DNA of 64,000 nucleotides from Dehalococcoidia bacterium (lineage in GTDB: Bacteria > Chloroflexota > Dehalococcoidia > Bin125). Made by a program: the position numbers and the translations under genes. Position 1 is the first letter of the stretch; each line of letters begins with the position of its first letter. Under the pieces are notes generated by a model that was not told where the DNA came from, ran no database searches, and saw only the letters and a list, made by a program, of their open reading frames with translations. The stretch covers positions 2,889,691 through 2,953,690 of the forward strand of contig OZ241982.1 in NCBI GenBank assembly GCA_965204335.1, written 5' to 3'. Positions 1-64,000 of this stretch are shown here, piece by piece.

Positions 1-258
1 GGCCTGCCGCAGATGAACCCCATAGTCCTGGATGGCTTCGCCGTCTGCATCGACGGTCGATCCGCTGACGAGCTGTCGCAGCGTCGCGCCCTGACTCCGT
101 GAGTTGGCTCGCTGGCAGGTGGCGTTGAGCTCGAACTCGCCCAGGGTCTCGTCGACCAACGTGGCCAGGTCGGGCGCATAGTGCGTCAGGTCGAGCCGGT
201 TGTTCTTGTGCGGGTAGAACCGGCCGACCAACCCGAACCAGGACTGAACGCCGGTGGC

Positions 259-1452
259 CTAGTATTCGGCCGTGTTTCTCCCCGCGTGCGTCCCGTCCCA
301 GGGACCCGCCGAAGCGCCTGACCGGTAAGCCCTGGCCAGGGAACCGCTGAATCCACCGCTGTTGAAGCTGCTCCGGATCGCGAAGTCGATGGCGTGGGCG
401 AACTCATGCACCGCCACGTCGTGGCCCAGATACAGGTCGTCATCGTCGCACAGCAGGTTTTCTTCGGGAATCAGCGTCGGGGTCAGACGATTCGGTCCCA
501 GACCACGCGGGCCTGCAGGACCGAAGGGCTCCAGTTCGATTCGATCTCGATACTGCCGATACGGCGTCAGCTCAAAGGTCTCTTCCGAGCGGCCGACGAC
601 GACAATATGGACCCGCTGACGGATCAAGGTCTCGCGGATGTCGGGCCGGTTGACGAGCATCTCGTCGAAGATGGCCGCGGCGCGGAAAAGCGCTTCGTCG
701 GTGACGTTCTCGGTTGCGATGACGGCGATGCCGTCAGCGTCGAGGTATTTGTCGAACGAGGCATACCAGCGGACGTGATTTGGCGGTGGTCCGAGCGGGT
801 AGAGCGCGCGGTCGCCGCTGGGCTGCAGCCACCGTGTTGCCGCAGTAGCGAAGATCCAGAGTCCGTCACCCCGACGTAGTCGATGTTGCGGCTCGAGGCT
901 CGGACGGGAGCCGGCCTGGTAGAGCGCGAGATCGCCGTTCTCCGGGTTCGAATAGCGGGCGTGCGTGAAGGGCTCTCCGATCGAGCGGACCGCCAGGTCG
1001 ACTGGCGTGCCGCTTGGGCCAGTCCAGGCGACGAGGTTTGGGCCGGGCTTCAGCATGACCCATTCGCCATCGGCAACGGTCGGTTGACTCCACTCGACCG
1101 GGTCGTCGCCGGCGATGCGCAGGACCAGGCCCATTCCCGGGCTAATGGTGCGAAGCGAGGACTGAAAGTTGGGAGCGGCAAAGTGGTAGCTGCTCGACTC
1201 GGTGTCCCAGGTGTAGATCAGTTCCGCTTGGGGAATCTGGTCGAACAGATCCTGAGAGGAGGCGGTGTACCCGACCCAGCCGATCAGATTGTCTCCGGGT
1301 TGCAGGATTCGGAGATTGGGAGAGTGTTGCTCTGCGGCCGCCAGCGCCTGGGTCAGCCACAGGGAGAGCGTCAGGATGCAAGCCAGCGCGGTCAGGCGGA
1401 AGACCGACCGACGGCCGGAGTTCTGGCGATTTCCGTAACTGGTGTTTCGCAT
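259..1452 (-). CDS. secreted zincin-like metalloprotease (putative)
   Basis: The N-terminal hydrophobic stretch is consistent with a signal peptide. HEFAH (HExxH) zinc-binding motif near the C-terminus. 397 aa ORF. Confidence 0.5.
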   Translation of the reverse strand: MRNTSYGNRQNSGRRSVFRLTALACILTLSLWLTQALAAAEQHSPNLRILQPGDNLIGWVGYTASSQDLFDQIPQAELIYTWDTESSSYHFAAPNFQSSLRTISPGMGLVLRIAGDDPVEWSQPTVADGEWVMLKPGPNLVAWTGPSGTPVDLAVRSIGEPFTHARYSNPENGDLALYQAGSRPSLEPQHRLRRGDGLWIFATAATRWLQPSGDRALYPLGPPPNHVRWYASFDKYLDADGIAVIATENVTDEALFRAAAIFDEMLVNRPDIRETLIRQRVHIVVVGRSEETFELTPYRQYRDRIELEPFGPAGPRGLGPNRLTPTLIPEENLLCDDDDLYLGHDVAVHEFAHAIDFAIRSSFNSGGFSGSLARAYRSGASAGPWDGTHAGRNTAEY

Positions 1453-1550
1453 TGACCTGGCAGCTCATCAACCCGGCCTACTCCTCTGCGAGATTCTAGG
1501 CGGCTGATAGACTGAGCGGCGGTTCTGCGTGCCTTGAGCGGGGAGACGTT

Positions 1551-4190
1551 ATGGCGACGATCACGATCAATGGACAGTCGGTTGAGGCCGAGGTTGGCGC
1601 TCCGCTGGTCGAGGTCATCAAGAACTCCGGTTTCCCGATCTCCAACCTGTGCTACCTCGACGGGCTGCCGCCGTACGCGGGCTGCCGCACCTGTGCGGTC
1701 GAGGTCGAGGGAATGCGCGGGTTGCCGCTGTCCTGCACGACGACCGTGATGGACGGCATGGTCGTGCGCACCGACACGCCGGAGGTCACGGAGATGCGCC
1801 AGGAGGTCCTGGCGGTGATCCTGGCCAACCATTCCGATCGCTGTCTGACCTGTCACCGGATCGAGCATTGCCGCACGGGCGAGATCTGCCTGCGCGACAA
1901 CGAGGTGACGCACCGCTGCGTGACCTGCTCGAAGAACTACCGCTGCGAGTTGCAGACAACGTGCGACGCGGCCGACGTCGGGCGGGCCAACGTCGAACCG
2001 TACCTCGACGAGGCGCGGACCTACTACCGCTTCCAGCAGCCGGAGCCGGACCGTGCGAACCCGTTCTTCGAGTTTGACCCGCAGATGTGCATCATCTGCA
2101 CGCGCTGCGTTCGGGCCTGCGACGACCTGCGGCATACGACGGCGATTACGCTGGCCGGTCGTGGATTCTCGACCATGATCGCTTTCGGCGCGGGCGGTCG
2201 GATTGACGAATCGAACTGCGATTTCTGCGGCTCCTGCGTGGACGTCTGCCCGACGGCGACCCTGATGGAAGCTCCGAACAAATGGGTGGCGCGTCCCGAC
2301 AAGTGGGTGACCACGACCTGCACCGAGTGCTCGATGGGCTGCACGATCCAGATGGGCGTGCGCGACGGCCGCGGCATCCAGGTCCGGCCGGGCAACGGCA
2401 ACGATGTGTCGCGGTCGCAGATCTGCGTGCGAGGCCGCTTCGGCTACGACCAGACGCGGGACAAGGATCGACTGCGAGCCGCGACGATCGGCCGCGGCGA
2501 AGACGCATTCGAGCAGGACGGCGACGCGGTGGCGGCGCATGCCGCGGCAGCGATTGCCGCAATCCTGGACGAGCATGGGCCGTCGGGCGTCGGCATCCTT
2601 GGCTCAGGCCAGATGACGCTGGAGGAGCTGTACGCGCTGAAGACGCTGGCGACCCGGCTTGGAGTAGGCAACCTCGATTCGTCGCTTGGGCCGGTGACGG
2701 CGGCAATCGGCGATGCGCTGATGGACGCGTTCGGCTCTGAGCATCTGCCGTCCCGGCTGACATCCGTCGAGACCGCCGACCTGGTGATCGCGATCGGCGA
2801 CGACATTTCCGCCTCGAACAACGTGCTCGGCGTGCGGATCAAGGACGCGGTGGCCAACCACGGCGCCTCGCTGGTCAGTATCTCGTCGCGCCGCAACCCG
2901 CTGGCGGACTACGCGGTGGACGACGACCACGCGATTCATCCTGCGGACGGCGACCTGGCCGGGGTCGCGCAGGCGCTGGCGACCAGCGTGGTCAAGGACC
3001 TCGAGGTTCGAACCGGCCTGTCGGATATTGAAGGTCTGTCGGACGTGAGTGGATCGAAGGACGGTATTGAGAGCGCCGCGGCGACGATGTTGCGCCGACG
3101 CGGCGGCTCTGCGGCGATCGTGGTCGCTCCGTCACGGACGAATGCGGCGCAGGCCGGCGCGCAGGTGCGAGCGGCGGCCAACCTGGCGATCGCGCTGACT
3201 GGTCCGGCCGACGCTCCGGCATCGCTGCACGTGTTGCCGCCCGAGTCGAACTCGGTCGGGCTGCGCGACCTCGGCATCGTGCCGGGCGAGGGCGGACTCG
3301 ACGCGACCGGGATGCTCGACGCCGCCCGCGACGGACGCCTGAAGGCGATGATCGTTGCGCGCGACAATCCGGTCCTGCTGCACGCGGATCGCGCGGCGAC
3401 GATCGCAGCGCTGGACAATCTGGACGCGCTGATCGTGATCGACGAGGTCGCAACCGAGACCGTCCAGCGCGCGACACACGTCTTGCCCGACGTTTCGGCC
3501 TTCGGCAAGGACGGTCATATCGCCAACGCCGACCGTCAGATCCTACGCCTTCGGACGGCGAGCGACGAGCAGCGCAACGCGCGCCCGCTCGGGCGTTGGC
3601 TGCGGGATCTCGCCAGGGATTTGCCGGCCGTAGAGACGCCGACGACCAACGAGGAAGGCGAACCGGGCGAACCGATTCCGGCGCCGGCGCAACCGCAAAA
3701 CGTGCGAGACGCGCAACTGGCGCTGGCCGAGCTCGACAGCCGTTACTCGTCGCTGGCCGAGCCCGGCGCGATTCAGACGCGGATGCCGGTCAACGGCGCG
3801 GCCACGCAACGCTTCCTCGCTGTTCCCCCGACGGGCGCGGCAAACGGCGACGGTTCGCTGACCCTGCTCTCCGGCCGCGACCTCTACACGGATCGGCTCA
3901 GCGCGGCTCGCGGCGACACCGACGCGGACCTGTTGCACCGCTCCGAGGGCGTGCAGATCAATCCAGCGGACGCGGCATCGCTGGGCATCGAGGATGGATC
4001 CAACGTCAGCCTCTCCGCCAATGGCGCACAGATCATCCTGGCGGCGGAGATCACCGAGGACATCCCGGCCGGGGCGGTCTGGACATCGAGCCTGGCCGGG
4101 GCGGGCGCCGTCCAGGCGCTCCAGGCGGCGAACGCCGCGCAACTGACGTCGGTGACCGTCGCGGCGAGCGAGGACGCAGCTTCCGCCTGA
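1551..4190 (+). CDS. NuoG/FdhA-like molybdopterin oxidoreductase with 2Fe-2S and 4Fe-4S clusters; appears to be an orphan with no nuo neighbours
   Basis: N-terminal 2Fe-2S ferredoxin-like Cys pattern (CxxxxxxxxxxCxxC...C). His-containing CHRIEHC cluster. CIICTRCVRAC and CDFCGSCVDVCP 4Fe-4S motifs. CTECSMGC molybdopterin-oxidoreductase Fe4S4 motif followed by a long molybdopterin-type domain. Confidence 0.7.
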   Translation: MATITINGQSVEAEVGAPLVEVIKNSGFPISNLCYLDGLPPYAGCRTCAVEVEGMRGLPLSCTTTVMDGMVVRTDTPEVTEMRQEVLAVILANHSDRCLTCHRIEHCRTGEICLRDNEVTHRCVTCSKNYRCELQTTCDAADVGRANVEPYLDEARTYYRFQQPEPDRANPFFEFDPQMCIICTRCVRACDDLRHTTAITLAGRGFSTMIAFGAGGRIDESNCDFCGSCVDVCPTATLMEAPNKWVARPDKWVTTTCTECSMGCTIQMGVRDGRGIQVRPGNGNDVSRSQICVRGRFGYDQTRDKDRLRAATIGRGEDAFEQDGDAVAAHAAAAIAAILDEHGPSGVGILGSGQMTLEELYALKTLATRLGVGNLDSSLGPVTAAIGDALMDAFGSEHLPSRLTSVETADLVIAIGDDISASNNVLGVRIKDAVANHGASLVSISSRRNPLADYAVDDDHAIHPADGDLAGVAQALATSVVKDLEVRTGLSDIEGLSDVSGSKDGIESAAATMLRRRGGSAAIVVAPSRTNAAQAGAQVRAAANLAIALTGPADAPASLHVLPPESNSVGLRDLGIVPGEGGLDATGMLDAARDGRLKAMIVARDNPVLLHADRAATIAALDNLDALIVIDEVATETVQRATHVLPDVSAFGKDGHIANADRQILRLRTASDEQRNARPLGRWLRDLARDLPAVETPTTNEEGEPGEPIPAPAQPQNVRDAQLALAELDSRYSSLAEPGAIQTRMPVNGAATQRFLAVPPTGAANGDGSLTLLSGRDLYTDRLSAARGDTDADLLHRSEGVQINPADAASLGIEDGSNVSLSANGAQIILAAEITEDIPAGAVWTSSLAGAGAVQALQAANAAQLTSVTVAASEDAASA

Positions 4191-4218
4191 GGCTTCGTCA
4201 GCGGACAAGATTGTTGCG

Positions 4219-4268
4219 ACGTCGATCTCGATCGAGAACGGCAGCGTTCCCGATCGAGATCGAGGACG
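4219..4268. terminator. imperfect long hairpin just downstream of the NuoG-like gene (tcgatctcgatcga...tcgatcgagatcga)
   Basis: 14-bp perfect inverted repeat around a palindromic spacer. No T-tract, so its function is uncertain: terminator, or a regulatory site for the downstream gene. Confidence 0.3.
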
Positions 4269-4385
4269 TGACGATCGCTATACCCTGTTGACATCTTGCA
4301 CGCGAACACCGTCACAACGCTCCCAACCACGACCTGATTCGCGCAATGGTCATCTTTCCCTATTCATTCGGCGAATCGATCTGCC

Positions 4386-5639
4386 ATGACGTTGCAACAC
4401 TCCGACCCGCCATTTGCCCCGCCTCGCGGACATCACGTATTCATCGACGGACCATCGATTGACGGCACGCTGGGGCGCGTGATCGGCCAACCGCCGGGGC
4501 CCGACACTCGGCCGGATTGGCGACGTCTCGAGTCGTTTGTCAAGCAGAGCTGCGGCCCGGCTCCCTACACGGCGACGTTCGTGTTCTGGGCGCCCGGGCA
4601 GCAAGGATTCATGCATTTTCTCCAGTCCTCGGGCTTCATGATCGCGCTCGGCGATCGGTTCGTCCCGGGCCAGAGCTGCGCCGATCTGATTCGGGAGCGG
4701 ATCGCGAGACTCAACGACGCTGCGCTGCCCGACCAGGAATGGCAAGTCATCGTTGGCACGCACAACGAGGACCTGATCGCCGATCTGCCGCAGCTCGCCG
4801 ACCAGGCGGATCGGGTCAGCGTGTTCGGATTCACCGAGTTCTTCCCGGATGCGCCCGAACTTGAGCAGCAGATCGACTTCTACGACATCGAGGACGACGC
4901 GCAGTTGTTCCGCGCTCCGCTGCCACGGGTCGAGTTCGACGACGCCGAAGACTTCTTCGTCACAGAACCCGCGGCGGCCTTTCAACCGCAGCTGGTCGAG
5001 CCGCAGGCGCTGGAGCCGCCGATCGCTCCGCCGACCTTCCGGCGTCTCGAGAGCGAAGGTGTTCGCGACTTCTTCCTGATCGTGGACGGCCGCAGCATCG
5101 AGAAGGAACTGGGCGAGATCCTGGGCGAGAAACCGAATCCCGGCACCCGGCCGGACTGGGGCACGGTGCTCGATTTCGCCCGCAGCCGCTCGCAGTCCGC
5201 CGACGGCGACGTCAAGGCGCTGTTCGCGCACATCGCTCCCGGTCACGCGGGATTTCGGCGCGCCCTCAAGGACCTGGGCTATACGTCAAGCCCGGTGCGT
5301 CCGGACGACTCGCAGCCGATGCGGCCGGTGGTGGAGGAGTTCATCTGCGGGCTGCTGGGCGCGAGAACGCTGAGCGGGGACGCCGGCGAGGCGCCCGACA
5401 TCATGGTGCTGGGACACGGCCAGGCGATCTTCGAGGCGCTGAGCGGCATCCCCGACCGGGGCCAGCGGCTCTGTGCGCTTGGTTTTCCCGAGCGCATGCC
5501 TCCGTCCGAGTTTTATCCGCGGATCGAGCGACTTGACATCGAACGGGACGCGCACGCGTTCGGCGCGGAACTGCCGCGCGAGTTCGGCGTTGACGTGGAC
5601 GACTTCGATCCGGATGAAGAGCTCTCCAGGCTGTTCTGA
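4386..5639 (+). CDS. hypothetical protein with two tandem NYN/LabA-like domains
   Basis: Two internal repeats of the pattern hhIDG.SI...LG.I.G..P.PGTRPDW followed by ~120 aa with conserved acidic residues, typical of NYN (LabA-like) nuclease-fold domains. The two domains are joined by an acidic Pro-rich linker. Confidence 0.45.
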   Translation: MTLQHSDPPFAPPRGHHVFIDGPSIDGTLGRVIGQPPGPDTRPDWRRLESFVKQSCGPAPYTATFVFWAPGQQGFMHFLQSSGFMIALGDRFVPGQSCADLIRERIARLNDAALPDQEWQVIVGTHNEDLIADLPQLADQADRVSVFGFTEFFPDAPELEQQIDFYDIEDDAQLFRAPLPRVEFDDAEDFFVTEPAAAFQPQLVEPQALEPPIAPPTFRRLESEGVRDFFLIVDGRSIEKELGEILGEKPNPGTRPDWGTVLDFARSRSQSADGDVKALFAHIAPGHAGFRRALKDLGYTSSPVRPDDSQPMRPVVEEFICGLLGARTLSGDAGEAPDIMVLGHGQAIFEALSGIPDRGQRLCALGFPERMPPSEFYPRIERLDIERDAHAFGAELPREFGVDVDDFDPDEELSRLF

Positions 5640-5667
5640 GCGCGGCCCCGGAAGACCGGCGGACGGA

Positions 5668-6837
5668 CTAGAGGTCGAACGGCAGGGCGCTGCCGATCGC
5701 AAACGTGATCCCGGCGAAGACGACGCCGACAAACACGGAGCGGGCGGCGGAATAGAGCGGGTTGCGGCTGGTCACGAGCGACGTGAACAGTCCGGCGATC
5801 GCGAGCGTGACGACGCTGGCCACGACTCCCGCGACGAGCGCCCAGTAGTTGACCGTCCAGTCCGCTGCGTGCCAAAGCAGGAAGGGAACCAGCGGAATTA
5901 ATGCGCCCAACGAAAACGACAGGAACGAGCTGACAGCGGCCGTCCAGGGATTGGCCAGACCTTCCGGATCGAGCCCCAGCTCTTCGCGCACCATCGTGTC
6001 GACCAGCGCGTCGGGCTTCTGCGAGAGTTCGGCGGCGACCTGCTCGGCCAGTTCCTGGGAGAGCCCCTTGGCTCGATAGATGCTGATCAGCTCGCGCCGC
6101 TCTTCCCCCGGATCGAGCAGCACTTCGTCGCGCTCCATCGCGATCTGCCGCTGCAGTACCTCGGACTGGCTGCGGACCGAGATGTATTCGCCGCCGGCCA
6201 TCGAGAACGCGCCGGCCAGCCAGCCGCCGATCCCGGCGACGAGGACGGCCTCGGAGCCGATGGCGACGCCGGCGACGCCGGCGATCAGGGCGAGATTGGA
6301 AACGATGCCGTCGTTGAGACCGAACAGCGCGGCGCGAAAGGTCGAGGCGCCCTGCGAGCCGATTCCGGCGTGACCCTCGCCGATCGCCCCGACAGCGCCG
6401 AACTGCGGCGCCAGCTCGGCCAGCGTGGCTCGATGTTCGCGTTCCTCTTCGGCCAGTCCGCCCGAGTCGGGGTCGGCGACGTAGCGTTGAATGTCGACGA
6501 GTTCCTCGCGGCGCAACTGGGAAATGATGTATCCGAGGCCGAAGATTCGAGCCTCAAAGGCCATCAGCCTCACCCGAAGGGAGGGCCGGTGCCCCTCGAC
6601 GTACGCGCCCGGCTCGTGGTCGCCGAGCAACGCGATCCAGTGACCGGCGTGTTCGCGTTCGGATTCGGCCATGTTGCGCAAGACCGTCGCCGGTTGCGAT
6701 TCGCTCAAGCCGGCCAGGCGGTCGTACAGCCAGGCCGCGTCGAGTTCGTCGCCGATCATCTCACGCACACGCTCGATTCGCTCATCCGTGAGCGGCACGT
6801 GCGCCTGAGCCACCGGGGGCGGATCCATGGTCGCCAT
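5668..6837 (-). CDS. ferritin-like/rubrerythrin domain fused to a VIT1/CCC1 iron transporter domain
   Basis: ExxH ferritin-like motifs (ESEREHAGHW, EEEREHRATL) at the N-terminus. C-terminal Gly-rich multi-TM VIT1-type region. Start chosen at ATG 6837, downstream of the annotated ORF start 6978 (MATMDPP). Confidence 0.65.
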   Translation of the reverse strand: MATMDPPPVAQAHVPLTDERIERVREMIGDELDAAWLYDRLAGLSESQPATVLRNMAESEREHAGHWIALLGDHEPGAYVEGHRPSLRVRLMAFEARIFGLGYIISQLRREELVDIQRYVADPDSGGLAEEEREHRATLAELAPQFGAVGAIGEGHAGIGSQGASTFRAALFGLNDGIVSNLALIAGVAGVAIGSEAVLVAGIGGWLAGAFSMAGGEYISVRSQSEVLQRQIAMERDEVLLDPGEERRELISIYRAKGLSQELAEQVAAELSQKPDALVDTMVREELGLDPEGLANPWTAAVSSFLSFSLGALIPLVPFLLWHAADWTVNYWALVAGVVASVVTLAIAGLFTSLVTSRNPLYSAARSVFVGVVFAGITFAIGSALPFDL

Positions 6838-6934
6838 GCGGCCAGTGTATCCCGCTACACCGGGCAATCCTGTCGATGCGCGATGATCAGAACACATAGC
6901 AACTGCAACAGAGACCTGTTTCGGAGCCGGCGCC

Positions 6935-7804
6935 ATGCTCAAGTTGGGATTGCCCAAGGGATCGCTCGAAGCGTCCACGTTCGACCTGTTTCGGCGCGCC
7001 GGATTCCATGTCTCGGTCCACTCGCGTTCTTACTTCCCCGAGATCGATGACGAGAGCATCAGTTGCACGATGTTTCGTGCGCAGGAGATGGCTCGTTATG
7101 TGGAGGACGGCGTGGTTGACGTCGGGATCACCGGGCACGACTGGGTCGTCGAGACGGGCGCCGACGTGGTCGAGGTCGCGGAGATGACGTACAGCAAGGC
7201 GACCAGCCGGCCGGCTCGCTGGGTGCTCGCGGTCCCGGCCGAGTCACAGGTCACCCAGATTGAGCAGCTCGAAGGCGGCGTGATCGCCACGGAACTGGTC
7301 CGTACGACGCGTCAGTTCTTCGAGCAACGCGGAATCGACGTGCGGGTCGAGTTCAGCTGGGGCGCGACGGAAGTGAAGGCGCGGATCATCGACGCGATCG
7401 TCGATGTGACGGAGACCGGATCGTCGCTGCGAGCCAACAACCTGCGGGTGATCGCCGAGGTGCTGGAGAGCACCGCTCGGCTGGTGGCGAACCAGGACGC
7501 CTGGGCCGATCCGAGGCGCCGCGAGAAGATCGAAGCGATCAACACACTGCTCCAGGGCGCGATCGCCGCGACCACCAAGGTCGGGCTGAAGCTGAACACG
7601 CCCCGTGAGCGGCTGGAGGACGTGCTCGCCATCATTGGCAAATTCGGCGAGCACGCCCCCACCATCAGTCCCCTGATCGACAGCTCATGGGTTGCGCTGG
7701 AGATTATTCTCGATGAGCGCCAGGAGCGAGAGATGATCCCCGAACTGCGCCGCGCCGGGGCCAGCGGCCTGGTCAGCTACCCGCTGAACAAGGTCATCTC
7801 CTGA
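6935..7804 (+). CDS. hisG: ATP phosphoribosyltransferase, long form
   Basis: MLKLGLPKGSLE start. 289 aa length and HisG catalytic plus C-terminal regulatory domain sequence. Confidence 0.85.
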   Translation: MLKLGLPKGSLEASTFDLFRRAGFHVSVHSRSYFPEIDDESISCTMFRAQEMARYVEDGVVDVGITGHDWVVETGADVVEVAEMTYSKATSRPARWVLAVPAESQVTQIEQLEGGVIATELVRTTRQFFEQRGIDVRVEFSWGATEVKARIIDAIVDVTETGSSLRANNLRVIAEVLESTARLVANQDAWADPRRREKIEAINTLLQGAIAATTKVGLKLNTPRERLEDVLAIIGKFGEHAPTISPLIDSSWVALEIILDERQEREMIPELRRAGASGLVSYPLNKVIS

Positions 7805-10279
7805 GACCTGGCCTCGCTCCAGTTCAGCGCTGGCCAGCCAGGCGTTGACCGGCGCGTCCTCGGGCACGACCCAACGCGAGGTCGAGCTCATGCCGACGCC
7901 GTCCGGGACGTAGGTGGCCTGGACGAGTCCGTTGCTCAGACGTCGCGCGTAGATCCGGCCCAGCTCCTCGCCGTCATGGGTGATCGGCGCGGTCCGCAAC
8001 CACTGGTCGACCGCCGCGCCGACGGGCAACAGTCGTTGCACCGGGAGCGCGCGGTCGCCGTTCGAGAGATCGGCGGCGAACTCGACCCGTCCGTCGCTCA
8101 GCACACGGGCCAGCAGACGGTTAGCGGTCACCGCGGGCGGTGCGGGAGGCTCAGTGGCGGCTTCCGGCGCCGGGATGACCGGGTTCGAGTCCAGGTCCAG
8201 ACCGGACAGCAGCAGATCGTGATCGTCGCTCGCTGCGGAGGCTCCGCAGTAGGCGCGATCCAGCATGTGCCCGTAGATCGGCGACTGCAGGCGCAGCGCG
8301 CCGTCGGAGAACGAGAGCGCGCTTGAGTCGACGCCGCAGTCGATGCCGCCAGCGTAGGCGTCGAGGGCGGCGGCCACGCCGGGGTCGCTCCAGCCGCCCT
8401 CCGCGTCGCGTTTCATCAACACGAGCAGGGCGGCTTCGATCAGCCGTGCGTCGACCTGTTGCGCGAAGGCAAGCCGGGCGTGGACCTCCAGCGCCTCGTT
8501 CGATGAGATCACCCGATCGGGCTCCAGCAGGCTGCTCCAGTCTCTGGCGAACTGCTCAATGCGCAGGGCGGCCGCGCGTCCCGCGAGCACCACAATCCGC
8601 TCGGCCATGTCAGCGCTCTGGAACTGCTGTGGGTCGAACCCGGCGTTGAGGAGCGTTTCGTCGTGCGCCGAGTTGAGCGTTTGCAGCAGCACGTCGAGGG
8701 TCGGCGCCGAGGCGACCGCGACCTCGGAAATCGGCAGGCCGATCGGTCCGGCGCTCGAACTGAACGAACCGGTCAGCGCCCGCAGCTCGTCGATCGCCGA
8801 GCCGAAGCCGGCGACCACCTGCGTCCGAACCCCGGCGGCGTAGATGGCACGGGATGTGATCTCAGGATCAAGCCCCTCGTCGTCGTCGGCAGCATTGCTC
8901 GGTTCCGTGTCCTCGTCGGTCGGTTCGTCGTCTTCAGTCGCGAGCGGCGCGACGTCGGTGGTCACGACGCCATCGTCTGCGGCAACGGCGGCCACGCGGT
9001 ACTCGGCATTGTCGACGCTGACCGTGACGGGATCGAACTCGATTCCGCTGAGCACCATGATCGGACGCGACAGCCAATGACTGGAGAAACTCTCGAAGTC
9101 GTCGTTGACGAGGATCACCTGCAACATCACGTCGGTGGGGCCGGCGCGCCACCTGAACAAGCCCTCGAACGGTTGCAGCTGCGGCAATGGCCGGCTTCCG
9201 AATGCACTGACCGCATCGCTGGAGTGATAGGACGCGCCGACTCCGAAGAGTTCCGTCTCTCCGTCCGTCGTGTCGATGTTCGGCGTGCGCCAGTCGCTGA
9301 TGTAGGGCCAACGGACCCTGACCTGGACGCTCGCGTCCGGTAGCGCCGACAGTGGCTCGTCGCCCAGATTGCCGACTCGATAGTTGAGCTCGAAGGGCAA
9401 CCCGAGCACGACCCGGTCGGGCGCGTCGATCTGCTCCAGCTTGATGATCGGTGCGTCTTCATCCGATGCGATGGTGAGTTCGAACTCGGCCGCAATCAGA
9501 CCCTTCAGGTCGCGATCTCCCCAGTTCGTCGCCTCGATCGCGTAGACCCCTGCGCCGAGGAACCTCTCGATCCGCGAGTTGAAGCCAACGCCGCCGTCGT
9601 CGTCGGATTCGAGCAGGGTCCCGCTCTCGTCCAGCAGATAGACAAACGAGTCGGCCAGCTCTGATGTCAGATCGATCTGAATGCGGCGCGTGTCGGTCAG
9701 CTGGAAGCGGTAGCGCTGTCCGGCACGATCGGGGCGGTAGTCGGACTGGCATCCGAAGTGGGACCATTCGCTCGTGACGGCGAGTGTGTCCACGAGCACA
9801 CCCAGATCGACCACGTCGAGACAGCCCTCGACGACGCGCACGGTGAGCTCGAAGGAGCCACCCTGTCGCCCCGACCAACCGAGGGCGCCGGCTTCGATCT
9901 GGTACGTGCCGGCCGAGAGGCCGCGTTCGATGCGGGCGTTGACGCCGCCGCCGGTGTCGTCGTCGGCATCGATCAGCCTGCCGTCCTCGGACTGCAGGTA
10001 CAGGAGGGTGTCTCGTTCGGACGAACTGAGGTCGATTCGCACTTCGGCCGGTTCGGCCAGGGAGAAGGTGAACAGCCGGCCCGGCCGCCGATCGAGGAAT
10101 TGCGATCGGTCGCACTCGTCGCCCGACCAGGCGCCGCTCGCGCTCAGGATGTCGGTGAGTTCACCCAGCGATGTCGGCGCGGGACATTCGGCTGAGGTTT
10201 CCTGGGCTTGAACGGACTCCCAGCCAGCGAACGCCAAACACAGCAGCAAGAATGTCAACGCGGCCAGAGGCTTATGCAT
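7685..10279 (-). CDS. large secreted protein with two pre-peptidase C-terminal (PPC)-like repeats
   Basis: Signal peptide MHKPLAALTFLLLCLAFAG at the ATG at 10279. Two internal ~70 aa repeats (RLFTFSLAEPAEVRIDLSS..DTLLYLQSEDGRLIDADDD and RFQLTDTRRIQIDLTS..DSFVYLLDESGTLLESDDD) fit the PPC/bacterial pre-peptidase domain pattern. The 3' end overlaps hisG by about 120 bp. Confidence 0.5.
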   Translation of the reverse strand: MHKPLAALTFLLLCLAFAGWESVQAQETSAECPAPTSLGELTDILSASGAWSGDECDRSQFLDRRPGRLFTFSLAEPAEVRIDLSSSERDTLLYLQSEDGRLIDADDDTGGGVNARIERGLSAGTYQIEAGALGWSGRQGGSFELTVRVVEGCLDVVDLGVLVDTLAVTSEWSHFGCQSDYRPDRAGQRYRFQLTDTRRIQIDLTSELADSFVYLLDESGTLLESDDDGGVGFNSRIERFLGAGVYAIEATNWGDRDLKGLIAAEFELTIASDEDAPIIKLEQIDAPDRVVLGLPFELNYRVGNLGDEPLSALPDASVQVRVRWPYISDWRTPNIDTTDGETELFGVGASYHSSDAVSAFGSRPLPQLQPFEGLFRWRAGPTDVMLQVILVNDDFESFSSHWLSRPIMVLSGIEFDPVTVSVDNAEYRVAAVAADDGVVTTDVAPLATEDDEPTDEDTEPSNAADDDEGLDPEITSRAIYAAGVRTQVVAGFGSAIDELRALTGSFSSSAGPIGLPISEVAVASAPTLDVLLQTLNSAHDETLLNAGFDPQQFQSADMAERIVVLAGRAAALRIEQFARDWSSLLEPDRVISSNEALEVHARLAFAQQVDARLIEAALLVLMKRDAEGGWSDPGVAAALDAYAGGIDCGVDSSALSFSDGALRLQSPIYGHMLDRAYCGASAASDDHDLLLSGLDLDSNPVIPAPEAATEPPAPPAVTANRLLARVLSDGRVEFAADLSNGDRALPVQRLLPVGAAVDQWLRTAPITHDGEELGRIYARRLSNGLVQATYVPDGVGMSSTSRWVVPEDAPVNAWLASAELERGQVSGDDLVQRVADQAAGPGAAQFGDHLSLLALIENNLQRNP

Positions 10280-10448
10280 CGGATGATCCAATCGAACTAC
10301 TTTATGTACAACATGTCCAGCGCACATGGTATCCGCCCTTCGGAAGAAACAACACGACGGGCAACAGGAGCGCCGTTCGTCCGGCGCTCGCAGGCTGGTC
10401 CCTGGCTCCCTGAAGCCGGTGTTCTGGAAGGGTCTTCACCTCGGAGGA

Positions 10449-11591
10449 CTACTGATCCTCCGGATCCTCACGATCTTCGGCATCGTCCTCGGCGGGCGGT
10501 TCGGGATCCGCGGGCGGCGGCTGGGGGCGGAAGCGCTCGGGCACCAGGTGACGGGGATCATCGTGGAAATCGCTCCGGCAATCGATATGGCCTTCGGCGG
10601 TGATGGTGCAGGAGGCCTGGTCGCCGAAGAGGCTGACATAGGCGCCGGAGGCCGCGGCTTCGTCGTCGAGACCGCCCTCGAAGAGGATGGTGAACGGGAT
10701 CGACCAGGACTGGAACCGGATCAGATCCGGCGGGCAGTACTCGATCTCGGGAGCGATCAGGTCGAGACATGAGTGGAACGTCTGACGGCATTGGATCGAG
10801 CCGTCTTCGACGATCGCGCAACCTTGAGCGCCGAGCACGTGGACGTTGCGGAACAGCTGGGTGTACGGCTCGGGCGGGCCGGGCGCAGTGCGAGACAGCG
10901 CCGTGCGGCACCGGACATCGCCCTCGGCGGTGACTCCGCAAACGCCGTTGCCGCTGGGCGCGATCCGAACGAAGGGGCCGGCGTCAGAGACGAATCCGTC
11001 GATGGTCAGGTCACCCCAGCAGGTGGTGGCGCCTTCAGCGTCGAGGGCGCAGAATTCGCGGCCGGTGTTGATCAATTGGATGAAACCGGCGTCTTCGGGG
11101 GCGGGACTCTCGGGCAGGGCCAGGCCCCAGCACGCAATCTCACCCTCGACGCTGCGCGCGCAGGCGTAGTGACGCCAGGGGTGGACGACGACCTGAACCA
11201 GGTCGTCGCGCTCGGGAGGCAGGAGTTCGGCGAGGCCGGTCAAATCGAGGTCGGCGTCGGGATCGCGGGCGGTAAAGCTCTCGACGGCCTCATACAACCG
11301 GTCATAGCCGGCGCCCCAACAGATGACGGTTGACTCAACGGTGATGGCGCACGCGTCGGTCGGACCGACGCTCAGGTCGGTGAATGCTCCCTGAGGCACA
11401 TCGTGAACGAGCGGGACGTCGAATCCCCAGCATGAGATCTCGCCGGCGTCGGTGAGGGCGCAGGCGGCGGTCGGGCTGATGGCGATCTGCACGGGGGTCT
11501 CGGCGCGGGCGGGAGCAATGAGCAGCCAGGCGAGCAGCACCAGGGCAGAGAGCAGCGGAATGACGCGGATTGCAAGTCGGAGCGGAGGCAT
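10449..11591 (-). CDS. secreted protein with seven Cys-pair repeats (x-C-A-h-T-x-x-G-x-h-x-C-W-G), RCC1/beta-propeller-like
   Basis: Signal peptide MPPLRLAIRVIPLLSALVLLAWLLIAPARA at ATG 11591. Repeats ACALTDAGEISCWG, ACAITVESTVICWG, ACARSVEGEIACWG, FCALDAEGATTCWG and others. Acidic C-terminal tail. Confidence 0.5.
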   Translation of the reverse strand: MPPLRLAIRVIPLLSALVLLAWLLIAPARAETPVQIAISPTAACALTDAGEISCWGFDVPLVHDVPQGAFTDLSVGPTDACAITVESTVICWGAGYDRLYEAVESFTARDPDADLDLTGLAELLPPERDDLVQVVVHPWRHYACARSVEGEIACWGLALPESPAPEDAGFIQLINTGREFCALDAEGATTCWGDLTIDGFVSDAGPFVRIAPSGNGVCGVTAEGDVRCRTALSRTAPGPPEPYTQLFRNVHVLGAQGCAIVEDGSIQCRQTFHSCLDLIAPEIEYCPPDLIRFQSWSIPFTILFEGGLDDEAAASGAYVSLFGDQASCTITAEGHIDCRSDFHDDPRHLVPERFRPQPPPADPEPPAEDDAEDREDPEDQ

Positions 11592-11714
11592 GGGCTGATT
11601 CTTCGCGATAGTTGGGAGCAAGATAGAGGAGCGAGCATCGGCTGTGGCGGGTCGAGGACGCCTGTCCACAGTCGGCTACGATCGCTGCACGAGACAGCTT
11701 GACAGGAACATGCG

Positions 11715-13154
11715 ATGGCACTTCGAACTGCGGCCGAGTACGTCGAGTCACTCCGCGACGGGCGAGAAATCTGGTACCGCGGAGAACGGGTCGACGATGT
11801 GACGACGCATCCGACCATCAGCAAAGCGGTCAAACACGCCTGCATCGATTACGAAATGGCCGAGTCGGACGAGTACCGCGACCTCGCCACGTACGAGGAG
11901 AATGGCGAGAGCTACTCGGCCTACTACCGAATCCCGCGCAGCACGAGAGATTTGCTCGATCGCTCGAAGCTGATCGAGGCTGCGACCGCCGAAGGCGACA
12001 CGCTGGTCGTGCTGATCAAGGAGATTGGCACGGACGCGTTGTTTGCTCTGCTGGCCGTGACATCCGAGTTCGAGGATCCTGTCTACTTCGAACGCGCCAA
12101 CGCGTTCTACGAGCACTGCCGCTCGAACGACCTCTCTCTGGCCGTGGCGCAGACGGACGTCAAGGGCGATCGGATTCGGCGCCCGTCGCAGCAATCCGAC
12201 CCGGACATGTACCTGCGCGTCGTGGAGCGGCGACCGGACGGAGTCGTCGTGCGCGGCGCGAAGGCTCACACATCGGTCGTGACCAACACGAACGAGGTGA
12301 TCGTGCTGCCGACTCGGGCGATGGGTCCGGACGAAGAGGACTGGGCAATCGCATTCGCCCTGCCGGTCGACACGCCGAATCTACGCTTCATCGCATCGCC
12401 CTTCGGCGACAACGCGACGCATGAAGGCGAGCGACCGATTTCGGCCGTGCGCAAGATGATGGAGACGATCACGATCTTCGACGATGTGTTCGTCCCCAAC
12501 GATCGCATCTTCCTCGACGGCGACACGGAAGCGGCGGGCAATCTGGCGCTGACGTTCGTCGAGTACCACCGCTTCACGGCGGTTTCGTACAAGCTGCCGC
12601 TGATCGACGCGCTGGGCGGCTGTGCGGCGCTCGCGGCGGACTACAACGGGATCATTGGGGTCTCGCATGTACGAGAGAAGTTTGTCGACCTGATCTCGTA
12701 TGCAGAGACGACTCGCGCGTTGATCGAGAAATCGGCCGAGCGCTGCATCGAAAAGCCGAACGGTCAGGTCGCTCCCGACCCGATGACGGTCAACCTGGCC
12801 AAGTCGCATTTCGCGCATGGCTATCACGAGGCGGTGCAACACGTGCAGGAGATTGCCGGCGGCATCCTGGTCACCGGTCCCGGCGACGAGGACTGGGAGA
12901 CCGAGGAGTTGCGTCCGTTCCTGCAAAAGTACCTGGCCGGGCGGGACGGGGTCGATGGCGAGCAGAGAATGAAGCTGCTCAACTTCATTCGCGACCTGAC
13001 ATCGTCCGACTATGGGGCGTACCAGGAAGTGCTGGCGATCCACGCCGAGGGATCGTTGCAGGCGGAGCGGCTGCAGGTCTTCCGCGCGTTCAACGAGAAC
13101 GGCAACGCGCGTCGGGTGATGCGGCTCGCCGGTAGAATGGCTGGCGTGAGGTAG
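11715..13154 (+). CDS. 4-hydroxyphenylacetate 3-monooxygenase oxygenase-component family (HpaB-like) protein
   Basis: 479 aa. The N-terminus MALRTAAEYVESLRDGREIWYRGERVDDVTTHP and overall length match the HpaB/4-hydroxybutyryl-CoA dehydratase family. Confidence 0.75.
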   Translation: MALRTAAEYVESLRDGREIWYRGERVDDVTTHPTISKAVKHACIDYEMAESDEYRDLATYEENGESYSAYYRIPRSTRDLLDRSKLIEAATAEGDTLVVLIKEIGTDALFALLAVTSEFEDPVYFERANAFYEHCRSNDLSLAVAQTDVKGDRIRRPSQQSDPDMYLRVVERRPDGVVVRGAKAHTSVVTNTNEVIVLPTRAMGPDEEDWAIAFALPVDTPNLRFIASPFGDNATHEGERPISAVRKMMETITIFDDVFVPNDRIFLDGDTEAAGNLALTFVEYHRFTAVSYKLPLIDALGGCAALAADYNGIIGVSHVREKFVDLISYAETTRALIEKSAERCIEKPNGQVAPDPMTVNLAKSHFAHGYHEAVQHVQEIAGGILVTGPGDEDWETEELRPFLQKYLAGRDGVDGEQRMKLLNFIRDLTSSDYGAYQEVLAIHAEGSLQAERLQVFRAFNENGNARRVMRLAGRMAGVR

Positions 13155-13156
13155 GG

Positions 13157-13822
13157 ATGCCGGAACTGCCGCTCTTTCCGCTTCAAATCGTCGTGTTTCC
13201 CGGCGAGTCGGTGCCGCTGCACATCTTTGAACCTCGCTACCGTCAACTGGTCAAGGACACGCTCCAAACCGGCGAACCGTTCGGCATCGTTCTGACACGT
13301 CGCACTCGACAACAGGCCGGCCCGGAGGATCGCGAGCCGACCCACGAAATCGGTTGCACCGTGCGGATGGAGTCGAATGAAGCGTTTCCCGACGGTCGCT
13401 TCAACATCGGCTGTATCGGCGAGCGCCGCTTCCGGATCATCGAGAAGTTGGGCGAACGGCCCTACTGGGTGGCCGAGGTGGAGTATCTCGACGATCCGGC
13501 CGACGCGGACTCGGCTGAGGCGTACATCTCATACGACACATCGGCTTCGCTCTACCGGGAGCACCTCGGACTCGCCCTGGCCCTGCAAAACTCCTGGCAG
13601 CGCACGTATCGCCTGCCGAGACGTCCCAATCCACTGGTCAATCACATCGCCTCGAGCATCGAAGCGCCGGCCTCGGTCAAGCAGGAGATCCTCAAGTCCG
13701 AGTCGACGGTGGAGCAACTCAATCTGCTCAGCCGGATCCTCAGGGCGTCAAACCGTCAACTCATGGATCGTGTCAGCCTGCATCACAAGCAGCGCTACGA
13801 GGGTCTCGGCGTCGGGAACTGA
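13157..13822 (+). CDS. LON N-terminal substrate-binding domain protein
   Basis: MPELPLFPLQIVVFPGESVPLHIFEPRYRQLV is the canonical Lon N-terminal domain start. Start codon is 3 nt after the HpaB-like stop. Confidence 0.7.
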   Translation: MPELPLFPLQIVVFPGESVPLHIFEPRYRQLVKDTLQTGEPFGIVLTRRTRQQAGPEDREPTHEIGCTVRMESNEAFPDGRFNIGCIGERRFRIIEKLGERPYWVAEVEYLDDPADADSAEAYISYDTSASLYREHLGLALALQNSWQRTYRLPRRPNPLVNHIASSIEAPASVKQEILKSESTVEQLNLLSRILRASNRQLMDRVSLHHKQRYEGLGVGN

Positions 13823-13831
13823 GCGACGGCT

Positions 13832-14242
13832 CTACTCCGTCAGCGGAGCCAGGATCTCCACCAGTTCCGCAACACTCTCGATGTCGGCGGCAATTGCGTG
13901 GGCATTCAGGAACCGTGCCCGACGATAGTAGTTGCCGTGCAGATCGTTCGCGATCGCTCGCAGCGGGCGAATCTGGTCATTGCCGGTCAGCTGCCAGGCA
14001 TTGTTCAGAACGTGGCTGAAGTCTCGGTGTCTGTCATACTCCCAGCCTTGCGCTGCCGCTACAGCCTTGGCCATGTGCGCAGCGGCGCCCCAGGCCTTCT
14101 CGGAGGCCTGATGCAAATCACCGGCGGCCACGTACTCTCGAGCCCGCTCCAGGAACTGCAGCGACTGCTGCGCGAAGTCTTCCACTTCAGCTCGATCTGC
14201 TGTCGTCATTGCATCGCCTCTCGCAGTTTCCGGCAGTTCCAT
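13832..14242 (-). CDS. small helical protein, PaREP1/HEPN-like (tentative)
   Basis: 136 aa. The EKAWGAAAHMAKAVAAAQGW segment is reminiscent of PaREP1-type helical proteins. Assignment is by eye only. Confidence 0.3.
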   Translation of the reverse strand: MELPETARGDAMTTADRAEVEDFAQQSLQFLERAREYVAAGDLHQASEKAWGAAAHMAKAVAAAQGWEYDRHRDFSHVLNNAWQLTGNDQIRPLRAIANDLHGNYYRRARFLNAHAIAADIESVAELVEILAPLTE

Positions 14243-14257
14243 CCTATCCGTGCCAAC

Positions 14258-15412
14258 TTACAGAGCGGTGATGCCGTTCTGGCGGATGTGACGGGTGACG
14301 GTCAGGCGCAGCAGTTCGGTTGGGCCTTCTGCGATTCTCAGGGAGCGGCTCGTGCGGTAGAGGCGCTCCAGCGGATGTCCCCGGAGCAGCGCCTGGGGTC
14401 CGTGGAGCTGGATGGCGCGGTCGACCGTCCGGTGCAGACACTCGGAAGCGAGCCACTTGGCTGCGGCAACCTGCGTGCCGGCGGTGGGCTCGTCGGCCTC
14501 ACGAGCGCCGGCGGCCTGGTACAGCGCGGTTCTCGCGGAGAACGTGTCGGCCGCCATGTCGGCGAAGATCGCCTGGACCTGCTGCTGCTCGGCCAGCGGT
14601 TGGCCGCTGCGATGCGGTCCCTCGATTCGCTCAAGCGTGGTGCGCAACACCCAACGCGACCAACCGACACAATCCGCCGCCACGCCGAGGCGCATGCGAT
14701 CGATGTTTTGCAGCGCGCGGGGCAGCCCGTCGCCGACGCTGCCCAGCAATCTCGATGCGGGCACGGCGACGGACTCGAAGTTGAATGGCGAGTGCGTGCT
14801 GCCGTCGATCGACGCGCCCAGCTCGCCCTCGGTCACGCCTTCCGCCTCCCGGTCGACGACCAGCAGTGCCGTTCCCTCGTCCGGCACGTTGGCGACCACG
14901 ACGAGCCAGTCGGAAGCCGCGCCTCCGGTGACGAACCCCTTCGATCCGGTGACGAGGAAGCCGTCTGAGCCGTCATCGAGCGTGGCGCGCAGCGCCTGGG
15001 TCGGCTGGCGTGTGCCGTCGGGTCGCAGAGCCTCGGTGAAGGCGAATGCGGCGGTTCGCTCGCCGCGCAGTACCGGGAGGTACAGCTCCTCACGCTGAGC
15101 ATCGTTGTCGGCGAAGCGCATGACGCCCGGGCCGGAACCGAGCGCTCGAGCGGCGATCGGGTTGCCGCTCAACGAAAGCGCCTCGTGTGCGGCCGTGATC
15201 GTCCGGGGTCCGGCGCCGAGACCGCCGTCGGCTTGGGGAACGGCCAGCTGGTAGAAACCGGCGGCATCGGAGCGTCTGGCGATCTCGCGGCGCAGTTCGG
15301 GCGACGCTGATTCGGGATCCTCGCCGGTCGTGATCGGGTCGATCTCGTGCTGGACGAAACTCAGCAGTCGGGACTGGAGGTCGGCGAGGTCGGCAGGCAA
15401 CTCGAAATGCAT
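14258..15412 (-). CDS. acyl-CoA dehydrogenase family protein
   Basis: 384 aa. The C-terminal ...QLHGPQALLRGHPLERLYRTSRSLRIAEGPTELLR is the ACAD C-terminal helical domain signature. Confidence 0.75.
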   Translation of the reverse strand: MHFELPADLADLQSRLLSFVQHEIDPITTGEDPESASPELRREIARRSDAAGFYQLAVPQADGGLGAGPRTITAAHEALSLSGNPIAARALGSGPGVMRFADNDAQREELYLPVLRGERTAAFAFTEALRPDGTRQPTQALRATLDDGSDGFLVTGSKGFVTGGAASDWLVVVANVPDEGTALLVVDREAEGVTEGELGASIDGSTHSPFNFESVAVPASRLLGSVGDGLPRALQNIDRMRLGVAADCVGWSRWVLRTTLERIEGPHRSGQPLAEQQQVQAIFADMAADTFSARTALYQAAGAREADEPTAGTQVAAAKWLASECLHRTVDRAIQLHGPQALLRGHPLERLYRTSRSLRIAEGPTELLRLTVTRHIRQNGITAL

Positions 15413-15464
15413 CTGTGCGGCTCCGGTATCCGGTTGGCGGGATTCTGCTCCCCTGTGGGCATCG

Positions 15465-16688
15465 CTAATCGCTCATCTGCGCCAGTTCAAACTCGCGCAG
15501 GTCCGGGGTTCGGGCATGCGTCAGGGCGACTCCGAGGAGTCGCGCGGAGCCCAGCATCAGGCGCGCCTGCACGAGATCGGAGTCGGACGCATCGGCTCGG
15601 GCGAGCAGGATCACTCCGGCGGCCGATTCGGCAACGGCGAGCGTCGAGTCGTCCGCAAGCGCGTCGGTTAGCAACAGGACATAGCCGTCTGGAGTTCGAA
15701 CGCGGTTTGCGGCACGCACGATCAGCTCCGAACGACGCACGGACGACCACGACGCGCCGACCAACCAGGACGGCGGCGTGGAATAGGCAAGCTCGAATGC
15801 GGGGAGTCGGCTGTCCAGCCAGATCACCGGCCGGCCTCGCGCCGCGAGCGTGCGAGCGGTTCGAATCAAGGTGGCGGTGACCCTCGACTGATCGTCAAGC
15901 GGCACCAGCGCCACGATGCCGGACACTGAATTGATCGCGTTGGCGAGCATGACCGCTTCGTCCTTGGTTCCACGCTCCTGGGTCGCGCTGACCAGCGTGC
16001 CGGAGGATTGATTGGATCCCTCGCCCGCCGCATGTTCCGCTTCGGCGGAGATCACCGCCAGCGGCCTGAGTCCGATCCGCCCGAGCCGACCCAGGGTCGA
16101 GGCCGGACCGCTCGATCTGCGGGCGATGCCCCAGGCCAACGCGAGGCCGCCGGCCAGTCCGATGGCGGAGGCCCAGGCCGCGGCCCACTCGGTCGCCGGT
16201 GCGACTTTCCTGGCGCCGGGCCGGACCAGTCCGAGCACATCCAGGCCCGCCTCGTCGCCGTAGCGGATGTACGCCTCGTTGACGGCGGCGTGCGCCAGCG
16301 ATATGGCGAGTGACTCGGCGTCCGCCTGTCGCGGTGCGCGCACGGTGACGCGGATCAAGGTGTCGGTCAGTTCGACCGCGACCGCGTCAAGCTCCGGCGG
16401 TCCGTCTTCGGTCGCCATCATGCCCGACGAGGCGGCGTCCTGCACGGCGGGATCGAGCAGGAGCTCGGCGTACTCTGAAGCGCTGGGACCTCCGCGGGCC
16501 CAGAGATGGACATCGGCGTCCCACGCGGAGGCGACGCTCTGCGCCGCGAGCACGGCGATGACCGCGGCCAACGCCGCCATCACGAGCGGCAGCCACCAGG
16601 CGAACCCGTCACTCAATCCACGCGTCTTCGGCACAATCCGAGTGTATCCGGGAGGTGAGCGGACATCGCTGGTTGACGGCGACGCCAT
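15465..16688 (-). CDS. two-TM membrane protein with periplasmic Wzz-like segment and degenerate C-terminal P-loop-less ATPase-like domain
   Basis: TM helices around aa 30-50 and 165-185. C-terminal domain resembles BY-kinase/ParA-fold proteins but no GKS/GKT Walker A motif is present. Confidence 0.35.
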   Translation of the reverse strand: MASPSTSDVRSPPGYTRIVPKTRGLSDGFAWWLPLVMAALAAVIAVLAAQSVASAWDADVHLWARGGPSASEYAELLLDPAVQDAASSGMMATEDGPPELDAVAVELTDTLIRVTVRAPRQADAESLAISLAHAAVNEAYIRYGDEAGLDVLGLVRPGARKVAPATEWAAAWASAIGLAGGLALAWGIARRSSGPASTLGRLGRIGLRPLAVISAEAEHAAGEGSNQSSGTLVSATQERGTKDEAVMLANAINSVSGIVALVPLDDQSRVTATLIRTARTLAARGRPVIWLDSRLPAFELAYSTPPSWLVGASWSSVRRSELIVRAANRVRTPDGYVLLLTDALADDSTLAVAESAAGVILLARADASDSDLVQARLMLGSARLLGVALTHARTPDLREFELAQMSD

Positions 16689-16745
16689 GATGTCAAACGG
16701 GATTACGTTCGCTTGAGGCAGGGCTCGCTCAAGTAATCTCGTGCC

Positions 16746-19700
16746 ATGCAGCGCGGCCTCTCACTCCTTTGCCTCGCCGTCCTCGTAGCGGCGGCTGTTT
16801 CGTTGTTTGCCCAGTCGGCGTGGGCGGCCGAGGGACGCGTGCATCTCGATGTGCGAGTTGACCCCGCGGGACCGGAGACCGAGCGGCTCCTGAGCGAAGC
16901 CGGTCTGGAGATCGAATTGGCCGTTCCCGAGCTCGGTCGCTGGCAGGGTTGGATGGCGCCGGATCGCGTCGACGCGTTGTTGGAAGTCAATGGAGTCGTG
17001 TCCGCTCGGCGCCCGCTCTACGCGAGCTTCTCCGCAGGCAGCGCCCTGACGGAGGGCGACGAGGCGCTCAACGCTTCGATTGCGCGTACGCGATTCAACG
17101 TCGACGGGTCCGATATTCGGATCGCCGTGATCTCGGACGGAATCAGGGGTCTCGAGCAGGCGCAGCGGGCCGGTGAGGCACCCACACTGGCGGATGCCTG
17201 GCCAGAGGACGACGAAACGCTCAACCGCGGCCAGGAAGGAACCGCGATGATCGAGATCGTCCACGACATTGCGCCGGGCGCCGAGATCTCATTCGGGTCG
17301 GTCGCGACTGATCTCGAGCACATCGCAGCGGTGAACTACTTCGCGGCGCGCGTCGACATCATCGTCGACGATGTGTCGTTCTTCTATCCGGCCAATCAAC
17401 GCAGCGACGTGTCAACGAACACGTCGAACGCACTGCAACATCCGCACTGGCCGTTGCGCCTCTACGTCACCGCGGCCGGCAACTGGGCCGAATCTCACTG
17501 GGCCGGCGACTGGCGGCCTGGTGTGGAGGGCAGCCGGCTCGGCTTGCCCCACCCGGGTGTGGTCCAGCAGTTCAATGGCGCGACCGGAGCGCGGACGCTC
17601 TATGGCGCAGGCAACGGATTCCAGATTGAGCCCGGAGAGAGCATCCGACTCATCCTGTTCTGGAACGACGAGTGGGGTCGATCGACGAACGACTACGACC
17701 TCTACCTGATGTCCGGCATCGGAACGGTGCTGGCCTCGAGCGAAATCCGGCAAGGCGTCGGCCCGGACAGTCACTACCCGCGAGAGTTCTTCGACTACGA
17801 GCACGAGGGGGAGGCGACAGAAGTCTTCGCGGTCATTCAGAATCACAACGACGACGCCGGGTCCGTCCAATTCGACCTGTTCGCCGTCAACTTTGCCGGA
17901 GACAATCCGCGCTTGCATCACCGGACGGCCGAGGGCAGCATGCTCGCCCAGGCCGACGCCCACGGGGCGCTGACGGTCGGCGCGGTGAACGTCGGTCGCA
18001 GCATGGTCGCTCCGTATTCAAGCCGAGGGCCGACCGCCAACGGAGCCTCCAAGCCTGAAATCGCCGCCGTCGACGGCGTGACGGTCTCCGACACGACCCG
18101 CTTCGCCCCGCGCTTTTCGGGCTCCTCGGCGGCGGCGCCTCACGTGGCCGGCGTGGCGGCGCTGTTGCTGGAGGCTCAGCCGGCATTACTGGCGCGCGAC
18201 GGCGGCAACGCCAACCTTGAGCGCCAACTGATCCGCGACATCTTGATCCGCACGGCCAGCGACATTCCACCCGCCGGACCCGATCCGGCCTCGGGCGCGG
18301 GTCTGATCAACGCGGACGCGGCACTGGACGCCGCGATTGAGAGGGCAACGGTCGTGACATCGGCCGCCGACAGTGGTCCCGGGACGCTCAGAGAAGCCCT
18401 GTCGAGCGGCGCCGAAATCATCCTCTTTCAGGCCGCTCAATCGAACCAAACCATCGTCCTGGAATCTCCACTTCCGGCCGTTCCGCCGGGCACCATCGTG
18501 GACGGCACTGACTGGAGCATCGATGCCTCGGGCGTCGACGTCGGTCTGGACCTCGGCGACGGCGCCGAGCTATGGGGGCTGACGGTCTACGGCGCGAACG
18601 ATGTTGCGATCCTGCTCAGCGGGAAGGACACTCGCGTCTCGAAGGTCGAGGCGCGTTACAACCGCGTCGGCATTCGGGTCGCCGGCCGGAACGCGCAGAT
18701 CGAAGGATCCAGCGTCCTGAACAGCTCCGCGAACGGGATCGAGGTGCGTCCTGCCGCATCGGTTTCGATTTCGGCCAGCACGATCGAACGGAACCGCGGA
18801 CCGGGCGTGAGCATCGATCCGGCTGCGGGCGACGTTCTGATCGGGCCGGGCGCGGAACCACCTGTCCTGACTCACGTCAGCGCGAACTGGCCGCCGATCG
18901 GACCGATCTCGTCCGCAGCGATCGAGCCGCGGTCCGGTCGTTCGCACAACGTGGCGGGAACGGTCAGTATCGGCGGCTTGCCCGCGCCGAGCGGTACCAC
19001 CGTCGACATCTACCTCGACCGACGGCTGGCGGCATCGCTCGGCGTCGACGACCAGTCTCGCTTCAATGCCACGGTGACGGGTCCGGGGACCGAACTGCGG
19101 TTCGCCGTCAACCAGGTGGCGATCGCGCGGCGGCTCAACTTTGAGGCCGGCGCGAACTCAAGCGTGATCCTGCGAGCCGTGACGCCGTCGATGCTCGTCT
19201 CGTCGAACGGGAGCGACGACCACTCAATGGGCGCCAACCTGATCCGCGAAAACCAGGTGGGCATTGAGATCCCCGGGGTGCCGGCAGGACAACTGGGGCG
19301 AAGATTCGTGTGGGGCAACCGCATGCAGGGCAATCGATCCAACATCTCCTCGACGGTCAGCGCACCGCTGATCGAGGCGTACAACTGGAGCGCCGCCGGA
19401 TTCAACGTGTCGGGGATGGCGCCGGGGGCGGCAGTGGTGCACCTGTACGCCGGGCCGCCCGGCGATCGACGGTTTGTGGCCGCGACGAGCGCCGTCGACG
19501 GCCGCTTCCGCTTCGCGGACGTCGGGGTCGACGCACTGGCATCGGAGTTCTCGGTGATTGGACACACCGCGTCGGGGCATGCCAGCGCCGAGAGCGAGAT
19601 TCTTCGAATGTCCCCGATGGGCAAGATCACCAGCATCACCCCGGATCGCGGATACATCGAAGGCGGCGAGTCGGTCATGATCTGCGGCGCCGGTTTGGCG

Positions 19701-20138
19701 ACCGACGCAACGGCGCCCAGGGTCTGGTTCGGCAATCAGCAGGCGCGTGTGGCCTTCTGGTCGGAGCAATGCGTGACCGTCACGACGCCGCCTGCGGCCG
19801 CGGGCCGCACGGACATCGCGTTGCTGCTCGCCGGCGAGCGCCCGATCCTGGCTGAGGATGCCTTCGAGTACCGCGCCGAGCGCATCGTCCGGCTGCGCCA
19901 GGGCTGGAACTTCGTCACCTGGAGCGGGCCGACGACGCGAGTCACCAACGCGCTCGCTCCGCTGGCCGGAGCGACCCTCCGCGTTTACTCGTGGGACTCA
20001 ATCCAGCAGCAGTGGCGACTGTTCTCCACGAGCCTGCCTCCCCGCCTGAACACGCTCCGCACGATCAGCCACGACCAACCGCTGTGGATTCACCTTGACT
20101 CGGCCGATGTCGATTGGCTTCAGCCGTCGCCCGACTAG
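16746..20138 (+). CDS. secreted subtilisin-like (S8) serine protease with parallel beta-helix and IPT/TIG domains
   Basis: Signal peptide present. Catalytic motifs IAVISDGI (Asp), GTAMIEIVHDIAPGA (His) and GSSAAAPHVAGVAALLL (Ser). Mid-section repeats are typical of a right-handed beta-helix (NGIEVRPAASVSISASTIERN...). C-terminal ITSITPDRGYIEGGESVMICGAGL is IPT/TIG-like. Confidence 0.7.
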   Translation: MQRGLSLLCLAVLVAAAVSLFAQSAWAAEGRVHLDVRVDPAGPETERLLSEAGLEIELAVPELGRWQGWMAPDRVDALLEVNGVVSARRPLYASFSAGSALTEGDEALNASIARTRFNVDGSDIRIAVISDGIRGLEQAQRAGEAPTLADAWPEDDETLNRGQEGTAMIEIVHDIAPGAEISFGSVATDLEHIAAVNYFAARVDIIVDDVSFFYPANQRSDVSTNTSNALQHPHWPLRLYVTAAGNWAESHWAGDWRPGVEGSRLGLPHPGVVQQFNGATGARTLYGAGNGFQIEPGESIRLILFWNDEWGRSTNDYDLYLMSGIGTVLASSEIRQGVGPDSHYPREFFDYEHEGEATEVFAVIQNHNDDAGSVQFDLFAVNFAGDNPRLHHRTAEGSMLAQADAHGALTVGAVNVGRSMVAPYSSRGPTANGASKPEIAAVDGVTVSDTTRFAPRFSGSSAAAPHVAGVAALLLEAQPALLARDGGNANLERQLIRDILIRTASDIPPAGPDPASGAGLINADAALDAAIERATVVTSAADSGPGTLREALSSGAEIILFQAAQSNQTIVLESPLPAVPPGTIVDGTDWSIDASGVDVGLDLGDGAELWGLTVYGANDVAILLSGKDTRVSKVEARYNRVGIRVAGRNAQIEGSSVLNSSANGIEVRPAASVSISASTIERNRGPGVSIDPAAGDVLIGPGAEPPVLTHVSANWPPIGPISSAAIEPRSGRSHNVAGTVSIGGLPAPSGTTVDIYLDRRLAASLGVDDQSRFNATVTGPGTELRFAVNQVAIARRLNFEAGANSSVILRAVTPSMLVSSNGSDDHSMGANLIRENQVGIEIPGVPAGQLGRRFVWGNRMQGNRSNISSTVSAPLIEAYNWSAAGFNVSGMAPGAAVVHLYAGPPGDRRFVAATSAVDGRFRFADVGVDALASEFSVIGHTASGHASAESEILRMSPMGKITSITPDRGYIEGGESVMICGAGLATDATAPRVWFGNQQARVAFWSEQCVTVTTPPAAAGRTDIALLLAGERPILAEDAFEYRAERIVRLRQGWNFVTWSGPTTRVTNALAPLAGATLRVYSWDSIQQQWRLFSTSLPPRLNTLRTISHDQPLWIHLDSADVDWLQPSPD

Positions 20139-20209
20139 GGTGGGCCGACCAGTCGCTATCATCGAATCGATTCGCACCACGAATGCTCCGCACTCGAGAG
20201 GACGCCCAG

Positions 20210-21046
20210 ATGGCCATCACCAAGTACGAGGATCCGAAAGCCGGCGTTGACCTGGGTTCGGCGACCGTGATCGTCGACGAGACAGCGCTGAGCGACTACT
20301 TCGAAGGGCTTGAGTTGGAGCGACCCTCGGAACTCACCAGCGCGCCCTCGATGGTCGCCGCCAACGCGGATCTCTCGACGCGCATGCACTACGCCAACGA
20401 CTTCGGCAACCTGTGGCTGCGCCAGGAGTGGGACTTCCGCCGACCGCTGCAGCCGGGCGGAAGCTACGAGGCTTCCTGCAAGTCGATCGACGTCTACGAC
20501 CGCCGCGACCGCAGCGTGATCCTGACGGAAACCGTGGTCAGGGACGAGGCCGGCAACGTCGCGGTGGCGATGCGGCATCACCAGTCGTTCGTGCTCTACC
20601 AGAGTGAGGGGCACGTCACACTGCGCGACCCGTCGAAGAAAGAGGGTGCCAGGACGTATGCGCTGCCTGAGGGCGAGGCGTTCGGTCCGCTGGTCCGGAC
20701 CATTTCCCTGGAGATGTGCGGCTCGTTCTTCCACGGCGACCGCAACTATCACACCGACAAGGAAGCGTCCGAGGAACTCGGCTTCACCGATGTCGTCGTC
20801 GGCGGCAAGATGACGATGTCGCTGATCGGCGAACTGCTCGACCAGAGGTTCGGTGAGGCCTGGAAGTCATCGGGCAAGTTGCTGGTCAAGTTCGCCAACA
20901 TCGTCTGGCCCAACGAAACCGTCTCGGTCAAGGGCGTGCTGCAAGGCGCCAACGAGGACGACCCCGAGCGGCGAAACGTCGCCTGCTGGGTTGAGAAGGA
21001 CAACGGCGTCATCGCCGTGGTCGCCGAGGGCAGCCTGAAGCTCTAA
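20210..21046 (+). CDS. MaoC-like (R)-hydratase, double hot-dog fold
   Basis: Start moved to the ATG at 20210 (MAITKYEDP), which has a GAGAGGA RBS. N-terminal and C-terminal hot-dog halves are present. Confidence 0.65.
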   Translation: MAITKYEDPKAGVDLGSATVIVDETALSDYFEGLELERPSELTSAPSMVAANADLSTRMHYANDFGNLWLRQEWDFRRPLQPGGSYEASCKSIDVYDRRDRSVILTETVVRDEAGNVAVAMRHHQSFVLYQSEGHVTLRDPSKKEGARTYALPEGEAFGPLVRTISLEMCGSFFHGDRNYHTDKEASEELGFTDVVVGGKMTMSLIGELLDQRFGEAWKSSGKLLVKFANIVWPNETVSVKGVLQGANEDDPERRNVACWVEKDNGVIAVVAEGSLKL

Positions 21047-21070
21047 TCCGTTCACGGCAGGGAAGCGGCG

Positions 21071-21343
21071 ATGCCTGCCGATATCACCGTCTTCGTACCG
21101 ATCGGCATGAGGCCGTTGACTGACGGTCGGCGCGTCGTGTCCGCGACGGGCCGCACAATCGCTGAAGTGGTCGACGATCTGGAATCGAACTACCCGGGAT
21201 TTCACGAGTCGCTGGTCGAGGGCAAGCGTCTGAAGCGGGGCTTGACGATCGCGGTCAACAGTGTCGAGCAGCCGCTGGGCTTGTTGGCCAAGGTGCCCGA
21301 GGGAGCCGAGGTCCACATCCTCCCGGCAATGGCGGGCGGCTAA
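21071..21343 (+). CDS. MoaD/ThiS/CysO-like sulfur-carrier protein (C-terminal Gly-Gly)
   Basis: 90 aa beta-grasp-sized protein ending ...ILPAMAGG before the stop. Confidence 0.55.
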   Translation: MPADITVFVPIGMRPLTDGRRVVSATGRTIAEVVDDLESNYPGFHESLVEGKRLKRGLTIAVNSVEQPLGLLAKVPEGAEVHILPAMAGG

Positions 21344-21672
21344 AGGACAACGATCAGAATCCAGATCACGCCGACGGCGACCGCTAACGCCCCAATGAAA
21401 ATGGCCGTTTGGCGGTTGACTCGTCGCTCGGCTGCCGCCTGAGCTTGTGCGAATCTCGCTTCGAACCTGGCGTCCTGTTCTCGGAACCTGGCGTCGATTC
21501 GGTCGAACCGCGCATCGATTCGCTCCTCAAGCGTCTCGAGCCGTTCCGTCGTGACCACATTCTCGCTCAATGCCTCGTCGAGGTCGGTCGCCAACTCGAG
21601 ACCCTTGGCCTCATCGGTCACTTCCGCCTTGACAAGGGCGTCGCGGACACGTCGGACGCTGATGATCGCCAT
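21340..21672 (-). CDS. DUF1640-like coiled-coil protein with C-terminal TM anchor (paralog 1 of 3)
   Basis: MAIISVRRVRDALV... coiled-coil region and a hydrophobic C-terminus AIFIGALAVAVGVIWILIVVL. Homologous by eye to the ORFs at 25123 and 57680. Confidence 0.5.
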   Translation of the reverse strand: MAIISVRRVRDALVKAEVTDEAKGLELATDLDEALSENVVTTERLETLEERIDARFDRIDARFREQDARFEARFAQAQAAAERRVNRQTAIFIGALAVAVGVIWILIVVL

Positions 21673-21792
21673 GGATATCTCCTGCAGTCAGTCTATGGCA
21701 AGGTAGCCAGAGCGTTGACCTGCCCAACACCACCGAGTTTCGAGAGGGAATATCCTGTCTGCGACAGCCATCCGAGCCAGGAGGAGCCATCG

Positions 21793-24081
21793 ATGACTAC
21801 CGAGACCAAGCCTGCTTACAACGTCGTCGGGAGCCGACCGCTGCGCCCGGACGGCGTCGACAAAGTTACCGGACGAGCGCGGTATGGGGCCGACATCAAC
21901 CTGCCGGACATGCTCTACGGCCGCCTCTTGCGCTCGCCCCACGCGCATGCCCGGATCGTCAGCATCGACACGTCGCGGGCCAAGGCGCTGGACGGCGTGA
22001 AGTGCGTGATCACGCACGATGACCTGCCCGGCGCGACCGATGAGATCGTCGACCTGGGCGAGAGCGTATCGCCCTACAAGTGGGTGCTGCAGAACGTGCT
22101 GGCCTCGGACAAGGCGCTCTACCAGGGCCACGCCGTGGCGGCGGTCTGCGCGACCGATCCGCACATCGCCGAGGACGCGCTCGACCTGATCGATGTCGAG
22201 TACGAGGTGCTGCCGCCGGTGCTCACGGTCCACGACGCCATGGCCGAGGGCGCTCCGATCCTGCATGACGGTATGAAGACCGTGGAGATGGTCGCCCGGT
22301 TCGTCGCCGGCGAGGGTCGGGGAGAACGCGAGACGAACATCGCGTCGCAGTTGGAGTTCGAGAAGGGCGACCCGGCGTCGGGCTTCGACGAGGCGGACAT
22401 CATCCTGGAAGGCGAGTTCGAGACGGCCGCCGCGCACCAGGGTTACATCGAGCCGCAGAATGGAACCGCGCACTGGAACTCGGACGGCACCCTGACGGTC
22501 TGGGTCTCGACCCAGGGGCCGTTTGCCGTTCGGGCGACGGTCAGCAAGATGCTCGACATCCCGCTGGCCAACGTCAAGGTGATTCCGATGGAGATCGGCG
22601 GCGGCTTCGGCGGCAAGCTGCCGGCCTACATGGAACCGACCGCCGCGGTGATGTCGAGAATGACCGGTCGCCCGGTCAAGATGTACATGAACCGGGAAGA
22701 GGTACTGATTGGGACGGGGCCGACCTCGGCGACCTACGTGCGATGCAAGATCGGTGCGAAGGATGACGGCACGATCGTCGCGGCGGAGGCCACGCTGGCC
22801 TACGAAGCCGGCGCGTTCCCGGGCTCGCCCGTCGGCGCGGGCGCGACCTGCATGTTCGCCTCCTACGAGATTCCGCACATCTACACGAACGCGCTCGACG
22901 TGGTCACCAACAAGCCGAAGTGTCAGGCATACCGGGCGCCCGGCTCGCCGCAGGGTACGTTCGCGGTTGAGTCGTTGATCGATCAGCTCGCGGAGCGACT
23001 CGAACGCGACCCGATGGAACTGCGGGCGCAGAACTCGGCCCACGAGGGCACCAGACGCGCGGACGGCGTCGTGCTGCCGAAGATCGGCGCCGAGGAGACG
23101 ATGCAGGCCGCGATCGACTCGCCCCACTACCGCTCCGAGATTGGAATCGACGAGGACGGCCGGCTGCTGGGCCGGGGAGTCTCGATGGGCTTCTGGACCA
23201 ACGCCGGCATGGAATCGGCGGCCTATGCATCGGTCAACGAAGACGGCACGGTCAACCTGTCGGTCGGTTCGGTCGACATCGGCGGTCAGCGCGCCGGACT
23301 GGCGATGCAGTTCGCCGAGACCATGGGAATCGCATACGACCTGGTCCGACCCCAGGTCGTCGACACCGACTCGATCGGATTCACCCACGTGACCGGTGGC
23401 TCGCGGGTGGCCTACGCGACCGGCATCGCCGTGCACGAGGCGGCGATGGACGTCCGTGAGCAGATGGAATCAAGGGCCGCGATGATCTGGGACGTCGACG
23501 CAGACTCGGTCTCCTACGAGGACGGCATGATCAGCGGACCCGACGGCCGGCAGTTCACGTTCGAGGAGCTGTGTGGACGAATGCCATCGACCGGCGGTCA
23601 GATCCAGGGCCAGGCGGACGTGCTGCCGACCCAGCCCGGCCCGGCCTACGGTTGCCACATCGTTGACGTCGCGGTTGACCGAGACACGGGGAAGGTCGAC
23701 ATCCTGCGCTACTCGGCCGTACAGGACGTCGGCACGGCGATTCACCCGTCATACGTTGAGGGGCAGGTCCAGGGCGGCGTGGCGCAGGGCGCCGGTATGG
23801 CCCTGACCGAGGAGTACGTTTACTCGCCCGAAGGTCGGATGACGAACGCCAGCCTGCTCGACTACCGCATGCCGACGGCGCTCGACCTGCCGGAGATCGA
23901 AACGATCCTGGTCGAGGTGCCGAACCCGAGTCATCCTTACGGAGTGCGCGGAGTGGGCGAGGTGCCGATCGTCCCGCCACTGGCCGCCATCGCCAACGCG
24001 ATCTACGACGCCACCGGGATTCGAATGAACTCACTCCCGGCGAGCCCGACCAAGCTCCTCGATCGGCTCCTGGACGACTAG
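21793..24081 (+). CDS. xanthine dehydrogenase/CO dehydrogenase large-subunit family (CoxL-like) molybdopterin-binding protein
   Basis: Start at ATG 21793 (MTTETKPAYNVVGSRPLRPDGVDKVTGRARYGADI), preceded by a GGAGGAG RBS. Aldehyde oxidase/xanthine DH a/b hammerhead and MoCo-binding domain pattern. The annotated ORF's 5' extension (21409-21792) is antisense to a real gene. Confidence 0.8.
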   Translation: MTTETKPAYNVVGSRPLRPDGVDKVTGRARYGADINLPDMLYGRLLRSPHAHARIVSIDTSRAKALDGVKCVITHDDLPGATDEIVDLGESVSPYKWVLQNVLASDKALYQGHAVAAVCATDPHIAEDALDLIDVEYEVLPPVLTVHDAMAEGAPILHDGMKTVEMVARFVAGEGRGERETNIASQLEFEKGDPASGFDEADIILEGEFETAAAHQGYIEPQNGTAHWNSDGTLTVWVSTQGPFAVRATVSKMLDIPLANVKVIPMEIGGGFGGKLPAYMEPTAAVMSRMTGRPVKMYMNREEVLIGTGPTSATYVRCKIGAKDDGTIVAAEATLAYEAGAFPGSPVGAGATCMFASYEIPHIYTNALDVVTNKPKCQAYRAPGSPQGTFAVESLIDQLAERLERDPMELRAQNSAHEGTRRADGVVLPKIGAEETMQAAIDSPHYRSEIGIDEDGRLLGRGVSMGFWTNAGMESAAYASVNEDGTVNLSVGSVDIGGQRAGLAMQFAETMGIAYDLVRPQVVDTDSIGFTHVTGGSRVAYATGIAVHEAAMDVREQMESRAAMIWDVDADSVSYEDGMISGPDGRQFTFEELCGRMPSTGGQIQGQADVLPTQPGPAYGCHIVDVAVDRDTGKVDILRYSAVQDVGTAIHPSYVEGQVQGGVAQGAGMALTEEYVYSPEGRMTNASLLDYRMPTALDLPEIETILVEVPNPSHPYGVRGVGEVPIVPPLAAIANAIYDATGIRMNSLPASPTKLLDRLLDD

Positions 24082-24136
24082 GCGCTCGACTGCCGGAGAG
24101 TTCCTCGGGGGCGGCCTGCAGGTCGCCCCCGACTGT

Positions 24137-24868
24137 CTACGCGGCGTACTCGCGGGCGAGGTTGTCGAGCAGGTCGATCATCAGGCCTGGGGCCGAGAAG
24201 AAGGGGGAGTGGTCGGTGGCCCACTCGACGACGCGATCGGCTCGGCGGGCGAGGGTTCGCTGACCCTCGGCGAGCAGGGCCTGATCTTCCGTGCAGACGA
24301 CGTAGGTCGTGGTGATCTGGCTCCACGCCGTGTCGCGCGGCACGTCTCCGAGCGGGATCGCGGCTTCGTCCCGCACCAGCTCGCTCATGGCCCGCTCGTA
24401 GTCTTCATCAGAGCACTGGCCGTAGAAGATCGGTCGAATCAGGTCCTCCTGGACCGTGGTGGAGCCGTCTTCTCCGGGCTGGATGGCGCCGACGAGCACC
24501 GGATTGGCGAAGTTGTCGGGCATTGTTCCATCGGTGTCGGGCATGATCGCGGTCAGGTAGACGAGATGCTTGACGTCGTCGTTGCCCAGCGGCGCGGTGG
24601 TCAGCGAGACGCCGCCGAACGAGTGTCCGAGGACGACAACCGGTCCATCAACCTGGTCGAGCGCGGCGCGAACGATCGCTTCATTCTCGGCCGAGTCGGT
24701 GACGCCGCGAAGCGTTCCACTCGGTTCGTGCATGCGGCGGCGCTCGACGGCGACGACGGGCACGCCGCGGGCTTCAAGACCGGCGACGACCTTGTCGAAG
24801 CACCAGGGTCCATGCCAGGCGCCGTGAATCAGGACAACAGTGGCGGGGGACGTTCCGGAAGTGGTCAT
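24137..24868 (-). CDS. alpha/beta hydrolase
   Basis: VVLIHGAWHGPW near the N-terminus and a GHSFGG nucleophile-elbow motif. Confidence 0.7.
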   Translation of the reverse strand: MTTSGTSPATVVLIHGAWHGPWCFDKVVAGLEARGVPVVAVERRRMHEPSGTLRGVTDSAENEAIVRAALDQVDGPVVVLGHSFGGVSLTTAPLGNDDVKHLVYLTAIMPDTDGTMPDNFANPVLVGAIQPGEDGSTTVQEDLIRPIFYGQCSDEDYERAMSELVRDEAAIPLGDVPRDTAWSQITTTYVVCTEDQALLAEGQRTLARRADRVVEWATDHSPFFSAPGLMIDLLDNLAREYAA

Positions 24869-24926
24869 GTGGTCTGCTCCGATCGGGCATCAGTCGGGAC
24901 GAGCCGTCGGGCAGCAGGCTAGCGGA

Positions 24927-25003
24927 TGGTCGGAGCGGCCGGATTTGAACCGGCGACCTCTTGACCCCCAGTCAAGTGCGCTACCAAACTGCGCCACGCT
25001 CCG
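24927..25003 (-). tRNA. tRNA-Pro (anticodon GGG) with encoded CCA
   Basis: Reverse complement folds as a cloverleaf: acceptor CGGAGCG/CGCTCCG, U8, D stem GCGC/GCGC, anticodon stem CTTGA/TCAAG with loop CTGGGGG (anticodon GGG), T stem GCCGG/CCGGC with TTCAAAT loop, discriminator A, then CCA. Confidence 0.8.
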
Positions 25004-25122
25004 ACGAGGGCCAGCGTATCACTGCCGCCGGGCCCTGCCTGGCCTCCGGCGGTGTTCTCCAAAGGGAACACGCCCGTTCAATATAGAGAACAGCAGTTCG
25101 TCGGTTGCACTAGACTGGGGAC

Positions 25123-25401
25123 ATGGCGCTCGACAGGCTTCGATTCCACAACATCCTCGTCCAGGAGATGGATGCTCCCTCTGACTCGGCGGCGACGCTG
25201 GCGGAGGTTGTTGACGACGGCATCACGGAGGGGGTCTCGAACCTCGCGACCAAGAAGGACCTTGAGGTGTTGCGGCTGACGTTTCTTGCTGAAATGCAGA
25301 GTCGTTTCAACTCTCACCTGCGTTGGGTCATCGCGATGTGGGGTTCTGCAATCGCCGCGATCGTTGCTCTCGCCGTCGCAATCATCTTGCGTGGAAGCTG
25401 A
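25123..25401 (+). CDS. DUF1640-like coiled-coil protein with C-terminal TM anchor (paralog 2 of 3)
   Basis: MALDRLRFHNILV...NLATKKDL... and a hydrophobic C-terminus. Very similar to the 57680 ORF. Confidence 0.5.
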   Translation: MALDRLRFHNILVQEMDAPSDSAATLAEVVDDGITEGVSNLATKKDLEVLRLTFLAEMQSRFNSHLRWVIAMWGSAIAAIVALAVAIILRGS

Positions 25402-25859
25402 TCATTCTTCGCTGGGCCGTTTGAGCATCATCCCCGTCCTTCGACACTTGACGACCAGCTCGCCCCGTTGATTGATTCCTCGATGCTCAAAGATCACGAT
25501 TCCTCGATCGGGACGGCTTCGCGACTCGCGGCGGTCGATCACCTCGGTTTCGCAGGTGATCGTGTCTCCGATGAAGACGGGATTGGGGAACGTCGTCTCG
25601 TCGAATCCCAGGTTCCCCAGTGTCGTGCCGAGCGTGGTGTCGGCGACGCTGAGTCCGACGGCGAGCCCGAGCGTGAAGATGCTGTTCACGATCCGCTGAC
25701 CGAACTGGGTGCCGGCGGCGAACTCGGCGTCGAGATGCAGGGGCTGCGAGTTGTGGGTCAGCGCCGTGAACAGCAGATTGTCCGCTTCGGTCACGGTGCG
25801 CGAGGGCTCGTGCCTAATCACGAGTCCGGGTTCAAGCTCCTCGAACCACAGGCCAGCCA
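25402..25859 (-). CDS. MaoC-family dehydratase (single hot-dog)
   Basis: Start taken at the GTG at 25859 ([19 protein letters not shown]), which has a GGGAG RBS. The upstream part of the annotated ORF overlaps the DUF169 gene and is rejected. Confidence 0.65.
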
Positions 25860-25874
25860 CTAGACAGCTCCCAA

Positions 25875-26585
25875 CTAGGCGAAGCGCGCCATGTCGTCGG
25901 CGGCGTACTGGGCGACGGCGTGGTCGGCGGTTGCGGTTACTTCCAGTCGCTGCAGCAACTCGGGAAGCTGTGCGGCCGGGATGGCGCAGGTCATCTCGGC
26001 GTTGGGCATCTCGGTCCGCACTCTCGAGAGCTGGCAACCGACCGACGCCGCCATCTCGCCGGCCTTGGCGATCGCGATGATGTGACACTGAGGCTTGCCT
26101 TCGATCCGCAGCGAGGGGAAGGCGTCGTGGAGGACCATGAGCTGGCGGCCGGTGATCCGCAGCAGGACCACGTCCGGGTCGGTCGGGGAGTCGCCGAGGG
26201 GTCCGTAGACGACCTCTTCCGGTTTCTCCTCGACGACCGGGATCGCCATTGCGGCTTCGGGGGTCACCCAGCCGGATTCGAGGAGGGCCCCGACGTCGCC
26301 GCTCTCAAGCACATCACCCAGTTCGAGGAATCCGTGTGTGACCGAGCCGACCGAGCAGTTGCGGTGGTCGGCGGCGACGGTCGAGAAGGTCTGATCGGCG
26401 GCGTGGATCCAGAAGACGCACCCGGCGGGAACGCGGCCGGTGCGCCCGTCGTCGGCCGGTTCCGGCATTGGATTGTCGAATCCGGCGACGCCGGAGGCGG
26501 AGTCGTGGAAGGTGATCGCGAGCGGCTTGTTGGCCAGTCCCAGTACGCTCTGGAGTTGAGTTGAGAGGTCGGTCCAGTCCGTCAT
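25875..26585 (-). CDS. DUF169-family protein
   Basis: 236 aa. The N-terminus ...[12 protein letters not shown] and overall composition resemble COG2043/DUF169 proteins. Confidence 0.5.
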
Positions 26586-28012
26586 TTGTCGTTGCCTTCT
26601 GTTTCTAGATCCGGCGCTGCGTCATTGCCATGGGTGTAATGCGCCGCCGCCGCAGCGGGCGAGCGAAACGCGTCGCGCAACGTCGGCATGATGCTACGCC
26701 AGTGCTGGGTGGCCATCAATGCCGTGATGATGAGATAGATGATGCCGAACACGATTCGCGGCGTGTTGTCCTCCTGGAAGAAGAACTGCGTAATCAATTG
26801 CGCCAGGAACAGGCTGATCAACGCGAATCCGGCGCGCGCGGTGAGTTGGCGATCGATAATCAACATCACACCGAAGGCTGATTGCGCTGCGGTGATGAAG
26901 ACCTCCGCACGCTGCACGTCGCTGGAGGCGATCCCCTCGATGACGCCGCCGCCGGCGATGAACGCGATCGGAATCGACGCGATCAGCAGCGTCCATTGAT
27001 TGACCTTGCTGGAGATCAGCATGTTGACGCCGAGTCCGGCCGAGCCCCGCCAGACGAGGTAGAGCGCGGCCAGGAACTCGGGCGACTCCGAGGCCAGCGG
27101 AGCGATCCACTGGATCACGAAGAACTCGCCGATGCCGACGTCGCGGCCGATCTGTTCCAGACCGTGGACGAAGGGCTCGGCCGACAGGGCGATCACGACC
27201 GCGGAGTAGACGATCAGAAACGTGACCACCGCTCTTCGCTGAGCGGTCGGCAGGTTGCCGACCCGCGCTGCCGGCCCTTCGAGTTCCGGCGACTGGACGG
27301 GTGAGCGCGTGAGACGCAGGACGTACCAGAAGAAGAGCAGTCCGAGGACGATCGTGTCTTCAATGGCGAGACGACCCTTGGCGACGATGATGAACGAGTA
27401 CACCGTCGCGACGGCGAGGATGCCGATGTCGAGGCCGATCCCACCGGGCAGATGTAGCAGCGGCTCGTCGGGGTCTCGTTCCTGGCGGCGCAGGTAGCGC
27501 CGGATGCTTCGGCCGGCCGTCACGACGATCTTGCGCGGACCGCCTCGCTTCCAGGCGAACAGGAAGATCACGGTCGCCCAGCCGACGCCGAGCAAGAGCC
27601 GGTTGGCGCCGGTCATGTTGGCCAGCGCCAGTTCGCGCTTGCACTCCGGCTGGCCGGCGGCGCCGCAGAGCGCGAGATCCTCGCCGCCCGCCTCGAAGGC
27701 GAGCAGCAGGTCGACGGCGTACTCGGGCAGCACCGCGATGAACGCGATCAAGGCAACCGAGAGGGCCGCCGGGATGTCGTGCTGCGCCGCCTCGGCGCCG
27801 GTCGAGATCAGGAACGCGGCGGAGAGGATACCCAACCCGAAGATCGTGACCTCGAGTTCGGTATCGAGGTGAATCCCGCCGATACGAAAAATCAGCGCCG
27901 GCAATCCGATCAGCGCGGCGCCGATCAGCAGGGTCCAGGCGGATCGAAGTTGCACCACGTCAGCGTATCCAGCAATGCGGCAACGGTCAGCGACGGACGC
28001 TACTCGGCTCAC
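26582..28012 (-). CDS. multi-pass membrane protein, cation/Ca2+ exchanger-like (tentative)
   Basis: 476 aa with about 10 hydrophobic helices. Alpha-repeat-like segment IAFIAVLPEYAVD. 4-nt overlap with the DUF169 gene. Confidence 0.35.
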   Translation of the reverse strand: MSRVASVADRCRIAGYADVVQLRSAWTLLIGAALIGLPALIFRIGGIHLDTELEVTIFGLGILSAAFLISTGAEAAQHDIPAALSVALIAFIAVLPEYAVDLLLAFEAGGEDLALCGAAGQPECKRELALANMTGANRLLLGVGWATVIFLFAWKRGGPRKIVVTAGRSIRRYLRRQERDPDEPLLHLPGGIGLDIGILAVATVYSFIIVAKGRLAIEDTIVLGLLFFWYVLRLTRSPVQSPELEGPAARVGNLPTAQRRAVVTFLIVYSAVVIALSAEPFVHGLEQIGRDVGIGEFFVIQWIAPLASESPEFLAALYLVWRGSAGLGVNMLISSKVNQWTLLIASIPIAFIAGGGVIEGIASSDVQRAEVFITAAQSAFGVMLIIDRQLTARAGFALISLFLAQLITQFFFQEDNTPRIVFGIIYLIITALMATQHWRSIMPTLRDAFRSPAAAAAHYTHGNDAAPDLETEGNDK

Positions 28013-28056
28013 GGTGGGTCATGAGGATGGATGCGATGGGGTGGGCGATGGGGTGG

Positions 28057-31000
28057 TTACGCCATCGCCAACGCCGTCAACAGCGCGGTGAGGACATCTT
28101 CCCAATCCGATTCGGCCAACCTTCGGGACGGTGTGTAGCGGACCTGGGTTGATCCGATCTGGACCTGGCGCGGCACGGCGATGCGGCGCTGATCCGGGCT
28201 GAACCTGAGCCCGGGCGCGAGCCTGAGGATGACCTGGTCTCCCTCCGACTGGATTGACTCGGCGCCGATCCTTGAGGCGAGCACCTTGAGCTTCACGGCT
28301 CCGAGCAGATTCGTCGTGGGGATCGGCAGCGGTCCGAAGCGGTCGACGAGTTCCCGGGCGAAGTCTTCCACCTCGTCCGGTGACTCCGCGGCGGCGAGCC
28401 GCTGATAGAGGGTCATCCGCAGGCCGAGGTCCGAGACATAGTGGTCGGGCAGGAACCTCGGCAGCGCGAGATCGACATTGACCCTGGTCCCTTGCCTGCG
28501 ACTGAGCGGTCGCTCTCCGCTGCGCCTGGACCTCGCCCGGTCGACGGCCTCGGCGAGCAGTTGGGTGAACAGCGTGAACCCGACCGCGCCGATGTGTCCC
28601 GATTGCTGCGCGCCGAGCAGATTCCCGGCCCCGCGGATTTCGAGATCCTTGAGCGCAATCTGGAAGCCGGCGCCGAGGTCGTCCGCCTCCATAATCGTCG
28701 CCAGGCGCCGTTGCGCGACCTCCGTCAGCGACCGATAGGGCTCGGTCATCAGGTAGGCGTACGCGCGGACGCTGGCGCGTCCGACGCGGCCCCGCAGTTG
28801 ATACATCTGGGCCAGTCCCAACCGTTCGGCGCGATCGAGGATGATCGTGTTGACGCGGGGGATATCGACACCCGACTCGATGATCGTCGAGCAGACCAGG
28901 ACATCGGCGTCGCCGTTGATGAAGCGTTCCATGTGATCGCGCAGGATGTTGGGCGGCATCTGGCCGTGGGCGATCAGGAATCGCGCCTCCGGCACCAGCC
29001 GGCGTAGCTCGATCGTTTCACGATCGATCGATCGGACCTCGTTGTGCAGGAAGTAGACCTGCCCACCGCGATCCATCTCGCGCAGGATGGCCTCGCGAAT
29101 CACGCTGTCGTCGCGTTCCATCACGTAGGTGCTGATCGGCAGGCGCTCCTCGGGCGGCGTCGCGATCGTGGACATGTCGCGGATGCCGGTCACGGCCTGG
29201 TGCAGCGACCTCGGGATCGGCGTGGCCGAGAGGGTCAGCACGTCGACCTCGCGTCGCAACGTCTTGAGCCGCTCCTTGTGTTCGACGCCGAAACGCTGTT
29301 CCTCGTCGATCACGACCAGCCCGAGGCTCTTGAAGGCGATGTCGTTCTGCAGCAACCGATGCGTACCGATGATGATGTCGACGGCACCGGAGCGCAGTCC
29401 GGCCAGCGTGACCTGTTGTTCGGCCGTGGTGCGCAGGCGCGACAGCAGATCGACCTGCACCTGCATCGCGGCGAGGCGCTGGCGAAACGTCTCATAGTGC
29501 TGCTGAGCGAGGACGGTGGTCGGCACGAGCACCGCGACCTGGTGTCCCGACATGACGGCCTTGAAGGCGGCCCGCACAGCGACCTCGGTCTTGCCGTAGC
29601 CGACATCGCCCACGATCAGGCGATCCATCGGCTTGCTGGCCTCCTGGTCCTGTCGCACTTCCTCGATCGCGCGGTGCTGATCGAGCGTCTCGACGTAAGG
29701 AAACGAGGCCTCCAGCTCGATCTGCCACGGCGTGTCGGGTTCGATCGCAATCCCGGGTTCGGTCTCTCGAGCGGCGTGGAGTTCGAGCAGGTCGTCGGCA
29801 ATCTCCGCCACCGCGCCTCGTACTCGGGCCTTGGCTCGCTGCCACTGACCGCCTCCGAGGCGGGTCAGAGTCGGCGGCGCATCCGACGGTCCGACGTAGG
29901 GCTGGACACGGTCGAGCTTGTCGGTCGGCACCAGCAGCCGGTCGCCCCTGGCGTACCGCAGGTCGAGGTACTCGCCCTCGCGTCCGCCGAGGCGTTCATG
30001 GACGATCCCGTGAAATCGGCCGATCCCGCTGTCGATATGCACAACGAAGTCGCCCGGCTTGAGAGTCTCGAGCAGATGCGGATCGGCCGCCGGAACCCCA
30101 CGTGTTCGCAACGGGCGACGCTGGCGTTGACGTTCGAAGCCGAAGATCTCGGTGTCGCTGATCAGCGTGAGCAGCCGCTCGCCGCTGGCTGGGTCGTCGA
30201 GCTGCCAGCCCTCCGCGATGGCGGCGCGTCCGACAGAGATGGCAGCCGGCAGAGGAGCCGTCTCGGCGGCTAGCGCTGCCAGCGGCAAGCCGAGATCGGC
30301 CATGAGCTCCGACAGCCGCGCCTCCTGTAGCGAGACGAGTACCCGGGCGCCCGAATCAGTCTGGGCTCGCAGGGACTCAAACAACTGGGCCAGCTTGCCG
30401 GCCAGACGCGGAGTGGAGCGGAACGGCAGGCGTTGGTCGCCGCTGCCGAGTCGGGAGAGCGATCGCACCGCTTGCGGGGCGCGCTTCAGTCGCGTCTCCA
30501 GCTCGTCCTGCTCCAGCCACGGATGCGGCAGCCCGAGCGGAATGCGGCCGCCGCGCTCCAACTCCTCGCGAGCGTGCCGGGCGCGTTCGTCGCGGTCTTC
30601 CATCCTCGAGGCGATGTCGTGCGGCTCATCGACAAGGATCAGAGCGTCATCGGGCAAGTGGTCGAAGATCGAACTCGATGCCAGGAACTGCGTCCAGAAG
30701 TCCGGCCGAGACGTCGGGGCGTCGCTACGCAGATGATCGAGGTCGAGCGCCAGCACGGCGGCCTCGTCGTTCAACTCCGGCGCCTCTTCTCCACTGGTGG
30801 CTTCCTCAACCGAGCAAAGCAGCGCCTCGATTCGCGGGCCCGAAGCGTCGCCCGCGCTCCACTCCCGCGCCGGCCGGACGCCGACCCGTTCGACGACTTC
30901 GGTGGAGCGCTGAGTCGTCGGATCGAACCGCCGCAACGACTCGACCTCGTCGCCGAACAGCTCGACCCGTACCGGCGCGTCGTCCGCGGGCGGCCAGAGG

Positions 31001-31563
31001 TCGATGATCCCGCCGCGGACGGCGAAGCAGGCCGGTTCCACGACGATCCGGCTTCGCTGATAGCCGCTTGCGTCCAGCGCCCGCACGAGTTCGTCGAGGC
31101 GGACGTCCGATCCCCGGCTCAGGTCGATCGGGGCGGAGGCGGCCGAGACAGTGCGCTGGGCAGCGGCATCGATGTCGGCCACGATGACCGGCGATGCGTG
31201 GCGCAGAGCTTCGACCGCGCTGAGTCGCGCCTCGATAAGATCGGGCGCCGGACGTTGACGTTCGTACGGCGCGGTCTCCCGTGCGGGGAAGGAGCGCAGG
31301 CGGCCGCGATCATCGCCGCCCAACCAGAGCGGGAGGGCGTCCAGCAGATCGGCGGCCGAGGCAGGCGTCGGGGTCAGAACCAGGACGGGCTGTCGATGAC
31401 GCGCGACGAGCGCCGCGATCACCGCCGGCTTGGCGGCGTCGATGACGCCCAACGTGTCCTGGCCGTCAAAGGGCTCGATCGCGTTGAGCACAGCGGGGCC
31501 CAGCCCGGCGAGCAGGCCCACCGGTCGATCGTGAGGGGTGCCGTGCGGGTCGGCGGCGCTCAC
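28057..31563 (-). CDS. mfd: transcription-repair coupling factor
   Basis: 1168 aa. Helicase motifs ...VIDEEQRFGVEHKERLK..., SATPIPR and a TRCF C-terminal domain. pth lies upstream in the same orientation. Confidence 0.9.
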   Translation of the reverse strand: MSAADPHGTPHDRPVGLLAGLGPAVLNAIEPFDGQDTLGVIDAAKPAVIAALVARHRQPVLVLTPTPASAADLLDALPLWLGGDDRGRLRSFPARETAPYERQRPAPDLIEARLSAVEALRHASPVIVADIDAAAQRTVSAASAPIDLSRGSDVRLDELVRALDASGYQRSRIVVEPACFAVRGGIIDLWPPADDAPVRVELFGDEVESLRRFDPTTQRSTEVVERVGVRPAREWSAGDASGPRIEALLCSVEEATSGEEAPELNDEAAVLALDLDHLRSDAPTSRPDFWTQFLASSSIFDHLPDDALILVDEPHDIASRMEDRDERARHAREELERGGRIPLGLPHPWLEQDELETRLKRAPQAVRSLSRLGSGDQRLPFRSTPRLAGKLAQLFESLRAQTDSGARVLVSLQEARLSELMADLGLPLAALAAETAPLPAAISVGRAAIAEGWQLDDPASGERLLTLISDTEIFGFERQRQRRPLRTRGVPAADPHLLETLKPGDFVVHIDSGIGRFHGIVHERLGGREGEYLDLRYARGDRLLVPTDKLDRVQPYVGPSDAPPTLTRLGGGQWQRAKARVRGAVAEIADDLLELHAARETEPGIAIEPDTPWQIELEASFPYVETLDQHRAIEEVRQDQEASKPMDRLIVGDVGYGKTEVAVRAAFKAVMSGHQVAVLVPTTVLAQQHYETFRQRLAAMQVQVDLLSRLRTTAEQQVTLAGLRSGAVDIIIGTHRLLQNDIAFKSLGLVVIDEEQRFGVEHKERLKTLRREVDVLTLSATPIPRSLHQAVTGIRDMSTIATPPEERLPISTYVMERDDSVIREAILREMDRGGQVYFLHNEVRSIDRETIELRRLVPEARFLIAHGQMPPNILRDHMERFINGDADVLVCSTIIESGVDIPRVNTIILDRAERLGLAQMYQLRGRVGRASVRAYAYLMTEPYRSLTEVAQRRLATIMEADDLGAGFQIALKDLEIRGAGNLLGAQQSGHIGAVGFTLFTQLLAEAVDRARSRRSGERPLSRRQGTRVNVDLALPRFLPDHYVSDLGLRMTLYQRLAAAESPDEVEDFARELVDRFGPLPIPTTNLLGAVKLKVLASRIGAESIQSEGDQVILRLAPGLRFSPDQRRIAVPRQVQIGSTQVRYTPSRRLAESDWEDVLTALLTALAMA

Positions 31564-31655
31564 GCGCGCAGTCTCCGTCCGCTAGTGCCTGGACTCAGCT
31601 TACGAGAGCCGGAGACGGCAAACGTTATGTCAACTGCACTACTTCAGTTGGGAGT

Positions 31656-32711
31656 TCAACTCTGACTGTTCGGCACCAGCCGGTGCGGTCCAATGAAGCC
31701 GACATGGATGTTGCGGGTGCGGCCCTTGCTGTCGTCATAGAAGTAAAGCCGAGGGATGTGTTGACCGCCTCCCTCGGCGATTTTCATGTGCGCCTCCATG
31801 GTGATGTAGCCGCTGGGATCGACGCTGCTGTCGACGAGGAAGCGTCTCGTGCGGCGCAGTGGGCCCGAGTTCATGACCGTGTCCGACTCGCTCATCGCCA
31901 GCTTCTTCGGCGTCGCCGGCCAGAGATTGTCTTCGCTGTTGGAATGCTCGCACCACTCCCAGAAGCCGCCCTGGAAGAACTCGCTCTCCTCGGCGTAGGC
32001 GTTGAGCGCCCGGCACGCCTTCCACAGTTCGCGCGCCCAGTCCGCCGCCTTCTCGTCGGCCTCGAGCGCATCGATCTCACGCAGGGCTGGATCGCCGATG
32101 ACAACGCGGGCGCACTTTTCCCGCGCCATCTCGACCACCCCGGTGATCGTGAACTGCGCCTCGGCCTCGGCGATATCTTCCGCCAGATCGGACGGGGCCG
32201 CGTCGCGCTCGATCAGGGCTGCGGCGTAGCTGTCGCTCTTGGCGCGCAGCCGATTGACGGCCTGTTCCGCTTCCGACAGTTCGGCCTCCAGGTCGGCGAT
32301 CCGGGCGTCCGCGGCCTGTCGTTCCTCGACCAGGCGGACCCGTTCGGCCACGTGTTTCTCGTTGGATTGTTCGATTCGGGCTTCGCGATCGGCAAGCTGT
32401 TGTTGCAGAGTCGACGCCTCTCGTTCCAACGCTGCGACTCGCTCCGCGTCGGGCCGGGCAATCGTTCGCGGCTCGATCAGCATCAGCAGACGCTCGCGGA
32501 TTCGTTCAAGCTGCTCCGCCGTACGCATGATGTCGGCGCGTATCTCGGCCGGTTCGCGTTCGAGCAGGTAGCCAGCCAGTTCCCGCGCAGCCGCTTCGCT
32601 CAGCCAGTCGAAGGCAGGCGCGGCGAGCGCAGCGTCGGCGTTGGACCCCTCATCGTGTTCCGACATCGCTCGCTCCACTCTCGGCATCGACCACGGTTCG
32701 GTTGTAAGCAT
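31656..32711 (-). CDS. hypothetical coiled-coil protein with unknown C-terminal globular domain
   Basis: The N-terminal ~170 aa are strongly heptad/Ala-Glu-Arg rich. The C-terminal ~150 aa (…HIPRLYFYDDSKGRTRNIHVGFIGPHRLV) has no recognisable motif. The start may be one of the internal Met codons (for example 32666). Confidence 0.45.
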   Translation of the reverse strand: MLTTEPWSMPRVERAMSEHDEGSNADAALAAPAFDWLSEAAARELAGYLLEREPAEIRADIMRTAEQLERIRERLLMLIEPRTIARPDAERVAALEREASTLQQQLADREARIEQSNEKHVAERVRLVEERQAADARIADLEAELSEAEQAVNRLRAKSDSYAAALIERDAAPSDLAEDIAEAEAQFTITGVVEMAREKCARVVIGDPALREIDALEADEKAADWARELWKACRALNAYAEESEFFQGGFWEWCEHSNSEDNLWPATPKKLAMSESDTVMNSGPLRRTRRFLVDSSVDPSGYITMEAHMKIAEGGGQHIPRLYFYDDSKGRTRNIHVGFIGPHRLVPNSQS

Positions 32712-33327
32712 TCATCGCCGACTCAACCCCGTGTTCCAGCAAATGGACGACCGCCTCGGCGGCGCGTTTCTCCGCCCGGAACAGTAGCTGTCGTTCGGCC
32801 GGCGTCGGATCGCTGAGCAACCAGTCGGCGACATCGTCGGGATGATGCGAGGGCTTGCCGTCGACGATCGGCCGGCCGACGCCGATCCGCACGCGCGGGA
32901 AGTCGAGCTCGCCGATCACGGATTTGATCGAGCGCATGCCCCGCTGGCCCGCGTCGGAGCCGGACGGTCGGATGCGGATCCGGCCCGGTTCCAGGTCGAG
33001 TTCGTCGACGAGCAGGATGAGAGCGGACGGATCGGCGCGGTACTTGTCGAGCAACGACTGGACCGCCTTGCCCGACTCGTTCATGAACACGCGGGGAATG
33101 ACGAGCGCCACCGGCCCGTGCGCGGTCTCGGCCTGTGACACGCGAAAGCGCGACTCCCGCTCAAACGGCGGCAATCGCAGCATCTTGCGGATGTGCTCGA
33201 CCGATCGCGCGCCCGCGTTATGTCGATGCTGCGAGTAATCGGGTCCGGGATTGCCCAGCCCGACGATCAGTCGAGCGCCCTCAAGCGGCCTGAGCCCGCG
33301 CCGTCGGAGTCTGGGCAGTCGAGCCAT
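32650..33327 (-). CDS. pth: peptidyl-tRNA hydrolase
   Basis: LIVGLGNPGPDYSQHRHNAG is the Pth signature. About 190 aa core, with a probable non-ATG start inside the ORF. Confidence 0.85.
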   Translation of the reverse strand: MARLPRLRRRGLRPLEGARLIVGLGNPGPDYSQHRHNAGARSVEHIRKMLRLPPFERESRFRVSQAETAHGPVALVIPRVFMNESGKAVQSLLDKYRADPSALILLVDELDLEPGRIRIRPSGSDAGQRGMRSIKSVIGELDFPRVRIGVGRPIVDGKPSHHPDDVADWLLSDPTPAERQLLFRAEKRAAEAVVHLLEHGVESAMNAYNRTVVDAESGASDVGTR

Positions 33328-33359
33328 GTCTCAAGTGTCGCACGGCATTGCGACGCGGG

Positions 33360-34949
33360 CTACGGAGACTCGTCGACGTACTTCTCGCCGAGCGCCGTCT
33401 CCCAGCGCAGGTAGTGCTGCATGTCCGCGAAACCGCGCTGCGCCCCGAAGGTGAGGATGTCGTTGGGCGGCGAGAGGACCCCCGTGAGGCCGTACTCAAT
33501 CGGCAGTCCCGCTGCGCGGTAGGCGGCCATGCCCCCAGCAACGGCGGTCACGTCGGGACGGCCTCGCTCCAGCAGCGTCTGAGCCGCCAACAAAGACTGC
33601 TCGCCCGACTCGCAAACCGTGACAATCGGCGTCGATTCCTCACGCGCCAGATCCGCCACATCGCGTTCCAGCGATCCGCGTGGAGCCCACCGCGCGCCGG
33701 GCGGATGCGCCTGCGCGAACTCCTGGCTCGTGCCCACATGGAGCAGCACGGCCTCGGACCGGTCGAAGATGTCGGCCGGCTCGATTGCCTCGACCGCGCC
33801 CCGAGCCTCTGCGAGCAGCTGCGGTTCCTTCGATTGGAAGCCGCGCTCCAGCGTCCGACCCGCCGACGTCCAGGCGCCGATGCCGCTTTCGAGCGCGTAG
33901 ATGTGGCGGTGTCCCATCTGCCGGTACCACGACGCGGTCAGCGCCGCTCGGGCGACGCTGTCGCAGGCGAAGACGATCGGCGCGTGGTGGACGACGGCGA
34001 TATCGTCGCTGCGCTGCACGGCCTGTCCGCCCGGGAACCAGCGGAATCCGGGGATGTGCCCCGCCTCGTGCTCGGCGTCGGTGCGGACGTCGATGAAGTA
34101 GACGCTCTCGCGCTGCGAGCGCTCGCGCAGCTCATCCAGTTCGGCCACGCCGATCAGTTGAACACCGTCCTCCTCGGCGCAGCGACGGGCATATTGCTCG
34201 GCGGCTGCTTGACCCTCGGACGTCACCGACGGCAGCGCGTCGCGGTCGGCGCCGAACTCGAGCTCGTGGCCGGCCAGCATCCAGCCGGCCGTGCCGTTCT
34301 TCAGCCCGACGACTTCTCGCTCCAGCGACATCCGTTGCAATACGCGTGTCCCGATGATGCTGCGGGTGCGTCCGGCGCAGTTGACGACGACGGTCGCATC
34401 GTCGGGCGCGTCGGCCAGGACGTCGGTGATGCGCAACGCCAGCTCGCCGCCGGGCATGCTGCGTCCGCCGGGGATGCACGAGCGCCGGTACTCCTCCGGC
34501 GTCCTCGTGTCGAGGATCACCAGCGGGTCGCCCCGCTCAATCCGCGCGTGCAAATCGTCGGCGTCGATCTCGGGCACGTGGTGCACGACCTCGACCCGCT
34601 CACCGAAGTCCTTGCTGGGCACGTTCACGCCCCACTCGGTGGGCAGGTCGAGGAACGCCCAGCGGTTCGTCCCGCCCGACAACGTCGAGACATCGCTGTA
34701 GCCCATCCGCTCAGCGGTCGAGGCGGCATAGTGAACCAGCTGCTCGTCCTCATCGCAGAGCACAATCGGCGTCTCAAGATGCGGCACCGCCTCCGCCAGC
34801 TCAAACTCCAGCATCCGCCGAGGAATCAGGCTCGCCCCAATGATGTGCGACGTGTTGTAGTCGGGCGGGTCGCGGACATCGATCAGGGCGATCGGCGCGT
34901 CGTCGGAGAGTCGGCGTTGGAGGTCGTTGGGTGTGATAAGCGTTGGCAT
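33360..34949 (-). CDS. multi-domain rhodanese-like sulfurtransferase (about 4 rhodanese repeats)
   Basis: Repeated pattern of ..IDVR...Y..GHIPGA... followed by a CxxGxR active-site loop (for example CAGRTRS, CESGEQS). Confidence 0.7.
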   Translation of the reverse strand: MPTLITPNDLQRRLSDDAPIALIDVRDPPDYNTSHIIGASLIPRRMLEFELAEAVPHLETPIVLCDEDEQLVHYAASTAERMGYSDVSTLSGGTNRWAFLDLPTEWGVNVPSKDFGERVEVVHHVPEIDADDLHARIERGDPLVILDTRTPEEYRRSCIPGGRSMPGGELALRITDVLADAPDDATVVVNCAGRTRSIIGTRVLQRMSLEREVVGLKNGTAGWMLAGHELEFGADRDALPSVTSEGQAAAEQYARRCAEEDGVQLIGVAELDELRERSQRESVYFIDVRTDAEHEAGHIPGFRWFPGGQAVQRSDDIAVVHHAPIVFACDSVARAALTASWYRQMGHRHIYALESGIGAWTSAGRTLERGFQSKEPQLLAEARGAVEAIEPADIFDRSEAVLLHVGTSQEFAQAHPPGARWAPRGSLERDVADLAREESTPIVTVCESGEQSLLAAQTLLERGRPDVTAVAGGMAAYRAAGLPIEYGLTGVLSPPNDILTFGAQRGFADMQHYLRWETALGEKYVDESP

Positions 34950-35015
34950 TGTGGCGATAGGGTACTCCAGTCAGCCCTCCCGACCCGCGACCTCACCGGG
35001 GAGTAGAATCGGGCC

Positions 35016-36758
35016 ATGATCATGCGATACAGCGATGACGAACTGCGTGCCAGGCTCCGCTTGGGCGAAGACACGCATTGGGAGTTCAAAGGGATTGAGT
35101 TTCGAGGTGACGAACCTGTCAGTGGACAACGCGACACATGGGCAGACGAGATCGTCGCGTTCGCCAACGCGCAGGGTGGCCAACTGCTGCTAGGCATATC
35201 GGACCACGGGGAGCTTCAGGGCCTGACCCGTGAACAGCTTGACCGCGTTGAGCGCCACATCATCGAACTGTGCCGTGACTCAATCAACCCTCCGATTCCT
35301 CCGGCTACACACAAATTCGAACTGGACGGCAAGGCATCCCTTCTGGTCGAAGTTCAGACAGGCTACGCCCAGCATGAATACAAGGGCCGTGCCTTCACAC
35401 GTGAAGGCAGCTCTAAACGCCTGCTCTCGCCGGATGAGCGACTGCGACTCGCCCAACGGCGTGGACAGGCGCGATTCCGCAGCTTTGACGAATCACCTGT
35501 TGCGAACACGGGAATCACCACCCTAACGGAACGTCTATGGAAGCCCTTGCTCAGTGCTGACCAGCACACCGAACCCGCGGTTGGCTTGCAAAAGCTCGGT
35601 CTCCTCACCGACGATGAACACGGAATTCAACGGGCATCCGTTGGCGGTGTCCTGTTGTGCACCGAGCGTCCCGAAGAGCTCATGCAGCAAGCCGTCATCA
35701 TCGCCACGAAATATCACGGTCGGGACGAATCTACACACCAAGTGGATACACAAACGATCACCGGCCCACTTCAGCGTCAAGTGGCAACAGGAGTGTCATT
35801 TGTCCGACGCAATATGTGGGTTGGGGCAGTAAAGGATCCTGGCCGCTTCGATTTGCCCGAATACAGTTTGGAAGCAGTGTTCGAAGGCCTGGTCAACGCG
35901 GTTGCCCACCGAGATTATACTGCGCGCGGCATGCGTATTCGGTTACGAATGTTTGACGATCGACTCGAGATCTGCTCTCCGGGGTCATTGCCGAATGGAA
36001 TCACGATTGATCAGATGGGCGCGTTACAGGCCACGCGCAATGTGGTGATTGCTTCCAACTTGAGCCGAATGCGCGTCTCCGGCATTGAGGGCTCCGAAGA
36101 CCGGCGATACTTCATGGAGACGCGCGGCGACGGCGTCATACGGATCCAGCGAGCGACACATGCGCTCACAGGAAGGATGCCTCGATTTGAGGTGATTGAC
36201 GATGTCGAGTTGCGACTCACCATCCCCGCAGCCCTTCCCTCCGCTGATTCTTTTCGGACCCACATCAATATCAAAGCGGATGGGAAGCCGGTCGAGGACA
36301 CGAACGTGCTGGTGGTATTCCCAAATGGTACCTATCGACAGGCAGTCACAGATCGACTTGGTGTCGCATCACTCGATCTATACACAGGAACCTTGCCAAT
36401 GACGGTGTATGTCGCTTCGACAGGCATGGCAGGACGCGTCGTGCAGGAGTGGATCCCTGCTGAATCACAGCTCACAATTGACCTCAAGCCGCTGCCTGGC
36501 GGAGGATCGGTGATCATACCGGATCAGACCGGACACATTCCGGTGATCCGTGGACGACTGAATCCCATCCTGGACGACTTGAACAGGGCGTATCTCTATG
36601 CCTCAAACGTCGCCATCAACGACGGGGAAGCGCAGCCTGTGGCGTTCCGGCCGGGCGACGAAGAACTCAAACTCGTCGATGCGTTCGGAAACGGTTGCTA
36701 CATTCGCATCGTGGCGATAGTAGGCAGCTCGTCTCTGATTGAGTATCGCCCTGAGTAG
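35016..36758 (+). CDS. AlbA_2 (Schlafen-like) + HATPase_c_4 fusion protein with extra ~200 aa C-terminal domain; AT-richer than the flanks
   Basis: N-terminal ...LGEDTHWEFKG...DEIVAFANAQGGQLLLGISDHGE is the AlbA_2/divergent-AAA DNA-binding domain. Mid-region ...LVNAVAHRDYTARGMRIRLRMFDDRLEICSPGSLPNGIT is the HATPase_c_4 (RecG C-terminal-like) signature. The last ~200 aa are unassigned. Confidence 0.65.
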   Translation: MIMRYSDDELRARLRLGEDTHWEFKGIEFRGDEPVSGQRDTWADEIVAFANAQGGQLLLGISDHGELQGLTREQLDRVERHIIELCRDSINPPIPPATHKFELDGKASLLVEVQTGYAQHEYKGRAFTREGSSKRLLSPDERLRLAQRRGQARFRSFDESPVANTGITTLTERLWKPLLSADQHTEPAVGLQKLGLLTDDEHGIQRASVGGVLLCTERPEELMQQAVIIATKYHGRDESTHQVDTQTITGPLQRQVATGVSFVRRNMWVGAVKDPGRFDLPEYSLEAVFEGLVNAVAHRDYTARGMRIRLRMFDDRLEICSPGSLPNGITIDQMGALQATRNVVIASNLSRMRVSGIEGSEDRRYFMETRGDGVIRIQRATHALTGRMPRFEVIDDVELRLTIPAALPSADSFRTHINIKADGKPVEDTNVLVVFPNGTYRQAVTDRLGVASLDLYTGTLPMTVYVASTGMAGRVVQEWIPAESQLTIDLKPLPGGGSVIIPDQTGHIPVIRGRLNPILDDLNRAYLYASNVAINDGEAQPVAFRPGDEELKLVDAFGNGCYIRIVAIVGSSSLIEYRPE

Positions 36759-36769
36759 CGCAGTCTTCG

Positions 36770-38182
36770 CTACACGGACCGCAACCCCGACGCCTTCCTG
36801 AGCGCGTTTGCCGCTCGCTCGAAGCTGGGGAAGGTGGGGATTCCTTCTTCTTGCAAGCGGAGCCTGGCCTTGAGGGCGGCCTCTTCCACGTGACTTGGAT
36901 GCAGCGCGGCGAGGAACGGCTTTCCGCTCTCGTCCCGGAAGCGCTTGATGCTGTTGATCAGGCGGTCGAACTCCTCGGGCTTGTCCTGCCAGCGGCGGGC
37001 CATGAACGTGGCCGAGAGCTCCATCCCGACGGCGTCGATGTTTTCGTCCCGGTTGAGGATGTCGAAGATCGTGTCGAGGTGCTTGGGGTCCTGGCCGATG
37101 GTGCCGGCGGCGTCGAGCGGGTTGCGGTAGCTGCCGCCGATGATGTTGAAGAACTCCGAGAGCTGGGCGTAGCTGACCTCCGACAGAGTCGGTACCTTCC
37201 AGCCCGCCTTCTCAAATGCGTCGGTCAGGACGACCGACTGCCCGCCGGTCATTGCGATCAGGCCGAGCCGGTTGCCCTGCGCGCGCTTGGTCAGCAGCGT
37301 CGCCTTGACCACGTCGATCATCTCGTCGAGGTTGTGCACTGCGACCGCGCCGACCTGCTTGATCATCGCCTCCCAGATTGCCTGGTCGCTGGCCAGCGAG
37401 GCCGTATGCGAACGGATCGCGCGTCCGCCGCCCTCGGTCTGGCCGCCCTTCCAGATCACCACCGGCTTCTTCGCCGCGACCTCGCGCAGCGTCTTGAAGA
37501 GGCGCTGGCCGTCGCGCGCGCCCTCGATGTACATGCCGATCACCTCGGTCTGCGGATCGTCGGCGAGGTATTCGAGGTAGTCGGCGGCTTCGAGGATGAT
37601 CCCGTTGCCGAAGCTGACCAGGGTCGAGCAGTAGAGTCCGTGCGCCGCGCCGGTCAGGGAGAAGTTCATCCCGTGCGTGCCCGACTGCGAGACGAAGCCG
37701 ATGTTGCCCTGCACGCCCGCCGGCTGGTCGCGGTTGAAGCGCACGCCGAGTCCGGGCACGTGCAAACCCATGCAGTTGGGGCCGATCAGCGCGAGGCCCG
37801 ACGGGTCGGCGATCTCGAAGATCTTGTTCTGCAACTCGACGCCGATGTCCTCGCCCGTCTCGGCGAAGCCGGACGTGAACAAGGTCACTCCGCCGACGTT
37901 GGCTTCGACGCAACCCTGGACGATGAACGGCGCCACCTGCCGCGGTACGGCGCAGACGGCGAAGTCGACCTGATCGGGGATGTCGGTCAGCGACTTGTAG
38001 TTGGGGATGCCCAACTCTTCAATCCCGGGAATCTCGTTCTCGTCGACCTGGACGCTGTACACCGGGCCGTCGAACTCCTTCATCGAGCGCAGCCAGTTGT
38101 AGCCGCTGGCCTTCTTGTCGCCAATCACGGCGACCACCTTGGGCGCCAGCGCGCGGGTCAGGCGTTCACGTGTAACGGCCAT
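36770..38182 (-). CDS. acetyl-CoA synthetase (ADP-forming) alpha subunit, CoA-binding and ligase-CoA domains
   Basis: VAVIGDKKASG... CoA-binding Rossmann fold. The mid-region with H (…SHTAS…) matches the phosphohistidine loop of the succinyl-CoA ligase alpha fold. 470 aa. Confidence 0.75.
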   Translation of the reverse strand: MAVTRERLTRALAPKVVAVIGDKKASGYNWLRSMKEFDGPVYSVQVDENEIPGIEELGIPNYKSLTDIPDQVDFAVCAVPRQVAPFIVQGCVEANVGGVTLFTSGFAETGEDIGVELQNKIFEIADPSGLALIGPNCMGLHVPGLGVRFNRDQPAGVQGNIGFVSQSGTHGMNFSLTGAAHGLYCSTLVSFGNGIILEAADYLEYLADDPQTEVIGMYIEGARDGQRLFKTLREVAAKKPVVIWKGGQTEGGGRAIRSHTASLASDQAIWEAMIKQVGAVAVHNLDEMIDVVKATLLTKRAQGNRLGLIAMTGGQSVVLTDAFEKAGWKVPTLSEVSYAQLSEFFNIIGGSYRNPLDAAGTIGQDPKHLDTIFDILNRDENIDAVGMELSATFMARRWQDKPEEFDRLINSIKRFRDESGKPFLAALHPSHVEEAALKARLRLQEEGIPTFPSFERAANALRKASGLRSV

Positions 38183-38203
38183 TGGAGTTCTCCTGTATCT
38201 CTT

Positions 38204-38247
38204 TCTCCCCCCGCTTCGCGGGGGGAGATGCCGCAGGCAGAGGGGGG
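38204..38247. repeat. GC-rich REP-like hairpin element (tctccccccgc-ttcg-gcggggggaga + tgccgcaggca + gagggggg)
   Basis: Perfect 11-bp inverted repeat with a TTCG loop, followed by a second short palindrome. The same unit recurs at 39079, 42813 (inverted) and 44811. Confidence 0.7.
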
Positions 38248-38278
38248 TCCCGCTCTGGCCTCAACAGTGCAGCGGGCC

Positions 38279-38983
38279 CTAAGACTCCGAAGTCAGCAAG
38301 ATTCTCGCATCCACCGCGATTGCGCCGTCGGGACGAGCAAAGACCGGATTGAGGTCCAGCTCCGCGATCTCCGGGTTCGCTTCGGCGAACTCGGAGAGTT
38401 GCAGCAGCATCGACTCGATCGCCTCAAGGTTGGCCGCCGGCTGACCGCGGAACCCTTCGAGCAGCGGGAAGCCCTGGATCTCGCGGATCATCTCTGACGC
38501 GTCGCGCGGCTCCAGCGGGACGATGCGGAACGCGACGTCCTTGAGCACCTCGACGAACACGCCGCCCAGACCGAACATCAGCACCGGACCAAACTGCTGA
38601 TCCTGGGTGATGCCAAGAATCACTTCCGCGCCCGCTTCGGCCATCGGCTGCACCGAGACGCCCTGGGCCTGGGCGTCGGGCACGGCGGCGATCACCCGCT
38701 CGTGGATCCGCTGACAGGCCGCGCGCAGCGCGTCCTCGTCGGCGACGCCCAGTTCGACCCCGCCGACATCGGTCTTGTGCGTGATCTTGTCGGAGACGAC
38801 TTTGAGCGCGACCGGGTAGCCGAGTTCGGCCGCGTGAGCGGCGGCCTCGTCAATCGACGTGGCCAGGCGGGTCTCGGTCACATTAATCCCGGCCTCGGCG
38901 AGCATCTGCTTGGCTTCGACCTCGGACAGGATGGTCCGGTTCGCAGCGCGCGCGGCGGCAATGACGTCAGCAGTCATGGGCAT
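38279..38983 (-). CDS. acetyl-CoA synthetase (ADP-forming) beta subunit, ATP-grasp domain
   Basis: ...EAKQMLAEAGINV...GYPVALKVVSDKITHKTDVGGV... ATP-grasp pattern. Immediately downstream of the alpha subunit. Confidence 0.7.
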   Translation of the reverse strand: MPMTADVIAAARAANRTILSEVEAKQMLAEAGINVTETRLATSIDEAAAHAAELGYPVALKVVSDKITHKTDVGGVELGVADEDALRAACQRIHERVIAAVPDAQAQGVSVQPMAEAGAEVILGITQDQQFGPVLMFGLGGVFVEVLKDVAFRIVPLEPRDASEMIREIQGFPLLEGFRGQPAANLEAIESMLLQLSEFAEANPEIAELDLNPVFARPDGAIAVDARILLTSES

Positions 38984-39032
38984 CTCCGTCAGAATGGGAG
39001 CAATATCTGGCCGCAGAATACACGCCGATCCC

Positions 39033-39127
39033 CCTCTCCCCCGCTCCGCGGAGGACGATGTCCCGTTCCCTCATCTTCTCTCCCCCCGCTCCGCGGGGGG
39101 AGATGTCCCGTAGGGACAGAGGGGGGC
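39033..39127. repeat. two tandem copies (one degenerate) of the REP-like hairpin element
   Basis: ctctcccccgctccgcggagga... is degenerate. tctccccccgctccgcggggggagatgtcccgtagggacagagggggg is intact, with GTCCC-GTA-GGGAC as the second hairpin. Confidence 0.65.
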
Positions 39128-39208
39128 TCCGTATCTCGCCTGCACCGGCTATTCTGTATACTCAGTTTCGCAGTTCGGAATCACTGACGAACCGCAGAGG
39201 AGTAGGCC

Positions 39209-39427
39209 ATGGCCGAGGGTGACCCGTTCGAGGACTGGCTGGACATCGTCGAGGCGGCGAGAGAACTCAACATCCACCCGCAATCCATGCGCCGCCTGAT
39301 CAAGCAGGGCCGCGTTCCCGCCCGGCTCTATGGAGGCAAGTACCTCATCGAGCGAGACCAGCTCCTGATGTTCAAGTCCAACTACGACCCCCGCCCAGGT
39401 CGGAAGCGGTCGCCGCGGCTGCTCTGA
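39209..39427 (+). CDS. excisionase-family helix-turn-helix DNA-binding protein
   Basis: 72 aa. The LDIVEAARELNIHPQSMRRLIKQGRVPARLYGGKYLIERDQL HTH_17/Xis-type motif. Confidence 0.55.
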   Translation: MAEGDPFEDWLDIVEAARELNIHPQSMRRLIKQGRVPARLYGGKYLIERDQLLMFKSNYDPRPGRKRSPRLL

Positions 39428-39941
39428 CACATTCGTCGCCAACCCAAGCATCTCTTGCCTCGCCCAACTGGGTGACGACACCGAGCGTGTCCCAGATGCA
39501 TCCGCTCGCGCAATCGAAACGGTTCCAATGAAACGCTTGGTTGTTATGCCTGTGAGAGAACTCAGCTTGATAAGGCGCGAAAAGCACGCCTCGGTACTCG
39601 ATCTTGACTCGTTGCCAATCAATGTGGAGGCCAAATCCGCCGTTGCAGGCCCGATGTACTGGCTCCCTGAATCTTCGTACGAAGTCTCGTATCTCTGCTT
39701 GGTTTGTCACTGCTAGGACATACTGAAGCTCAATCTCAACTGGCGACGCGTATCGCCACTGCTCCTGCACATCACTCCACTCTGGATCTCCGGAGGCAAG
39801 TCGATTCTTGACGAACTCCAACCAGCCGCAATCGGACTCATCGCCGAGCCAGAGTCCCGCAGGCTTATGTTCGTTGTCCCGTGATCGGGGAAACCGGGAG
39901 ATTTCCACTAGCGGTTCTGCAGAAAAGTGGTACAGTCGCAC
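39372..39941 (-). CDS. hypothetical protein in AT-richer islet
   Basis: 189 aa ORF. Composition is clearly AT-richer than the window average. The N-terminus is MRLYHFSAEPLVEI. No assignable domain. Confidence 0.4.
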   Translation of the reverse strand: MRLYHFSAEPLVEISRFPRSRDNEHKPAGLWLGDESDCGWLEFVKNRLASGDPEWSDVQEQWRYASPVEIELQYVLAVTNQAEIRDFVRRFREPVHRACNGGFGLHIDWQRVKIEYRGVLFAPYQAEFSHRHNNQAFHWNRFDCASGCIWDTLGVVTQLGEARDAWVGDECVRAAAATASDLGGGRSWT

Positions 39942-40017
39942 TCTCTCCGCTTGACCTTCCTAGCCAAGTGATCGACGTACTCGTAATGCGCCACCCGAGT
40001 CATCTCGCGACCTGCCT

Positions 40018-40122
40018 CTAGATCATAGCTCGTTTGTCCGCAATCGGGCCCAGTGCGCCCCTGAAGATCCTGTCCACCACATGCGGCTCGGCCAACGTCT
40101 TGACGTCGCTGACGCTGTTAGC
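40018..40122 (-). pseudogene. diverged fragment of an acs 3' end (last ~30 codons) with no upstream gene body
   Basis: The minus-strand translation ...[19 protein letters not shown]... aligns to the C-terminus of the intact acs at 40767 (...[18 protein letters not shown]). About 71% nt identity over 48 nt. Stop codons lie immediately upstream. Confidence 0.5.
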
Positions 40123-40600
40123 CGAACGCTACTAGCAACCCCACCGCGAGCGTCGTGGCCGCAAACCCGAGACCGACCGCACCGAGAACCCATTGACGCA
40201 TCTTCGAGTCTCGATCCTCTTGATCCCGTACGCGTTGCCTCTCGCGCTCATCTCGTTCGCGCTCGCGCTCGTCTCTCTGGCGCTCGCGCTCGTCCCGCCC
40301 GCGTTCGCGTTGATTGTTCTCTTCACGAAACTCATTGATCTCTTTGCGGATTCCATTCATCTCCGACCGGATATCAGCCATGAATTGCGCCTGCTGCGCT
40401 GCGATTTCGGCCCGTTCCGCTCGCCACTGATCGAGCAGAGATTCAAGCGCCGACTCCGTTACGAACGGAGACAGCGCTTGATCGAAGAGGTCGTCGAGCA
40501 ACGTTGCCATCGGCTCAGCCTGGCCATTCTGGCAGACGCCGGTGTCGACGAGCCGATCACGAGTCTCTAGGACGTCGATCGATGACATATCGCTCTTCAA
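40118..40600 (-). CDS. coiled-coil protein with (ER/DER) repeat and C-terminal TM anchor
   Basis: 160 aa. ERERQRDERERERDERERQR repeat, then WVLGAVGLGFAATTLAVGLLVAFG. Same architecture as the DUF1640-like paralogs. Confidence 0.45.
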   Translation of the reverse strand: MKSDMSSIDVLETRDRLVDTGVCQNGQAEPMATLLDDLFDQALSPFVTESALESLLDQWRAERAEIAAQQAQFMADIRSEMNGIRKEINEFREENNQRERGRDERERQRDERERERDERERQRVRDQEDRDSKMRQWVLGAVGLGFAATTLAVGLLVAFG

Positions 40601-40748
40601 TCTGCGGACGCAGGATGTCGGCGAGCAGGTGTGACTTCTCCTCCGTCACGTACCCGTCTGCTACCACTTTCTTCCGGATGTCCTCAAGGATTTCCTCAAG
40701 CTTCCACGCCGGAATGGGCTTGGTCTGAGCCTTGTGGACCTTTGCCAT
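40557..40748 (-). CDS. small hypothetical protein (63 aa) immediately downstream of acs
   Basis: ORF only. Overlaps the next ORF by 44 nt. No motif recognised. Confidence 0.3.
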   Translation of the reverse strand: MAKVHKAQTKPIPAWKLEEILEDIRKKVVADGYVTEEKSHLLADILRPQIEERYVIDRRPRDS

Positions 40749-40766
40749 ACGACCGATTCTACCCTT

Positions 40767-42749
40767 CTAGTGCGCCGACGACGCTCCCTCGATGATTTCC
40801 TCGACCACGTGCGGCTCCGCGAGCGTTGTCACGTCGCCGACGTTTTCCGGCTCGCCTTCCGCGACCTTCCGCAGGATTCGGCGCATGATCTTGCCTGAGC
40901 GGGTCTTGGGCAGGCCGCCGACAAATTGAATCCTGTCCGGCGTCGCGATCGGACTGATCTCCGACCGCACCTGGCGCTTCAACTCGACCGCGAGGTCGGG
41001 GCCAGGGTCGAAGCCGTCCTTGAGCAGCACGTAGGCGTAGATGCCCTCGCCCTTGATCTCGTGCGGGTAACCGACGACCGCGGCCTCGGCGCAGCCCGCG
41101 TGACCGACCAGTGCGCCCTCGATCTCCGCCGTGCCCAGGCGGTGACCCGACACGTTGAGCACGTCGTCGACGCGCCCCGTCAGCCAGTAGTAGCCGTCGT
41201 GGTCTCGGAACGAGCCGTCGCCGGTGAAGTACTTGCCCGGGTACTGGATGAAGTAGGTGTTGATGAAGCGCTCGTGGTCGCCGTAGACGGTCCGCATCAT
41301 CCCGGGCCAGCTCCGAGCCAGGCAGAGCAGGCCGCTCTGAGGGTTGCCCTCAAGCTCGTTGCCGTCGGGGTCAACCAGCACCGGCTCGATCCCGAAGAAG
41401 GGCAGCGAGGCCGAACCCGGCTTCATGTCGTTGGCGCCGGCCAGACCGGTCAGCACGTGTCCGCCGGTCTCGGTCTGCCAGTAGGTGTCGACGATCGAGC
41501 AGCGCCCCTCGCCGACGACATCGAAGTACCAGCGCCAGGCCTCGGGATTGATCGGCTCACCGACCGTGCCCAGCACCCGCAGACTCGTCCGCTGGTGGAC
41601 CTTGACCCACTCGTCGCCCTCGCGCATCAGTGCGCGAATCGCGGTCGGCGCGGTGTAGAGGATGTTGATCCCCAGCCGGTCGATCATGTCCCAGTAGCGT
41701 CCGGCGTCGGGATAGGTCGGGATCGACTCGAACATGACGGATGTCGCGCCGTTGCCCAGCGGCCCGTAGACGATGTAGCTGTGACCGGTAATCCAACCCA
41801 CGTCGGCGGCGCAGCAGTAGATGTCGCCCTCGCGGTAGTCGAAGGTGTAGCGGTGGCTGAGCATCGTGAACAGCAGGTAGCCGGCCTGCGTGTGCAGCAC
41901 GCCCTTGGGCTTCCCCGTCGAGCCTGACGTGTAGAGGATGAACAGCGGGTCCTCGGCGTCCATCACCTCCGGTTCGCATTCGTCCGACTGGTTGGCGACG
42001 GTCTCATGCCACCAGACATCGCGGCCGTCCTGCATCGTTACGTCGCCGCCCGTGTGCTGATGCACGAGCACAAACTCGACGCAGTCGACGCCGGCCGCGT
42101 CGAGCTGGTCCATCGCCGCGTCGACGTTGGCCTTGAGCGGCACGGTGCGGCCGCCGCGCTTGCCTTCGTCCTGCGTGATCACCGCCTTGCACAGCGAATC
42201 CTCGACCCGATCGGCGATCGCCGAGGCGGAGAATCCGCCGAAGATCACCGAGTGGATCGCGCCAATGCGGGCGCAGGCCAGCATCGCCGCCACGACCTCG
42301 GGCGTCATGCCCATGTAGATCGCGACGCGGTCGCCCTTGCCCACGCCGCGGCTGCGCAGTTCGTTCGCCAGCCGGCAGACCTCGGCGTGCAGTTCGCGGT
42401 AGGAGATCGACTCGTTGTCGGCCGGCTCGTCGCCTTCCCAGAGGATCGCCGTCTGGTCGCCGCGCGCCTCGAGGTGCCGGTCGAGGCAGTTGACCGAGAC
42501 GTTCAGCTTCGCGCCCAGGAACCAGGCGATCTCGCCCGAGGCCAGGTTCTCTTCCTTGAGCGTGTGCCAGGGCTCGATCAGGTCGAGGTGCGCATTGGCC
42601 ATCTCGGTCCAGAACGCGTCCGGCTCATCCAGCGAACGCCGCCAGAGCGCCTCGTAGCCCTCGCGCGACGTGACCAACGCGCCCTCGCGCACATTCTCAG
42701 GCGGCGAATACGTCTCGTTGACCGGCATGGCGGCATCGGCGGTTGTCAT
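40767..42749 (-). CDS. acs: acetyl-coenzyme A synthetase (AMP-forming)
   Basis: 660 aa. Acs N-terminus ...[18 protein letters not shown]..., the AMP-binding motif [12 protein letters not shown], and the C-terminal ...[10 protein letters not shown] signature. Confidence 0.9.
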
Positions 42750-42812
42750 GTCAGCATCCTCATCTGCTTCGGCACATGGCTGGTACCGCAGATGCTACCG
42801 CGCTGGCCCGTG

Positions 42813-42855
42813 CCCCCTCTGCCTGCGGCATCTCCCCCCGCTTCGCGGGGGGAGA
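42813..42855. repeat. REP-like hairpin element in inverted orientation
   Basis: ccccctctgcctgcggcatctccccccgcttcgcggggggaga is the reverse complement of the 38204 element. Confidence 0.7.
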
Positions 42856-42949
42856 AGGGAAACCGACGCCGCCGCGAGGGCGCGTTTCGCAGTGATACGC
42901 TGCCGATATCGAAACAGCCGCGAAAGTGCCGATCCGAAAGGTCCCACGA

Positions 42950-43293
42950 TGGCGCAGCAGGAACCGTTTCAGCGTATTTCGGTGGAGGAAGCCGAGGAGA
43001 AACGACAGGCCGGCGTGGCGCTCGTCGACACGCGGGAACTGGACGAATACCAGGACGGACACGCCGCCGGCGCTCCGCTGATGCCGCACATGTCGGTCAT
43101 GACCCGGGCCGACGAACTGGAACAGATCTCGGGCGGCAAGGATCAACCGATCATGTTCATCTGCGCGAAGGGCCAGCGCTCCGCCGTGGCCTGCGAGTTC
43201 GCCGCGGCGCTCGGCTTCACCGACCTCTACAACGTCGAGGGCGGCACCGACGCCTGGATCGCCGCCGGACTGCCGATTGAGCATCCCGGCTAG
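42950..43293 (+). CDS. single-domain rhodanese-like protein
   Basis: 114 aa from ATG 42950. ...ALVDTRELDEYQDGHAAGA... and the FICAKGQRS active-site Cys loop. Confidence 0.7.
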
Positions 43294-43332
43294 CGTGCGC
43301 GCCGCCGACGCCGCGACGGGCGGTCACATCCG

Positions 43333-43908
43333 ATGCTGAGCAGCCTGAGCGGGACCCAGCGCTATGCGCTGTTCGTCCTCGTCGTCGTCGTGGTGGTCGT
43401 CATCTATCTCGTGGTCTCGGGTGGACTCGATGAACTGACCGGCGGCGGAGACGACGACGAACAACCGGCGTCGGCGGAAACGATTGCGTCGCCGGCGCTG
43501 CGTACGGTCGCCATCGAGTTCGGCCATCCGAAGCTGGTCGGTCCGATCGAGGTCTCAATCATCGGGATCACGTTCCCGGACCAGATCCGCGCCGAAGGAC
43601 TCTGGCGTGACCCGGCGCAGCGCTTTGCCGCCGTGCAACTGACGATGACCAATCGCTCGAACCACGCGGTCGAGTTGCCCCTGGACGGTCTGCAGCTGGT
43701 GACGGTCGACGGCCGCGCCTACCTCGCCGACGCGCCGCTCTCGCTCGGCGCCGCCCGAACCGCGGACGGCGTCGTCTACGCGCCCCCGCTGGTCCTGCAA
43801 CCGCAACTGACCGTGAACGTCGTCGCCGTCTACGACATCCCGATCGACGCCAGCGGCCTGCAACTCCGAGTCCTCGGCGGCTGGTCCGACTTCGAGCTGT
43901 TTGAGTAA
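43333..43908 (+). CDS. membrane-anchored DUF4352-like protein
   Basis: N-terminal TM (LFVLVVVVVVVIYLVV), then a beta-rich domain whose pattern (…AAVQLTMTNRSNHAVELPLDGLQLVTVDGRAYLAD…) matches DUF4352. Confidence 0.45.
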   Translation: MLSSLSGTQRYALFVLVVVVVVVIYLVVSGGLDELTGGGDDDEQPASAETIASPALRTVAIEFGHPKLVGPIEVSIIGITFPDQIRAEGLWRDPAQRFAAVQLTMTNRSNHAVELPLDGLQLVTVDGRAYLADAPLSLGAARTADGVVYAPPLVLQPQLTVNVVAVYDIPIDASGLQLRVLGGWSDFELFE

Positions 43909-43920
43909 TGAGTAGAGCGC

Positions 43921-44094
43921 ACCCTCTCCCTCGACGAAAGGGGAGCCCATATGCCCCCTCCCTCTGGGAGAGGGCAGCCGGGCAACTCCCTCTCCCTCTG
44001 GGAGAGGGCCGGGGTGAGGGCTCCGGCGGCCGAGGGCCCTCACTCCCCGCCTCACGCGGGGGCAGGCTCTAACCCTCTCCCTCAGGGAGAGGGG
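43921..44094. repeat. tandem cluster of 4-5 short hairpins (CCCTCTCCC-N3-GGGAGAGGG type) in a 210-bp intergenic gap
   Basis: Two perfect 9-bp-stem hairpins (43989-44009 and 44072-44092), two degenerate copies, and CCCCGC-CTCA-GCGGGG. Confidence 0.65.
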
Positions 44095-44119
44095 ATCCGC
44101 GGAAGACAGACAGTGGAGG

Positions 44120-44788
44120 ATGCCGGCCATGACCATCCTGATGTTCGACATCGACGGCACGCTGTCGACCTCCCAGGGTGCGGGAACGCTGGCGATGACT
44201 CGCACCTTCCGCCAGCTCTGGGGCATCGAGAATGCGCTCGAGGGGATGAACTTCGCCGGTCGCAGCGATAGCTGGATCGTGCCCACAGCGCTCTCCAACC
44301 AGGGTCGCGACTGTTCGGCGGACGACCTGGCCCGCTTCGTCGATCACTACGTGCCGCACCTCGGCGACGCGCTGGAGGAACGAAACTCCCGGCTCTGCCC
44401 GGGTGTGCTGCCGCTCCTCGAAGCGCTGTCGAACGAGAACGTGACCCTCGGTCTGGGCACGGGCAACTTCCGCAGAGCGGCCGAGGCCAAGCTTGCGCCC
44501 TTCGGCATCTGGGAGTACTTCGTCGACGGCGGCTTCGGCGACGATCATCCCGACCGCACACGGTTGCTCGCCGCCGGCCTGGAGCGGCTCCGCCGCCACT
44601 CCACCGACGGCGCCGACGCGGTCGTGATCGGAGATACGGGCCACGACGTCGAGGCGGGCCACGCCATCGGCGCGAAGGTCGTCGCCGTCAAGACCGGCTA
44701 CGCCCAGCCCGGCGAACTCAATGAGGCGGACGTGATTCTGGACGATCTCTCGGACCTGGAAACGTCCCTGCTCGCCTTGTTGGACTGA
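44120..44788 (+). CDS. HAD-superfamily hydrolase
   Basis: ILMFDIDGTL motif I, a later ...GLGTGN..., and the GDTGHDVEAG motif IV. Confidence 0.75.
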   Translation: MPAMTILMFDIDGTLSTSQGAGTLAMTRTFRQLWGIENALEGMNFAGRSDSWIVPTALSNQGRDCSADDLARFVDHYVPHLGDALEERNSRLCPGVLPLLEALSNENVTLGLGTGNFRRAAEAKLAPFGIWEYFVDGGFGDDHPDRTRLLAAGLERLRRHSTDGADAVVIGDTGHDVEAGHAIGAKVVAVKTGYAQPGELNEADVILDDLSDLETSLLALLD

Positions 44789-44810
44789 GAAATCCGGCGA
44801 TCAACGGCTT

Positions 44811-44882
44811 CCCCTCTCCCTCCGCTTCGCGGGGGGAGATGCCGCAGCCTGTCCCGGGCTCCGACCCGGGGGCAGAGGGGGG
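44811..44882. repeat. expanded REP-like element
   Basis: cccctctccctccgcttcgcggggggagatgccgcagcc, then CCCGGG-CTCCGA-CCCGGG, then cagagggggg. Confidence 0.6.
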
Positions 44883-44906
44883 CTGCGCCTGCGGTAACCT
44901 GACCGC

Positions 44907-45575
44907 ATGTCTACCGGACTGATCGTCGGCATCATCATCATCCTGCTCGTCGTCGGCGTGCCGATCCTGCAGGCGTTGATTCGCGCCGTGCAGCGGCGTC
45001 GATCGCTGGGCGGCGACGGCGTACCCGCGCTGCGGGCGGCCGGCCTGCGCGGCGACGAGCTTCCGCGCGGCCTGGCCCGCCAGACGGCGGAGGCGGTGAC
45101 TTCCGAGGAGATCGCGCTTGAGGCCGACAATCCCGAGGCGACGATCACTCAGTTGGACGCCGCCGGCCGCATCATCGGCTATCGCGAGAGCTTTCGAGAG
45201 CCGCGCTCGATGGGCGAATTCATGGACTGGCTGCTGGCCCAGTCGATCTATCGCAACCGGGCCCATCGCCGGGTCGAGGTGGAACTGACCCGATACGAGT
45301 CGGCGGAGCAGGCGTCGGATGCGCTCAACATGGATCCGATGCTGGATGTCGGCGACGACACGGTGCAGGTCGAGGACGCCGGCGAGCGGGGCGGCATCCT
45401 CGCTCGCGAATGGACCAGGACGGAGAACGGCTCGACGGTCCAGCGGATGCTGGAGCTGCGCTGGACCTCGGGCGACGTGCTGGGAGTGCTGCGCGGCGAC
45501 TCGGAGCCGTCGGGCGCGCTGGACGATGCGGAGGTCGAGCGGCTGGCCGCGCTGGTCAAGGAGCGGTTGTCATGA
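44907..45575 (+). CDS. membrane-anchored hypothetical protein
   Basis: N-terminal TM LIVGIIIILLVVGVPIL. 222 aa. First gene of a 5-gene same-strand run with overlapping stops and starts. Confidence 0.45.
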   Translation: MSTGLIVGIIIILLVVGVPILQALIRAVQRRRSLGGDGVPALRAAGLRGDELPRGLARQTAEAVTSEEIALEADNPEATITQLDAAGRIIGYRESFREPRSMGEFMDWLLAQSIYRNRAHRRVEVELTRYESAEQASDALNMDPMLDVGDDTVQVEDAGERGGILAREWTRTENGSTVQRMLELRWTSGDVLGVLRGDSEPSGALDDAEVERLAALVKERLS

Positions 45576-45692
45576 TTTCTGGAATCTTCGGAGCAATCCT
45601 GGGGTTGCTGGGGAATATCTTCGGCCCGGAGGGCCGCGAACGCCGACGCCGGCGTCGGCGGCGCTTGCGCCGACGCGGAATGGACGGCGGCG

Positions 45693-46166
45693 GTGGCGGC
45701 TGAAGAACGCGCGGCCCTGCTCGCGCGCTACCGCGCAGCCCCGAAGCTGCTGACCGAGGCGGTCGCCGGATCGTCGATCGCGCAGCTCGACGGCCTGCCG
45801 CCTGAGCCCGGCTGGACCGCTCGCGAGAACGTGCATCACGTCTCCGACATCGCCGTGATGGGCGCCCTGAGGCTGCGGCTGATGCTGCTCGACATCGAGG
45901 TCGAGATGTGGCCGACCGATCAGGACACGATGCAGAAACGGCTGCGCAACGACAGGCGGCCAATCGGTCCGGCGCTCAAGACCGTCGAAGGGCTCGTCGA
46001 GTCGGCCGTCTCGATCCTCGGTACGTTGCGCGAGGATGAATGGACGCAGCCCCGCCCGGTGCCGGTGGCGCGATCGGCCAGCATCGAGGACTGGCTGGCC
46101 GCCAACACGCGCCACATCGAGCAGCACATCGACCAGATCCGATACGCCCTGACCGGCACCTGCTAG
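45693..46166 (+). CDS. DinB_2/YfiT-like family protein (1 of 3 tandem paralogs)
   Basis: 4-helix-bundle-sized ORF with a conserved His triad (…NVHHVSD…, …TRHIEQHIDQI…). Confidence 0.6.
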   Translation: MAAEERAALLARYRAAPKLLTEAVAGSSIAQLDGLPPEPGWTARENVHHVSDIAVMGALRLRLMLLDIEVEMWPTDQDTMQKRLRNDRRPIGPALKTVEGLVESAVSILGTLREDEWTQPRPVPVARSASIEDWLAANTRHIEQHIDQIRYALTGTC

Positions 46167-46176
46167 GGCGCGGCCC

Positions 46177-46644
46177 ATGACTGAACGTCCGGCGTTGCTG
46201 GCGGAGTACCTCGAGGCGACCAACGAGATCGAGGTCGTGCTGGAGGAACTATCCGAGTCCGAGCTGGAGGCGCGAGAGAACCCGCACGAGTGGTCGATCC
46301 GCCAGATCGTCCACCACCTGGCCGACGTCGAGGTTGGCGACGCCATGCGTCTGCGACTGATGATCGCCCATGACGGACCACTGATCACCGCGTACGACGA
46401 GAGCCTCTTCGCCGAGCGGCTCCACTATGAGCGGCCGATTGAGGTGTCGCTGACCCTGTTCTCGCAGTTGCGAGCGTCCAACGTCGAGCTGGTCGAGCGT
46501 CTGACGGAGGCCGAGTGGTCGAGGCACGGCTGGCATGAGGAGCACGAGCGCTACTCGATCGAGATACTGGTCGACCGCAGCATCGCCCACGACCGCGCGC
46601 ACCTCGCGCAGATCCGGCGCGCGCTCCAGGCGGAGAGGAATTGA
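46177..46644 (+). CDS. DinB_2/YfiT-like family protein (2 of 3)
   Basis: …IRQIVHHLADVE…DRSIAHDRAHLAQI… matches the DinB-family His pattern. Confidence 0.6.
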   Translation: MTERPALLAEYLEATNEIEVVLEELSESELEARENPHEWSIRQIVHHLADVEVGDAMRLRLMIAHDGPLITAYDESLFAERLHYERPIEVSLTLFSQLRASNVELVERLTEAEWSRHGWHEEHERYSIEILVDRSIAHDRAHLAQIRRALQAERN

Positions 46645-47231
46645 GCATGACGACGCAAACCTACACCCAACAGGACGTCGATGACCTGCTCTCCAAGATG
46701 GCGCTCGAGCGGAGCAAGCTGCTGGCCGCGGCCGAAGCGTTGCGCGGCGACGACGCCGACCGCGTGCCGGTCGACGCCGTCGGCGAGGAACAGTGGACCG
46801 CCAAGGAACAACTGGCGCACCTCTGGGAGATGGAGCGCGGCTACATCGCCTGGTGTCGAGCCGGACAGGTGCAGAGCGGCGTCGATGCCTCGGACATCCG
46901 CGGCGAACCGGTCGACATTCCGATCGAGCGCGCGCCGCAGCATTCCGTCCGCGAGTTGCTGGATTCGCTGATCGAGGAACGTGCGAGGACGAACGACTAC
47001 ATCCGCTCGCTCACGCTGGACGAGTTTGCGCACACCGCATCGACGCCCGGCTTCGGCGAACTCACGCTGATGCAGTGGCTGCGCTCGTTCTATCGCCACG
47101 ACCGGATGCACACCGCCCAGATCGAGGGCCGGCAGTCGGACTATCGACCGCAGTACCAGGGCGGGCAGGAAGCGAATCAGCGGCAGATGCGGATCGATCA
47201 GGTGGCTCAGCGTCGGACTTCCCTGCGGTAG
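46641..47231 (+). CDS. DinB_2-like family protein (3 of 3)
   Basis: …QLAHLWEMERGYI… and …FYRHDRMHTAQI…. 4-nt overlap with the previous gene. Confidence 0.55.
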   Translation: MSMTTQTYTQQDVDDLLSKMALERSKLLAAAEALRGDDADRVPVDAVGEEQWTAKEQLAHLWEMERGYIAWCRAGQVQSGVDASDIRGEPVDIPIERAPQHSVRELLDSLIEERARTNDYIRSLTLDEFAHTASTPGFGELTLMQWLRSFYRHDRMHTAQIEGRQSDYRPQYQGGQEANQRQMRIDQVAQRRTSLR

Positions 47232-47240
47232 CATCCCCAC

Positions 47241-47666
47241 ATGAGCCAGCAAGACGACCCCGCGCTGCAACCCGACTCGGTCTCCGACTGGGCCGAATGG
47301 GGCCGCCGACAGAGCAGCCGCTGGGGCAAGGAGTTCAGCGGCCGGGCGCAGGGCTGGCGCAGCGAAGCCTGGTCCTGGAGTCATCCTCGGGAGCGGCCGC
47401 CCCAGCCCTGGTGGAGCCGCCTCTTCTGGAGCGTCTTCAATATCCCGATTGCCGCGATCGGCTCCATCCTGCTCGTCGGCCTCATTCTCATGGCCGCGAG
47501 CGCCGCCCTGCTCTGCGGCTCGCTGCTCGTCTGGCTGGCCTGCGGGGCCGGCGGCGCGGCCTTCGCCAGCCGGCGCGGATGGCCCGCGCAGGTGGGAGCC
47601 CTGCTCGGCTTCGGCCTCGGTCCGATCGGATTGCTGCTCGCCCGACGCTTGCCGGTCAGACGCTAA
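47241..47666 (+). CDS. small membrane protein
   Basis: Trp/Arg-rich N-terminus followed by two hydrophobic helices. Confidence 0.4.
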   Translation: MSQQDDPALQPDSVSDWAEWGRRQSSRWGKEFSGRAQGWRSEAWSWSHPRERPPQPWWSRLFWSVFNIPIAAIGSILLVGLILMAASAALLCGSLLVWLACGAGGAAFASRRGWPAQVGALLGFGLGPIGLLLARRLPVRR

Positions 47667-47670
47667 CCGC

Positions 47671-48117
47671 CTACAGACATCCGGCCTCGCTCAACGTCCG
47701 GCGGAGGTCGTCGGGCAAGTCCTCGATCGCCCGGCGGAGTTGCGTCGCGATTCGGACTGCGCTCAAGCCGAACGCGAGAGGATTGGCAAGTTCGTCCGAC
47801 GGATGCTCGCCGGCCACTCCGACGACGAACTCGAGCGTCTTCAGGCTGACTCGGTGAAAGGTCGCCAGTTCGTCCGGGGCCTCGACGCTTCGCAGCCGCT
47901 CGATCGACGGCGTTCCGATCTCCACGATGTCGCCCCAGGTGACATTGTCGGGCTCGATCAACTCCGCTGCAGACGCGATGCCCCCTGCGCAGAATCGGGC
48001 GTACTCTTCGACGCTCAACCGCTCGCCTCCGCCGCAGGCGGCGACCAGGACCGGAATTATGGACAACGTCGCCAGCACTCGAAGTCGCATCGCGTTCCTG
48101 ATTGTCACTCGTCCCAA
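47671..48117 (-). CDS. lipoprotein (putative)
   Basis: Signal peptide with lipobox LVAACGG. Confidence 0.5.
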   Translation of the reverse strand: MGRVTIRNAMRLRVLATLSIIPVLVAACGGGERLSVEEYARFCAGGIASAAELIEPDNVTWGDIVEIGTPSIERLRSVEAPDELATFHRVSLKTLEFVVGVAGEHPSDELANPLAFGLSAVRIATQLRRAIEDLPDDLRRTLSEAGCL

Positions 48118-48169
48118 TCGTCAGTCGTTCTCTCTCCTATTATCTTGAGCCTGTAGCAGGAGGCTGCCG

Positions 48170-49159
48170 ATGACCGCGCCGTATCGGGTGTTCGTGACTC
48201 GCGTGCTACCTGGCAACGGATTTGCCGAACTGGTCGACGATCCGGCTTTCGACCTCGACGTCTGGCCGGTCGACTTTCCTCCGACGCGAGACCAGCTGCT
48301 GGAGCACGTCGTCGGCGTCGATGCCCTGGTCTGCCTGATCACCGACACCATCGATGCCGAGGTCCTGGATGCGGCGGGCGAGCAACTCAAGGTCGTCTCC
48401 CAGATGGCGGTCGGCGTCGATAACGTCGATGTCGCCGCCTGCACGGCACGCGGGATTCCCGTCGGCAACACGCCCGGCGTCCTGACTGAGACGACGGCGG
48501 ACATGGCCTGGGCGCTCATCCTGTCCTCGGCGCGGCGCGTGGTCGAGGCGGCCGAGTACGTCAAGGACGGCGAGTGGAGGACCTGGACGCCGACCCAGAT
48601 GGCTGGCATCGACGTGTTCGGCTCGACCCTCGGCATCGTCGGATTCGGCGCCATTGGACAGGCGATCGCGCGGCGGGCGCAGGGATTCGGAATGCGCGTG
48701 CTGTGCTGGAATCGCACGCCGCGACCGGACGAAGCCGCGGCCGTCGGCGCGGAGCAATGCGCATTCGACGACGTGCTGTCGCAATCGGACTTCGTCTGCG
48801 TCAGCATCGCCCTGACCGACGACACCCGGAAACTGATAGACGCCCGCGCCTTCGAACTGATGAAGCCCGACGCCATCCTGGTCAACACGGCGCGCGGTCC
48901 AATCGTCGACGAGGAAGCGCTGGTCGAAGCGCTGCGAGCGGGACAGATCGGCGGGGCGGGGCTGGACGTGACGGCAATCGAGCCGCTCTCCATGGACTCG
49001 CCGCTGCTGACGATGAGCAACGTCGTCGTGCTGCCGCACATCGGCTCCGCCTCGATGGCGACGCGCGGCAAGATGGCCGACATCGCGGTTGCCAACCTGC
49101 GGGCCGCGCTTGCTGGCGAGCCGTTGCTCCACTCGGTCTCTCCGGCGGTGGGCGGCTGA
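48170..49159 (+). CDS. D-isomer-specific 2-hydroxyacid dehydrogenase (glyoxylate/hydroxypyruvate reductase-like)
   Basis: NAD-binding motif GIVGFGAIGQAIARRA, then ...ARGPIVDEEAL... and catalytic LPHIGSAS. Confidence 0.8.
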   Translation: MTAPYRVFVTRVLPGNGFAELVDDPAFDLDVWPVDFPPTRDQLLEHVVGVDALVCLITDTIDAEVLDAAGEQLKVVSQMAVGVDNVDVAACTARGIPVGNTPGVLTETTADMAWALILSSARRVVEAAEYVKDGEWRTWTPTQMAGIDVFGSTLGIVGFGAIGQAIARRAQGFGMRVLCWNRTPRPDEAAAVGAEQCAFDDVLSQSDFVCVSIALTDDTRKLIDARAFELMKPDAILVNTARGPIVDEEALVEALRAGQIGGAGLDVTAIEPLSMDSPLLTMSNVVVLPHIGSASMATRGKMADIAVANLRAALAGEPLLHSVSPAVGG

Positions 49160-49839
49160 TGGCGGACCCCGGCCGGCCCGCCTGGACGCCGCAGGGCGAG
49201 GAACCCGGCAACCTCTGGCTGGCGCGCGCGCTGTGGGACTCGGGCGGGATCATGTTCGGCGACTTCGATCTCGGCGCGACCCTCGGCTCGCCGGTCTACA
49301 TCAACGTCCGACGGCTCATCGCGCACCCCTGGGCGCTGCGCCGGATCGGTGAGCTGCTCCACGACGAGACCCGCATGCTGGGCGGCATGCTGCGACCCAC
49401 GATCGCCCCGTTCGAACTGATCGCCGGCGTCCCGATGGGCGGTCTGCACGCGGCCACGGCGTTCTCGCTCTCCAGCAACGTGCCGATGATCTACGTCCAC
49501 CCGACCAGCCAGATCCGCCACGTCGCCGAGGAGATCGAAGGCGCATACTATCCCGGCCAGACCGTGATCCTGGTCGACGACCTGATGACCCGCGGCGGCT
49601 CGCTCGCCGAAACCGCCGACCTGCTGCGCTCGGCCGGCCTGATGGTGCACGACGCGTTCGTCCTGATCGACCGCGGCGCGGGCGGCGTCGAGCGGCTGCG
49701 CCGCGAAGGCGTCAAGGTGCATTCCCTGCTGACGCTGGAGGGACTGCTGAACTACCTGCTCTCAAGGGAACTGATCACCGAGGCGATGTACGCCAAGTGC
49801 CTGACCTGGCTGGAAAGCGTGCGGGAGGGCGATCGATGA
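49159..49839 (+). CDS. pyrE: orotate phosphoribosyltransferase
   Basis: Start ATG at 49159 overlaps the upstream stop (TGATG). PRPP-binding loop VILVDDLMTRGGSL. The annotated ORF's 5' extension is rejected. Confidence 0.8.
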   Translation: MADPGRPAWTPQGEEPGNLWLARALWDSGGIMFGDFDLGATLGSPVYINVRRLIAHPWALRRIGELLHDETRMLGGMLRPTIAPFELIAGVPMGGLHAATAFSLSSNVPMIYVHPTSQIRHVAEEIEGAYYPGQTVILVDDLMTRGGSLAETADLLRSAGLMVHDAFVLIDRGAGGVERLRREGVKVHSLLTLEGLLNYLLSRELITEAMYAKCLTWLESVREGDR

Positions 49840-50597
49840 GGCTGCTGCAGACGCTGCTTGCGTTTGTGACGGGCGCCATCGCCGCGATCATGTGGCTCGA
49901 TCGCCAGACATCGCCGGATCGTTCGCGTCCCGCTCCGCCGCCGCCCGCTCCCCCGCCGGAACCGCAGCGTGTCGTCGAAGAGGTCGTCGTTCCCGATCCC
50001 GAACAGGCGGCGCGGATCGATCAGCTTGAGGCGGAACTCGCCGAGCAGCGCGCCGTTCGAGCTTCGGAGCCGGGCGATGCGCATCCCGGCGTCGACGCCA
50101 TCCGAGCGGCTCGCATCCGTGCGCTGGAGCTGGAGCGGGAGCTCTCCCGCCAACGCGGCGACTCGATGGAGCACTGGTCTCAGCTCGATCCGCCGGCGGC
50201 CGACGAGCTGGTGGATTCGGTCGCCGAGCATCTGCCCAGGGTCGCGCTCTGGATCACGCCCGACTCACTGGACGCGAACGAGCTCTGGCAGGCGCTCGGG
50301 GCGATGCAGGAGTTCGCCGAGGCCTCGGGCGGCGCCTGGTTCGAGTTCGACGGAGACTTCGCCCGCTGGTGCGCCGAAAGCGGCCACCCCCACGCGCTGG
50401 ACCCCGACGCCCCCGGCGACGACCACCATCACCCCAGTTTCGACGTCGAGCCCAGGGTCAACCGCTCCGGCCGGATGGTCGTCCCCACCTACGTCAACGT
50501 CGAAGCCGCAAGGCTCTACTACGTCGACGACATCGCCGGCGAGACAGGCCGCATGCACGTGGTCGGCCTCGCTCACCGTCGAGCAGTGAACACGTGA
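49836..50597 (+). CDS. membrane-anchored hypothetical protein
   Basis: ATG at 49836 overlaps the pyrE stop (ATGA). N-terminal TM LLQTLLAFVTGAIAAIMWL, a Pro-rich linker, and a C-terminal domain of unknown function. Confidence 0.45.
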   Translation: MRLLQTLLAFVTGAIAAIMWLDRQTSPDRSRPAPPPPAPPPEPQRVVEEVVVPDPEQAARIDQLEAELAEQRAVRASEPGDAHPGVDAIRAARIRALELERELSRQRGDSMEHWSQLDPPAADELVDSVAEHLPRVALWITPDSLDANELWQALGAMQEFAEASGGAWFEFDGDFARWCAESGHPHALDPDAPGDDHHHPSFDVEPRVNRSGRMVVPTYVNVEAARLYYVDDIAGETGRMHVVGLAHRRAVNT

Positions 50598-50845
50598 CAG
50601 GCCGGGGTGTCGGCGTCGGGGGCGAGGACTCCGCTGGCGGGGTGGTTGCAGGTTCCTCGGCCTCCCATGGTGTCAGCTCCGGGTGGGAGCCACTCGAGGC
50701 AGTTGCCGCATTGCCTCGGGAGCGCCGGTTTCGGCTGCTCGTCAAGCACGATCAGTTCCCGACGCTCGCGGCGCGACTCCCTCGTGGAGTGAAATCGTCT
50801 CGGGCGCTGGCCGGGACGTCGGCCCTTGCGATTACGGCGCGGCAC
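50573..50845 (-). CDS. small basic Cys4 protein (possible zinc ribbon); low confidence
   Basis: 90 aa. Arg-rich N-terminus, then QCGNCLEW...GTCNHP...ACHVF (4 Cys). 10 nt downstream of the 50856 zinc-ribbon gene. Could be a GC-driven artefact. Confidence 0.3.
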   Translation of the reverse strand: MPRRNRKGRRPGQRPRRFHSTRESRRERRELIVLDEQPKPALPRQCGNCLEWLPPGADTMGGRGTCNHPASGVLAPDADTPACHVFTARR

Positions 50846-50855
50846 GTCGGCGGTC

Positions 50856-51383
50856 CTACTGTCGAGCCAGGGCGTAGCGGTCGGCGTTGAGCAGCATCGA
50901 CAGCGCCGAAAGCCAGCGGTCGCGCACGACGGTGTAGTCGCGTCCGGTGCGCCGGTTGGGGTTGCGCGGCACGCGGTGACCGTAGGGTCGGCGCATGGCG
51001 TAGTGCGAGCCGATCCACTCGGTCCGCAGCGTGCGATCCGCTTGCGGCGCCCAGCGGACGCGCAGCCGCGTGCGCCGGGCGCGCTTGCGATTCGGCGGCG
51101 TCCATTTGATCACCAGGTCGCGCCCGCGCGAGGGCTTGACGTGCTCGACCGACGAGGCGGGGATGTGAATCAGGGGACGGCCGTCCTCGCGCAGGAAGGT
51201 GACGCCGTCCACGTCGAGGATCAGGTCGCCCTGGTGATCGGTGAACGGGATCGGGCTGACCAGCGTCGCCGCGTCGCGGCTGGGCAGCGCGATCGGCCGC
51301 AACTCCGCCACATCGGCCCCGCATCGGTGGCAGGCGTAGCGGCCGTCAAAGGTCTCCTGGTGGCAGGCGGGACAGATTTTCAT
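50856..51383 (-). CDS. zinc-ribbon-containing hypothetical protein
   Basis: N-terminal MKICPACHQETFDGRYACHRCG (CPxC...CxxC), followed by ~150 aa of unknown, very Arg-rich sequence. Confidence 0.45.
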   Translation of the reverse strand: MKICPACHQETFDGRYACHRCGADVAELRPIALPSRDAATLVSPIPFTDHQGDLILDVDGVTFLREDGRPLIHIPASSVEHVKPSRGRDLVIKWTPPNRKRARRTRLRVRWAPQADRTLRTEWIGSHYAMRRPYGHRVPRNPNRRTGRDYTVVRDRWLSALSMLLNADRYALARQ

Positions 51384-51433
51384 GGCCGCTCCGACCTCAG
51401 CTTAGGGAGACATGCAGCAACACGATCCGAAGT

Positions 51434-51563
51434 CGGCCCCGCGCAGGCGGGGCCCCATCGCGCCAGCGGATCGCGACGCCTCCGCGTGCGCGGGGGCGAC
51501 GCCTACGGCCTGACGCGGGAAGCCCCCTCAGTCGCTTCGAGACAGCTCCCCCAGAGGGGGAGC
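51434..51563. repeat. three GC hairpins including GGCCCCGC-GCAG-GCGGGGCC
   Basis: Perfect 8-bp stems at 51434-51453 and 51545-51563 (GCTCCCCC-AGA-GGGGGAGC). The first is the reverse-orientation twin of the hairpin at 60035. Confidence 0.6.
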
Positions 51564-51572
51564 TCGTTGCTT

Positions 51573-52709
51573 CTAGACGCCTACCGGGGAGCCGAACCTC
51601 TCGATCAGCTCTTCGGCCTGGCTGACCATGTGGTCGACGACCTCGGTGGCGGGGCGAATGGCCTTGATCAGGCCGGCTCCGTTGCCGGCGGGTCCGCCGA
51701 CAAGCTCTTCGATGTGCGCTTCGCGGGCTCCGCGCAGGGCCTCGCCGACGAGCATTCCCTGGAGCGGCATCGGCAGCGTGGGCGGCGCCTCGGGGCGCTC
51801 CCACGCTTCAGTCCAGGCGTTGTACATGTGGCGCATCGTCTTGCCCGAGTACATCCGACCAATGCGGGTGTCCTCGTCGACGGCGGCGAGCAGCTTGTCC
51901 CACTGGACCTTGCGCGTCCACTCGTCGGTCTCGCCGCGCTCCTCCGAGTCCTGGTAGGCCTCCCACGTGCCGAGGAACGCGGTGCCGCACCAGATCGCCT
52001 CGGCGCCGAGCGCGAGGGCGGCGAGCAGGCCGCGGCCGTCCATGATCCCGCCCGCGGCGATCGTCTTGGTCGGGGCGATGGCGTCGGCGACCTGCGGGAC
52101 GAGGGCGAGGGTGCCGATCCGTCCGGTGTGACCGCCGGCCTCGGTGCCCTGCGCCACGACCGCGTCGACCTTGGCGGCGGCGACGCGCCGCGCGTTGCGT
52201 GTGTTGCCGACCAGGCCGATCACCTTCATGCCCTGCGCGTGAGCATCATCGACCATCCAGCCCGGGCTGCCCAGACCGGAGGCGAAGACGGGCACGTTCT
52301 CGTCGAGGATGACCTCGACCTGCTTGCGGAAGTAGTCCTGCGTCAGCGGCGGGCGGTCGAGCGGCTCCGAGGGGTCGGGAATCTCGAACTCCTGCTTGAG
52401 CTGATCGACGAAGTGGTGATGCTCGGCCGAGATCTCGAGCTCGAGGTCCTCGCGGTTGCCCGAATCGGCGATCGAGGACGGCAGCAGCAGGTCGACGCCG
52501 AACGGCTTGTCGGTCAGCGAGCGGACCTTGGCGATCATGCCGTGCAACTCGTCGGGCGTGTAGCCGGTCGCACCGACCACGCCCAGTCCACCGGCCTCCG
52601 AGACGGCGGCAGCCAGGGTCGGGCCAGCGGCGCCGCCCATCCCGGCGAGGATGACCGGGATCTCGATGCCGAGCATGTCGCAGAGTTCAGTCTTAAGTGG
52701 GGAAGCCAT
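51573..52709 (-). CDS. nitronate monooxygenase (NMO, 2-nitropropane dioxygenase) family protein
   Basis: …IPVILAGMGGAAGPTLAAAVSEAGGLGVVGA… FMN-binding TIM-barrel signature and …AQGTEAGGHTG…. Confidence 0.8.
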   Translation of the reverse strand: MASPLKTELCDMLGIEIPVILAGMGGAAGPTLAAAVSEAGGLGVVGATGYTPDELHGMIAKVRSLTDKPFGVDLLLPSSIADSGNREDLELEISAEHHHFVDQLKQEFEIPDPSEPLDRPPLTQDYFRKQVEVILDENVPVFASGLGSPGWMVDDAHAQGMKVIGLVGNTRNARRVAAAKVDAVVAQGTEAGGHTGRIGTLALVPQVADAIAPTKTIAAGGIMDGRGLLAALALGAEAIWCGTAFLGTWEAYQDSEERGETDEWTRKVQWDKLLAAVDEDTRIGRMYSGKTMRHMYNAWTEAWERPEAPPTLPMPLQGMLVGEALRGAREAHIEELVGGPAGNGAGLIKAIRPATEVVDHMVSQAEELIERFGSPVGV

Positions 52710-53040
52710 ACGCGACCTTTCCGTGAGTCGTCGGTGTGAGCGGGGTTTGGACGTATGGTACCAGCGCCTCGTGGGACGACTTCGGCCCTGCCTATAGTGG
52801 ATTCATGGAAGCCAGAGCAACGGCCACGGCCTGGTTCAAGATCGAGCAGAAGACGATCTACGCGGTCGCGCTGATCGCGGTGTGCCTGTTGCTGGCGTCG
52901 GTGGCCCTCGCCTGGTCGGCGGCGAGATCTCGAGGGCAAGAGAGGGAATCGGCGGACGAGCGCGACGTGACCGAAGTTGATAGGGCGCGGATACCTGACT
53001 AATCTTGGGATGAACGAGCACGGGGAGGGGAAGGTGCGAG

Positions 53041-53292
53041 ATGTCAGGACCCTGGCAAGCGGAACAGGTGGGCGGACACTTCAGCGAGATGTTGGCCGCA
53101 AGCCTGACAGACGAACCGCAGATCGTCACTTGCGACGGCGCGGAGACAGCAGTGTTGGTCTCGATTGAGACCTGGCGCGACATGCGCAAGCGCATGAATC
53201 TCTCATTGAAGGAGTGGCTCCTCGCCCCTGAAGCTCGCGGCGAGATCCCGATTCCGGATCGGTCAGACTGGGGTTCCCGTCTGAGCGATTGA
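53041..53292 (+). CDS. Phd/YefM-type antitoxin
   Basis: 83 aa. …FSEMLAASLTDEPQIVTCDGAETAVLVSIETWRDM… is typical of Phd_YefM. GAGGGGAAGG RBS. Stop 2 nt before the vapC start. Confidence 0.6.
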   Translation: MSGPWQAEQVGGHFSEMLAASLTDEPQIVTCDGAETAVLVSIETWRDMRKRMNLSLKEWLLAPEARGEIPIPDRSDWGSRLSD

Positions 53293-53294
53293 GC

Positions 53295-53702
53295 ATGTAC
53301 TTACTGGACACCAACGTGGTTTCGGAGTTGCGCAAACCACGACCTGCTCCGGTCGTGCTCGATTGGCTGAACGCCAATGAGGACGCGGGCCTCTACATCA
53401 GCGCCGTGATGGTCGGGGAGATTCAGGCCGGCATCGAGCGTGCACGTCGACAGGATCCGATCAGAGCCGCCGAACTGGAGAGATGGTTGAACCTGGACAT
53501 CCTGGCCGGCTTCGAGGTTGTGGACATGGATGCGAGAGCGTTCCGCCAATGGGCGCGCGTCATGCAGGGACGGTCCATCACCTTGATGCTCGACGTGATG
53601 ATCGCAGCCATCGCTAGTGTGAACCAACTCGTCGTAGTCACCCGAAACGTAAGAGACTTTGATCAACTCGGTGTGACGGTGATGAACCCGTTTGAGGATT
53701 AG
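53295..53702 (+). CDS. vapC: VapC PIN-domain ribonuclease toxin
   Basis: MYLLDTNVVSELRK start and conserved acidic residues of the PIN domain (D6, E, D, …TRNVRDF). Confidence 0.8.
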   Translation: MYLLDTNVVSELRKPRPAPVVLDWLNANEDAGLYISAVMVGEIQAGIERARRQDPIRAAELERWLNLDILAGFEVVDMDARAFRQWARVMQGRSITLMLDVMIAAIASVNQLVVVTRNVRDFDQLGVTVMNPFED

Positions 53703-53721
53703 ACCCTGTTGCGTGGCCCGT

Positions 53722-54945
53722 CTAGGTTCCGGCCGGGCCGACGATGGTGATTTCTTCGCCCAGGGCGGCCAGGCCCAGCGAGTGCTGGAGCTCGTCGGTC
53801 TTCCAGGCCATGACGATGCCTCCGGTGAGATCCCGGTAGAGGCGCTCCAGCGGATGGCCCTTGACGTACGCGTGGGCGCCGGTCGTCTTGATGCTGATCT
53901 GGGCGACCTCTTCGGCCATTCGTCGCAGGTGGTGGGTGGTGCGGACCTGCATACGGATGAAGGACTGTCGGTCGCTGTAGGCGCGGTCGACCTCTTCGAC
54001 GGCGTGGTAGAGCATCGTCCGGCCGGAGGCGAGCCAGCTATCCATCTCACCGAGCGCCATCTGCGCCCAGGCCTGCTGCGATCGCAATTCGTTTGTGCCG
54101 CCGAGCGGGCTGTTGGCCGAAGCGAGGTAGCCGCGACGGTGCTGCAGGTACTCGACGGTCTCGTCGAACATCGCCTGGGCGTTGCCCAGCCAGATCGCGC
54201 AGATCCCGAGTCCGGGCAGGGCCCGCCGCTGCCATTGCAGCTGGGGGATCATCTGCTCGCCCATGCGCAGCAGCGCCAGCGGCACGACGAAGCAGTCGGC
54301 GCGCGGGAGACGGAGAGCTTCGATCACGACGTCATGCGATGCAGTCGAGCGCAGGCCCATGCCGTCCCAGTTGGCTCGGTTGACAATCGAGTCCTGGTCG
54401 AACTCCGGCAGTGCGATCACGAGGTCGGGTTCGGCGGCTCGCTCGATCAGGGCGCCCACCATCGCGAACCGGGCCGCATCGGCGCCCGACGCGAATCCGG
54501 CGCGTCCCGAAATCACCAGGTCGGTGCCCTCCTCGACCGCCATGAAGCCGGTCGAGGTGTTGTCCAGCTCACGAGAGGGAATGCTGCCCGGTGCACAGCA
54601 CCAGGCGCCCTCGGCGCAGGCCTTGAGCATCGTGTCTCGATGCGGAAAGGGCGGCAGAGCCGTGGCGATGCCGGTCACGAGCAAGTGCATGTTGAGCGCC
54701 ACCGCCGTCGACGCATCGCCCCAGGCGATCTCTTCGATCAGCCGGATGAAGGTCTCGCCGTCCGCATCCAACCCGCCGAACGCCTCCGGGATCAGCAGGC
54801 CGGGGATACCGAGTTCAGCGAGTTCGTTGAAGTTGTCGATCGGCAGTTGACCATCGCGATCGGCGTCGGCCGCCCGCTCGCGAAACGGTCCGCGGGCCAG
54901 CTCGCGGACCTGCTCGATCAACTGTCCTGAGGCGTCGGCGTCCAT
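53722..54945 (-). CDS. acyl-CoA dehydrogenase family protein
   Basis: Start at ATG 54945 (MDADASGQLIEQVRELARGPF), with a GGGAG RBS. The N-terminal extension of the annotated ORF is rejected. ACAD N/middle/C domains are present. Confidence 0.7.
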   Translation of the reverse strand: MDADASGQLIEQVRELARGPFRERAADADRDGQLPIDNFNELAELGIPGLLIPEAFGGLDADGETFIRLIEEIAWGDASTAVALNMHLLVTGIATALPPFPHRDTMLKACAEGAWCCAPGSIPSRELDNTSTGFMAVEEGTDLVISGRAGFASGADAARFAMVGALIERAAEPDLVIALPEFDQDSIVNRANWDGMGLRSTASHDVVIEALRLPRADCFVVPLALLRMGEQMIPQLQWQRRALPGLGICAIWLGNAQAMFDETVEYLQHRRGYLASANSPLGGTNELRSQQAWAQMALGEMDSWLASGRTMLYHAVEEVDRAYSDRQSFIRMQVRTTHHLRRMAEEVAQISIKTTGAHAYVKGHPLERLYRDLTGGIVMAWKTDELQHSLGLAALGEEITIVGPAGT

Positions 54946-55068
54946 GTGGGCTCCCGTGGTTGATATGAATGAGAACGAAGTCAGCGTATCGGGCTGTTGG
55001 CTCGGAGCGTTAGCATTTCGGCAGGATGCGGAATCCTCTGGAAAGGGCTTCGGGAAAGGACCGGGCTG

Positions 55069-56022
55069 ATGCCGTCGATCAACACGTTGCATGGAGAAGT
55101 GGATACGTCGGAACTGGGCCGCACGCTGATCCATGAGCACATCGGAATCCGCTCGCCCGGCATCTCGGAAAACTGGCCGGAACTGTGGGACGAGGCGGGC
55201 TGCGTGGCGTCGGCCGATGAGAAGCTGAACGCGCTTCAGCAGCGCGGCGTTAGCACGGTGGTTGACCTCTCGACCGCCGACCTCGGCCGCGACATGGGCT
55301 TCCTGCAGAAGGTGTCTCACGTGACCTCAATCAACGTCGTGCTCTGCACCGGGATCTACTGGCTGCGCTCGATGTACTGGCGCGGCCGGCCGGCCGAGAT
55401 GATGACCGAGGTGTTCGTCAGGGACATCACCGAAGGGATTGCGGGAACGGGCGTCAAGGCCAACATCATCAAGCTCGCCTCGGACGAGCAGGGCGGCGGC
55501 GTCGACAGCTACAACGAGAAGTGTCTGCGCGCCGGCGCACGCGCGCATCGAGCGACCGGCGTGCCGATCGCAACGCACAACGGACCCCCGGAGCTGGGCG
55601 CGCTCCAGCAAGACGTCTTTGAGGACGAAGGCTGCGACCTCTCGCGCATCGTGATCGGCCACGTTGGCGACACGGCCGACACCGACTACCTCAAGTCGCT
55701 CATGGATCGCGGCTCGTATGTCGGCCTTGACCGGTTCGGTCTCGACCAGATCCTGCCGTTCGACGACCGCGTCAACACGGTCGTCAAGCTGGCGAGCGAC
55801 GGGTACACCGAGCGCATGTTGCTGGCCCACGACGCGTCCTGCTGCCTCGACTGGATTCCCGACATCGACGCCATGCGGCAGGCCCAGCCCAACTGGCACT
55901 TCAACCACATCTCCGATGATGTCGTGCCCGCCCTGCTGGAGCGCGGCGTGACGCAGGCGCAGGTCGACCAGATGCTGATCGGCAACCCGCGCGAGCTGTT
56001 CGAGAAGCAGGGCGCGTACTAG
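55069..56022 (+). CDS. phosphotriesterase-family (PTE/Php-like) amidohydrolase
   Basis: MPSINTLHGEVDTSELGRTLIHEHI… is the PTE family start, including the first metal-binding HxH. Confidence 0.75.
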   Translation: MPSINTLHGEVDTSELGRTLIHEHIGIRSPGISENWPELWDEAGCVASADEKLNALQQRGVSTVVDLSTADLGRDMGFLQKVSHVTSINVVLCTGIYWLRSMYWRGRPAEMMTEVFVRDITEGIAGTGVKANIIKLASDEQGGGVDSYNEKCLRAGARAHRATGVPIATHNGPPELGALQQDVFEDEGCDLSRIVIGHVGDTADTDYLKSLMDRGSYVGLDRFGLDQILPFDDRVNTVVKLASDGYTERMLLAHDASCCLDWIPDIDAMRQAQPNWHFNHISDDVVPALLERGVTQAQVDQMLIGNPRELFEKQGAY

Positions 56023-57672
56023 GTGGCCGCCGCCGATTTGGAGCCGGCGGACGTCCTGGCGGCCGCGCGCGCCGGGTTCGCCGGAGCGTCGATCGAGGAG
56101 GCAGCGGGGGACGTGGCCGCCCGGGCTCGCCTGTGGCGGGCGGGCGTTGTCGTCGCGGAAGCAGAAGCGACGGCGGACGATGGACTGAATGCGGCCCTGG
56201 CGGCAGGGAGCGGGCTGCGGCCGGCGATGGGAGCAGGCTCCGACCAGCCGGGCGACGCATTGAGTGTCGAAGTTGAGGCGGAACGCATGCCGCGTCAGCC
56301 CGAAGGCCTGATCGGCCTGATCCAGACGCCGCTGCCGGGCAGACACGGCCTGCTGCTTCGAGACGGGGACAGCACGGCGCGCGGCTGGCCGTTCGACGCG
56401 TTGCGGACCGACGGTCGAACCGCTGCCTGGGTCAAGCGGCTCAACCGGGAAGTGCGGCGGCCGGGCGCGAGACTGGCCTCAAGCACCTCGGTCGAGGTCT
56501 TTACGAGCGTCGAAGCCCTGGGGACGGTGGCGCCGTCGGACGGCGAGCGCATCTCGCCCCGCTCCGGCGGCTTCCGGCTCGTCGAGATGGACGAAGTCCT
56601 GCCCGATCGGCTCACGGGTTCGGCGTTGCAAGCGGCGGCCTGGTTGCTTCGTCACCAGCGGCCGGACGGATCGTTCGCATACGAGTACGCGCCGCCGACC
56701 TCCGACCAGGCAGGCGGCTGGACGCCGTACGACCAGCTCGTGCGGCAATGCGGCTGCGCCTGGGCGATCGCGATGGTCGCTCGCATCTCACGCGACCGCA
56801 AGATCGGCGAGGCGGCGGCGCAGGCGATCAGTGGCATCCTGGAGCGGCACCTCAAACGCGACGGCCCGGGTCGATTGTTCTACCTCGAGGACATGTACGG
56901 GGAGCCCAAGCTGGGCGCCCCGCCGCTGCTGCTGCTCGCGATCTGCGAAATGGGCGGCTCCCTGCGAATCGCGCGCGAAACGGTTGACCAGCTCACCGCC
57001 TCGCTGCTGGCGGTGCAATCGCGGGACGGCCGGCTGGGCACCAGGGCGCGCGGGATGGAGTTGGAAGGTTCAGAGACCTACTACGTCGGACAGGTCGTTC
57101 TGGCGCTGGCCAGGATGTACGCGATTCGCAAGCGCCCGCGACTGCGCTCGGCCGTGGAGCGGTCGCTCAAGCACTACCGGGAGCGCTGGCAGAACGAGGA
57201 TGAACGCGATCTGTCCTTCACGACCTGGATGATCCAGGCCTGCGATCAATGGCACGCGAACGTCGCAGACGACCTGTCCAGGGACTACGCCTACGAAATG
57301 GCGGACTGGGCGCTCGAGGAACAGCACGGCGACGACTGCGAGAACCCACTCTGGGCGGGGGCGTTCCAGAACACACCGGGGATCGGCACCGCCGCCTACA
57401 GCGAGGGCATCGCCAGCGCCCTCTCGATTGCGCAGCGGGCGGAGGACGATGAACGGGCTGAACGCTACAGGTCGGCACTGCTGCTGAGCATGCGGTTCCT
57501 GCTGTCGCTCTCGCTCGACGGTCCCGAGCATGCCCTGGTCGGCGGCCCCGAACACGTCGGAGCGGTGCGCTCGGCCCTTCACCGCCCCGGCCTCCGCTGC
57601 GACAACGCCCAGCACTACCTGATGTCGATGCTCCGGGCGCGCGCTCTATGCTGGGATTCGAACGGAGAGTGA
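56023..57672 (+). CDS. alpha/alpha-toroid (prenyltransferase/squalene-cyclase-like repeat) protein of unknown function
   Basis: Repeated QxxDGxF/W-like segments (HQRPDGSFAY, QSRDGRLG). Ala-rich N-terminal region. Start is uncertain (GTG directly after the PTE stop, or an internal Met). Confidence 0.4.
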   Translation: MAAADLEPADVLAAARAGFAGASIEEAAGDVAARARLWRAGVVVAEAEATADDGLNAALAAGSGLRPAMGAGSDQPGDALSVEVEAERMPRQPEGLIGLIQTPLPGRHGLLLRDGDSTARGWPFDALRTDGRTAAWVKRLNREVRRPGARLASSTSVEVFTSVEALGTVAPSDGERISPRSGGFRLVEMDEVLPDRLTGSALQAAAWLLRHQRPDGSFAYEYAPPTSDQAGGWTPYDQLVRQCGCAWAIAMVARISRDRKIGEAAAQAISGILERHLKRDGPGRLFYLEDMYGEPKLGAPPLLLLAICEMGGSLRIARETVDQLTASLLAVQSRDGRLGTRARGMELEGSETYYVGQVVLALARMYAIRKRPRLRSAVERSLKHYRERWQNEDERDLSFTTWMIQACDQWHANVADDLSRDYAYEMADWALEEQHGDDCENPLWAGAFQNTPGIGTAAYSEGIASALSIAQRAEDDERAERYRSALLLSMRFLLSLSLDGPEHALVGGPEHVGAVRSALHRPGLRCDNAQHYLMSMLRARALCWDSNGE

Positions 57673-57679
57673 CGGCCTG

Positions 57680-57958
57680 ATGGCGATCATCGACACCCTC
57701 AGGTTCCGCAACATTCTGGTCGACGGCGAGATCGCTGAAGAGGAGCCGGCCCGAGAGTTCGTCGGGGCGCTTGATGAGTCTCTCGAAGAGATCACGGGCA
57801 ACCTAGCAACGAAGGCCGATCTGACAGCATTCAAGGCGGAGATTCTGGCTGCTATCGCTCAAAGCGATGCTGCCAACGCCTGCGGCCGATTGGCGCTGTT
57901 TGTCGCCATCACTGCGGTCCTCGCCGTTGCAGTGGGGCTGATTCTCGGTCTCAACTGA
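57680..57958 (+). CDS. DUF1640-like coiled-coil protein with C-terminal TM anchor (paralog 3 of 3)
   Basis: MAIIDTLRFRNILV…NLATKADL…LFVAITAVLAVAVGLILGLN. Confidence 0.5.
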   Translation: MAIIDTLRFRNILVDGEIAEEEPAREFVGALDESLEEITGNLATKADLTAFKAEILAAIAQSDAANACGRLALFVAITAVLAVAVGLILGLN

Positions 57959-57960
57959 CC

Positions 57961-58860
57961 TCAGCCCTTGAGCTCGGGCCAGACCTCGCGCCAGGCGGTT
58001 TCGATCGTTTGCAGGTATTGGTCGACGGGGATGGCAAGTTCCCGGTCGTAGTTGGGCATTCCGATGCCGAGGCGGGTGATGCCCATGTCCCGGGCGGCGC
58101 TCAACAGGCGCCGGGTGTTGGACATATCGGCGTCGAGCGGCGGCAGCCACTGGATGGGGAAGTCGTCAGGGTCGCGGTCGTTGGCTTCGAGCTGCGTGCG
58201 CAGGCGGCCGATCAGCTCGGCCAGTTGATCCACAGTGGACTGAACGGGCGCGATCCAGCCGTCGCCCAGGCGGGCCGTGCGCTCGATCGCTGCCTGAGCA
58301 AAGCCGCCGAAGAGGATCGGCGGGCCGCCCGGCGTGACCGGCTTGGGCATCACCGACATCTGGTCGATGTTGACGTAGCGGCCGCTGAACGTGATCGGTT
58401 CCTCCGTCCAGCAGGCGCGCAGGACGCGGATGTACTCCTCCATCCGGCTGGGCCGCTGGCGGAAGTTGGCCGTCAACGCGTCGAACTCCTGCCACTGCCA
58501 GCCGATCCCGATCCCGAGACGCATCCGCCCGCCCGAGAGGATGTCGATCTCGGCCGCCTGCTTGGCGACCAGCACCGGCTCTCGTTGCGGCAGGACCAGC
58601 ACGTTGGTCTGCAGTGCGACACGGTTGGTGATTCCGGCCAACCAGGCGAGCGTCGTCAGCACCTCGTGCTGGTGAACGTCGTCGGTGTAGGGGCCGGTCT
58701 GCGGACGGTCGTCGCGCGCGTAGGCGTAGATGACGTGATCCGCCATCGAGATGAAGTCGCAGCCGATCGCCTCGACGCCCTGAGCCCAGTCGCGCAGCTC
58801 GGAGACGTCCCAGTGCCAGTGCCAAGCGGGAATCTGACAGCCGAACTCAAACTGTGCCAT
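57961..58860 (-). CDS. LLM-class F420-dependent oxidoreductase (luciferase-like monooxygenase fold)
   Basis: 299 aa. Conserved segments …AEIDILSGGRMRLGIGIGW… and …LLSAARDMGITRL…. Confidence 0.75.
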   Translation of the reverse strand: MAQFEFGCQIPAWHWHWDVSELRDWAQGVEAIGCDFISMADHVIYAYARDDRPQTGPYTDDVHQHEVLTTLAWLAGITNRVALQTNVLVLPQREPVLVAKQAAEIDILSGGRMRLGIGIGWQWQEFDALTANFRQRPSRMEEYIRVLRACWTEEPITFSGRYVNIDQMSVMPKPVTPGGPPILFGGFAQAAIERTARLGDGWIAPVQSTVDQLAELIGRLRTQLEANDRDPDDFPIQWLPPLDADMSNTRRLLSAARDMGITRLGIGMPNYDRELAIPVDQYLQTIETAWREVWPELKG

Positions 58861-59295
58861 GGGACATCTCCGTTCATCGCGCGCGTGCGGTCAGGTGTAT
58901 CCTAAGCGCATCCCGATAGCAGCTGGATGACCTGAGAGGTGTGGCGTTGGATGAACGGCATGCAGGCGAAGAGGGTGTCCTACGGAGCGACATCGCCGAC
59001 GTGATCGACCGCGCGGCGGCGATGGCGGTCTATGCATTTGCGTCGGTCAACCAGGCCGGCGCGACGGAGGGTTTGAAACTGCCTCCGCAACTGGCGGAAC
59101 ATCTGGCCGAGGCGACGTACGTCGACGTCATGCGTTACTCGCTGGAGGAATGCACCTGTCCCTGCCACCAGGAGCACTAGCAGGAGCAACAGCAAGCGCA
59201 CCAGTCCTCAGACGGCGCCCGCGAGGCAGGGCTACACTGCGCTTGACTGCGCAAATGCAGACGGTCTTTCACGTGACGATACGAAGGAGCTCTCG

Positions 59296-59931
59296 ATGAC
59301 GACGGCAACCAAGGAATCCGTGGTGACGCCGGAGCGGTTCAAGTCGGGCATGACCTGGAACCAGTATCTGGCCTTCATCAATTCGGAAGAGAATTTCGAG
59401 CGCCTGACCCCGGGCGGCCAGCCGCGCGGCGACGCGAACGTCGAGCGCTTCATCCGCAACATGAGCGCCTGGCAGGTCTCGGAGGCGGGCCGCGAGGCGC
59501 TGCAGGCGCTGCCGCGGCTGAAGATGCTGGTCCTGGGCGAAGACTGGTGCCCGGACGTCTACCGCGGACTGCCGGTGCTGGCCGAAATCGCCGCGACCGC
59601 GGGCTGGGAGATTCGCATCTTTGCCCGTGACGAGAACAACGACATCATGTCCGAGTTCCTCAAGGACGGACAGCACGAGTCAATCCCGACGGCGGTGATC
59701 TACACGCTCGACCACGAGTACATCGGTCACTGGATCGAGCGCCCGGCAGTGGCGAACGAGCACATGGCCAACATGCAAAAGCTGTTCAGCCGCAAAGAGG
59801 GCGAGTCCGAGGACGACATGCGCGCCCGCATCCGCCAGGGTTACCGAGACCTCCAGTCGTCCGACGAGTGGGCCTCCTGGCGCGACGAGACGGTCAACGA
59901 GATCGTCGAACTGGTTCGCAGCAACACGTAG
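59296..59931 (+). CDS. thioredoxin-fold protein with single-Cys WCPD motif
   Basis: AAGGAG RBS. …LVLGEDWCPDVYRGLP…, with a monothiol variant of the CxxC motif. Confidence 0.55.
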   Translation: MTTATKESVVTPERFKSGMTWNQYLAFINSEENFERLTPGGQPRGDANVERFIRNMSAWQVSEAGREALQALPRLKMLVLGEDWCPDVYRGLPVLAEIAATAGWEIRIFARDENNDIMSEFLKDGQHESIPTAVIYTLDHEYIGHWIERPAVANEHMANMQKLFSRKEGESEDDMRARIRQGYRDLQSSDEWASWRDETVNEIVELVRSNT

Positions 59932-59942
59932 GGAACTCTCAC

Positions 59943-60054
59943 CCCTGCCCGCTCCCGGGGCAGACCTGCGCGCAAGTCCAGGCTTGAGTCGCCCCCGCGT
60001 AGGCGGGGGCGCCGCTATCACGTGGTCGCTGGATGGCCCCGCCTGCGCGGGGCC
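59943..60054. repeat. three GC hairpins (CGCCCCCGC-GTAG-GCGGGGGCG; GGCCCCGC-CTGC-GCGGGGCC)
   Basis: Perfect 9-bp and 8-bp stems between convergent genes. Confidence 0.6.
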
Positions 60055-60106
60055 GACTTTGGTCGGTGCAGGCCCTGGTCTCAAAGCGGAGATGCGAGCG
60101 GGACTG

Positions 60107-60766
60107 CTAATCGCCGACCGTTCCTCCGAAGGGGCTGTCGGGCGGCTCGTCGGGTTCGTCTTCAATCATCGGGGCGCCCTGCTCGATCGCTCGCATCGCT
60201 CGCCAGGTAATGAACCAGCGCTGCAACGCGGTCAGATTGGTCAGCACGGCAAGGATCCAGAGAATCGGCAGGATCTGCGACGAGAGCAGCCCGATTGCGA
60301 GAATCAGGACGCGCTCCAGCCGGGTCCCCAGTCCGGTGCGGATGCTGATCCCGAACTCTCCTGCCTTGGAGCGGGTGTAGCTGACCATCATGCTGCCGAA
60401 CAGCGACACAGCGATCAGCACAATGGCCGTGCGGTCGAAGCGCTCGGCGGCGCTGTACCAGATCAGCAGCCCGAAGAGCAGGGCGAAGTCGGCGAGCCGA
60501 TCGGAGACGGCGTCGAACACGGCGCCCCAGTCGGACGCGCGGCCGGTAGCGCGGGCGACCGCGCCGTCCAACATGTCGAAACACGCCGCCGCGAGCATGA
60601 CGATCCCGGCCTGCCAGAACATCCCGTGGGCCGCCAATGCGCCCGCGCCGCCCATGCCGAGCAGACCGATGACGGTGAGAGCGTTGGGCGTCAGTCCGGT
60701 GCGCGCCACGGCCCGGCCGAGGCGCTCGGAGATGTCGCTGGATATCGAATGGGGGAGGAGAGACAA
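60107..60766 (-). CDS. CDP-alcohol phosphatidyltransferase (PgsA/PI-synthase-like)
   Basis: D-G-x2-A-R-x8-G-x3-D-x3-D motif present: DMLDGAVARATGRASDWGAVFDAVSDRLAD. Confidence 0.75.
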   Translation of the reverse strand: MSLLPHSISSDISERLGRAVARTGLTPNALTVIGLLGMGGAGALAAHGMFWQAGIVMLAAACFDMLDGAVARATGRASDWGAVFDAVSDRLADFALLFGLLIWYSAAERFDRTAIVLIAVSLFGSMMVSYTRSKAGEFGISIRTGLGTRLERVLILAIGLLSSQILPILWILAVLTNLTALQRWFITWRAMRAIEQGAPMIEDEPDEPPDSPFGGTVGD

Positions 60767-60843
60767 GACGATTGCTAATCAGGCCCGGCCGCCGTGAACT
60801 CACTGTACACAGCCGACGGATCCGAAATCGGCCCAAAGTCGGC

Positions 60844-61737
60844 CTAGTCGTAAAACAGTCGTTTGCCGATGAAGAAGAGCAGGAGGGCGACCGGGATCGC
60901 GGCCGCGATGGCGATGACGTGGTTGAGGTTGAGGCGTTCGTAGAACGGTTGTCGCTGCTGCTCGATGTAGGGCCAGTTCAGCAGCAGGGCGCGCTCGGCA
61001 TTGTCGGTGAACTCGGCAATCAGCCTGTCTTCGGGGATGCCGTAGACCTGCTCAATGGCGTCGTAGAAGGGAACGCCATCCCCGACAGTGCGAAAGAGCT
61101 CGGCCAGGGCCTCGGGGCCCCAGTCCTGGATGAACCAGGCGAGCATGCCGCCGGCCTGGCCGAAGTACTTGGCCTGAAATTGCCAGGTGCTGGGTATCAC
61201 CTCCAGTTGCTCGATTGAGTAGTACTCCTCGTGGTCGAACAGCGCGACGGACCCGGCTCGCCGGAGGAAGAATCCCGGCAGCGGGCCGGCCGACCAGAAG
61301 CCCAGCGCCGAGCGCATCCAGAGCGGGACCTCCGCGGCATATTGTCCGGTAGCGGCATTGATGACTGCGTTCGTGACCGCGCTGCGCACGTCGCCGGAGG
61401 CGTTTCGCATGATGTGCAGCGGAGGAGGTTCCGGGCCAATCCCCTCGGGCCACCGGCTCATGTCCGAGGGATCGGCGCCGGCCGGCCAGATGATGATGGT
61501 GAGCGGGACTTCGACCGAGGCCTCGATGAGCTCGCTGACGAGGCCGTACGCCCCCTGCCCATGGTCGGCAAGATCGTCGGCGCGGAGCTGTCCCTGTGTG
61601 TGCCAGAGCGTGAGGTTGTCCCGCCCTGCGCTGGACCACTCGACATCGTCCGTCTGTGCAAGCAGAGCGCCGGACGTGAGGGTCGCTGCCAGCATGGCGC
61701 CGATCAGGACGAGGATGGCGAACAGGCGAGGCTTCAC
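60844..61737 (-). CDS. exported hypothetical protein with C-terminal TM anchor
   Basis: Signal peptide MKPRLFAILVLIGAMLAATL. C-terminal hydrophobic helix. Trp-rich. Confidence 0.4.
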   Translation of the reverse strand: MKPRLFAILVLIGAMLAATLTSGALLAQTDDVEWSSAGRDNLTLWHTQGQLRADDLADHGQGAYGLVSELIEASVEVPLTIIIWPAGADPSDMSRWPEGIGPEPPPLHIMRNASGDVRSAVTNAVINAATGQYAAEVPLWMRSALGFWSAGPLPGFFLRRAGSVALFDHEEYYSIEQLEVIPSTWQFQAKYFGQAGGMLAWFIQDWGPEALAELFRTVGDGVPFYDAIEQVYGIPEDRLIAEFTDNAERALLLNWPYIEQQRQPFYERLNLNHVIAIAAAIPVALLLFFIGKRLFYD

Positions 61738-61752
61738 CAGGTCAGCGTACGG

Positions 61753-62769
61753 TCAGACCAGGGATCGATACAGATCGAGGTGCTGTTCAGCGATGTTGCG
61801 CGAGTCGAAGCGCTCGGCAACCTGCCGTCCGCGCTTGACCAGCCGCTCACGAAGCCCGGCGTCGCTCAGGAGTCGCAGGAGGTTCTTGGCCAGCGCGTTG
61901 GAATCACTCGGGGCCGAGAGCAACGCGGCCGCTCCGTCGTCGCTGGCGATTCGGTAGCCGTCGATGTCGGAGGCCGCCACGGGAACGCCGGCGGCCATCG
62001 CTTCGACCAGCACCAGCCCGAGCGCCTCGCCGCCGGTCGCGGGAAACGCGGCGCAGGTTGCCGTCTGCATCAAGGTCGCGATGTCTTCATGGCGGACCGG
62101 CCCGAGGAAGGTGACTCTGCCGTCGGCGCGCTCCCGGGTGTCGTCCGTCACGGGACCGGCGACCACAAGTTGTGCCTCAGGGAGTCGCTCCAGCGCCTGC
62201 AAGAGGATTGTCAGTCCCTTGCGCGGCTCGTCGCGGCCGACGAAGAGGATGGTCCGGGGCTCTGGGTTGCGCTGGATGTTGCGAAAGATCGAGAGATCGA
62301 GGCACGGATAGATGACATGAGGATCGGCGCCGATTGCCGGTCGCGCGATCTCACGGGACACGTCGCTGGCGCAGACGATCGCGTTGGCGCGATTGAACAA
62401 GAGCCTTGAGAGCGGGCCCGACCAGCGATAGAAGCGCCCCGCCACACGCTCGGCCGAGTGCAGCGTGACGACGGTCGGCACTGCCCCCGGATGCAACAAC
62501 GACAGCGGCCCGAGCAGAGGCAGCATGGGTTCCTGGATGTGCAGGATGTCGTGCGGCCGCTTGAGGAAGCGGCGCAGCGGGAACAGGTCGCGAGGGTGAA
62601 CGGCGAGGTCGGCGCGGGTTCCGCCCAGCGGGATACGCACGGGCCTCGACGGCGCAAAGACCTCCGATTCGTGTCCCAGCTCGATCAGCGCCTCGGACAG
62701 CGCCGTCGCGTGCGTCTGGACGCCGCCGGGTTGCTTCGTGTCGTAGGGCAGGACGTGATGGATTCGCAC
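61753..62769 (-). CDS. GT4-family glycosyltransferase (PimA-like)
   Basis: Start placed at GTG 62769 (VRIHHVLPYDTKQPGGVQTHATAL…), which removes the 61-nt overlap with the PHP gene. C-terminal …GGEALGLVLVEAMAAGVPVAASD… is the GT4 donor-binding motif. Confidence 0.7.
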   Translation of the reverse strand: MRIHHVLPYDTKQPGGVQTHATALSEALIELGHESEVFAPSRPVRIPLGGTRADLAVHPRDLFPLRRFLKRPHDILHIQEPMLPLLGPLSLLHPGAVPTVVTLHSAERVAGRFYRWSGPLSRLLFNRANAIVCASDVSREIARPAIGADPHVIYPCLDLSIFRNIQRNPEPRTILFVGRDEPRKGLTILLQALERLPEAQLVVAGPVTDDTRERADGRVTFLGPVRHEDIATLMQTATCAAFPATGGEALGLVLVEAMAAGVPVAASDIDGYRIASDDGAAALLSAPSDSNALAKNLLRLLSDAGLRERLVKRGRQVAERFDSRNIAEQHLDLYRSLV

Positions 62770-62789
62770 GGCGGAGATGGTACGCCGAG

Positions 62790-63551
62790 TCAGGCGCTTG
62801 AGCGGCGTCGGCGGAGGATGGCCCTTGGCGTGGCGCTGATGCCTCGCCACTGCTGCCGCAGCAGGCGTCCGGCCCCGATGCTGCGCAAACGCGGATAGTC
62901 CCGGAGTTCTCCGACGGTCGTCCCGGCGTTGAGCGCCGCCCGAAGCGCATCCTGACCACTTCCCTCAAAGGTGGTCACCGACGAGCCGACCTGTTCGTGG
63001 AAATGCGCGTCCGAGCCTCCGGTCGTCACCAGTCCCCAGTGCCGGTTTGCCTCGATCACGCGGTTGCGCCGCCAACGAGCGGAGGGGATCGGGTTGGCGG
63101 TCTCGATCCCGAGGATGGGTGGCCCGTCTCCGCTGCGTTCGGGAGCAAGATCGCGGATGAGCCGGTCGATGTCTCCGATGTTGAGCGCGATTGGCATGAC
63201 GGCGCAGGGGTGCGCGATGATTGCAACGCCGCCCTGTTTCCAGATCGCCTCGACCGTTGCCGCCGCGCTGCGGAAGAGCGGGATCGGTTCATCGATCCAG
63301 AGCGCGAGGATGTGGCCGTGGCGGCTGGTGACCTCGCTGCCGACTATCACTTCGACCGGATGATTCGTTCGCGCCGCCGCCTCGCGGGCGAGATGCGCGC
63401 CGCGCGTCTGGTCGTGATCGGTGACGGCGATGATGTCGACTCCGCGTCGATGCGCCGCATTCAGGATGGTCAGCGCGTCGTCCATGCCGTCCGATTCCTC
63501 GGTGTGGATCTGCAGGTCGGCGCGGCCGACAGTTCGCTCGGATTCGGTCAT
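62790..63551 (-). CDS. PHP-domain metal-dependent phosphoesterase
   Basis: …ADLQIHTEESDG…DIIAVTDHD…GGSDAHF… matches the His/Asp motifs of the PHP domain. Confidence 0.7.
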   Translation of the reverse strand: MTESERTVGRADLQIHTEESDGMDDALTILNAAHRRGVDIIAVTDHDQTRGAHLAREAAARTNHPVEVIVGSEVTSRHGHILALWIDEPIPLFRSAAATVEAIWKQGGVAIIAHPCAVMPIALNIGDIDRLIRDLAPERSGDGPPILGIETANPIPSARWRRNRVIEANRHWGLVTTGGSDAHFHEQVGSSVTTFEGSGQDALRAALNAGTTVGELRDYPRLRSIGAGRLLRQQWRGISATPRAILRRRRSSA

Positions 63552-64000
63552 GATCGGGCCTCAGCCAGGTGGTCGCGGGGATGCGGGTCGTCCCATGGAG
63601 TATCTCGACATGGCGCCCAGGGAGATTCGGCGACTCGCCAGAGATGCGCGTGTTGCTCGATGACCGGCTCGAACAATCGGGCCAGGTTGGCCGTGTTCGT
63701 GCGGGTGTCGAGTGCCCGGTTCCCCTTGATCAGCAGGTCCAGCGGCGGCAGGAACGTGACGTCGAACTGCAGGCGGTCTCGGCCCGGCCGCCTGACCGTG
63801 TAGAGGGGCAACAGGTCCGCCTCGGCGCGGATGGCGAGATCGACCGCGCCGACGGGAAACCGCGCCTGGCGTCCGAAGAAGGGAATGCACGTACCGCCGC
63901 CTTGCCGATCGCGGTCCCAGAGGATGCAGACGACGCCGCCTTCGCGCAGCGTCCGCAGGGCAGTCCCGACGCCGGTCTGCGTTGCGGTCAGGAACTCGAT
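63548..64000 (-). CDS. lipid A biosynthesis acyltransferase (LpxL/HtrB-like; PIM acyltransferase-like), 3' part only (continues beyond window)
   Basis: In-frame translation up to the window edge gives …LRTLREGGVVCILWDRDRQGGGTCIPFFGRQARFPVGAVDLAIRAEADLLPLYTVRR…, the C-terminal half of HtrB-family acyltransferases. 4-nt overlap with the PHP gene. Confidence 0.6.
   Translation of the reverse strand: MEFLTATQTGVGTALRTLREGGVVCILWDRDRQGGGTCIPFFGRQARFPVGAVDLAIRAEADLLPLYTVRRPGRDRLQFDVTFLPPLDLLIKGNRALDTRTNTANLARLFEPVIEQHAHLWRVAESPWAPCRDTPWDDPHPRDHLAEARS

Follow-up and report, generated by a model that had tools for sequence, protein, structure and literature searches.

A probable REP/BIME-like superfamily of structured intergenic repeats in a clade of uncultured Dehalococcoidia

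The GC-rich hairpin elements found in the analysed window (a 64,000-nucleotide stretch of a Dehalococcoidia genome) probably belong to a genuine REP/BIME/REPIN-like superfamily of short structured non-coding interspersed repeats spread through a Dehalococcoidia clade. This superfamily is specific to one clade of uncultured Dehalococcoidia (Chloroflexota), in which several MAG names suggest sponge symbionts. It represents a new family, or rather several related ones, of a familiar kind of element. Family 1 is present in the window as four full copies and a decayed one, and family 2, an AGTC-tagged palindrome, as two tail-to-tail doublets (Table 1). The repeats of the window are clustered in one 20-kb variable segment; no copy was found by the covariance model within 1-38 kb. 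All hairpins listed in the preliminary description lie within 1-4 nt of where it had placed them, and none is expected by chance. It counted at least seven repeat-bearing gaps and listed only six of them, but repeats of a related family are indeed present in a seventh (43909-44119).

Table 1. Repeat elements of the window. Bit scores are from a covariance model trained on copies from other genomes and three window copies.
Feature	Position	Strand	Structure	Scores
Unit A, family 1	38204-38247	+	tctccccccgc-ttc-gcggggggaga; hairpin 2 tgcc-gca-ggca; tail gagggggg	67.2 bits; DNA fold -17 kcal/mol, z -3.6
Decayed tandem copy B', family 1	~39033-39070	+		weak covariance-model hits 39028-39060
Unit B, family 1	39079-39127	+	6-bp hairpin-2 class tgtccc-gta-gggaca	80.1 bits; fold -20.1 kcal/mol, z -4.4
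Unit C, family 1, inverted	42813-42856	-		65.1 bits
Family-4 repeat cluster	43909-44119	.	CCCTCTCCC-N3-GGGAGAGGG then GGGGTGAGGG; also GGGCCCTCAC palindrome	weak covariance-model hits
Unit D, family 1	44815-44882	+	one stem mismatch (tctccctccgc); hairpin 2 expanded to 35 nt, inner cccggg hairpin	41.7 bits
Family-2 doublet	51430-51503	+	aagtc-GGCCCCGC-GCAG-GCGGGGCC, 22-nt spacer, second unit (inverted, partly decayed) CGCCTCCGC-GTGC-GCGGGGGCG	one long hairpin, -32.8 kcal/mol, z -3.5
Family-3 unit	51521-51568	-	GCTCCCCC-tct-GGGGGAGC, hairpin 2 tgtctc-gaa-gcgact, GAGGGGG (read on - strand)	33.7 bits, E 5e-7
Family-2 doublet, inverted twin of 51430-51503	59986-60059	-	units 60035-60054 and 59990-60011; AGTC-type tags on outer sides	one long hairpin, -30.9 kcal/mol, z -5.3

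The family-1 unit consists of three parts. Hairpin 1 pairs TCTCCCCCCGC with GCGGGGGGAGA in an 11-bp stem and has a 3-nt loop of free sequence, hairpin 2 varies in sequence while keeping its pairing and a C(GNA)G loop, and the tail is GAGGGGGG, giving the unit ends (CCCC)T...GAGGGGGG. The second short palindrome and the G-run after the stem had been recognised correctly in the preliminary description, but the C(UUCG)G tetraloop that it assigned to the stem does not exist: the loop is the trinucleotide TTC (11+3+11 = 25 nt). Of 170 units (the window's own four included), 125 have the same hairpin-1 stem. The loop of this hairpin varies more than any other part of the unit, with 36 different triplets among the 170 copies. 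The GNA loop of hairpin 2 occurs in 132 of 133 units and nearly always on one particular strand, therefore the unit has a functional strand.

Conservation of pairing is evident from the family-1 alignment, where 98.4% of cells are paired and both partners have changed in two pairs of hairpin 2, 19:18 (C-G/U-A) and 10:8 (A-U/C-G); the observed covariation score was reached by none of 500 shuffles. Every unit is predicted to fold as drawn (z from -3.5 to -5.3). The 23-nt hairpin core has four sites in the window against a mean of 0.01 in 100 dinucleotide-shuffled versions, essentially all of which had none. Searching the window against Rfam 15 at the gathering score gave no match to the repeats, the sole hit being a tRNA (24930-25003).

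Unit A lies between a CoA-binding gene (36770-38182) and an ATP-grasp gene (38279-38983), both on the minus strand, and is therefore antisense to them. Unit B occupies the divergent gap between the same ATP-grasp gene and the plus-strand HTH_17 gene (39209-39427). Its orthologue in L092 carries another hairpin-2 class (tgcc-gaa-ggca), and the site orthologous to B' is there also occupied and also decayed. Unit C, located in another divergent gap (acetyl-CoA synthetase, 40767-42749, minus strand; rhodanese, 42949-43293, plus strand), is likewise kept in L092; it is inverted, but the plus strand still has TTC in the loop of hairpin 1. Unit D is flanked by a HAD hydrolase gene and the next, co-directional gene, and is missing from the orthologous 4-nt gap of L092, as is the whole 211-nt gap with the family-4 cluster.

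The two family-2 doublets are inverted copies of one ~75-nt composite (51427-51500 and 59988-60062, repeat pairs of 96% and 84%). This bears out the earlier reading of their hairpins as reverse-orientation twins, with 60035-60054 placed exactly and 51434-51453 corrected by one position to 51435-51454. The first doublet is flanked by two co-directional minus-strand genes; the second lies in the convergent gap between Thioredoxin_9 (+) and CDP-OH_P_transf (-) and is missing from the orthologous gap of L100. Of about 15 family-2 units, at least 12 have AGTC beside the foot of the stem. The hairpin at 51544-51564, previously regarded as a companion of the GGCCCCGC type, has instead the architecture of family 1 and falls within the family-3 unit, whose covariance-model hit is given in Table 1. 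Family 3 (43 related hits in 28 sources) is a short-stem relative of family 1, and the cluster at 43.9 kb belongs to a fourth, related family.

Confinement of the repeats to the window, which would have spoken against the preliminary description, clearly fails. Scanning of species-representative genomes has found at least 166 further full family-1 units, all of them, among the matches listed, in 17 Chloroflexota/Dehalococcoidia MAGs. Family-1 pattern matches occur in more than 110 of the genome stretches listed, and the 11 matches outside Chloroflexota include no full family-1 unit. The density of about one unit per 10-16 kb of sampled DNA implies about 100 or more copies per 3-Mb genome. Units are found in both orientations as singletons, head-to-head doublets, clusters and tandem arrays, with the same 44-nt consensus beside unrelated genes. 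In related genomes many +/- pairs are 70-110 nt apart, one hot spot holds 10 units within 8 kb, and ~180-nt composites (e.g., in L036, L037, L053, L057, and L061) consist of two inverted units separated by a conserved spacer of ~50 nt. The two units of one family-1 doublet usually have different hairpin-2 classes.

Presence of the repeats at orthologous sites is polymorphic between species. At least 10 orthologous gaps, with flanking proteins 75-98% identical, are filled in one species and empty in another, including those of unit D and the 43.9-kb cluster (versus L092) and of the 60.0-kb doublet (versus L100). These filled/empty pairs revealed neither a consistent target-site duplication nor a consistent insertion boundary, and clean empty sites are lacking because the compared genomes are too divergent (only ~80% nucleotide identity). 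In shared gaps, identity is 86% within the units versus 47% in the flanks, the shared units staying nearer to the consensus of their family than the spacer around them.

None of the 170 family-1 units lies within a gene, and hairpins with a perfect stem of 8 bp or more are about 10 times denser in the gaps of the window than in its genes (~12 in 5.7 kb of gaps versus ~12 in 58 kb of coding sequence). According to a crude home-made gene caller, co-directional gaps make up 62% of the family-1 host gaps (background 61%), convergent gaps 26% (16%) and divergent gaps 12% (23%); the units in the sampled genomes thus prefer convergent gaps and positions downstream of genes, while divergent gaps are depleted. 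The non-coding location reported earlier stands. In the window itself two of the six repeat gaps are divergent, and these hold two of its four family-1 copies. In co-directional gaps 58 units are in the sense and 40 in the antisense orientation, the sense units having a median distance of 47 nt from the upstream stop versus 92 nt to the next start codon.

A terminator-like role in the canonical sense, suggested before, does not agree with these orientations, nor with the position of two of the four family-1 copies of the window between divergent genes. Moreover, no T-tract follows the family-1 or family-2 hairpins on either strand in a terminator scan, so they are not canonical terminators. 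The scan flags only 51544-51564 on the plus strand, which is the wrong strand for the neighbouring genes. The repeats resemble Rho-independent terminators in their strong GC-rich stem-loop and frequent location downstream of genes, but differ in lacking a U/T tract and in occurring in divergent promoter gaps and antisense to genes.

The window yielded no RAYT gene, in agreement with the preliminary description, and no Y1, IS200-like or other multi-copy transposase; nor did the 1.5 Mb of DNA surrounding some 200 copies. The search combined tblastn with E. coli RayT, an HMM of 120 RAYTs, a HUH/YxxNP motif scan and inspection of genes between inverted units. It covered ~4-6% of each genome, and since the RAYT queries are enterobacterial, a distant Y1 protein could have been missed. 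With ~6% of copies sampled across 17 genomes, about two RAYT-flanking copies are expected, so their absence is a weak negative.

In the broad sense, the likeness to repetitive extragenic palindromes noted earlier is upheld: the repeats are short, structured, multi-copy, located outside genes in both orientations and variably present between genomes, and family 1 has many extragenic copies of a palindromic unit of the usual 20-40 bp kind (at least 170 in the sampled DNA, counting the window's four). Like the REP/BIME elements of Proteobacteria, they are GC-rich, form several families per genome, occur as singletons, inverted dimers and mosaic clusters and are biased to gene 3' ends (Di Nocera et al., 2013, PMC3733652). 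However, the described REP superfamilies are defined by a GTAG or CGTC tetranucleotide at one palindrome end (PMC3733652), and these end tags are absent from the window families: the tag of family 2 is AGTC, family 1 has none, and GTAG is seen in family 1 only in the loop of hairpin 2, where it is one of four interchangeable variants. Furthermore, known REPs consist of one imperfect bulged palindrome, unlike the perfect 11-bp stem, second hairpin and G-run of family 1. GTAG repeats have been reported in the phylum Chloroflexi, to which the present Dehalococcoidia host belongs, but family 1 is not among them (PMC3733652).

The family-2 doublets and many family-1 doublets of related genomes resemble REPINs in being inverted units with a short spacer that form one long hairpin, and REPIN-RAYT systems likewise have within-genome populations of near-identical copies that persist at orthologous sites (Bertels and Rainey, 2011, PMC3116915; Bertels et al., 2017, PMC5581495). 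Both family-2 doublets of the window qualify as REPINs, while its four family-1 copies are singletons; in addition, family-1 doublet halves differ in hairpin-2 class and no RAYT is seen in the 1.5 Mb. Another lead from the literature is offered by the TIRs flanking TIRYT genes (subclass 2.1 TnpA(REP)-like Y1 transposases), which are also moderately repeated in dimers or clusters and have the consensus GGGG[AT][CG]A[CG] (PMC3733652; Quentin et al., 2018, PMC6006769). The family-4 tail GGGGTGAG and the sequence GGGGAGAG on the reverse strand of the family-1 5' region both match this consensus, which is only a short low-complexity motif, and no TIRYT gene is seen in the window or the 1.5 Mb. By this analogy, a relationship to TIRYT systems may be suspected.

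If the repeats are REP/BIME/REPIN-like, a hairpin-recognising enzyme would act on their units as single-stranded DNA hairpins, spreading and homogenising them, with HUH Y1 transposases of the RAYT/TIRYT type as a precedent. Such an enzyme may be encoded once elsewhere in the genome or may have already been lost. The inserted units would be carried in UTRs and intergenic transcripts without acting as U-tract terminators, and their very stable hairpins may protect 3' ends like E. coli REPs do, a role at the RNA level that we purely infer. The retention of copies B and C by different species, in divergent promoter gaps, would be explained equally well by a host function and by re-homogenisation. 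It is among the observations expected if the repeats were not mobile but host-selected cis-elements (U-tract-independent or factor-dependent terminators, mRNA 3'-end stabilisers, or sites for nucleoid or regulatory proteins) under purifying selection where useful. The persistence of B and C across ~20% nucleotide divergence, the better conservation of units than of flanks, the gap preferences, the proximity of sense units to the upstream stop and the very high stem energies all agree with this explanation. We nevertheless hold it to be unlikely, as no family-1 or family-2 hairpin has a T-tract, 40 of 98 co-directional units are antisense, yet hairpin 2 is strand-specific, and one 44-nt consensus accompanies unrelated genes. 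The frequent filled/empty gaps, the tandem arrays and the 10-unit hot spot also look like proliferation rather than site-by-site selection.

In another explanation the units are MITEs, i.e., deletion derivatives of a conventional DDE-type insertion sequence with head-to-head units as TIRs, moved by a transposase in trans by cut-and-paste or copy-and-paste. The ~180-nt composites and the presence/absence polymorphism are consistent with such an origin. Yet at the ~80% nucleotide identity of the genomes no target-site duplication is recognisable, no parent IS or multi-copy transposase was found in the 1.5 Mb, doublet halves usually differ in hairpin-2 class and most copies, including all four family-1 copies of the window, are single units outside any TIR-bounded composite, which makes this origin very improbable. 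We give the least weight to an unusual DNA structure, a cruciform or an intramolecular triplex of the hairpin-1 purine arm GGGGGGAGA with the mirror-image tail AGAGGGGGG, serving as a topological or replication landmark. In family 1 the tail indeed mirrors the 3' arm exactly (9 of 9 positions), family 3 has the mirror GGGGGAG versus GAGGGGG and family 4 the near-mirror GGGAGAGGG versus GGGTGAGGG; the strand of the units is correlated with the local GC skew (105 to 50), and C(GNA)G is known as a DNA mini-hairpin motif of extra stability. On the other hand, low-complexity G-runs are easily mirror-symmetric by chance, inspection of the few variant copies revealed no in-register covariation of arm and tail, and in ~45% of family-1 copies the tail can instead pair with the upstream C-run, closing a three-way junction. 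The mini-hairpin, with its strand-specific C(GNA)G, and the purine tail mirroring the hairpin arm are also candidate marks of a single-strand-DNA or triplex substrate. It is thus conceivable, though decidedly doubtful, that the repeats are not RAYT-dependent REPs but distinct clade-wide three-part DNA elements, substrates of a single-strand-DNA or triplex-based system that mobilises them or organises the chromosome and keeps copies homogeneous across sponge-symbiont Chloroflexota species.

Well-defined REP/BIME-like families are hereby added to uncultured, apparently sponge-associated Dehalococcoidia, for whose phylum and lifestyle there are hardly any descriptions of such repeats. Finding the mobilising enzyme, or showing its absence, would test for REPIN-RAYT-like long-term associations outside Proteobacteria. 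The repeats lend themselves as natural markers to the typing of strains and the tracing of genome rearrangement, and the sequence patterns and the covariance model can be used to mask them in annotation. Six-frame translation of the repeats yields spurious ORFs.

On the best-supported reading of the data, the GC-rich hairpins recurring in the intergenic gaps of the window are interspersed palindromic repeats akin to REP, BIME and REPIN elements, and belong to a superfamily confined to one Dehalococcoidia clade. Their recurrence, proposed in the preliminary description, was borne out by reading of the sequence, by shuffling and by a repeat finder. The 23-nt core of family 1 occurs at four sites in the window, as against an average of 0.01 over 100 shuffles that preserve dinucleotides, and the family-1 copies constitute the second direct family and the two best inverted pairs of the window. 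The density of perfect hairpins (stem of at least 8 bp) in the gaps, which total 5.7 kb, is about tenfold that in coding sequence (58 kb). An Rfam search of the window returned nothing but a tRNA.

Several details of that description have to be revised. Hairpin 1 is closed by three bases instead of a UUCG tetraloop. "At least seven" gaps were claimed and six listed; the seventh, at 43909-44119, carries a related family. The copy at 42.8 kb is indeed inverted, yet its TTC is still on the plus strand. The hairpin at 51545, described as a companion of the second hairpin type, is actually a short-stem relative of family 1.

Palindromic repeat copies of the window and their gene context
Feature	Position	Structure	Gene context
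Family-1 copy A	38204-38247	tctccccccgc-ttc-gcggggggaga + tgccgcaggca + gagggggg	antisense, between two minus-strand genes
Decayed tandem copy B'	~39033-39070	immediately upstream of copy B	
Family-1 copy B	39079-39127	longer hairpin 2, tgtccc-gta-gggaca	divergent gap
Family-1 copy C	42813-42856	inverted	divergent gap
Family-1 copy D	44815-44882	single stem mismatch, hairpin 2 of 35 nt	co-directional gap
51.4-kb group			co-directional gap
60.0-kb family-2 doublet	59986-60059		convergent gap

Scanning of one genome per species with the family-1 pattern yielded at least 110 stretches, in which the units were then oriented. At least 170 units were found: four in the window and, in agreement with the expectation of copies beyond it, at least 166 at other loci, all 166 of them (among the matches listed) in 17 Chloroflexota/Dehalococcoidia MAGs. 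Eleven chance pattern matches in Streptomyces, Frankia and other genera, again among the matches listed, included no true unit. Going by isolate names (SB0664, IRC, RHO, bin125), the host MAGs are presumably sponge-associated.

Among the matches listed, the hairpin-1 stem TCTCCCCCCGC/GCGGGGGGAGA is present in 125 of the 170 units, and the three-base loop takes 36 distinct values in these 170, many of them as complementary pairs. Hairpin 2 starts directly after hairpin 1; its main classes among the matches listed are TGCC/GGCA (about 100 units), TGTCAC/GTGACA (about 40) and TGTCCC/GGGACA (about 16), and expanded forms also occur. Of the 133 listed units having a perfect hairpin 1, 132 carry a G-N-A loop in hairpin 2, therefore the family-1 unit has a defined strand. 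The unit ends with the tail GAGGGGGG.

In a 38-sequence alignment of family 1, 98.4% of cells are paired, with double-sided changes at two hairpin-2 pairs (C-G/U-A, 19:18; A-U/C-G, 10:8). The covariation score was reached by none of 500 shuffles, and slid registers give 50-67% pairing. Since hairpin 2 differs in length by 4 nt and MAFFT lumps this difference into one block, the inner two hairpin-2 pairs were counted on the long class only. DNA folding produces exactly two adjacent hairpins (-17 to -20 kcal/mol, z -3.6 to -4.4). Copy C gains a further short helix that closes the unit, in which the tail pairs with an upstream C-run; such a C-run is present in about 45% of family-1 units. The family-1 covariance model (R1) scores 42-80 bits on window copies A-D and finds no copy in window 1-38 kb. 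At an orthologous site of two other genome stretches (L094 2971-3037 and L078 2338-2422), one unit lacks hairpin 2 exactly between two AGA/GA repeats (GGGGGGAGA / GGGGGG), which suggests that hairpin 2 may be gained or lost as an independent module.

The family-1 pattern is absent from viral contigs and rare in metagenome contigs, where about 20 of 94 stretches have true units; no transposase was found in these stretches. Three soil/rhizosphere-type metagenome contigs (L140, L178, L187) carry a variant with a new hairpin-2 class, TGCCC-GGA-GGGCA, so family 1 may extend past the MAG clade of the genome scan.

Three related families occupy other gaps of the window. The hairpins GGCCCCGC-N4-GCGGGGCC (51435-51454; 60035-60054) and the CGCCCCCGC-type hairpins adjoining them make up a composite of about 75 nt present in two inverted copies in the window (I9, 96%; I14, 84%). 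The family-2 form, (A/G)AGTC-G[GC]CCCCGC-GNAG-GCGGGG[GC]C, was also found in five stretches from elsewhere (L035, L064, L068, L088, L108). In the window and L068 two units face each other tail to tail across about 24 nt, and this doublet on folding becomes one long hairpin (-31 to -33 kcal/mol, z -3.5 to -5.3) and in this resembles a REPIN. Family 3 is represented by 51521-51568, matched full length by R1 on the minus strand (33.7 bits, E 5e-7), where it reads GCTCCCCC-tct-GGGGGAGC, second hairpin, GAGGGGG; the consensus of its C-rich strand is CCCCCT-CAGTCGC-TNC-GCGACAG-CTCCCCC-NNN-GGGGGAG (43 matches from 28 sources). Family 4 occupies the gap 43909-44119 with the unit CCCTCTCCC-NNN-GGGAGAGGG followed by GGGTGAGGG (tail also given as GGGGTGAGGG) and is found at about 29 sites elsewhere, spread over 15 sources. 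Families 1, 3 and 4 have a common plan: a hairpin with a pyrimidine and a purine arm, a free three-base loop and a purine tail mirroring the purine arm. Other perfect intergenic hairpins, cgccgacg/cgtcggcg overlapping gcgtcggcg/cgccgacgc (45641-45676) and gagcgccg/cggcgctc (10368-10389), are outside all four families.

Gene context was derived with a crude codon-log-odds caller trained on the loci; its calls are consistent with those window genes that have Pfam support. The copies are confined to non-coding gaps, as had been stated, with no family-1 unit inside any gene. By this crude caller, co-directional gaps make up 62% of host gaps (61% in the background of gaps of at least 40 nt), convergent ones 26% (background 16%) and divergent ones 12% (background 23%), and in co-directional gaps 58 units are sense and 40 antisense. 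Within the window, the proposed preference for convergent or co-directional gaps holds for A, D and both groups at 51.4 and 60.0 kb, and fails for B and C. A T-tract scan found none at any family-1 or family-2 hairpin, and the canonical terminator reading was rejected on these grounds. Many family-1 units are paired plus/minus 70-110 nt apart, or arrayed. The G-tail lies on the locally C-rich strand in 105 cases and on the G-rich one in 50 (sign of the local 8-kb GC skew, loci L001-L110), with the skew forming no clean replichore domains. A hot spot of ten family-1 units in 8 kb is located among small paralogous membrane-protein ORFs in L107 (OZ253504.1 480001-488000); hot spots or tandem arrays of units or half-units are also seen in L023 7260-7870, L030 3350-3460 and L060 6580-6720.

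The nearest relatives of the window genome are L092 (RHO1_bin_20, about 80% nucleotide identity) and L100 (OZ244584.1). With orthologous gaps defined by conserved flanking proteins (75-98% identity), at least ten hold units in one species but none in another. Window 38.7-47.0 kb has a collinear counterpart in L092 (about 80% nucleotide identity), where copies B', B and C are present, the B site has a different hairpin-2 class and copy D is missing. L092 also has no counterpart of the 211-nt family-4 cluster, the two genes being 7 nt apart there. L100 lacks the 60.0-kb doublet. In 13 shared gaps, identity is 86% within units versus 47% in the remaining gap, therefore the units are either constrained or repeatedly re-homogenised.

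In described systems, REP superfamilies are defined by GTAG or CGTC end tags, and CGTC elements have no dedicated transposase (PMC3733652). REPINs are nearly always found flanking a RAYT gene (PMC5581495). In line with the absence of RAYT from the window, noted earlier, tblastn with E. coli RayT from MG1655 gave no match in the window or the loci. A wide protein search with this RayT listed none but enterobacterial RAYTs. With 120 RAYTs as its basis, an HMM had no hit at E <=10 in six-frame ORFs of 1.5 Mb, a scan for the HUH...YxxNP motif had no match, and no multi-copy protein families were found near units; where inverted units bracket genes, these are ordinary metabolic ones. As the RAYT searches covered about 4-6% of each genome with enterobacterial queries, this is a weak negative. 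The TIRs around TIRYT Y1 transposases have a common motif, GGGG[AT][CG]A[CG] (PMC3733652; PMC6006769), and the family-4 tail GGGGTGAG fits it (GGGGWSAS), a lead from motif fit alone.

The repeats are gained, lost, tandemly duplicated and held near consensus. To judge from the perfect stems and the strand-specific GNA loop, the units would be recognised as single-stranded hairpins. By precedent, a Y1 HUH enzyme would mobilise them; transcribed copies could stabilise RNA ends, by analogy with E. coli REPs. Three other explanations are possible at lower probability. The units may be a host-selected cis-element, for which the constraint allowed by the 86% identity would be relevant. They may be a MITE of a DDE transposon; no target-site duplication was readable at the filled/empty gaps, where boundaries are ambiguous. 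A structural-DNA role, triplex formation included, is the third; among the few variant copies that exist, those inspected for arm-to-tail covariation were out of register. As REP-like repeats, the elements are of an already familiar kind; the families themselves, their organisation in three parts, the AGTC tag that marks family 2, and the host clade all appear to be undescribed. The searchable literature yielded neither these sequences nor any REPIN/RAYT link to Chloroflexota.

Window segments 36786-37455 and 57971-63922 are adjacent in the complete genome L100, one of them inverted, therefore the stretch of about 20 kb with every window repeat copy is a rearranged or variable segment; the L100 junction carries family-3 copies. 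About 700 nt of lower GC at 39424-40118, with ORFs lacking a Pfam match (e.g., 39372-39941, minus strand), are missing from L092 and look like a small inserted islet. They directly follow an HTH_17 excisionase-like gene (39209-39427), which L092 has. A plus-strand gene at 35016-36758 with Schlafen AlbA_2 and HATPase_c_4 domains scores far worse in codon usage than the genes beside it and may be foreign.

Follow-up and report, generated by a model that had tools for sequence, protein, structure and literature searches.

The interval between acs and the genes for an ADP-forming acetyl-CoA synthetase (acdB and acdA) in this Dehalococcoidia genome raises the question of how DNA of deviant composition, together with a stray copy of the acs 3' end, came to lie between conserved genes. 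A sequence-only reading of the window (the whole 64,000-nucleotide stretch of DNA that was analyzed) had offered two answers: a decayed integrated element bounded by attL and attR, or cargo brought along from the acs locus of a donor. The comparison reported here, which covers approximately 21 related loci from sponge-associated Dehalococcoidia (those named are L001 to L016 and L087 to L090) and, at the DNA level, 16 relatives, gives no support to the first of these answers and supports the second.

Composition and gene content of the acs-acdB interval

The GC content of positions 39130-40767 was computed to be 58.2%, against a window mean of 66.0% (standard deviation, 2.4% in windows of the same size; 1.2nd percentile), and by tetranucleotide distance the acs-acdB islet is one of the two most deviant regions in the 64 kb, the other being an islet at approximately 34.5 to 36.8 kb. 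The AT-richer islet claimed from the letters is therefore real, but the shift is not uniform. HTH72 (64.4% GC; GC3, 0.85) is native-like, and the truly deviant part is 39428-40766, within which orf189 and the spacer have a GC content of 55.4% and a GC3 of 0.58, and orf63-orf160 has values of 58.7% and 0.67; the GC3 of both acs and acdA, for reference, is 0.91. No tRNA or Rfam match was found near the islet. The features are listed in Table 1.

Table 1. Features of the acs-acdB interval and its flanks in the window
Feature	Coordinates	Strand	Description
acs	40767..42749	-	Acetyl-CoA synthetase (AMP forming) of 660 aa; conserved gene bordering the hotspot on the left
orf63	40557..40748	-	First gene in the resident two-gene module; from the ORF list
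orf160	40118..40588	-	156 aa from MSSIDVL; resident cargo ("unit 0")
Junction and acs' fragment	40054..40117	-	Left end of the putative added segment
Spacer, acs' fragment to orf189	39942..40053	-	No homologue in 16 relatives
orf189	39372..39941	-	Putatively imported cargo gene
HTH72	39209..39427	+	HTH_17 (excisionase/MerR-type) DNA-binding gene; right flank of the hotspot, divergent from acdB
acdB-HTH72 divergent intergenic region	38984..39208	no strand	Two copies of a G+C-rich palindromic repeat
acdB	38279-38983	-	ADP-forming acetyl-CoA synthetase subunit; conserved core, beyond the right flank
acdA	36770-38182	-	ADP-forming acetyl-CoA synthetase subunit; conserved core, beyond the right flank

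Acs, which carries the Pfam domains ACAS_N, AMP-binding and AMP-binding_C, has 84 to 98% amino acid identity to its counterparts in the Dehalococcoidia relatives L001 to L015 and 72% identity in L016. On the other side, the acd genes match ATP-grasp_5 and Succ_CoA_lig plus CoA_binding_2, and both are syntenic in relatives. The G+C-rich palindromic repeat between acdB and HTH72 lies at 39038-39066 and 39079-39111 (repeat families D1/D2 and I1/I3/I4); further copies were seen at 38204 and 42831.

HTH72 had been described as a Xis/HTH_17-type gene of the islet. The domain assignment holds: the gene matches Pfam HTH_17 at 1.3e-10, also matches excisionase PHROGs, and reaches 29.3 bits against the TIGR01764 "excise" domain, barely above the cutoff of 28.8. 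It is, however, not islet cargo. Of the 21 related loci compared, 19 have an HTH gene adjoining acdB (L001 to L013, L015, L016 and L087 to L089), loci with an empty hotspot included; the two exceptions are L014, which has no HTH or acd genes nearby, and L090, which has been rearranged by IS fragments. The HTH72 protein is 89 to 100% identical in close relatives, collinearity with all relatives extends over HTH72, acdB and acdA, and the homology of the relatives stops, and resumes, exactly at the HTH72 stop codon (39425-39428). HTH72 is a conserved core gene of native composition. It was rejected as a candidate excisionase or recombination directionality factor of an element: the fold is present, but this is a core gene with native GC3 and no co-inherited integrase.

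The two-gene module at 40118-40748 is real, as had been read from the sequence, and its genes overlap translationally; orf63 starts 18 nt beyond the acs stop codon, and the operon probably reads through from acs. orf63, which gave no Pfam, PHROG or NCBIfam match, has homologues at the equivalent position in L001, L005, L009, L010 and L087 to L090. The product of orf160 is a coiled-coil protein that has a transmembrane anchor at its C terminus and in which the number of RDERERQ heptads varies. A 21-nt tandem repeat lies in the gene at 40241-40309, and the lengths of its 69 homologues, the named ones of which come from Chloroflexota MAGs, step by 7 aa. The DNA of the module is 97 to 100% identical, per 100 nt, to that of the near-conspecific L087, and the homology of every relative, L087, L001 and L088 among them, ends exactly at the orf160 stop codon (40118). 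At the resident-only sites, L001, L005 and L088, acs-orf63-orf160 is followed by a 12- to 20-nt spacer and HTH72, with no acs' fragment. The orf63-orf160 module is the site's resident occupant.

Positions 39428-40053 were unmatched in the 16 relatives at the DNA level, and together with the acs' fragment they form a unique block, 39428-40117, with which L087 has no DNA in common; orf189 is also missing from L087. This gene, previously taken for an orphan 189-aa ORF, belongs to a family in which 1,130 cluster representatives match at an E value of ≤1e-3, and it is found in 81 actinophage genomes; the family is a large one, shared by phages and bacteria, to which we tentatively assign an ADP-ribosyltransferase-like fold. 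Past the end of the family homology, at approximately residue 160, its frame enters HTH72 in antisense for 56 nt, so that the last 18 codons of orf189 are read from the strand opposite the 3' end of HTH72.

The copy of the acs 3' end, earlier placed at 40063-40110, was confirmed by alignment and occupies 40054-40116. This acs' fragment is a diverged copy, approximately 60 nt long, of about codons 636 to 656, and begins 0 to 3 nt past the orf160 stop codon. Its local alignment with the acs 3' end scored 40, compared with 16.1 ± 2.5 (maximum, 29) for 500 shuffles; a tblastn search of Acs against the whole window recovered it at an E value of 0.003, and the reverse search gave 7e-6. In blastn comparisons with the acs genes of relatives, its identity was 77 to 85% (E values of approximately 1e-6 to 4e-7). 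Stop codons lie just before its minus-strand translation of 19 residues, as had been described. Alignment with all acs 3' ends gave the fragment no particular closeness to its own acs; it is 22 to 23% diverged from every sampled acs, over some 60 nt, which are too few to prove a foreign origin as opposed to decay in place. We infer that it is a nonfunctional passenger scar.

Variability of the site among relatives

Comparison of these loci indicates that the gap between the 3' ends of acs and HTH72 is a strain-variable recombination hotspot in these sponge-associated Dehalococcoidia. Empty sites, which the sequence-only reading had envisaged as acs lying next to acdB, do exist, but their layout is acs-HTH-acdB, with only 43 nt between acs and the HTH gene (L003 and L004). 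Seven of approximately 20 related loci carry a partial acs 3' end, a partial HTH gene 3' end (HTH') or both between differing cargo, and there are at least six independent junctions in approximately 21 loci, each with its own breakpoints. The point at which acs' begins depends on the event and lies at about q82, q106, q185, q225 or q285. The joint in the window, from the orf160 stop codon to acs' at about q225, was seen in the window alone, and five other distinct joints were seen in relatives. L087, although 94.8% identical to the window over acs and the module, has a different addition, in which the orf160 stop codon is followed by 17 nt, a 91-nt HTH' joined to an acs' made up of the last 15 nt of acs, a GPP34/P450 gene and HTH72. 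Elsewhere, acs' spans q185-301 (L009) or q82-301 (L090), HTH' spans q345-523 (L007 and L008), and some junctions hold an HTH' copy alone, without acs'. One junction, of HTH' (q345-485) with acs' (q106-304), is common to L007, L008, L009 and L090.

Divergence is raised at both edges of the gap. Between close relatives, the last 200 nt of acs diverge two to four times more than the rest of the gene (P values from 6e-3 to 3e-9), and the 3' 100 nt of HTH72 is 89% identical to L087, versus 97% for the next 100 nt; this would be expected if tracts from divergent donors end there. The last 200 nt or so of acs are both the homology arm and the source region of the stray copies; HTH72 is the homology arm on the right. 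In agreement with the earlier reading, no integrase or recombinase domain was detected in the islet ORFs, the larger hotspot ORFs of relatives that were scanned or the precomputed annotations; the sole transposase-type matches are DDE fragments in L090. No conserved motif was apparent, by inspection, in the hotspot spacers.

Origin of the putative added segment

We consider it likely, from the arrangement of the sequences, that an allelic acs-orf189-HTH72 segment was added at the hotspot by homology-facilitated illegitimate recombination (HFIR) or by Campbell insertion of the circularized segment. The site in the lineage of the window would at first have held the resident orf63-orf160 operon alone, to which a segment of a donor acs-orf189-HTH72 locus would later have been added, without replacing anything. 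To the right, this segment would have undergone homologous recombination inside the HTH72 3' end or past it; to the left, an illegitimate join would have connected a point inside the donor acs, approximately 75 nt before its stop codon, to the base or two after the recipient orf160 stop codon. The product would be acs-orf63-orf160 followed by acs' (approximately 60 nt), the spacer, orf189 and HTH72. A Campbell-type insertion of the circularized segment would be an equivalent route, and no integrase, att site or excisionase function would be needed, although a recombinase encoded outside the 64 kb of this genome that were covered may act in trans.

As HFIR predicts, homology is one sided, running through the conserved genes HTH72, acdB and acdA, and the other side is a novel joint that keeps a truncated piece of the donor flank. 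The acs' fragment, the spacer and orf189 follow one another directly and in one orientation, as would be expected if orf189 had been located just downstream of a donor acs, and the spacer is presumably the intergenic DNA between the donor's acs and orf189. HFIR would also be expected to depend on RecA and DNA uptake and to leave short microhomology at the joint; across the join, from the orf160 stop codon to acs', a loose CGG..AA resemblance to the consensus of acs is all that is visible. No donor-type acs-orf189-HTH72 allele was found among the 16 genome-representative relatives or in metagenome scans, and the donor structure is therefore one that we infer, as we do the succession of steps and the pathway at the molecular level.

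It can be envisioned instead that unequal or illegitimate crossing-over duplicated the acs-HTH72 interval in tandem in place, so that the scar itself would require no foreign donor, and that the cargo of one copy was then replaced or diverged. The HTH'-acs' junction of L007, L008, L009 and L090 is arranged exactly as a simple tandem duplication would be, the acs' copies of this subclade are closest to their own acs (84 to 91%), and the two cargo genes of L007, L008 and L009 are distant paralogues (approximately 27% identity), each directly after an HTH copy. In the window, however, the cargo of the two units (orf63-orf160 and orf189) is unrelated and the join holds no HTH', so this route would require a deletion and one or more additional replacements. 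Furthermore, orf189 has a foreign GC3 and a phage-linked family, the fragment shows no special affinity to its own acs, and the closest relative, L087, is without the window junction. An in-place duplication is therefore unlikely to have produced the arrangement in the window.

The rate of events bears on a second alternative. At least six independent additive events in approximately 21 loci is frequent for a process that is rare in experiments, and a dedicated or facilitated mechanism may consequently be at work. In its full form, the site would be an integrase-independent cassette-stacking platform, in which the HTH gene, the acs end and the HTH'-acs' modules are kept as recombination or expression arms and HTH72 regulates the cargo. 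Consistent with such a role, the HTH'-acs' junction is 92 to 97% identical over four genomes (acs third codon positions, 86 to 90%) and, by translation, keeps open a 48-codon HTH' frame directly upstream of cargo, and the cargo is often co-oriented with, and immediately 3' of, an HTH copy. However, the excess of conservation is modest and confined to a single subclade, chance keeps antisense ORFs open where DNA is GC3 rich, breakpoints are not fixed, the cargo in the window is convergent with HTH72 and not downstream of it, and no mechanism-specific gene is present. Although we judge such a platform to be quite improbable, it would mean that allelic cargo, including the phage-derived ART-like orf189, is stacked far faster than ordinary illegitimate recombination would allow.

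A decayed site-specific element is more doubtful still. Here, an element whose attP resembles the acs 3' end would have integrated into acs, the intact acs end and 40054-40114 would represent attL and attR, HTH72 would be the Xis, and the integrase would have been lost or would act in trans. A duplicated gene 3' end does bracket DNA of deviant composition, the neighboring HTH72 has the excisionase-type matches given above, and site-specific islands such as the ssrA islands of Dehalococcoides and the tycheposons are known to form tandem arrays in which the end of the target gene is repeated. Nevertheless, in L001, L005 and L088 the bracketed orf63-orf160 module is found at this site with no repeat, the unique DNA (39428-40053) lies outside the repeat bracket, and HTH72 is a core gene of native composition that is present even at empty sites. 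The starts of acs' vary by event and are often joined to a co-duplicated HTH', unlike the outcome of att recombination, and are thus not the product of a fixed att site; the lack of an integrase in approximately 21 loci and of a conserved spacer motif also argues against this explanation, which in its strict form is already contradicted. Finally, strain-rich sponge communities are the probable source of the window and of all relatives, presumably as MAGs, but it is barely conceivable that an assembler concatenated two strain variants of a hypervariable region, since the copies are diverged (71 to 85%) and truncated, leaving no exact overlap to join, and like structures recur in independent assemblies, including single chromosomes of 2.9 to 3.6 Mb (L007, L008 and L087).

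Relation to known systems

Site-specific islands (those at tRNA or tmRNA genes, including Dehalococcoides ssrA, and the tycheposons) resemble this locus in that a repeated 3' end of a conserved gene brackets foreign DNA and units accrete in tandem. They rely on a fixed att core and an integrase encoded by the element, and the target-gene end alone is duplicated, whereas at this locus breakpoints differ, the duplication extends to the opposite flank and no integrase was found. Integration hotspots between core genes, as described for the E. coli pangenome (PMC2617782), likewise occupy a fixed interval between syntenic core genes, hold accessory genes that differ between strains, have a deviant composition and have flanks with raised recombination and divergence. 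Unlike those hotspots, the site described here is very small (0 to 5 kb) and lies between convergent 3' ends, no mobile-element genes were seen, and partial flank duplications are unusually frequent.

HFIR has been described in Acinetobacter, Streptococcus pneumoniae, Pseudomonas stutzeri and E. coli conjugation (PMC3240628), and it has been proposed for "sequential displacement" arrays, namely, Vibrio cholerae T6SS effector-immunity modules and orphan Rhs/CDI 3' ends (PMC5361080). In such arrays, as here, a conserved flank supplies a single homologous anchor and the other join is nonhomologous, modules are added while the old ones are kept, remnants of the conserved gene 3' end lie between modules, breakpoints differ between events and there is no integrase. 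Unlike in those arrays, the conserved genes here are the housekeeping gene acs and a small HTH gene and not a polymorphic toxin gene, both flanks leave remnants, and the pathway is read from the anatomy alone. The cargo is also heterogeneous and does not consist of toxin-immunity pairs; it includes a coiled-coil membrane protein, proteins of 550 to 640 aa without a Pfam domain, a P450, a DUF4238 protein and the ART-like gene. The mechanism that we favor is a known one in a new lineage.

A duplicated gene end beside an "excisionase-type" gene can mimic an att-flanked island; the example described here appears to be a scar of allelic recombination, and its recognition is useful both to island callers and for MAG annotation. 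These results document a small, very active gene exchange site in uncultured sponge-associated Dehalococcoidia, at which accessory genes are stacked without mobile-element machinery, and suggest that these symbionts do gain genes through homologous recombination with illegitimate ends.

Composition and anatomy of the islet

The islet between acdB and acs (39130-40767) has a GC content of 58.2%, compared with 66.0% in the window, and falls at the 1.2nd percentile among same-size windows; by tetranucleotide distance, no region of the 64 kb deviates more than this islet and a second one at about 34.5-36.8 kb. The AT-richness claimed in the sequence-only reading was thus borne out. The deviation is limited to positions 39428-40766, and HTH72, which had been counted with the foreign DNA, is compositionally native: its GC3 of 0.85 is that of a flanking gene (acs, 0.91; acdA, 0.91; acdB, 0.84), whereas values for the islet genes are 0.58 (orf189), 0.67 (orf160), and 0.67 (orf63). 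The proposed duplicate of the acs 3' end is real: the fragment aligns with the end of acs with a score of 40 (shuffled sequences, 16.1 +/- 2.5), was recovered by tblastn over the whole window, and in blastn comparisons with 16 relatives matched only their acs 3' ends.

Scanning 38900-40900 for promoters and terminators gave no hit. Since no Rfam family was found within 34-45 kb and the sole tRNA in the window, tRNA-Pro (GGG), lies at 24927, a tRNA-type attachment site was rejected. The kilobase beside this tRNA is slightly AT-richer (62% GC), with metabolic neighbor ORFs (MaoC hydratase, DUF169), and the ORFs scanned at 24-33 kb, the tRNA surroundings included, yielded no integrase.

Positions of features in the window and in related loci
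Locus	Feature	Position	Strand	Remark
Window	tRNA-Pro (GGG)	24927-25003
Window	mfd	28057-31563
Window	mfd-pth interval	31656-32711		about 1 kb
Window	pth	32650-33327
Window	SLFN/AlbA_2 islet	35016-36758	plus
Window	acdA	36770-38182
Window	palindromic repeats	38204-38246, 39038-39111, 42813-42857		G+C rich
Window	acdB	38279-38983
Window	HTH72	39209-39427	plus	72-aa HTH_17; convergent with orf189 (56-nt overlap), divergent from acdB
Window	orf189	39372-39941	minus
Window	spacer			112 nt; in minus-strand order between acs-like fragment and orf189
Window	acs-like fragment (acs')	40054-40114	minus	about 60 nt
Window	orf160	40118-40588/40600	minus	overlaps orf63
Window	21-nt tandem repeat in orf160	40241-40309
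Window	orf63	40557-40748	minus	starts 18 nt past acs stop
Window	acs	40767-42749	minus
Window	further palindromic repeat family	43921-44098
L006	Pfam-less family	10415-12301
L008	Pfam-less family	10969-12882, 13337-15082
L009	Pfam-less family	10777-12621, 13182-14840
L012	tandem HTH72 paralogues	12721-13173
L013	tandem HTH72 paralogues	11029-11478
L007	HTH'-acs' junction module	12917-13284
L008	HTH'-acs' junction module	12887-13254
L009	HTH'-acs' junction module	12714-13081
L090	HTH'-acs' junction module	6464-6827

Genes of the interval

HTH72 has a DNA-binding domain of the HTH_17/"excise" type; a PDB sequence search with it returned nothing significant. Its genomic context does not bear out membership of the excisionase class, and a role as a small chromosomal regulator is more plausible, as suggested by its position divergent from acdBA and, in relatives, often directly upstream of co-oriented cargo. 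Pairing it with orf189 as a toxin-antitoxin system was also rejected, since the genes converge and HTH72 is also conserved in genomes without orf189.

The resident module consists of orf63 and orf160. The latter encodes a tail-anchored coiled-coil protein, every named homologue of which comes from a Chloroflexota MAG; in Pfam, NCBIfam, and PADLOC it gave sub-threshold coiled-coil matches only, and orf63 and orf189 gave no match. Its 21-nt tandem repeat encodes RDERERQ heptads and homologue lengths step by exactly 7 aa (135, 142, 149, 156, 163, and 170 aa), which implies that copy number varies in the coiled-coil stalk of this membrane protein.

The candidate for imported cargo, orf189, had been regarded as an orphan; however, its family comprises more than 1,100 representatives. 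These emerged with an exhaustive HMMER search, whereas a word-indexed protein search returned one match only, and a metagenome scan found no relative. The family occurs in 81 phage genomes (Mycobacterium, Microbacterium, Gordonia, and Nocardia phages, the Microbacterium phage Paschalis among them), with one member on a phage-like 154-kb contig and others in bacterial chromosomes. The invariant or nearly invariant residues are H5 (HFS motif), K26-P27-x-G29-x-W31, W109, P123 (directly followed by Tyr in the family consensus), and D143-C-A-S-G-C-I-W-D. A model of orf189 has matches in BFVD to "ART-PolyVal" proteins of giant viruses and phages; the family profile matched nothing significant among PDB sequences, a Pfam scan of 41 members gave nothing consistent, and neither search provided a link at the sequence level. 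The protein may tentatively be called ADP-ribosyltransferase (ART)-like.

Occupants of the acs-HTH72 interval in related loci

A scan of species-representative genomes with Acs yielded 17 Dehalococcoidia/Chloroflexota MAGs (L001 to L017), several from sponge bins (RHO-type names), of which L001 to L016 were compared at the DNA level and L017, on a truncated contig, was left out; four further loci (L087 to L090), reached via orf160 homologues, brought the total to 21. Acs identity to the relatives is 72-98%, and synteny is kept. An exact-match look-up of the Acs of the window returned no recorded match, and scanning metagenomes with HTH72 gave only four loci, none informative on this interval.

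HTH72 adjoins acdB in 19 of the 21 loci (L001-L013, L015, L016, and L087-L089), and the protein is 89-100% identical among close relatives; HTH and acd genes are missing from the neighborhood in L014, and IS fragments have rearranged L090. Just 43 nt separate acs from HTH72 in L003 and L004, and in every locus homology to this empty site ends at the acs and HTH72 stop codons. The empty site is therefore acs-HTH72-acdB, and HTH72 is a core gene, not cargo. The sequence-only reading had proposed a comparison with related genomes for an empty site in which acdB and acs would be directly adjacent; empty sites do exist, but HTH72 stands between the two genes. Two tandem HTH72 paralogues lie beside acdB in the more distant relatives L012 and L013.

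Elsewhere the interval is variable. It holds orf63-orf160 alone (L001, L005, L088), tandem orf160 paralogues (L089, L012), DUF4238 genes (L002, L012), 550- to 640-aa proteins without a Pfam domain, in two paralogous groups (L006-L009), a GPP34-P450 fusion (L087), a CBS protein (L090), or a phosphoribosyltransferase (L016), and in all loci close to the window the inserted DNA is lower in GC than its flanks. The Pfam-less family, found directly downstream of HTH72 copies, evolves much faster than the core genes on either side, with identities of about 27% between groups and 40-47% within a group.

Other sites in the window also vary. The second AT-rich islet (57% GC; GC3, 0.62), the most tetranucleotide deviant in the window, encodes a 580-aa SLFN/AlbA_2 plus HATPase_c_4 protein that matches pAgo-associated PADLOC models (E=7e-16). 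At the same position, from acdA to the next core block, it is missing in L001, L003, and L006; homologues in L007 to L010 are diverged, and in L089 the place is taken by a GmrSD gene. This looks like another variable, defense-type hotspot on the other side of acdAB. The mfd-pth interval, only about 23 bp in L001 and L003, contains an ORF of 351 aa, or one of 377 aa if the opposite strand is read, without a Pfam match. G+C-rich palindromic intergenic repeats (TCTCCCCCCGCTTCGCGGGGGGAGA...) have two tandem copies in the acdB-HTH72 promoter region, and a further G+C-rich palindromic family lies at about 43.9-44.1 kb (CCCTCTCCCTCnGGGAGAGGG); palindromic copies are also intergenic in L087 and L088, and these families are REP-like elements.

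Joints and the route of insertion

Within the variable region of the window, the orf63-orf160 module is matched in many of the 16 relatives, and 39428-40053 is matched in none (blastn). The closest relative, the near-conspecific L087, shows 94.8% identity over acs and the module (97-100% per 100 nt inside the module), and the homology breaks off exactly at the orf160 stop codon. Past this codon, L087 has 17 nt of spacer and then two truncated copies, of HTH72 (its final 91 nt) and of acs (its final 15 nt, TCGTCGGCGCACTAG), before the P450 gene and full HTH72. Because the two diverge there through different joints, an L088-like site would have received a different unit in each lineage. The unit added in the window appears to be acs', the spacer, and orf189, which share one orientation, as expected if orf189 sat just downstream of acs in the donor. 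The orf189 frame runs 56 nt into HTH72 antisense, and since its family homology ends before this stretch, at about residue 160, the right-hand boundary is placed at the HTH72 stop.

Several other loci are stacked, with truncated 3' ends of HTH72 (HTH') as well as of acs. In coordinates of the L003 empty-site query (q; acs end at 300, HTH72 at 345-563), and with a slash at the common junction, L009 is acs - orf63 - orf160 - acs'(q185-301) - paralogue A - HTH'(q345-473) / acs'(q106-304) - paralogue B - HTH72; L007 and L008 are acs - X - HTH'(q345-523) - paralogue A - HTH'(q345-485) / acs'(q106-304) - paralogue B - HTH72; and L090 is acs - two small ORFs - acs'(q82-301) - orf63 - orf160 - CBS - HTH' / acs'(q106-301) - orf63 - orf160 - IS fragments. 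The junction common to these four has 93% column identity and identical filler sequence, and is a single event in a subclade with 95-96% identical acs genes. The junction module of about 380 nt is 92-97% identical over the four genomes despite differing cargo on both sides, slightly more conserved than their acs third codon positions, and keeps an open 48-codon HTH' frame (MAMYRPIKQNRIPARLYGGKYLIERDQLLMFKSNYDPRPGRKRSPRLL) immediately upstream of a cargo gene. With this junction counted once, at least six independent joints occur in about 21 loci, with different breakpoints in each, and in several of them truncated copies of HTH and acs are fused. These varied breakpoints and fusions are the signature of stacked whole allelic acs-HTH intervals and not of an element with a fixed att core.

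The flanks are themselves mosaic. In comparisons of close relatives, differences are 2-4 times more frequent in the last 200 nt of acs than in the remainder of that gene (p of 6e-3 to 3e-9 in six of seven pairs); the window and L087 are 89% identical in the 3' 100 nt of HTH72 and 97% in the next 100 nt, and the module between the two gene ends is nearly identical. Repeated homologous exchange with crossovers in both gene ends would be expected to leave such a trace.

The best-supported account is additive insertion with a homologous anchor on one side and an illegitimate join on the other, that is, homology-facilitated illegitimate recombination (HFIR) (PMC3240628). The arrangement of the interval, its variability, the place of HTH72 in the core, and the several distinct joints are directly shown by the sequences; from these we infer the donor structure, order of events, and pathway as follows: incoming DNA would have paired homologously on the HTH72/acdB side, and the donor acs, about 75 nt short of its stop, would have been joined to the orf160 stop of the recipient. 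Campbell insertion of a circularized allelic segment would be topologically equivalent. The donor allele was found neither among the 16 relatives nor in the metagenome scan. Hotspots between core genes have been described (PMC2617782), and the origin proposed for stacked arrays of T6SS effector-immunity modules and for orphan Rhs/CDI 3' ends follows the same HFIR-type logic (PMC5361080).

In-place tandem duplication would account well for the HTH'-acs' junction common to the subclade; however, it fits the window poorly, where the two units are not related to each other and are not separated by an HTH' copy. Decay of the fragment in place is also disfavored, since it differs by about 22% from every sampled acs, more than the window-L087 split allows (third-position divergence of 16%, both lineages counted), although over some 60 nt this is suggestive only. 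The integrative element with its own Xis, one option of the sequence-only reading, is not supported: no integrase or recombinase domain was found in the larger hotspot ORFs scanned or in precomputed gene annotations, breakpoints are not fixed, and HTH72 is a core gene. Tn7 insertion leaves no duplicate of a gene end; Tn7-like insertion downstream of a conserved gene was rejected, since the gene end is duplicated here and Tns genes are absent, as was an integron-like cassette, the boundaries having no attC-like repeats.

The evidence supports the other option of that reading, cargo carried over from a donor acs locus, for which HFIR is the best-supported route. Frequent stacking at the acs-HTH72 site is the only aspect that might conceal something further. 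The islet adds one more example of a known process, from a lineage where that process had not previously been described.
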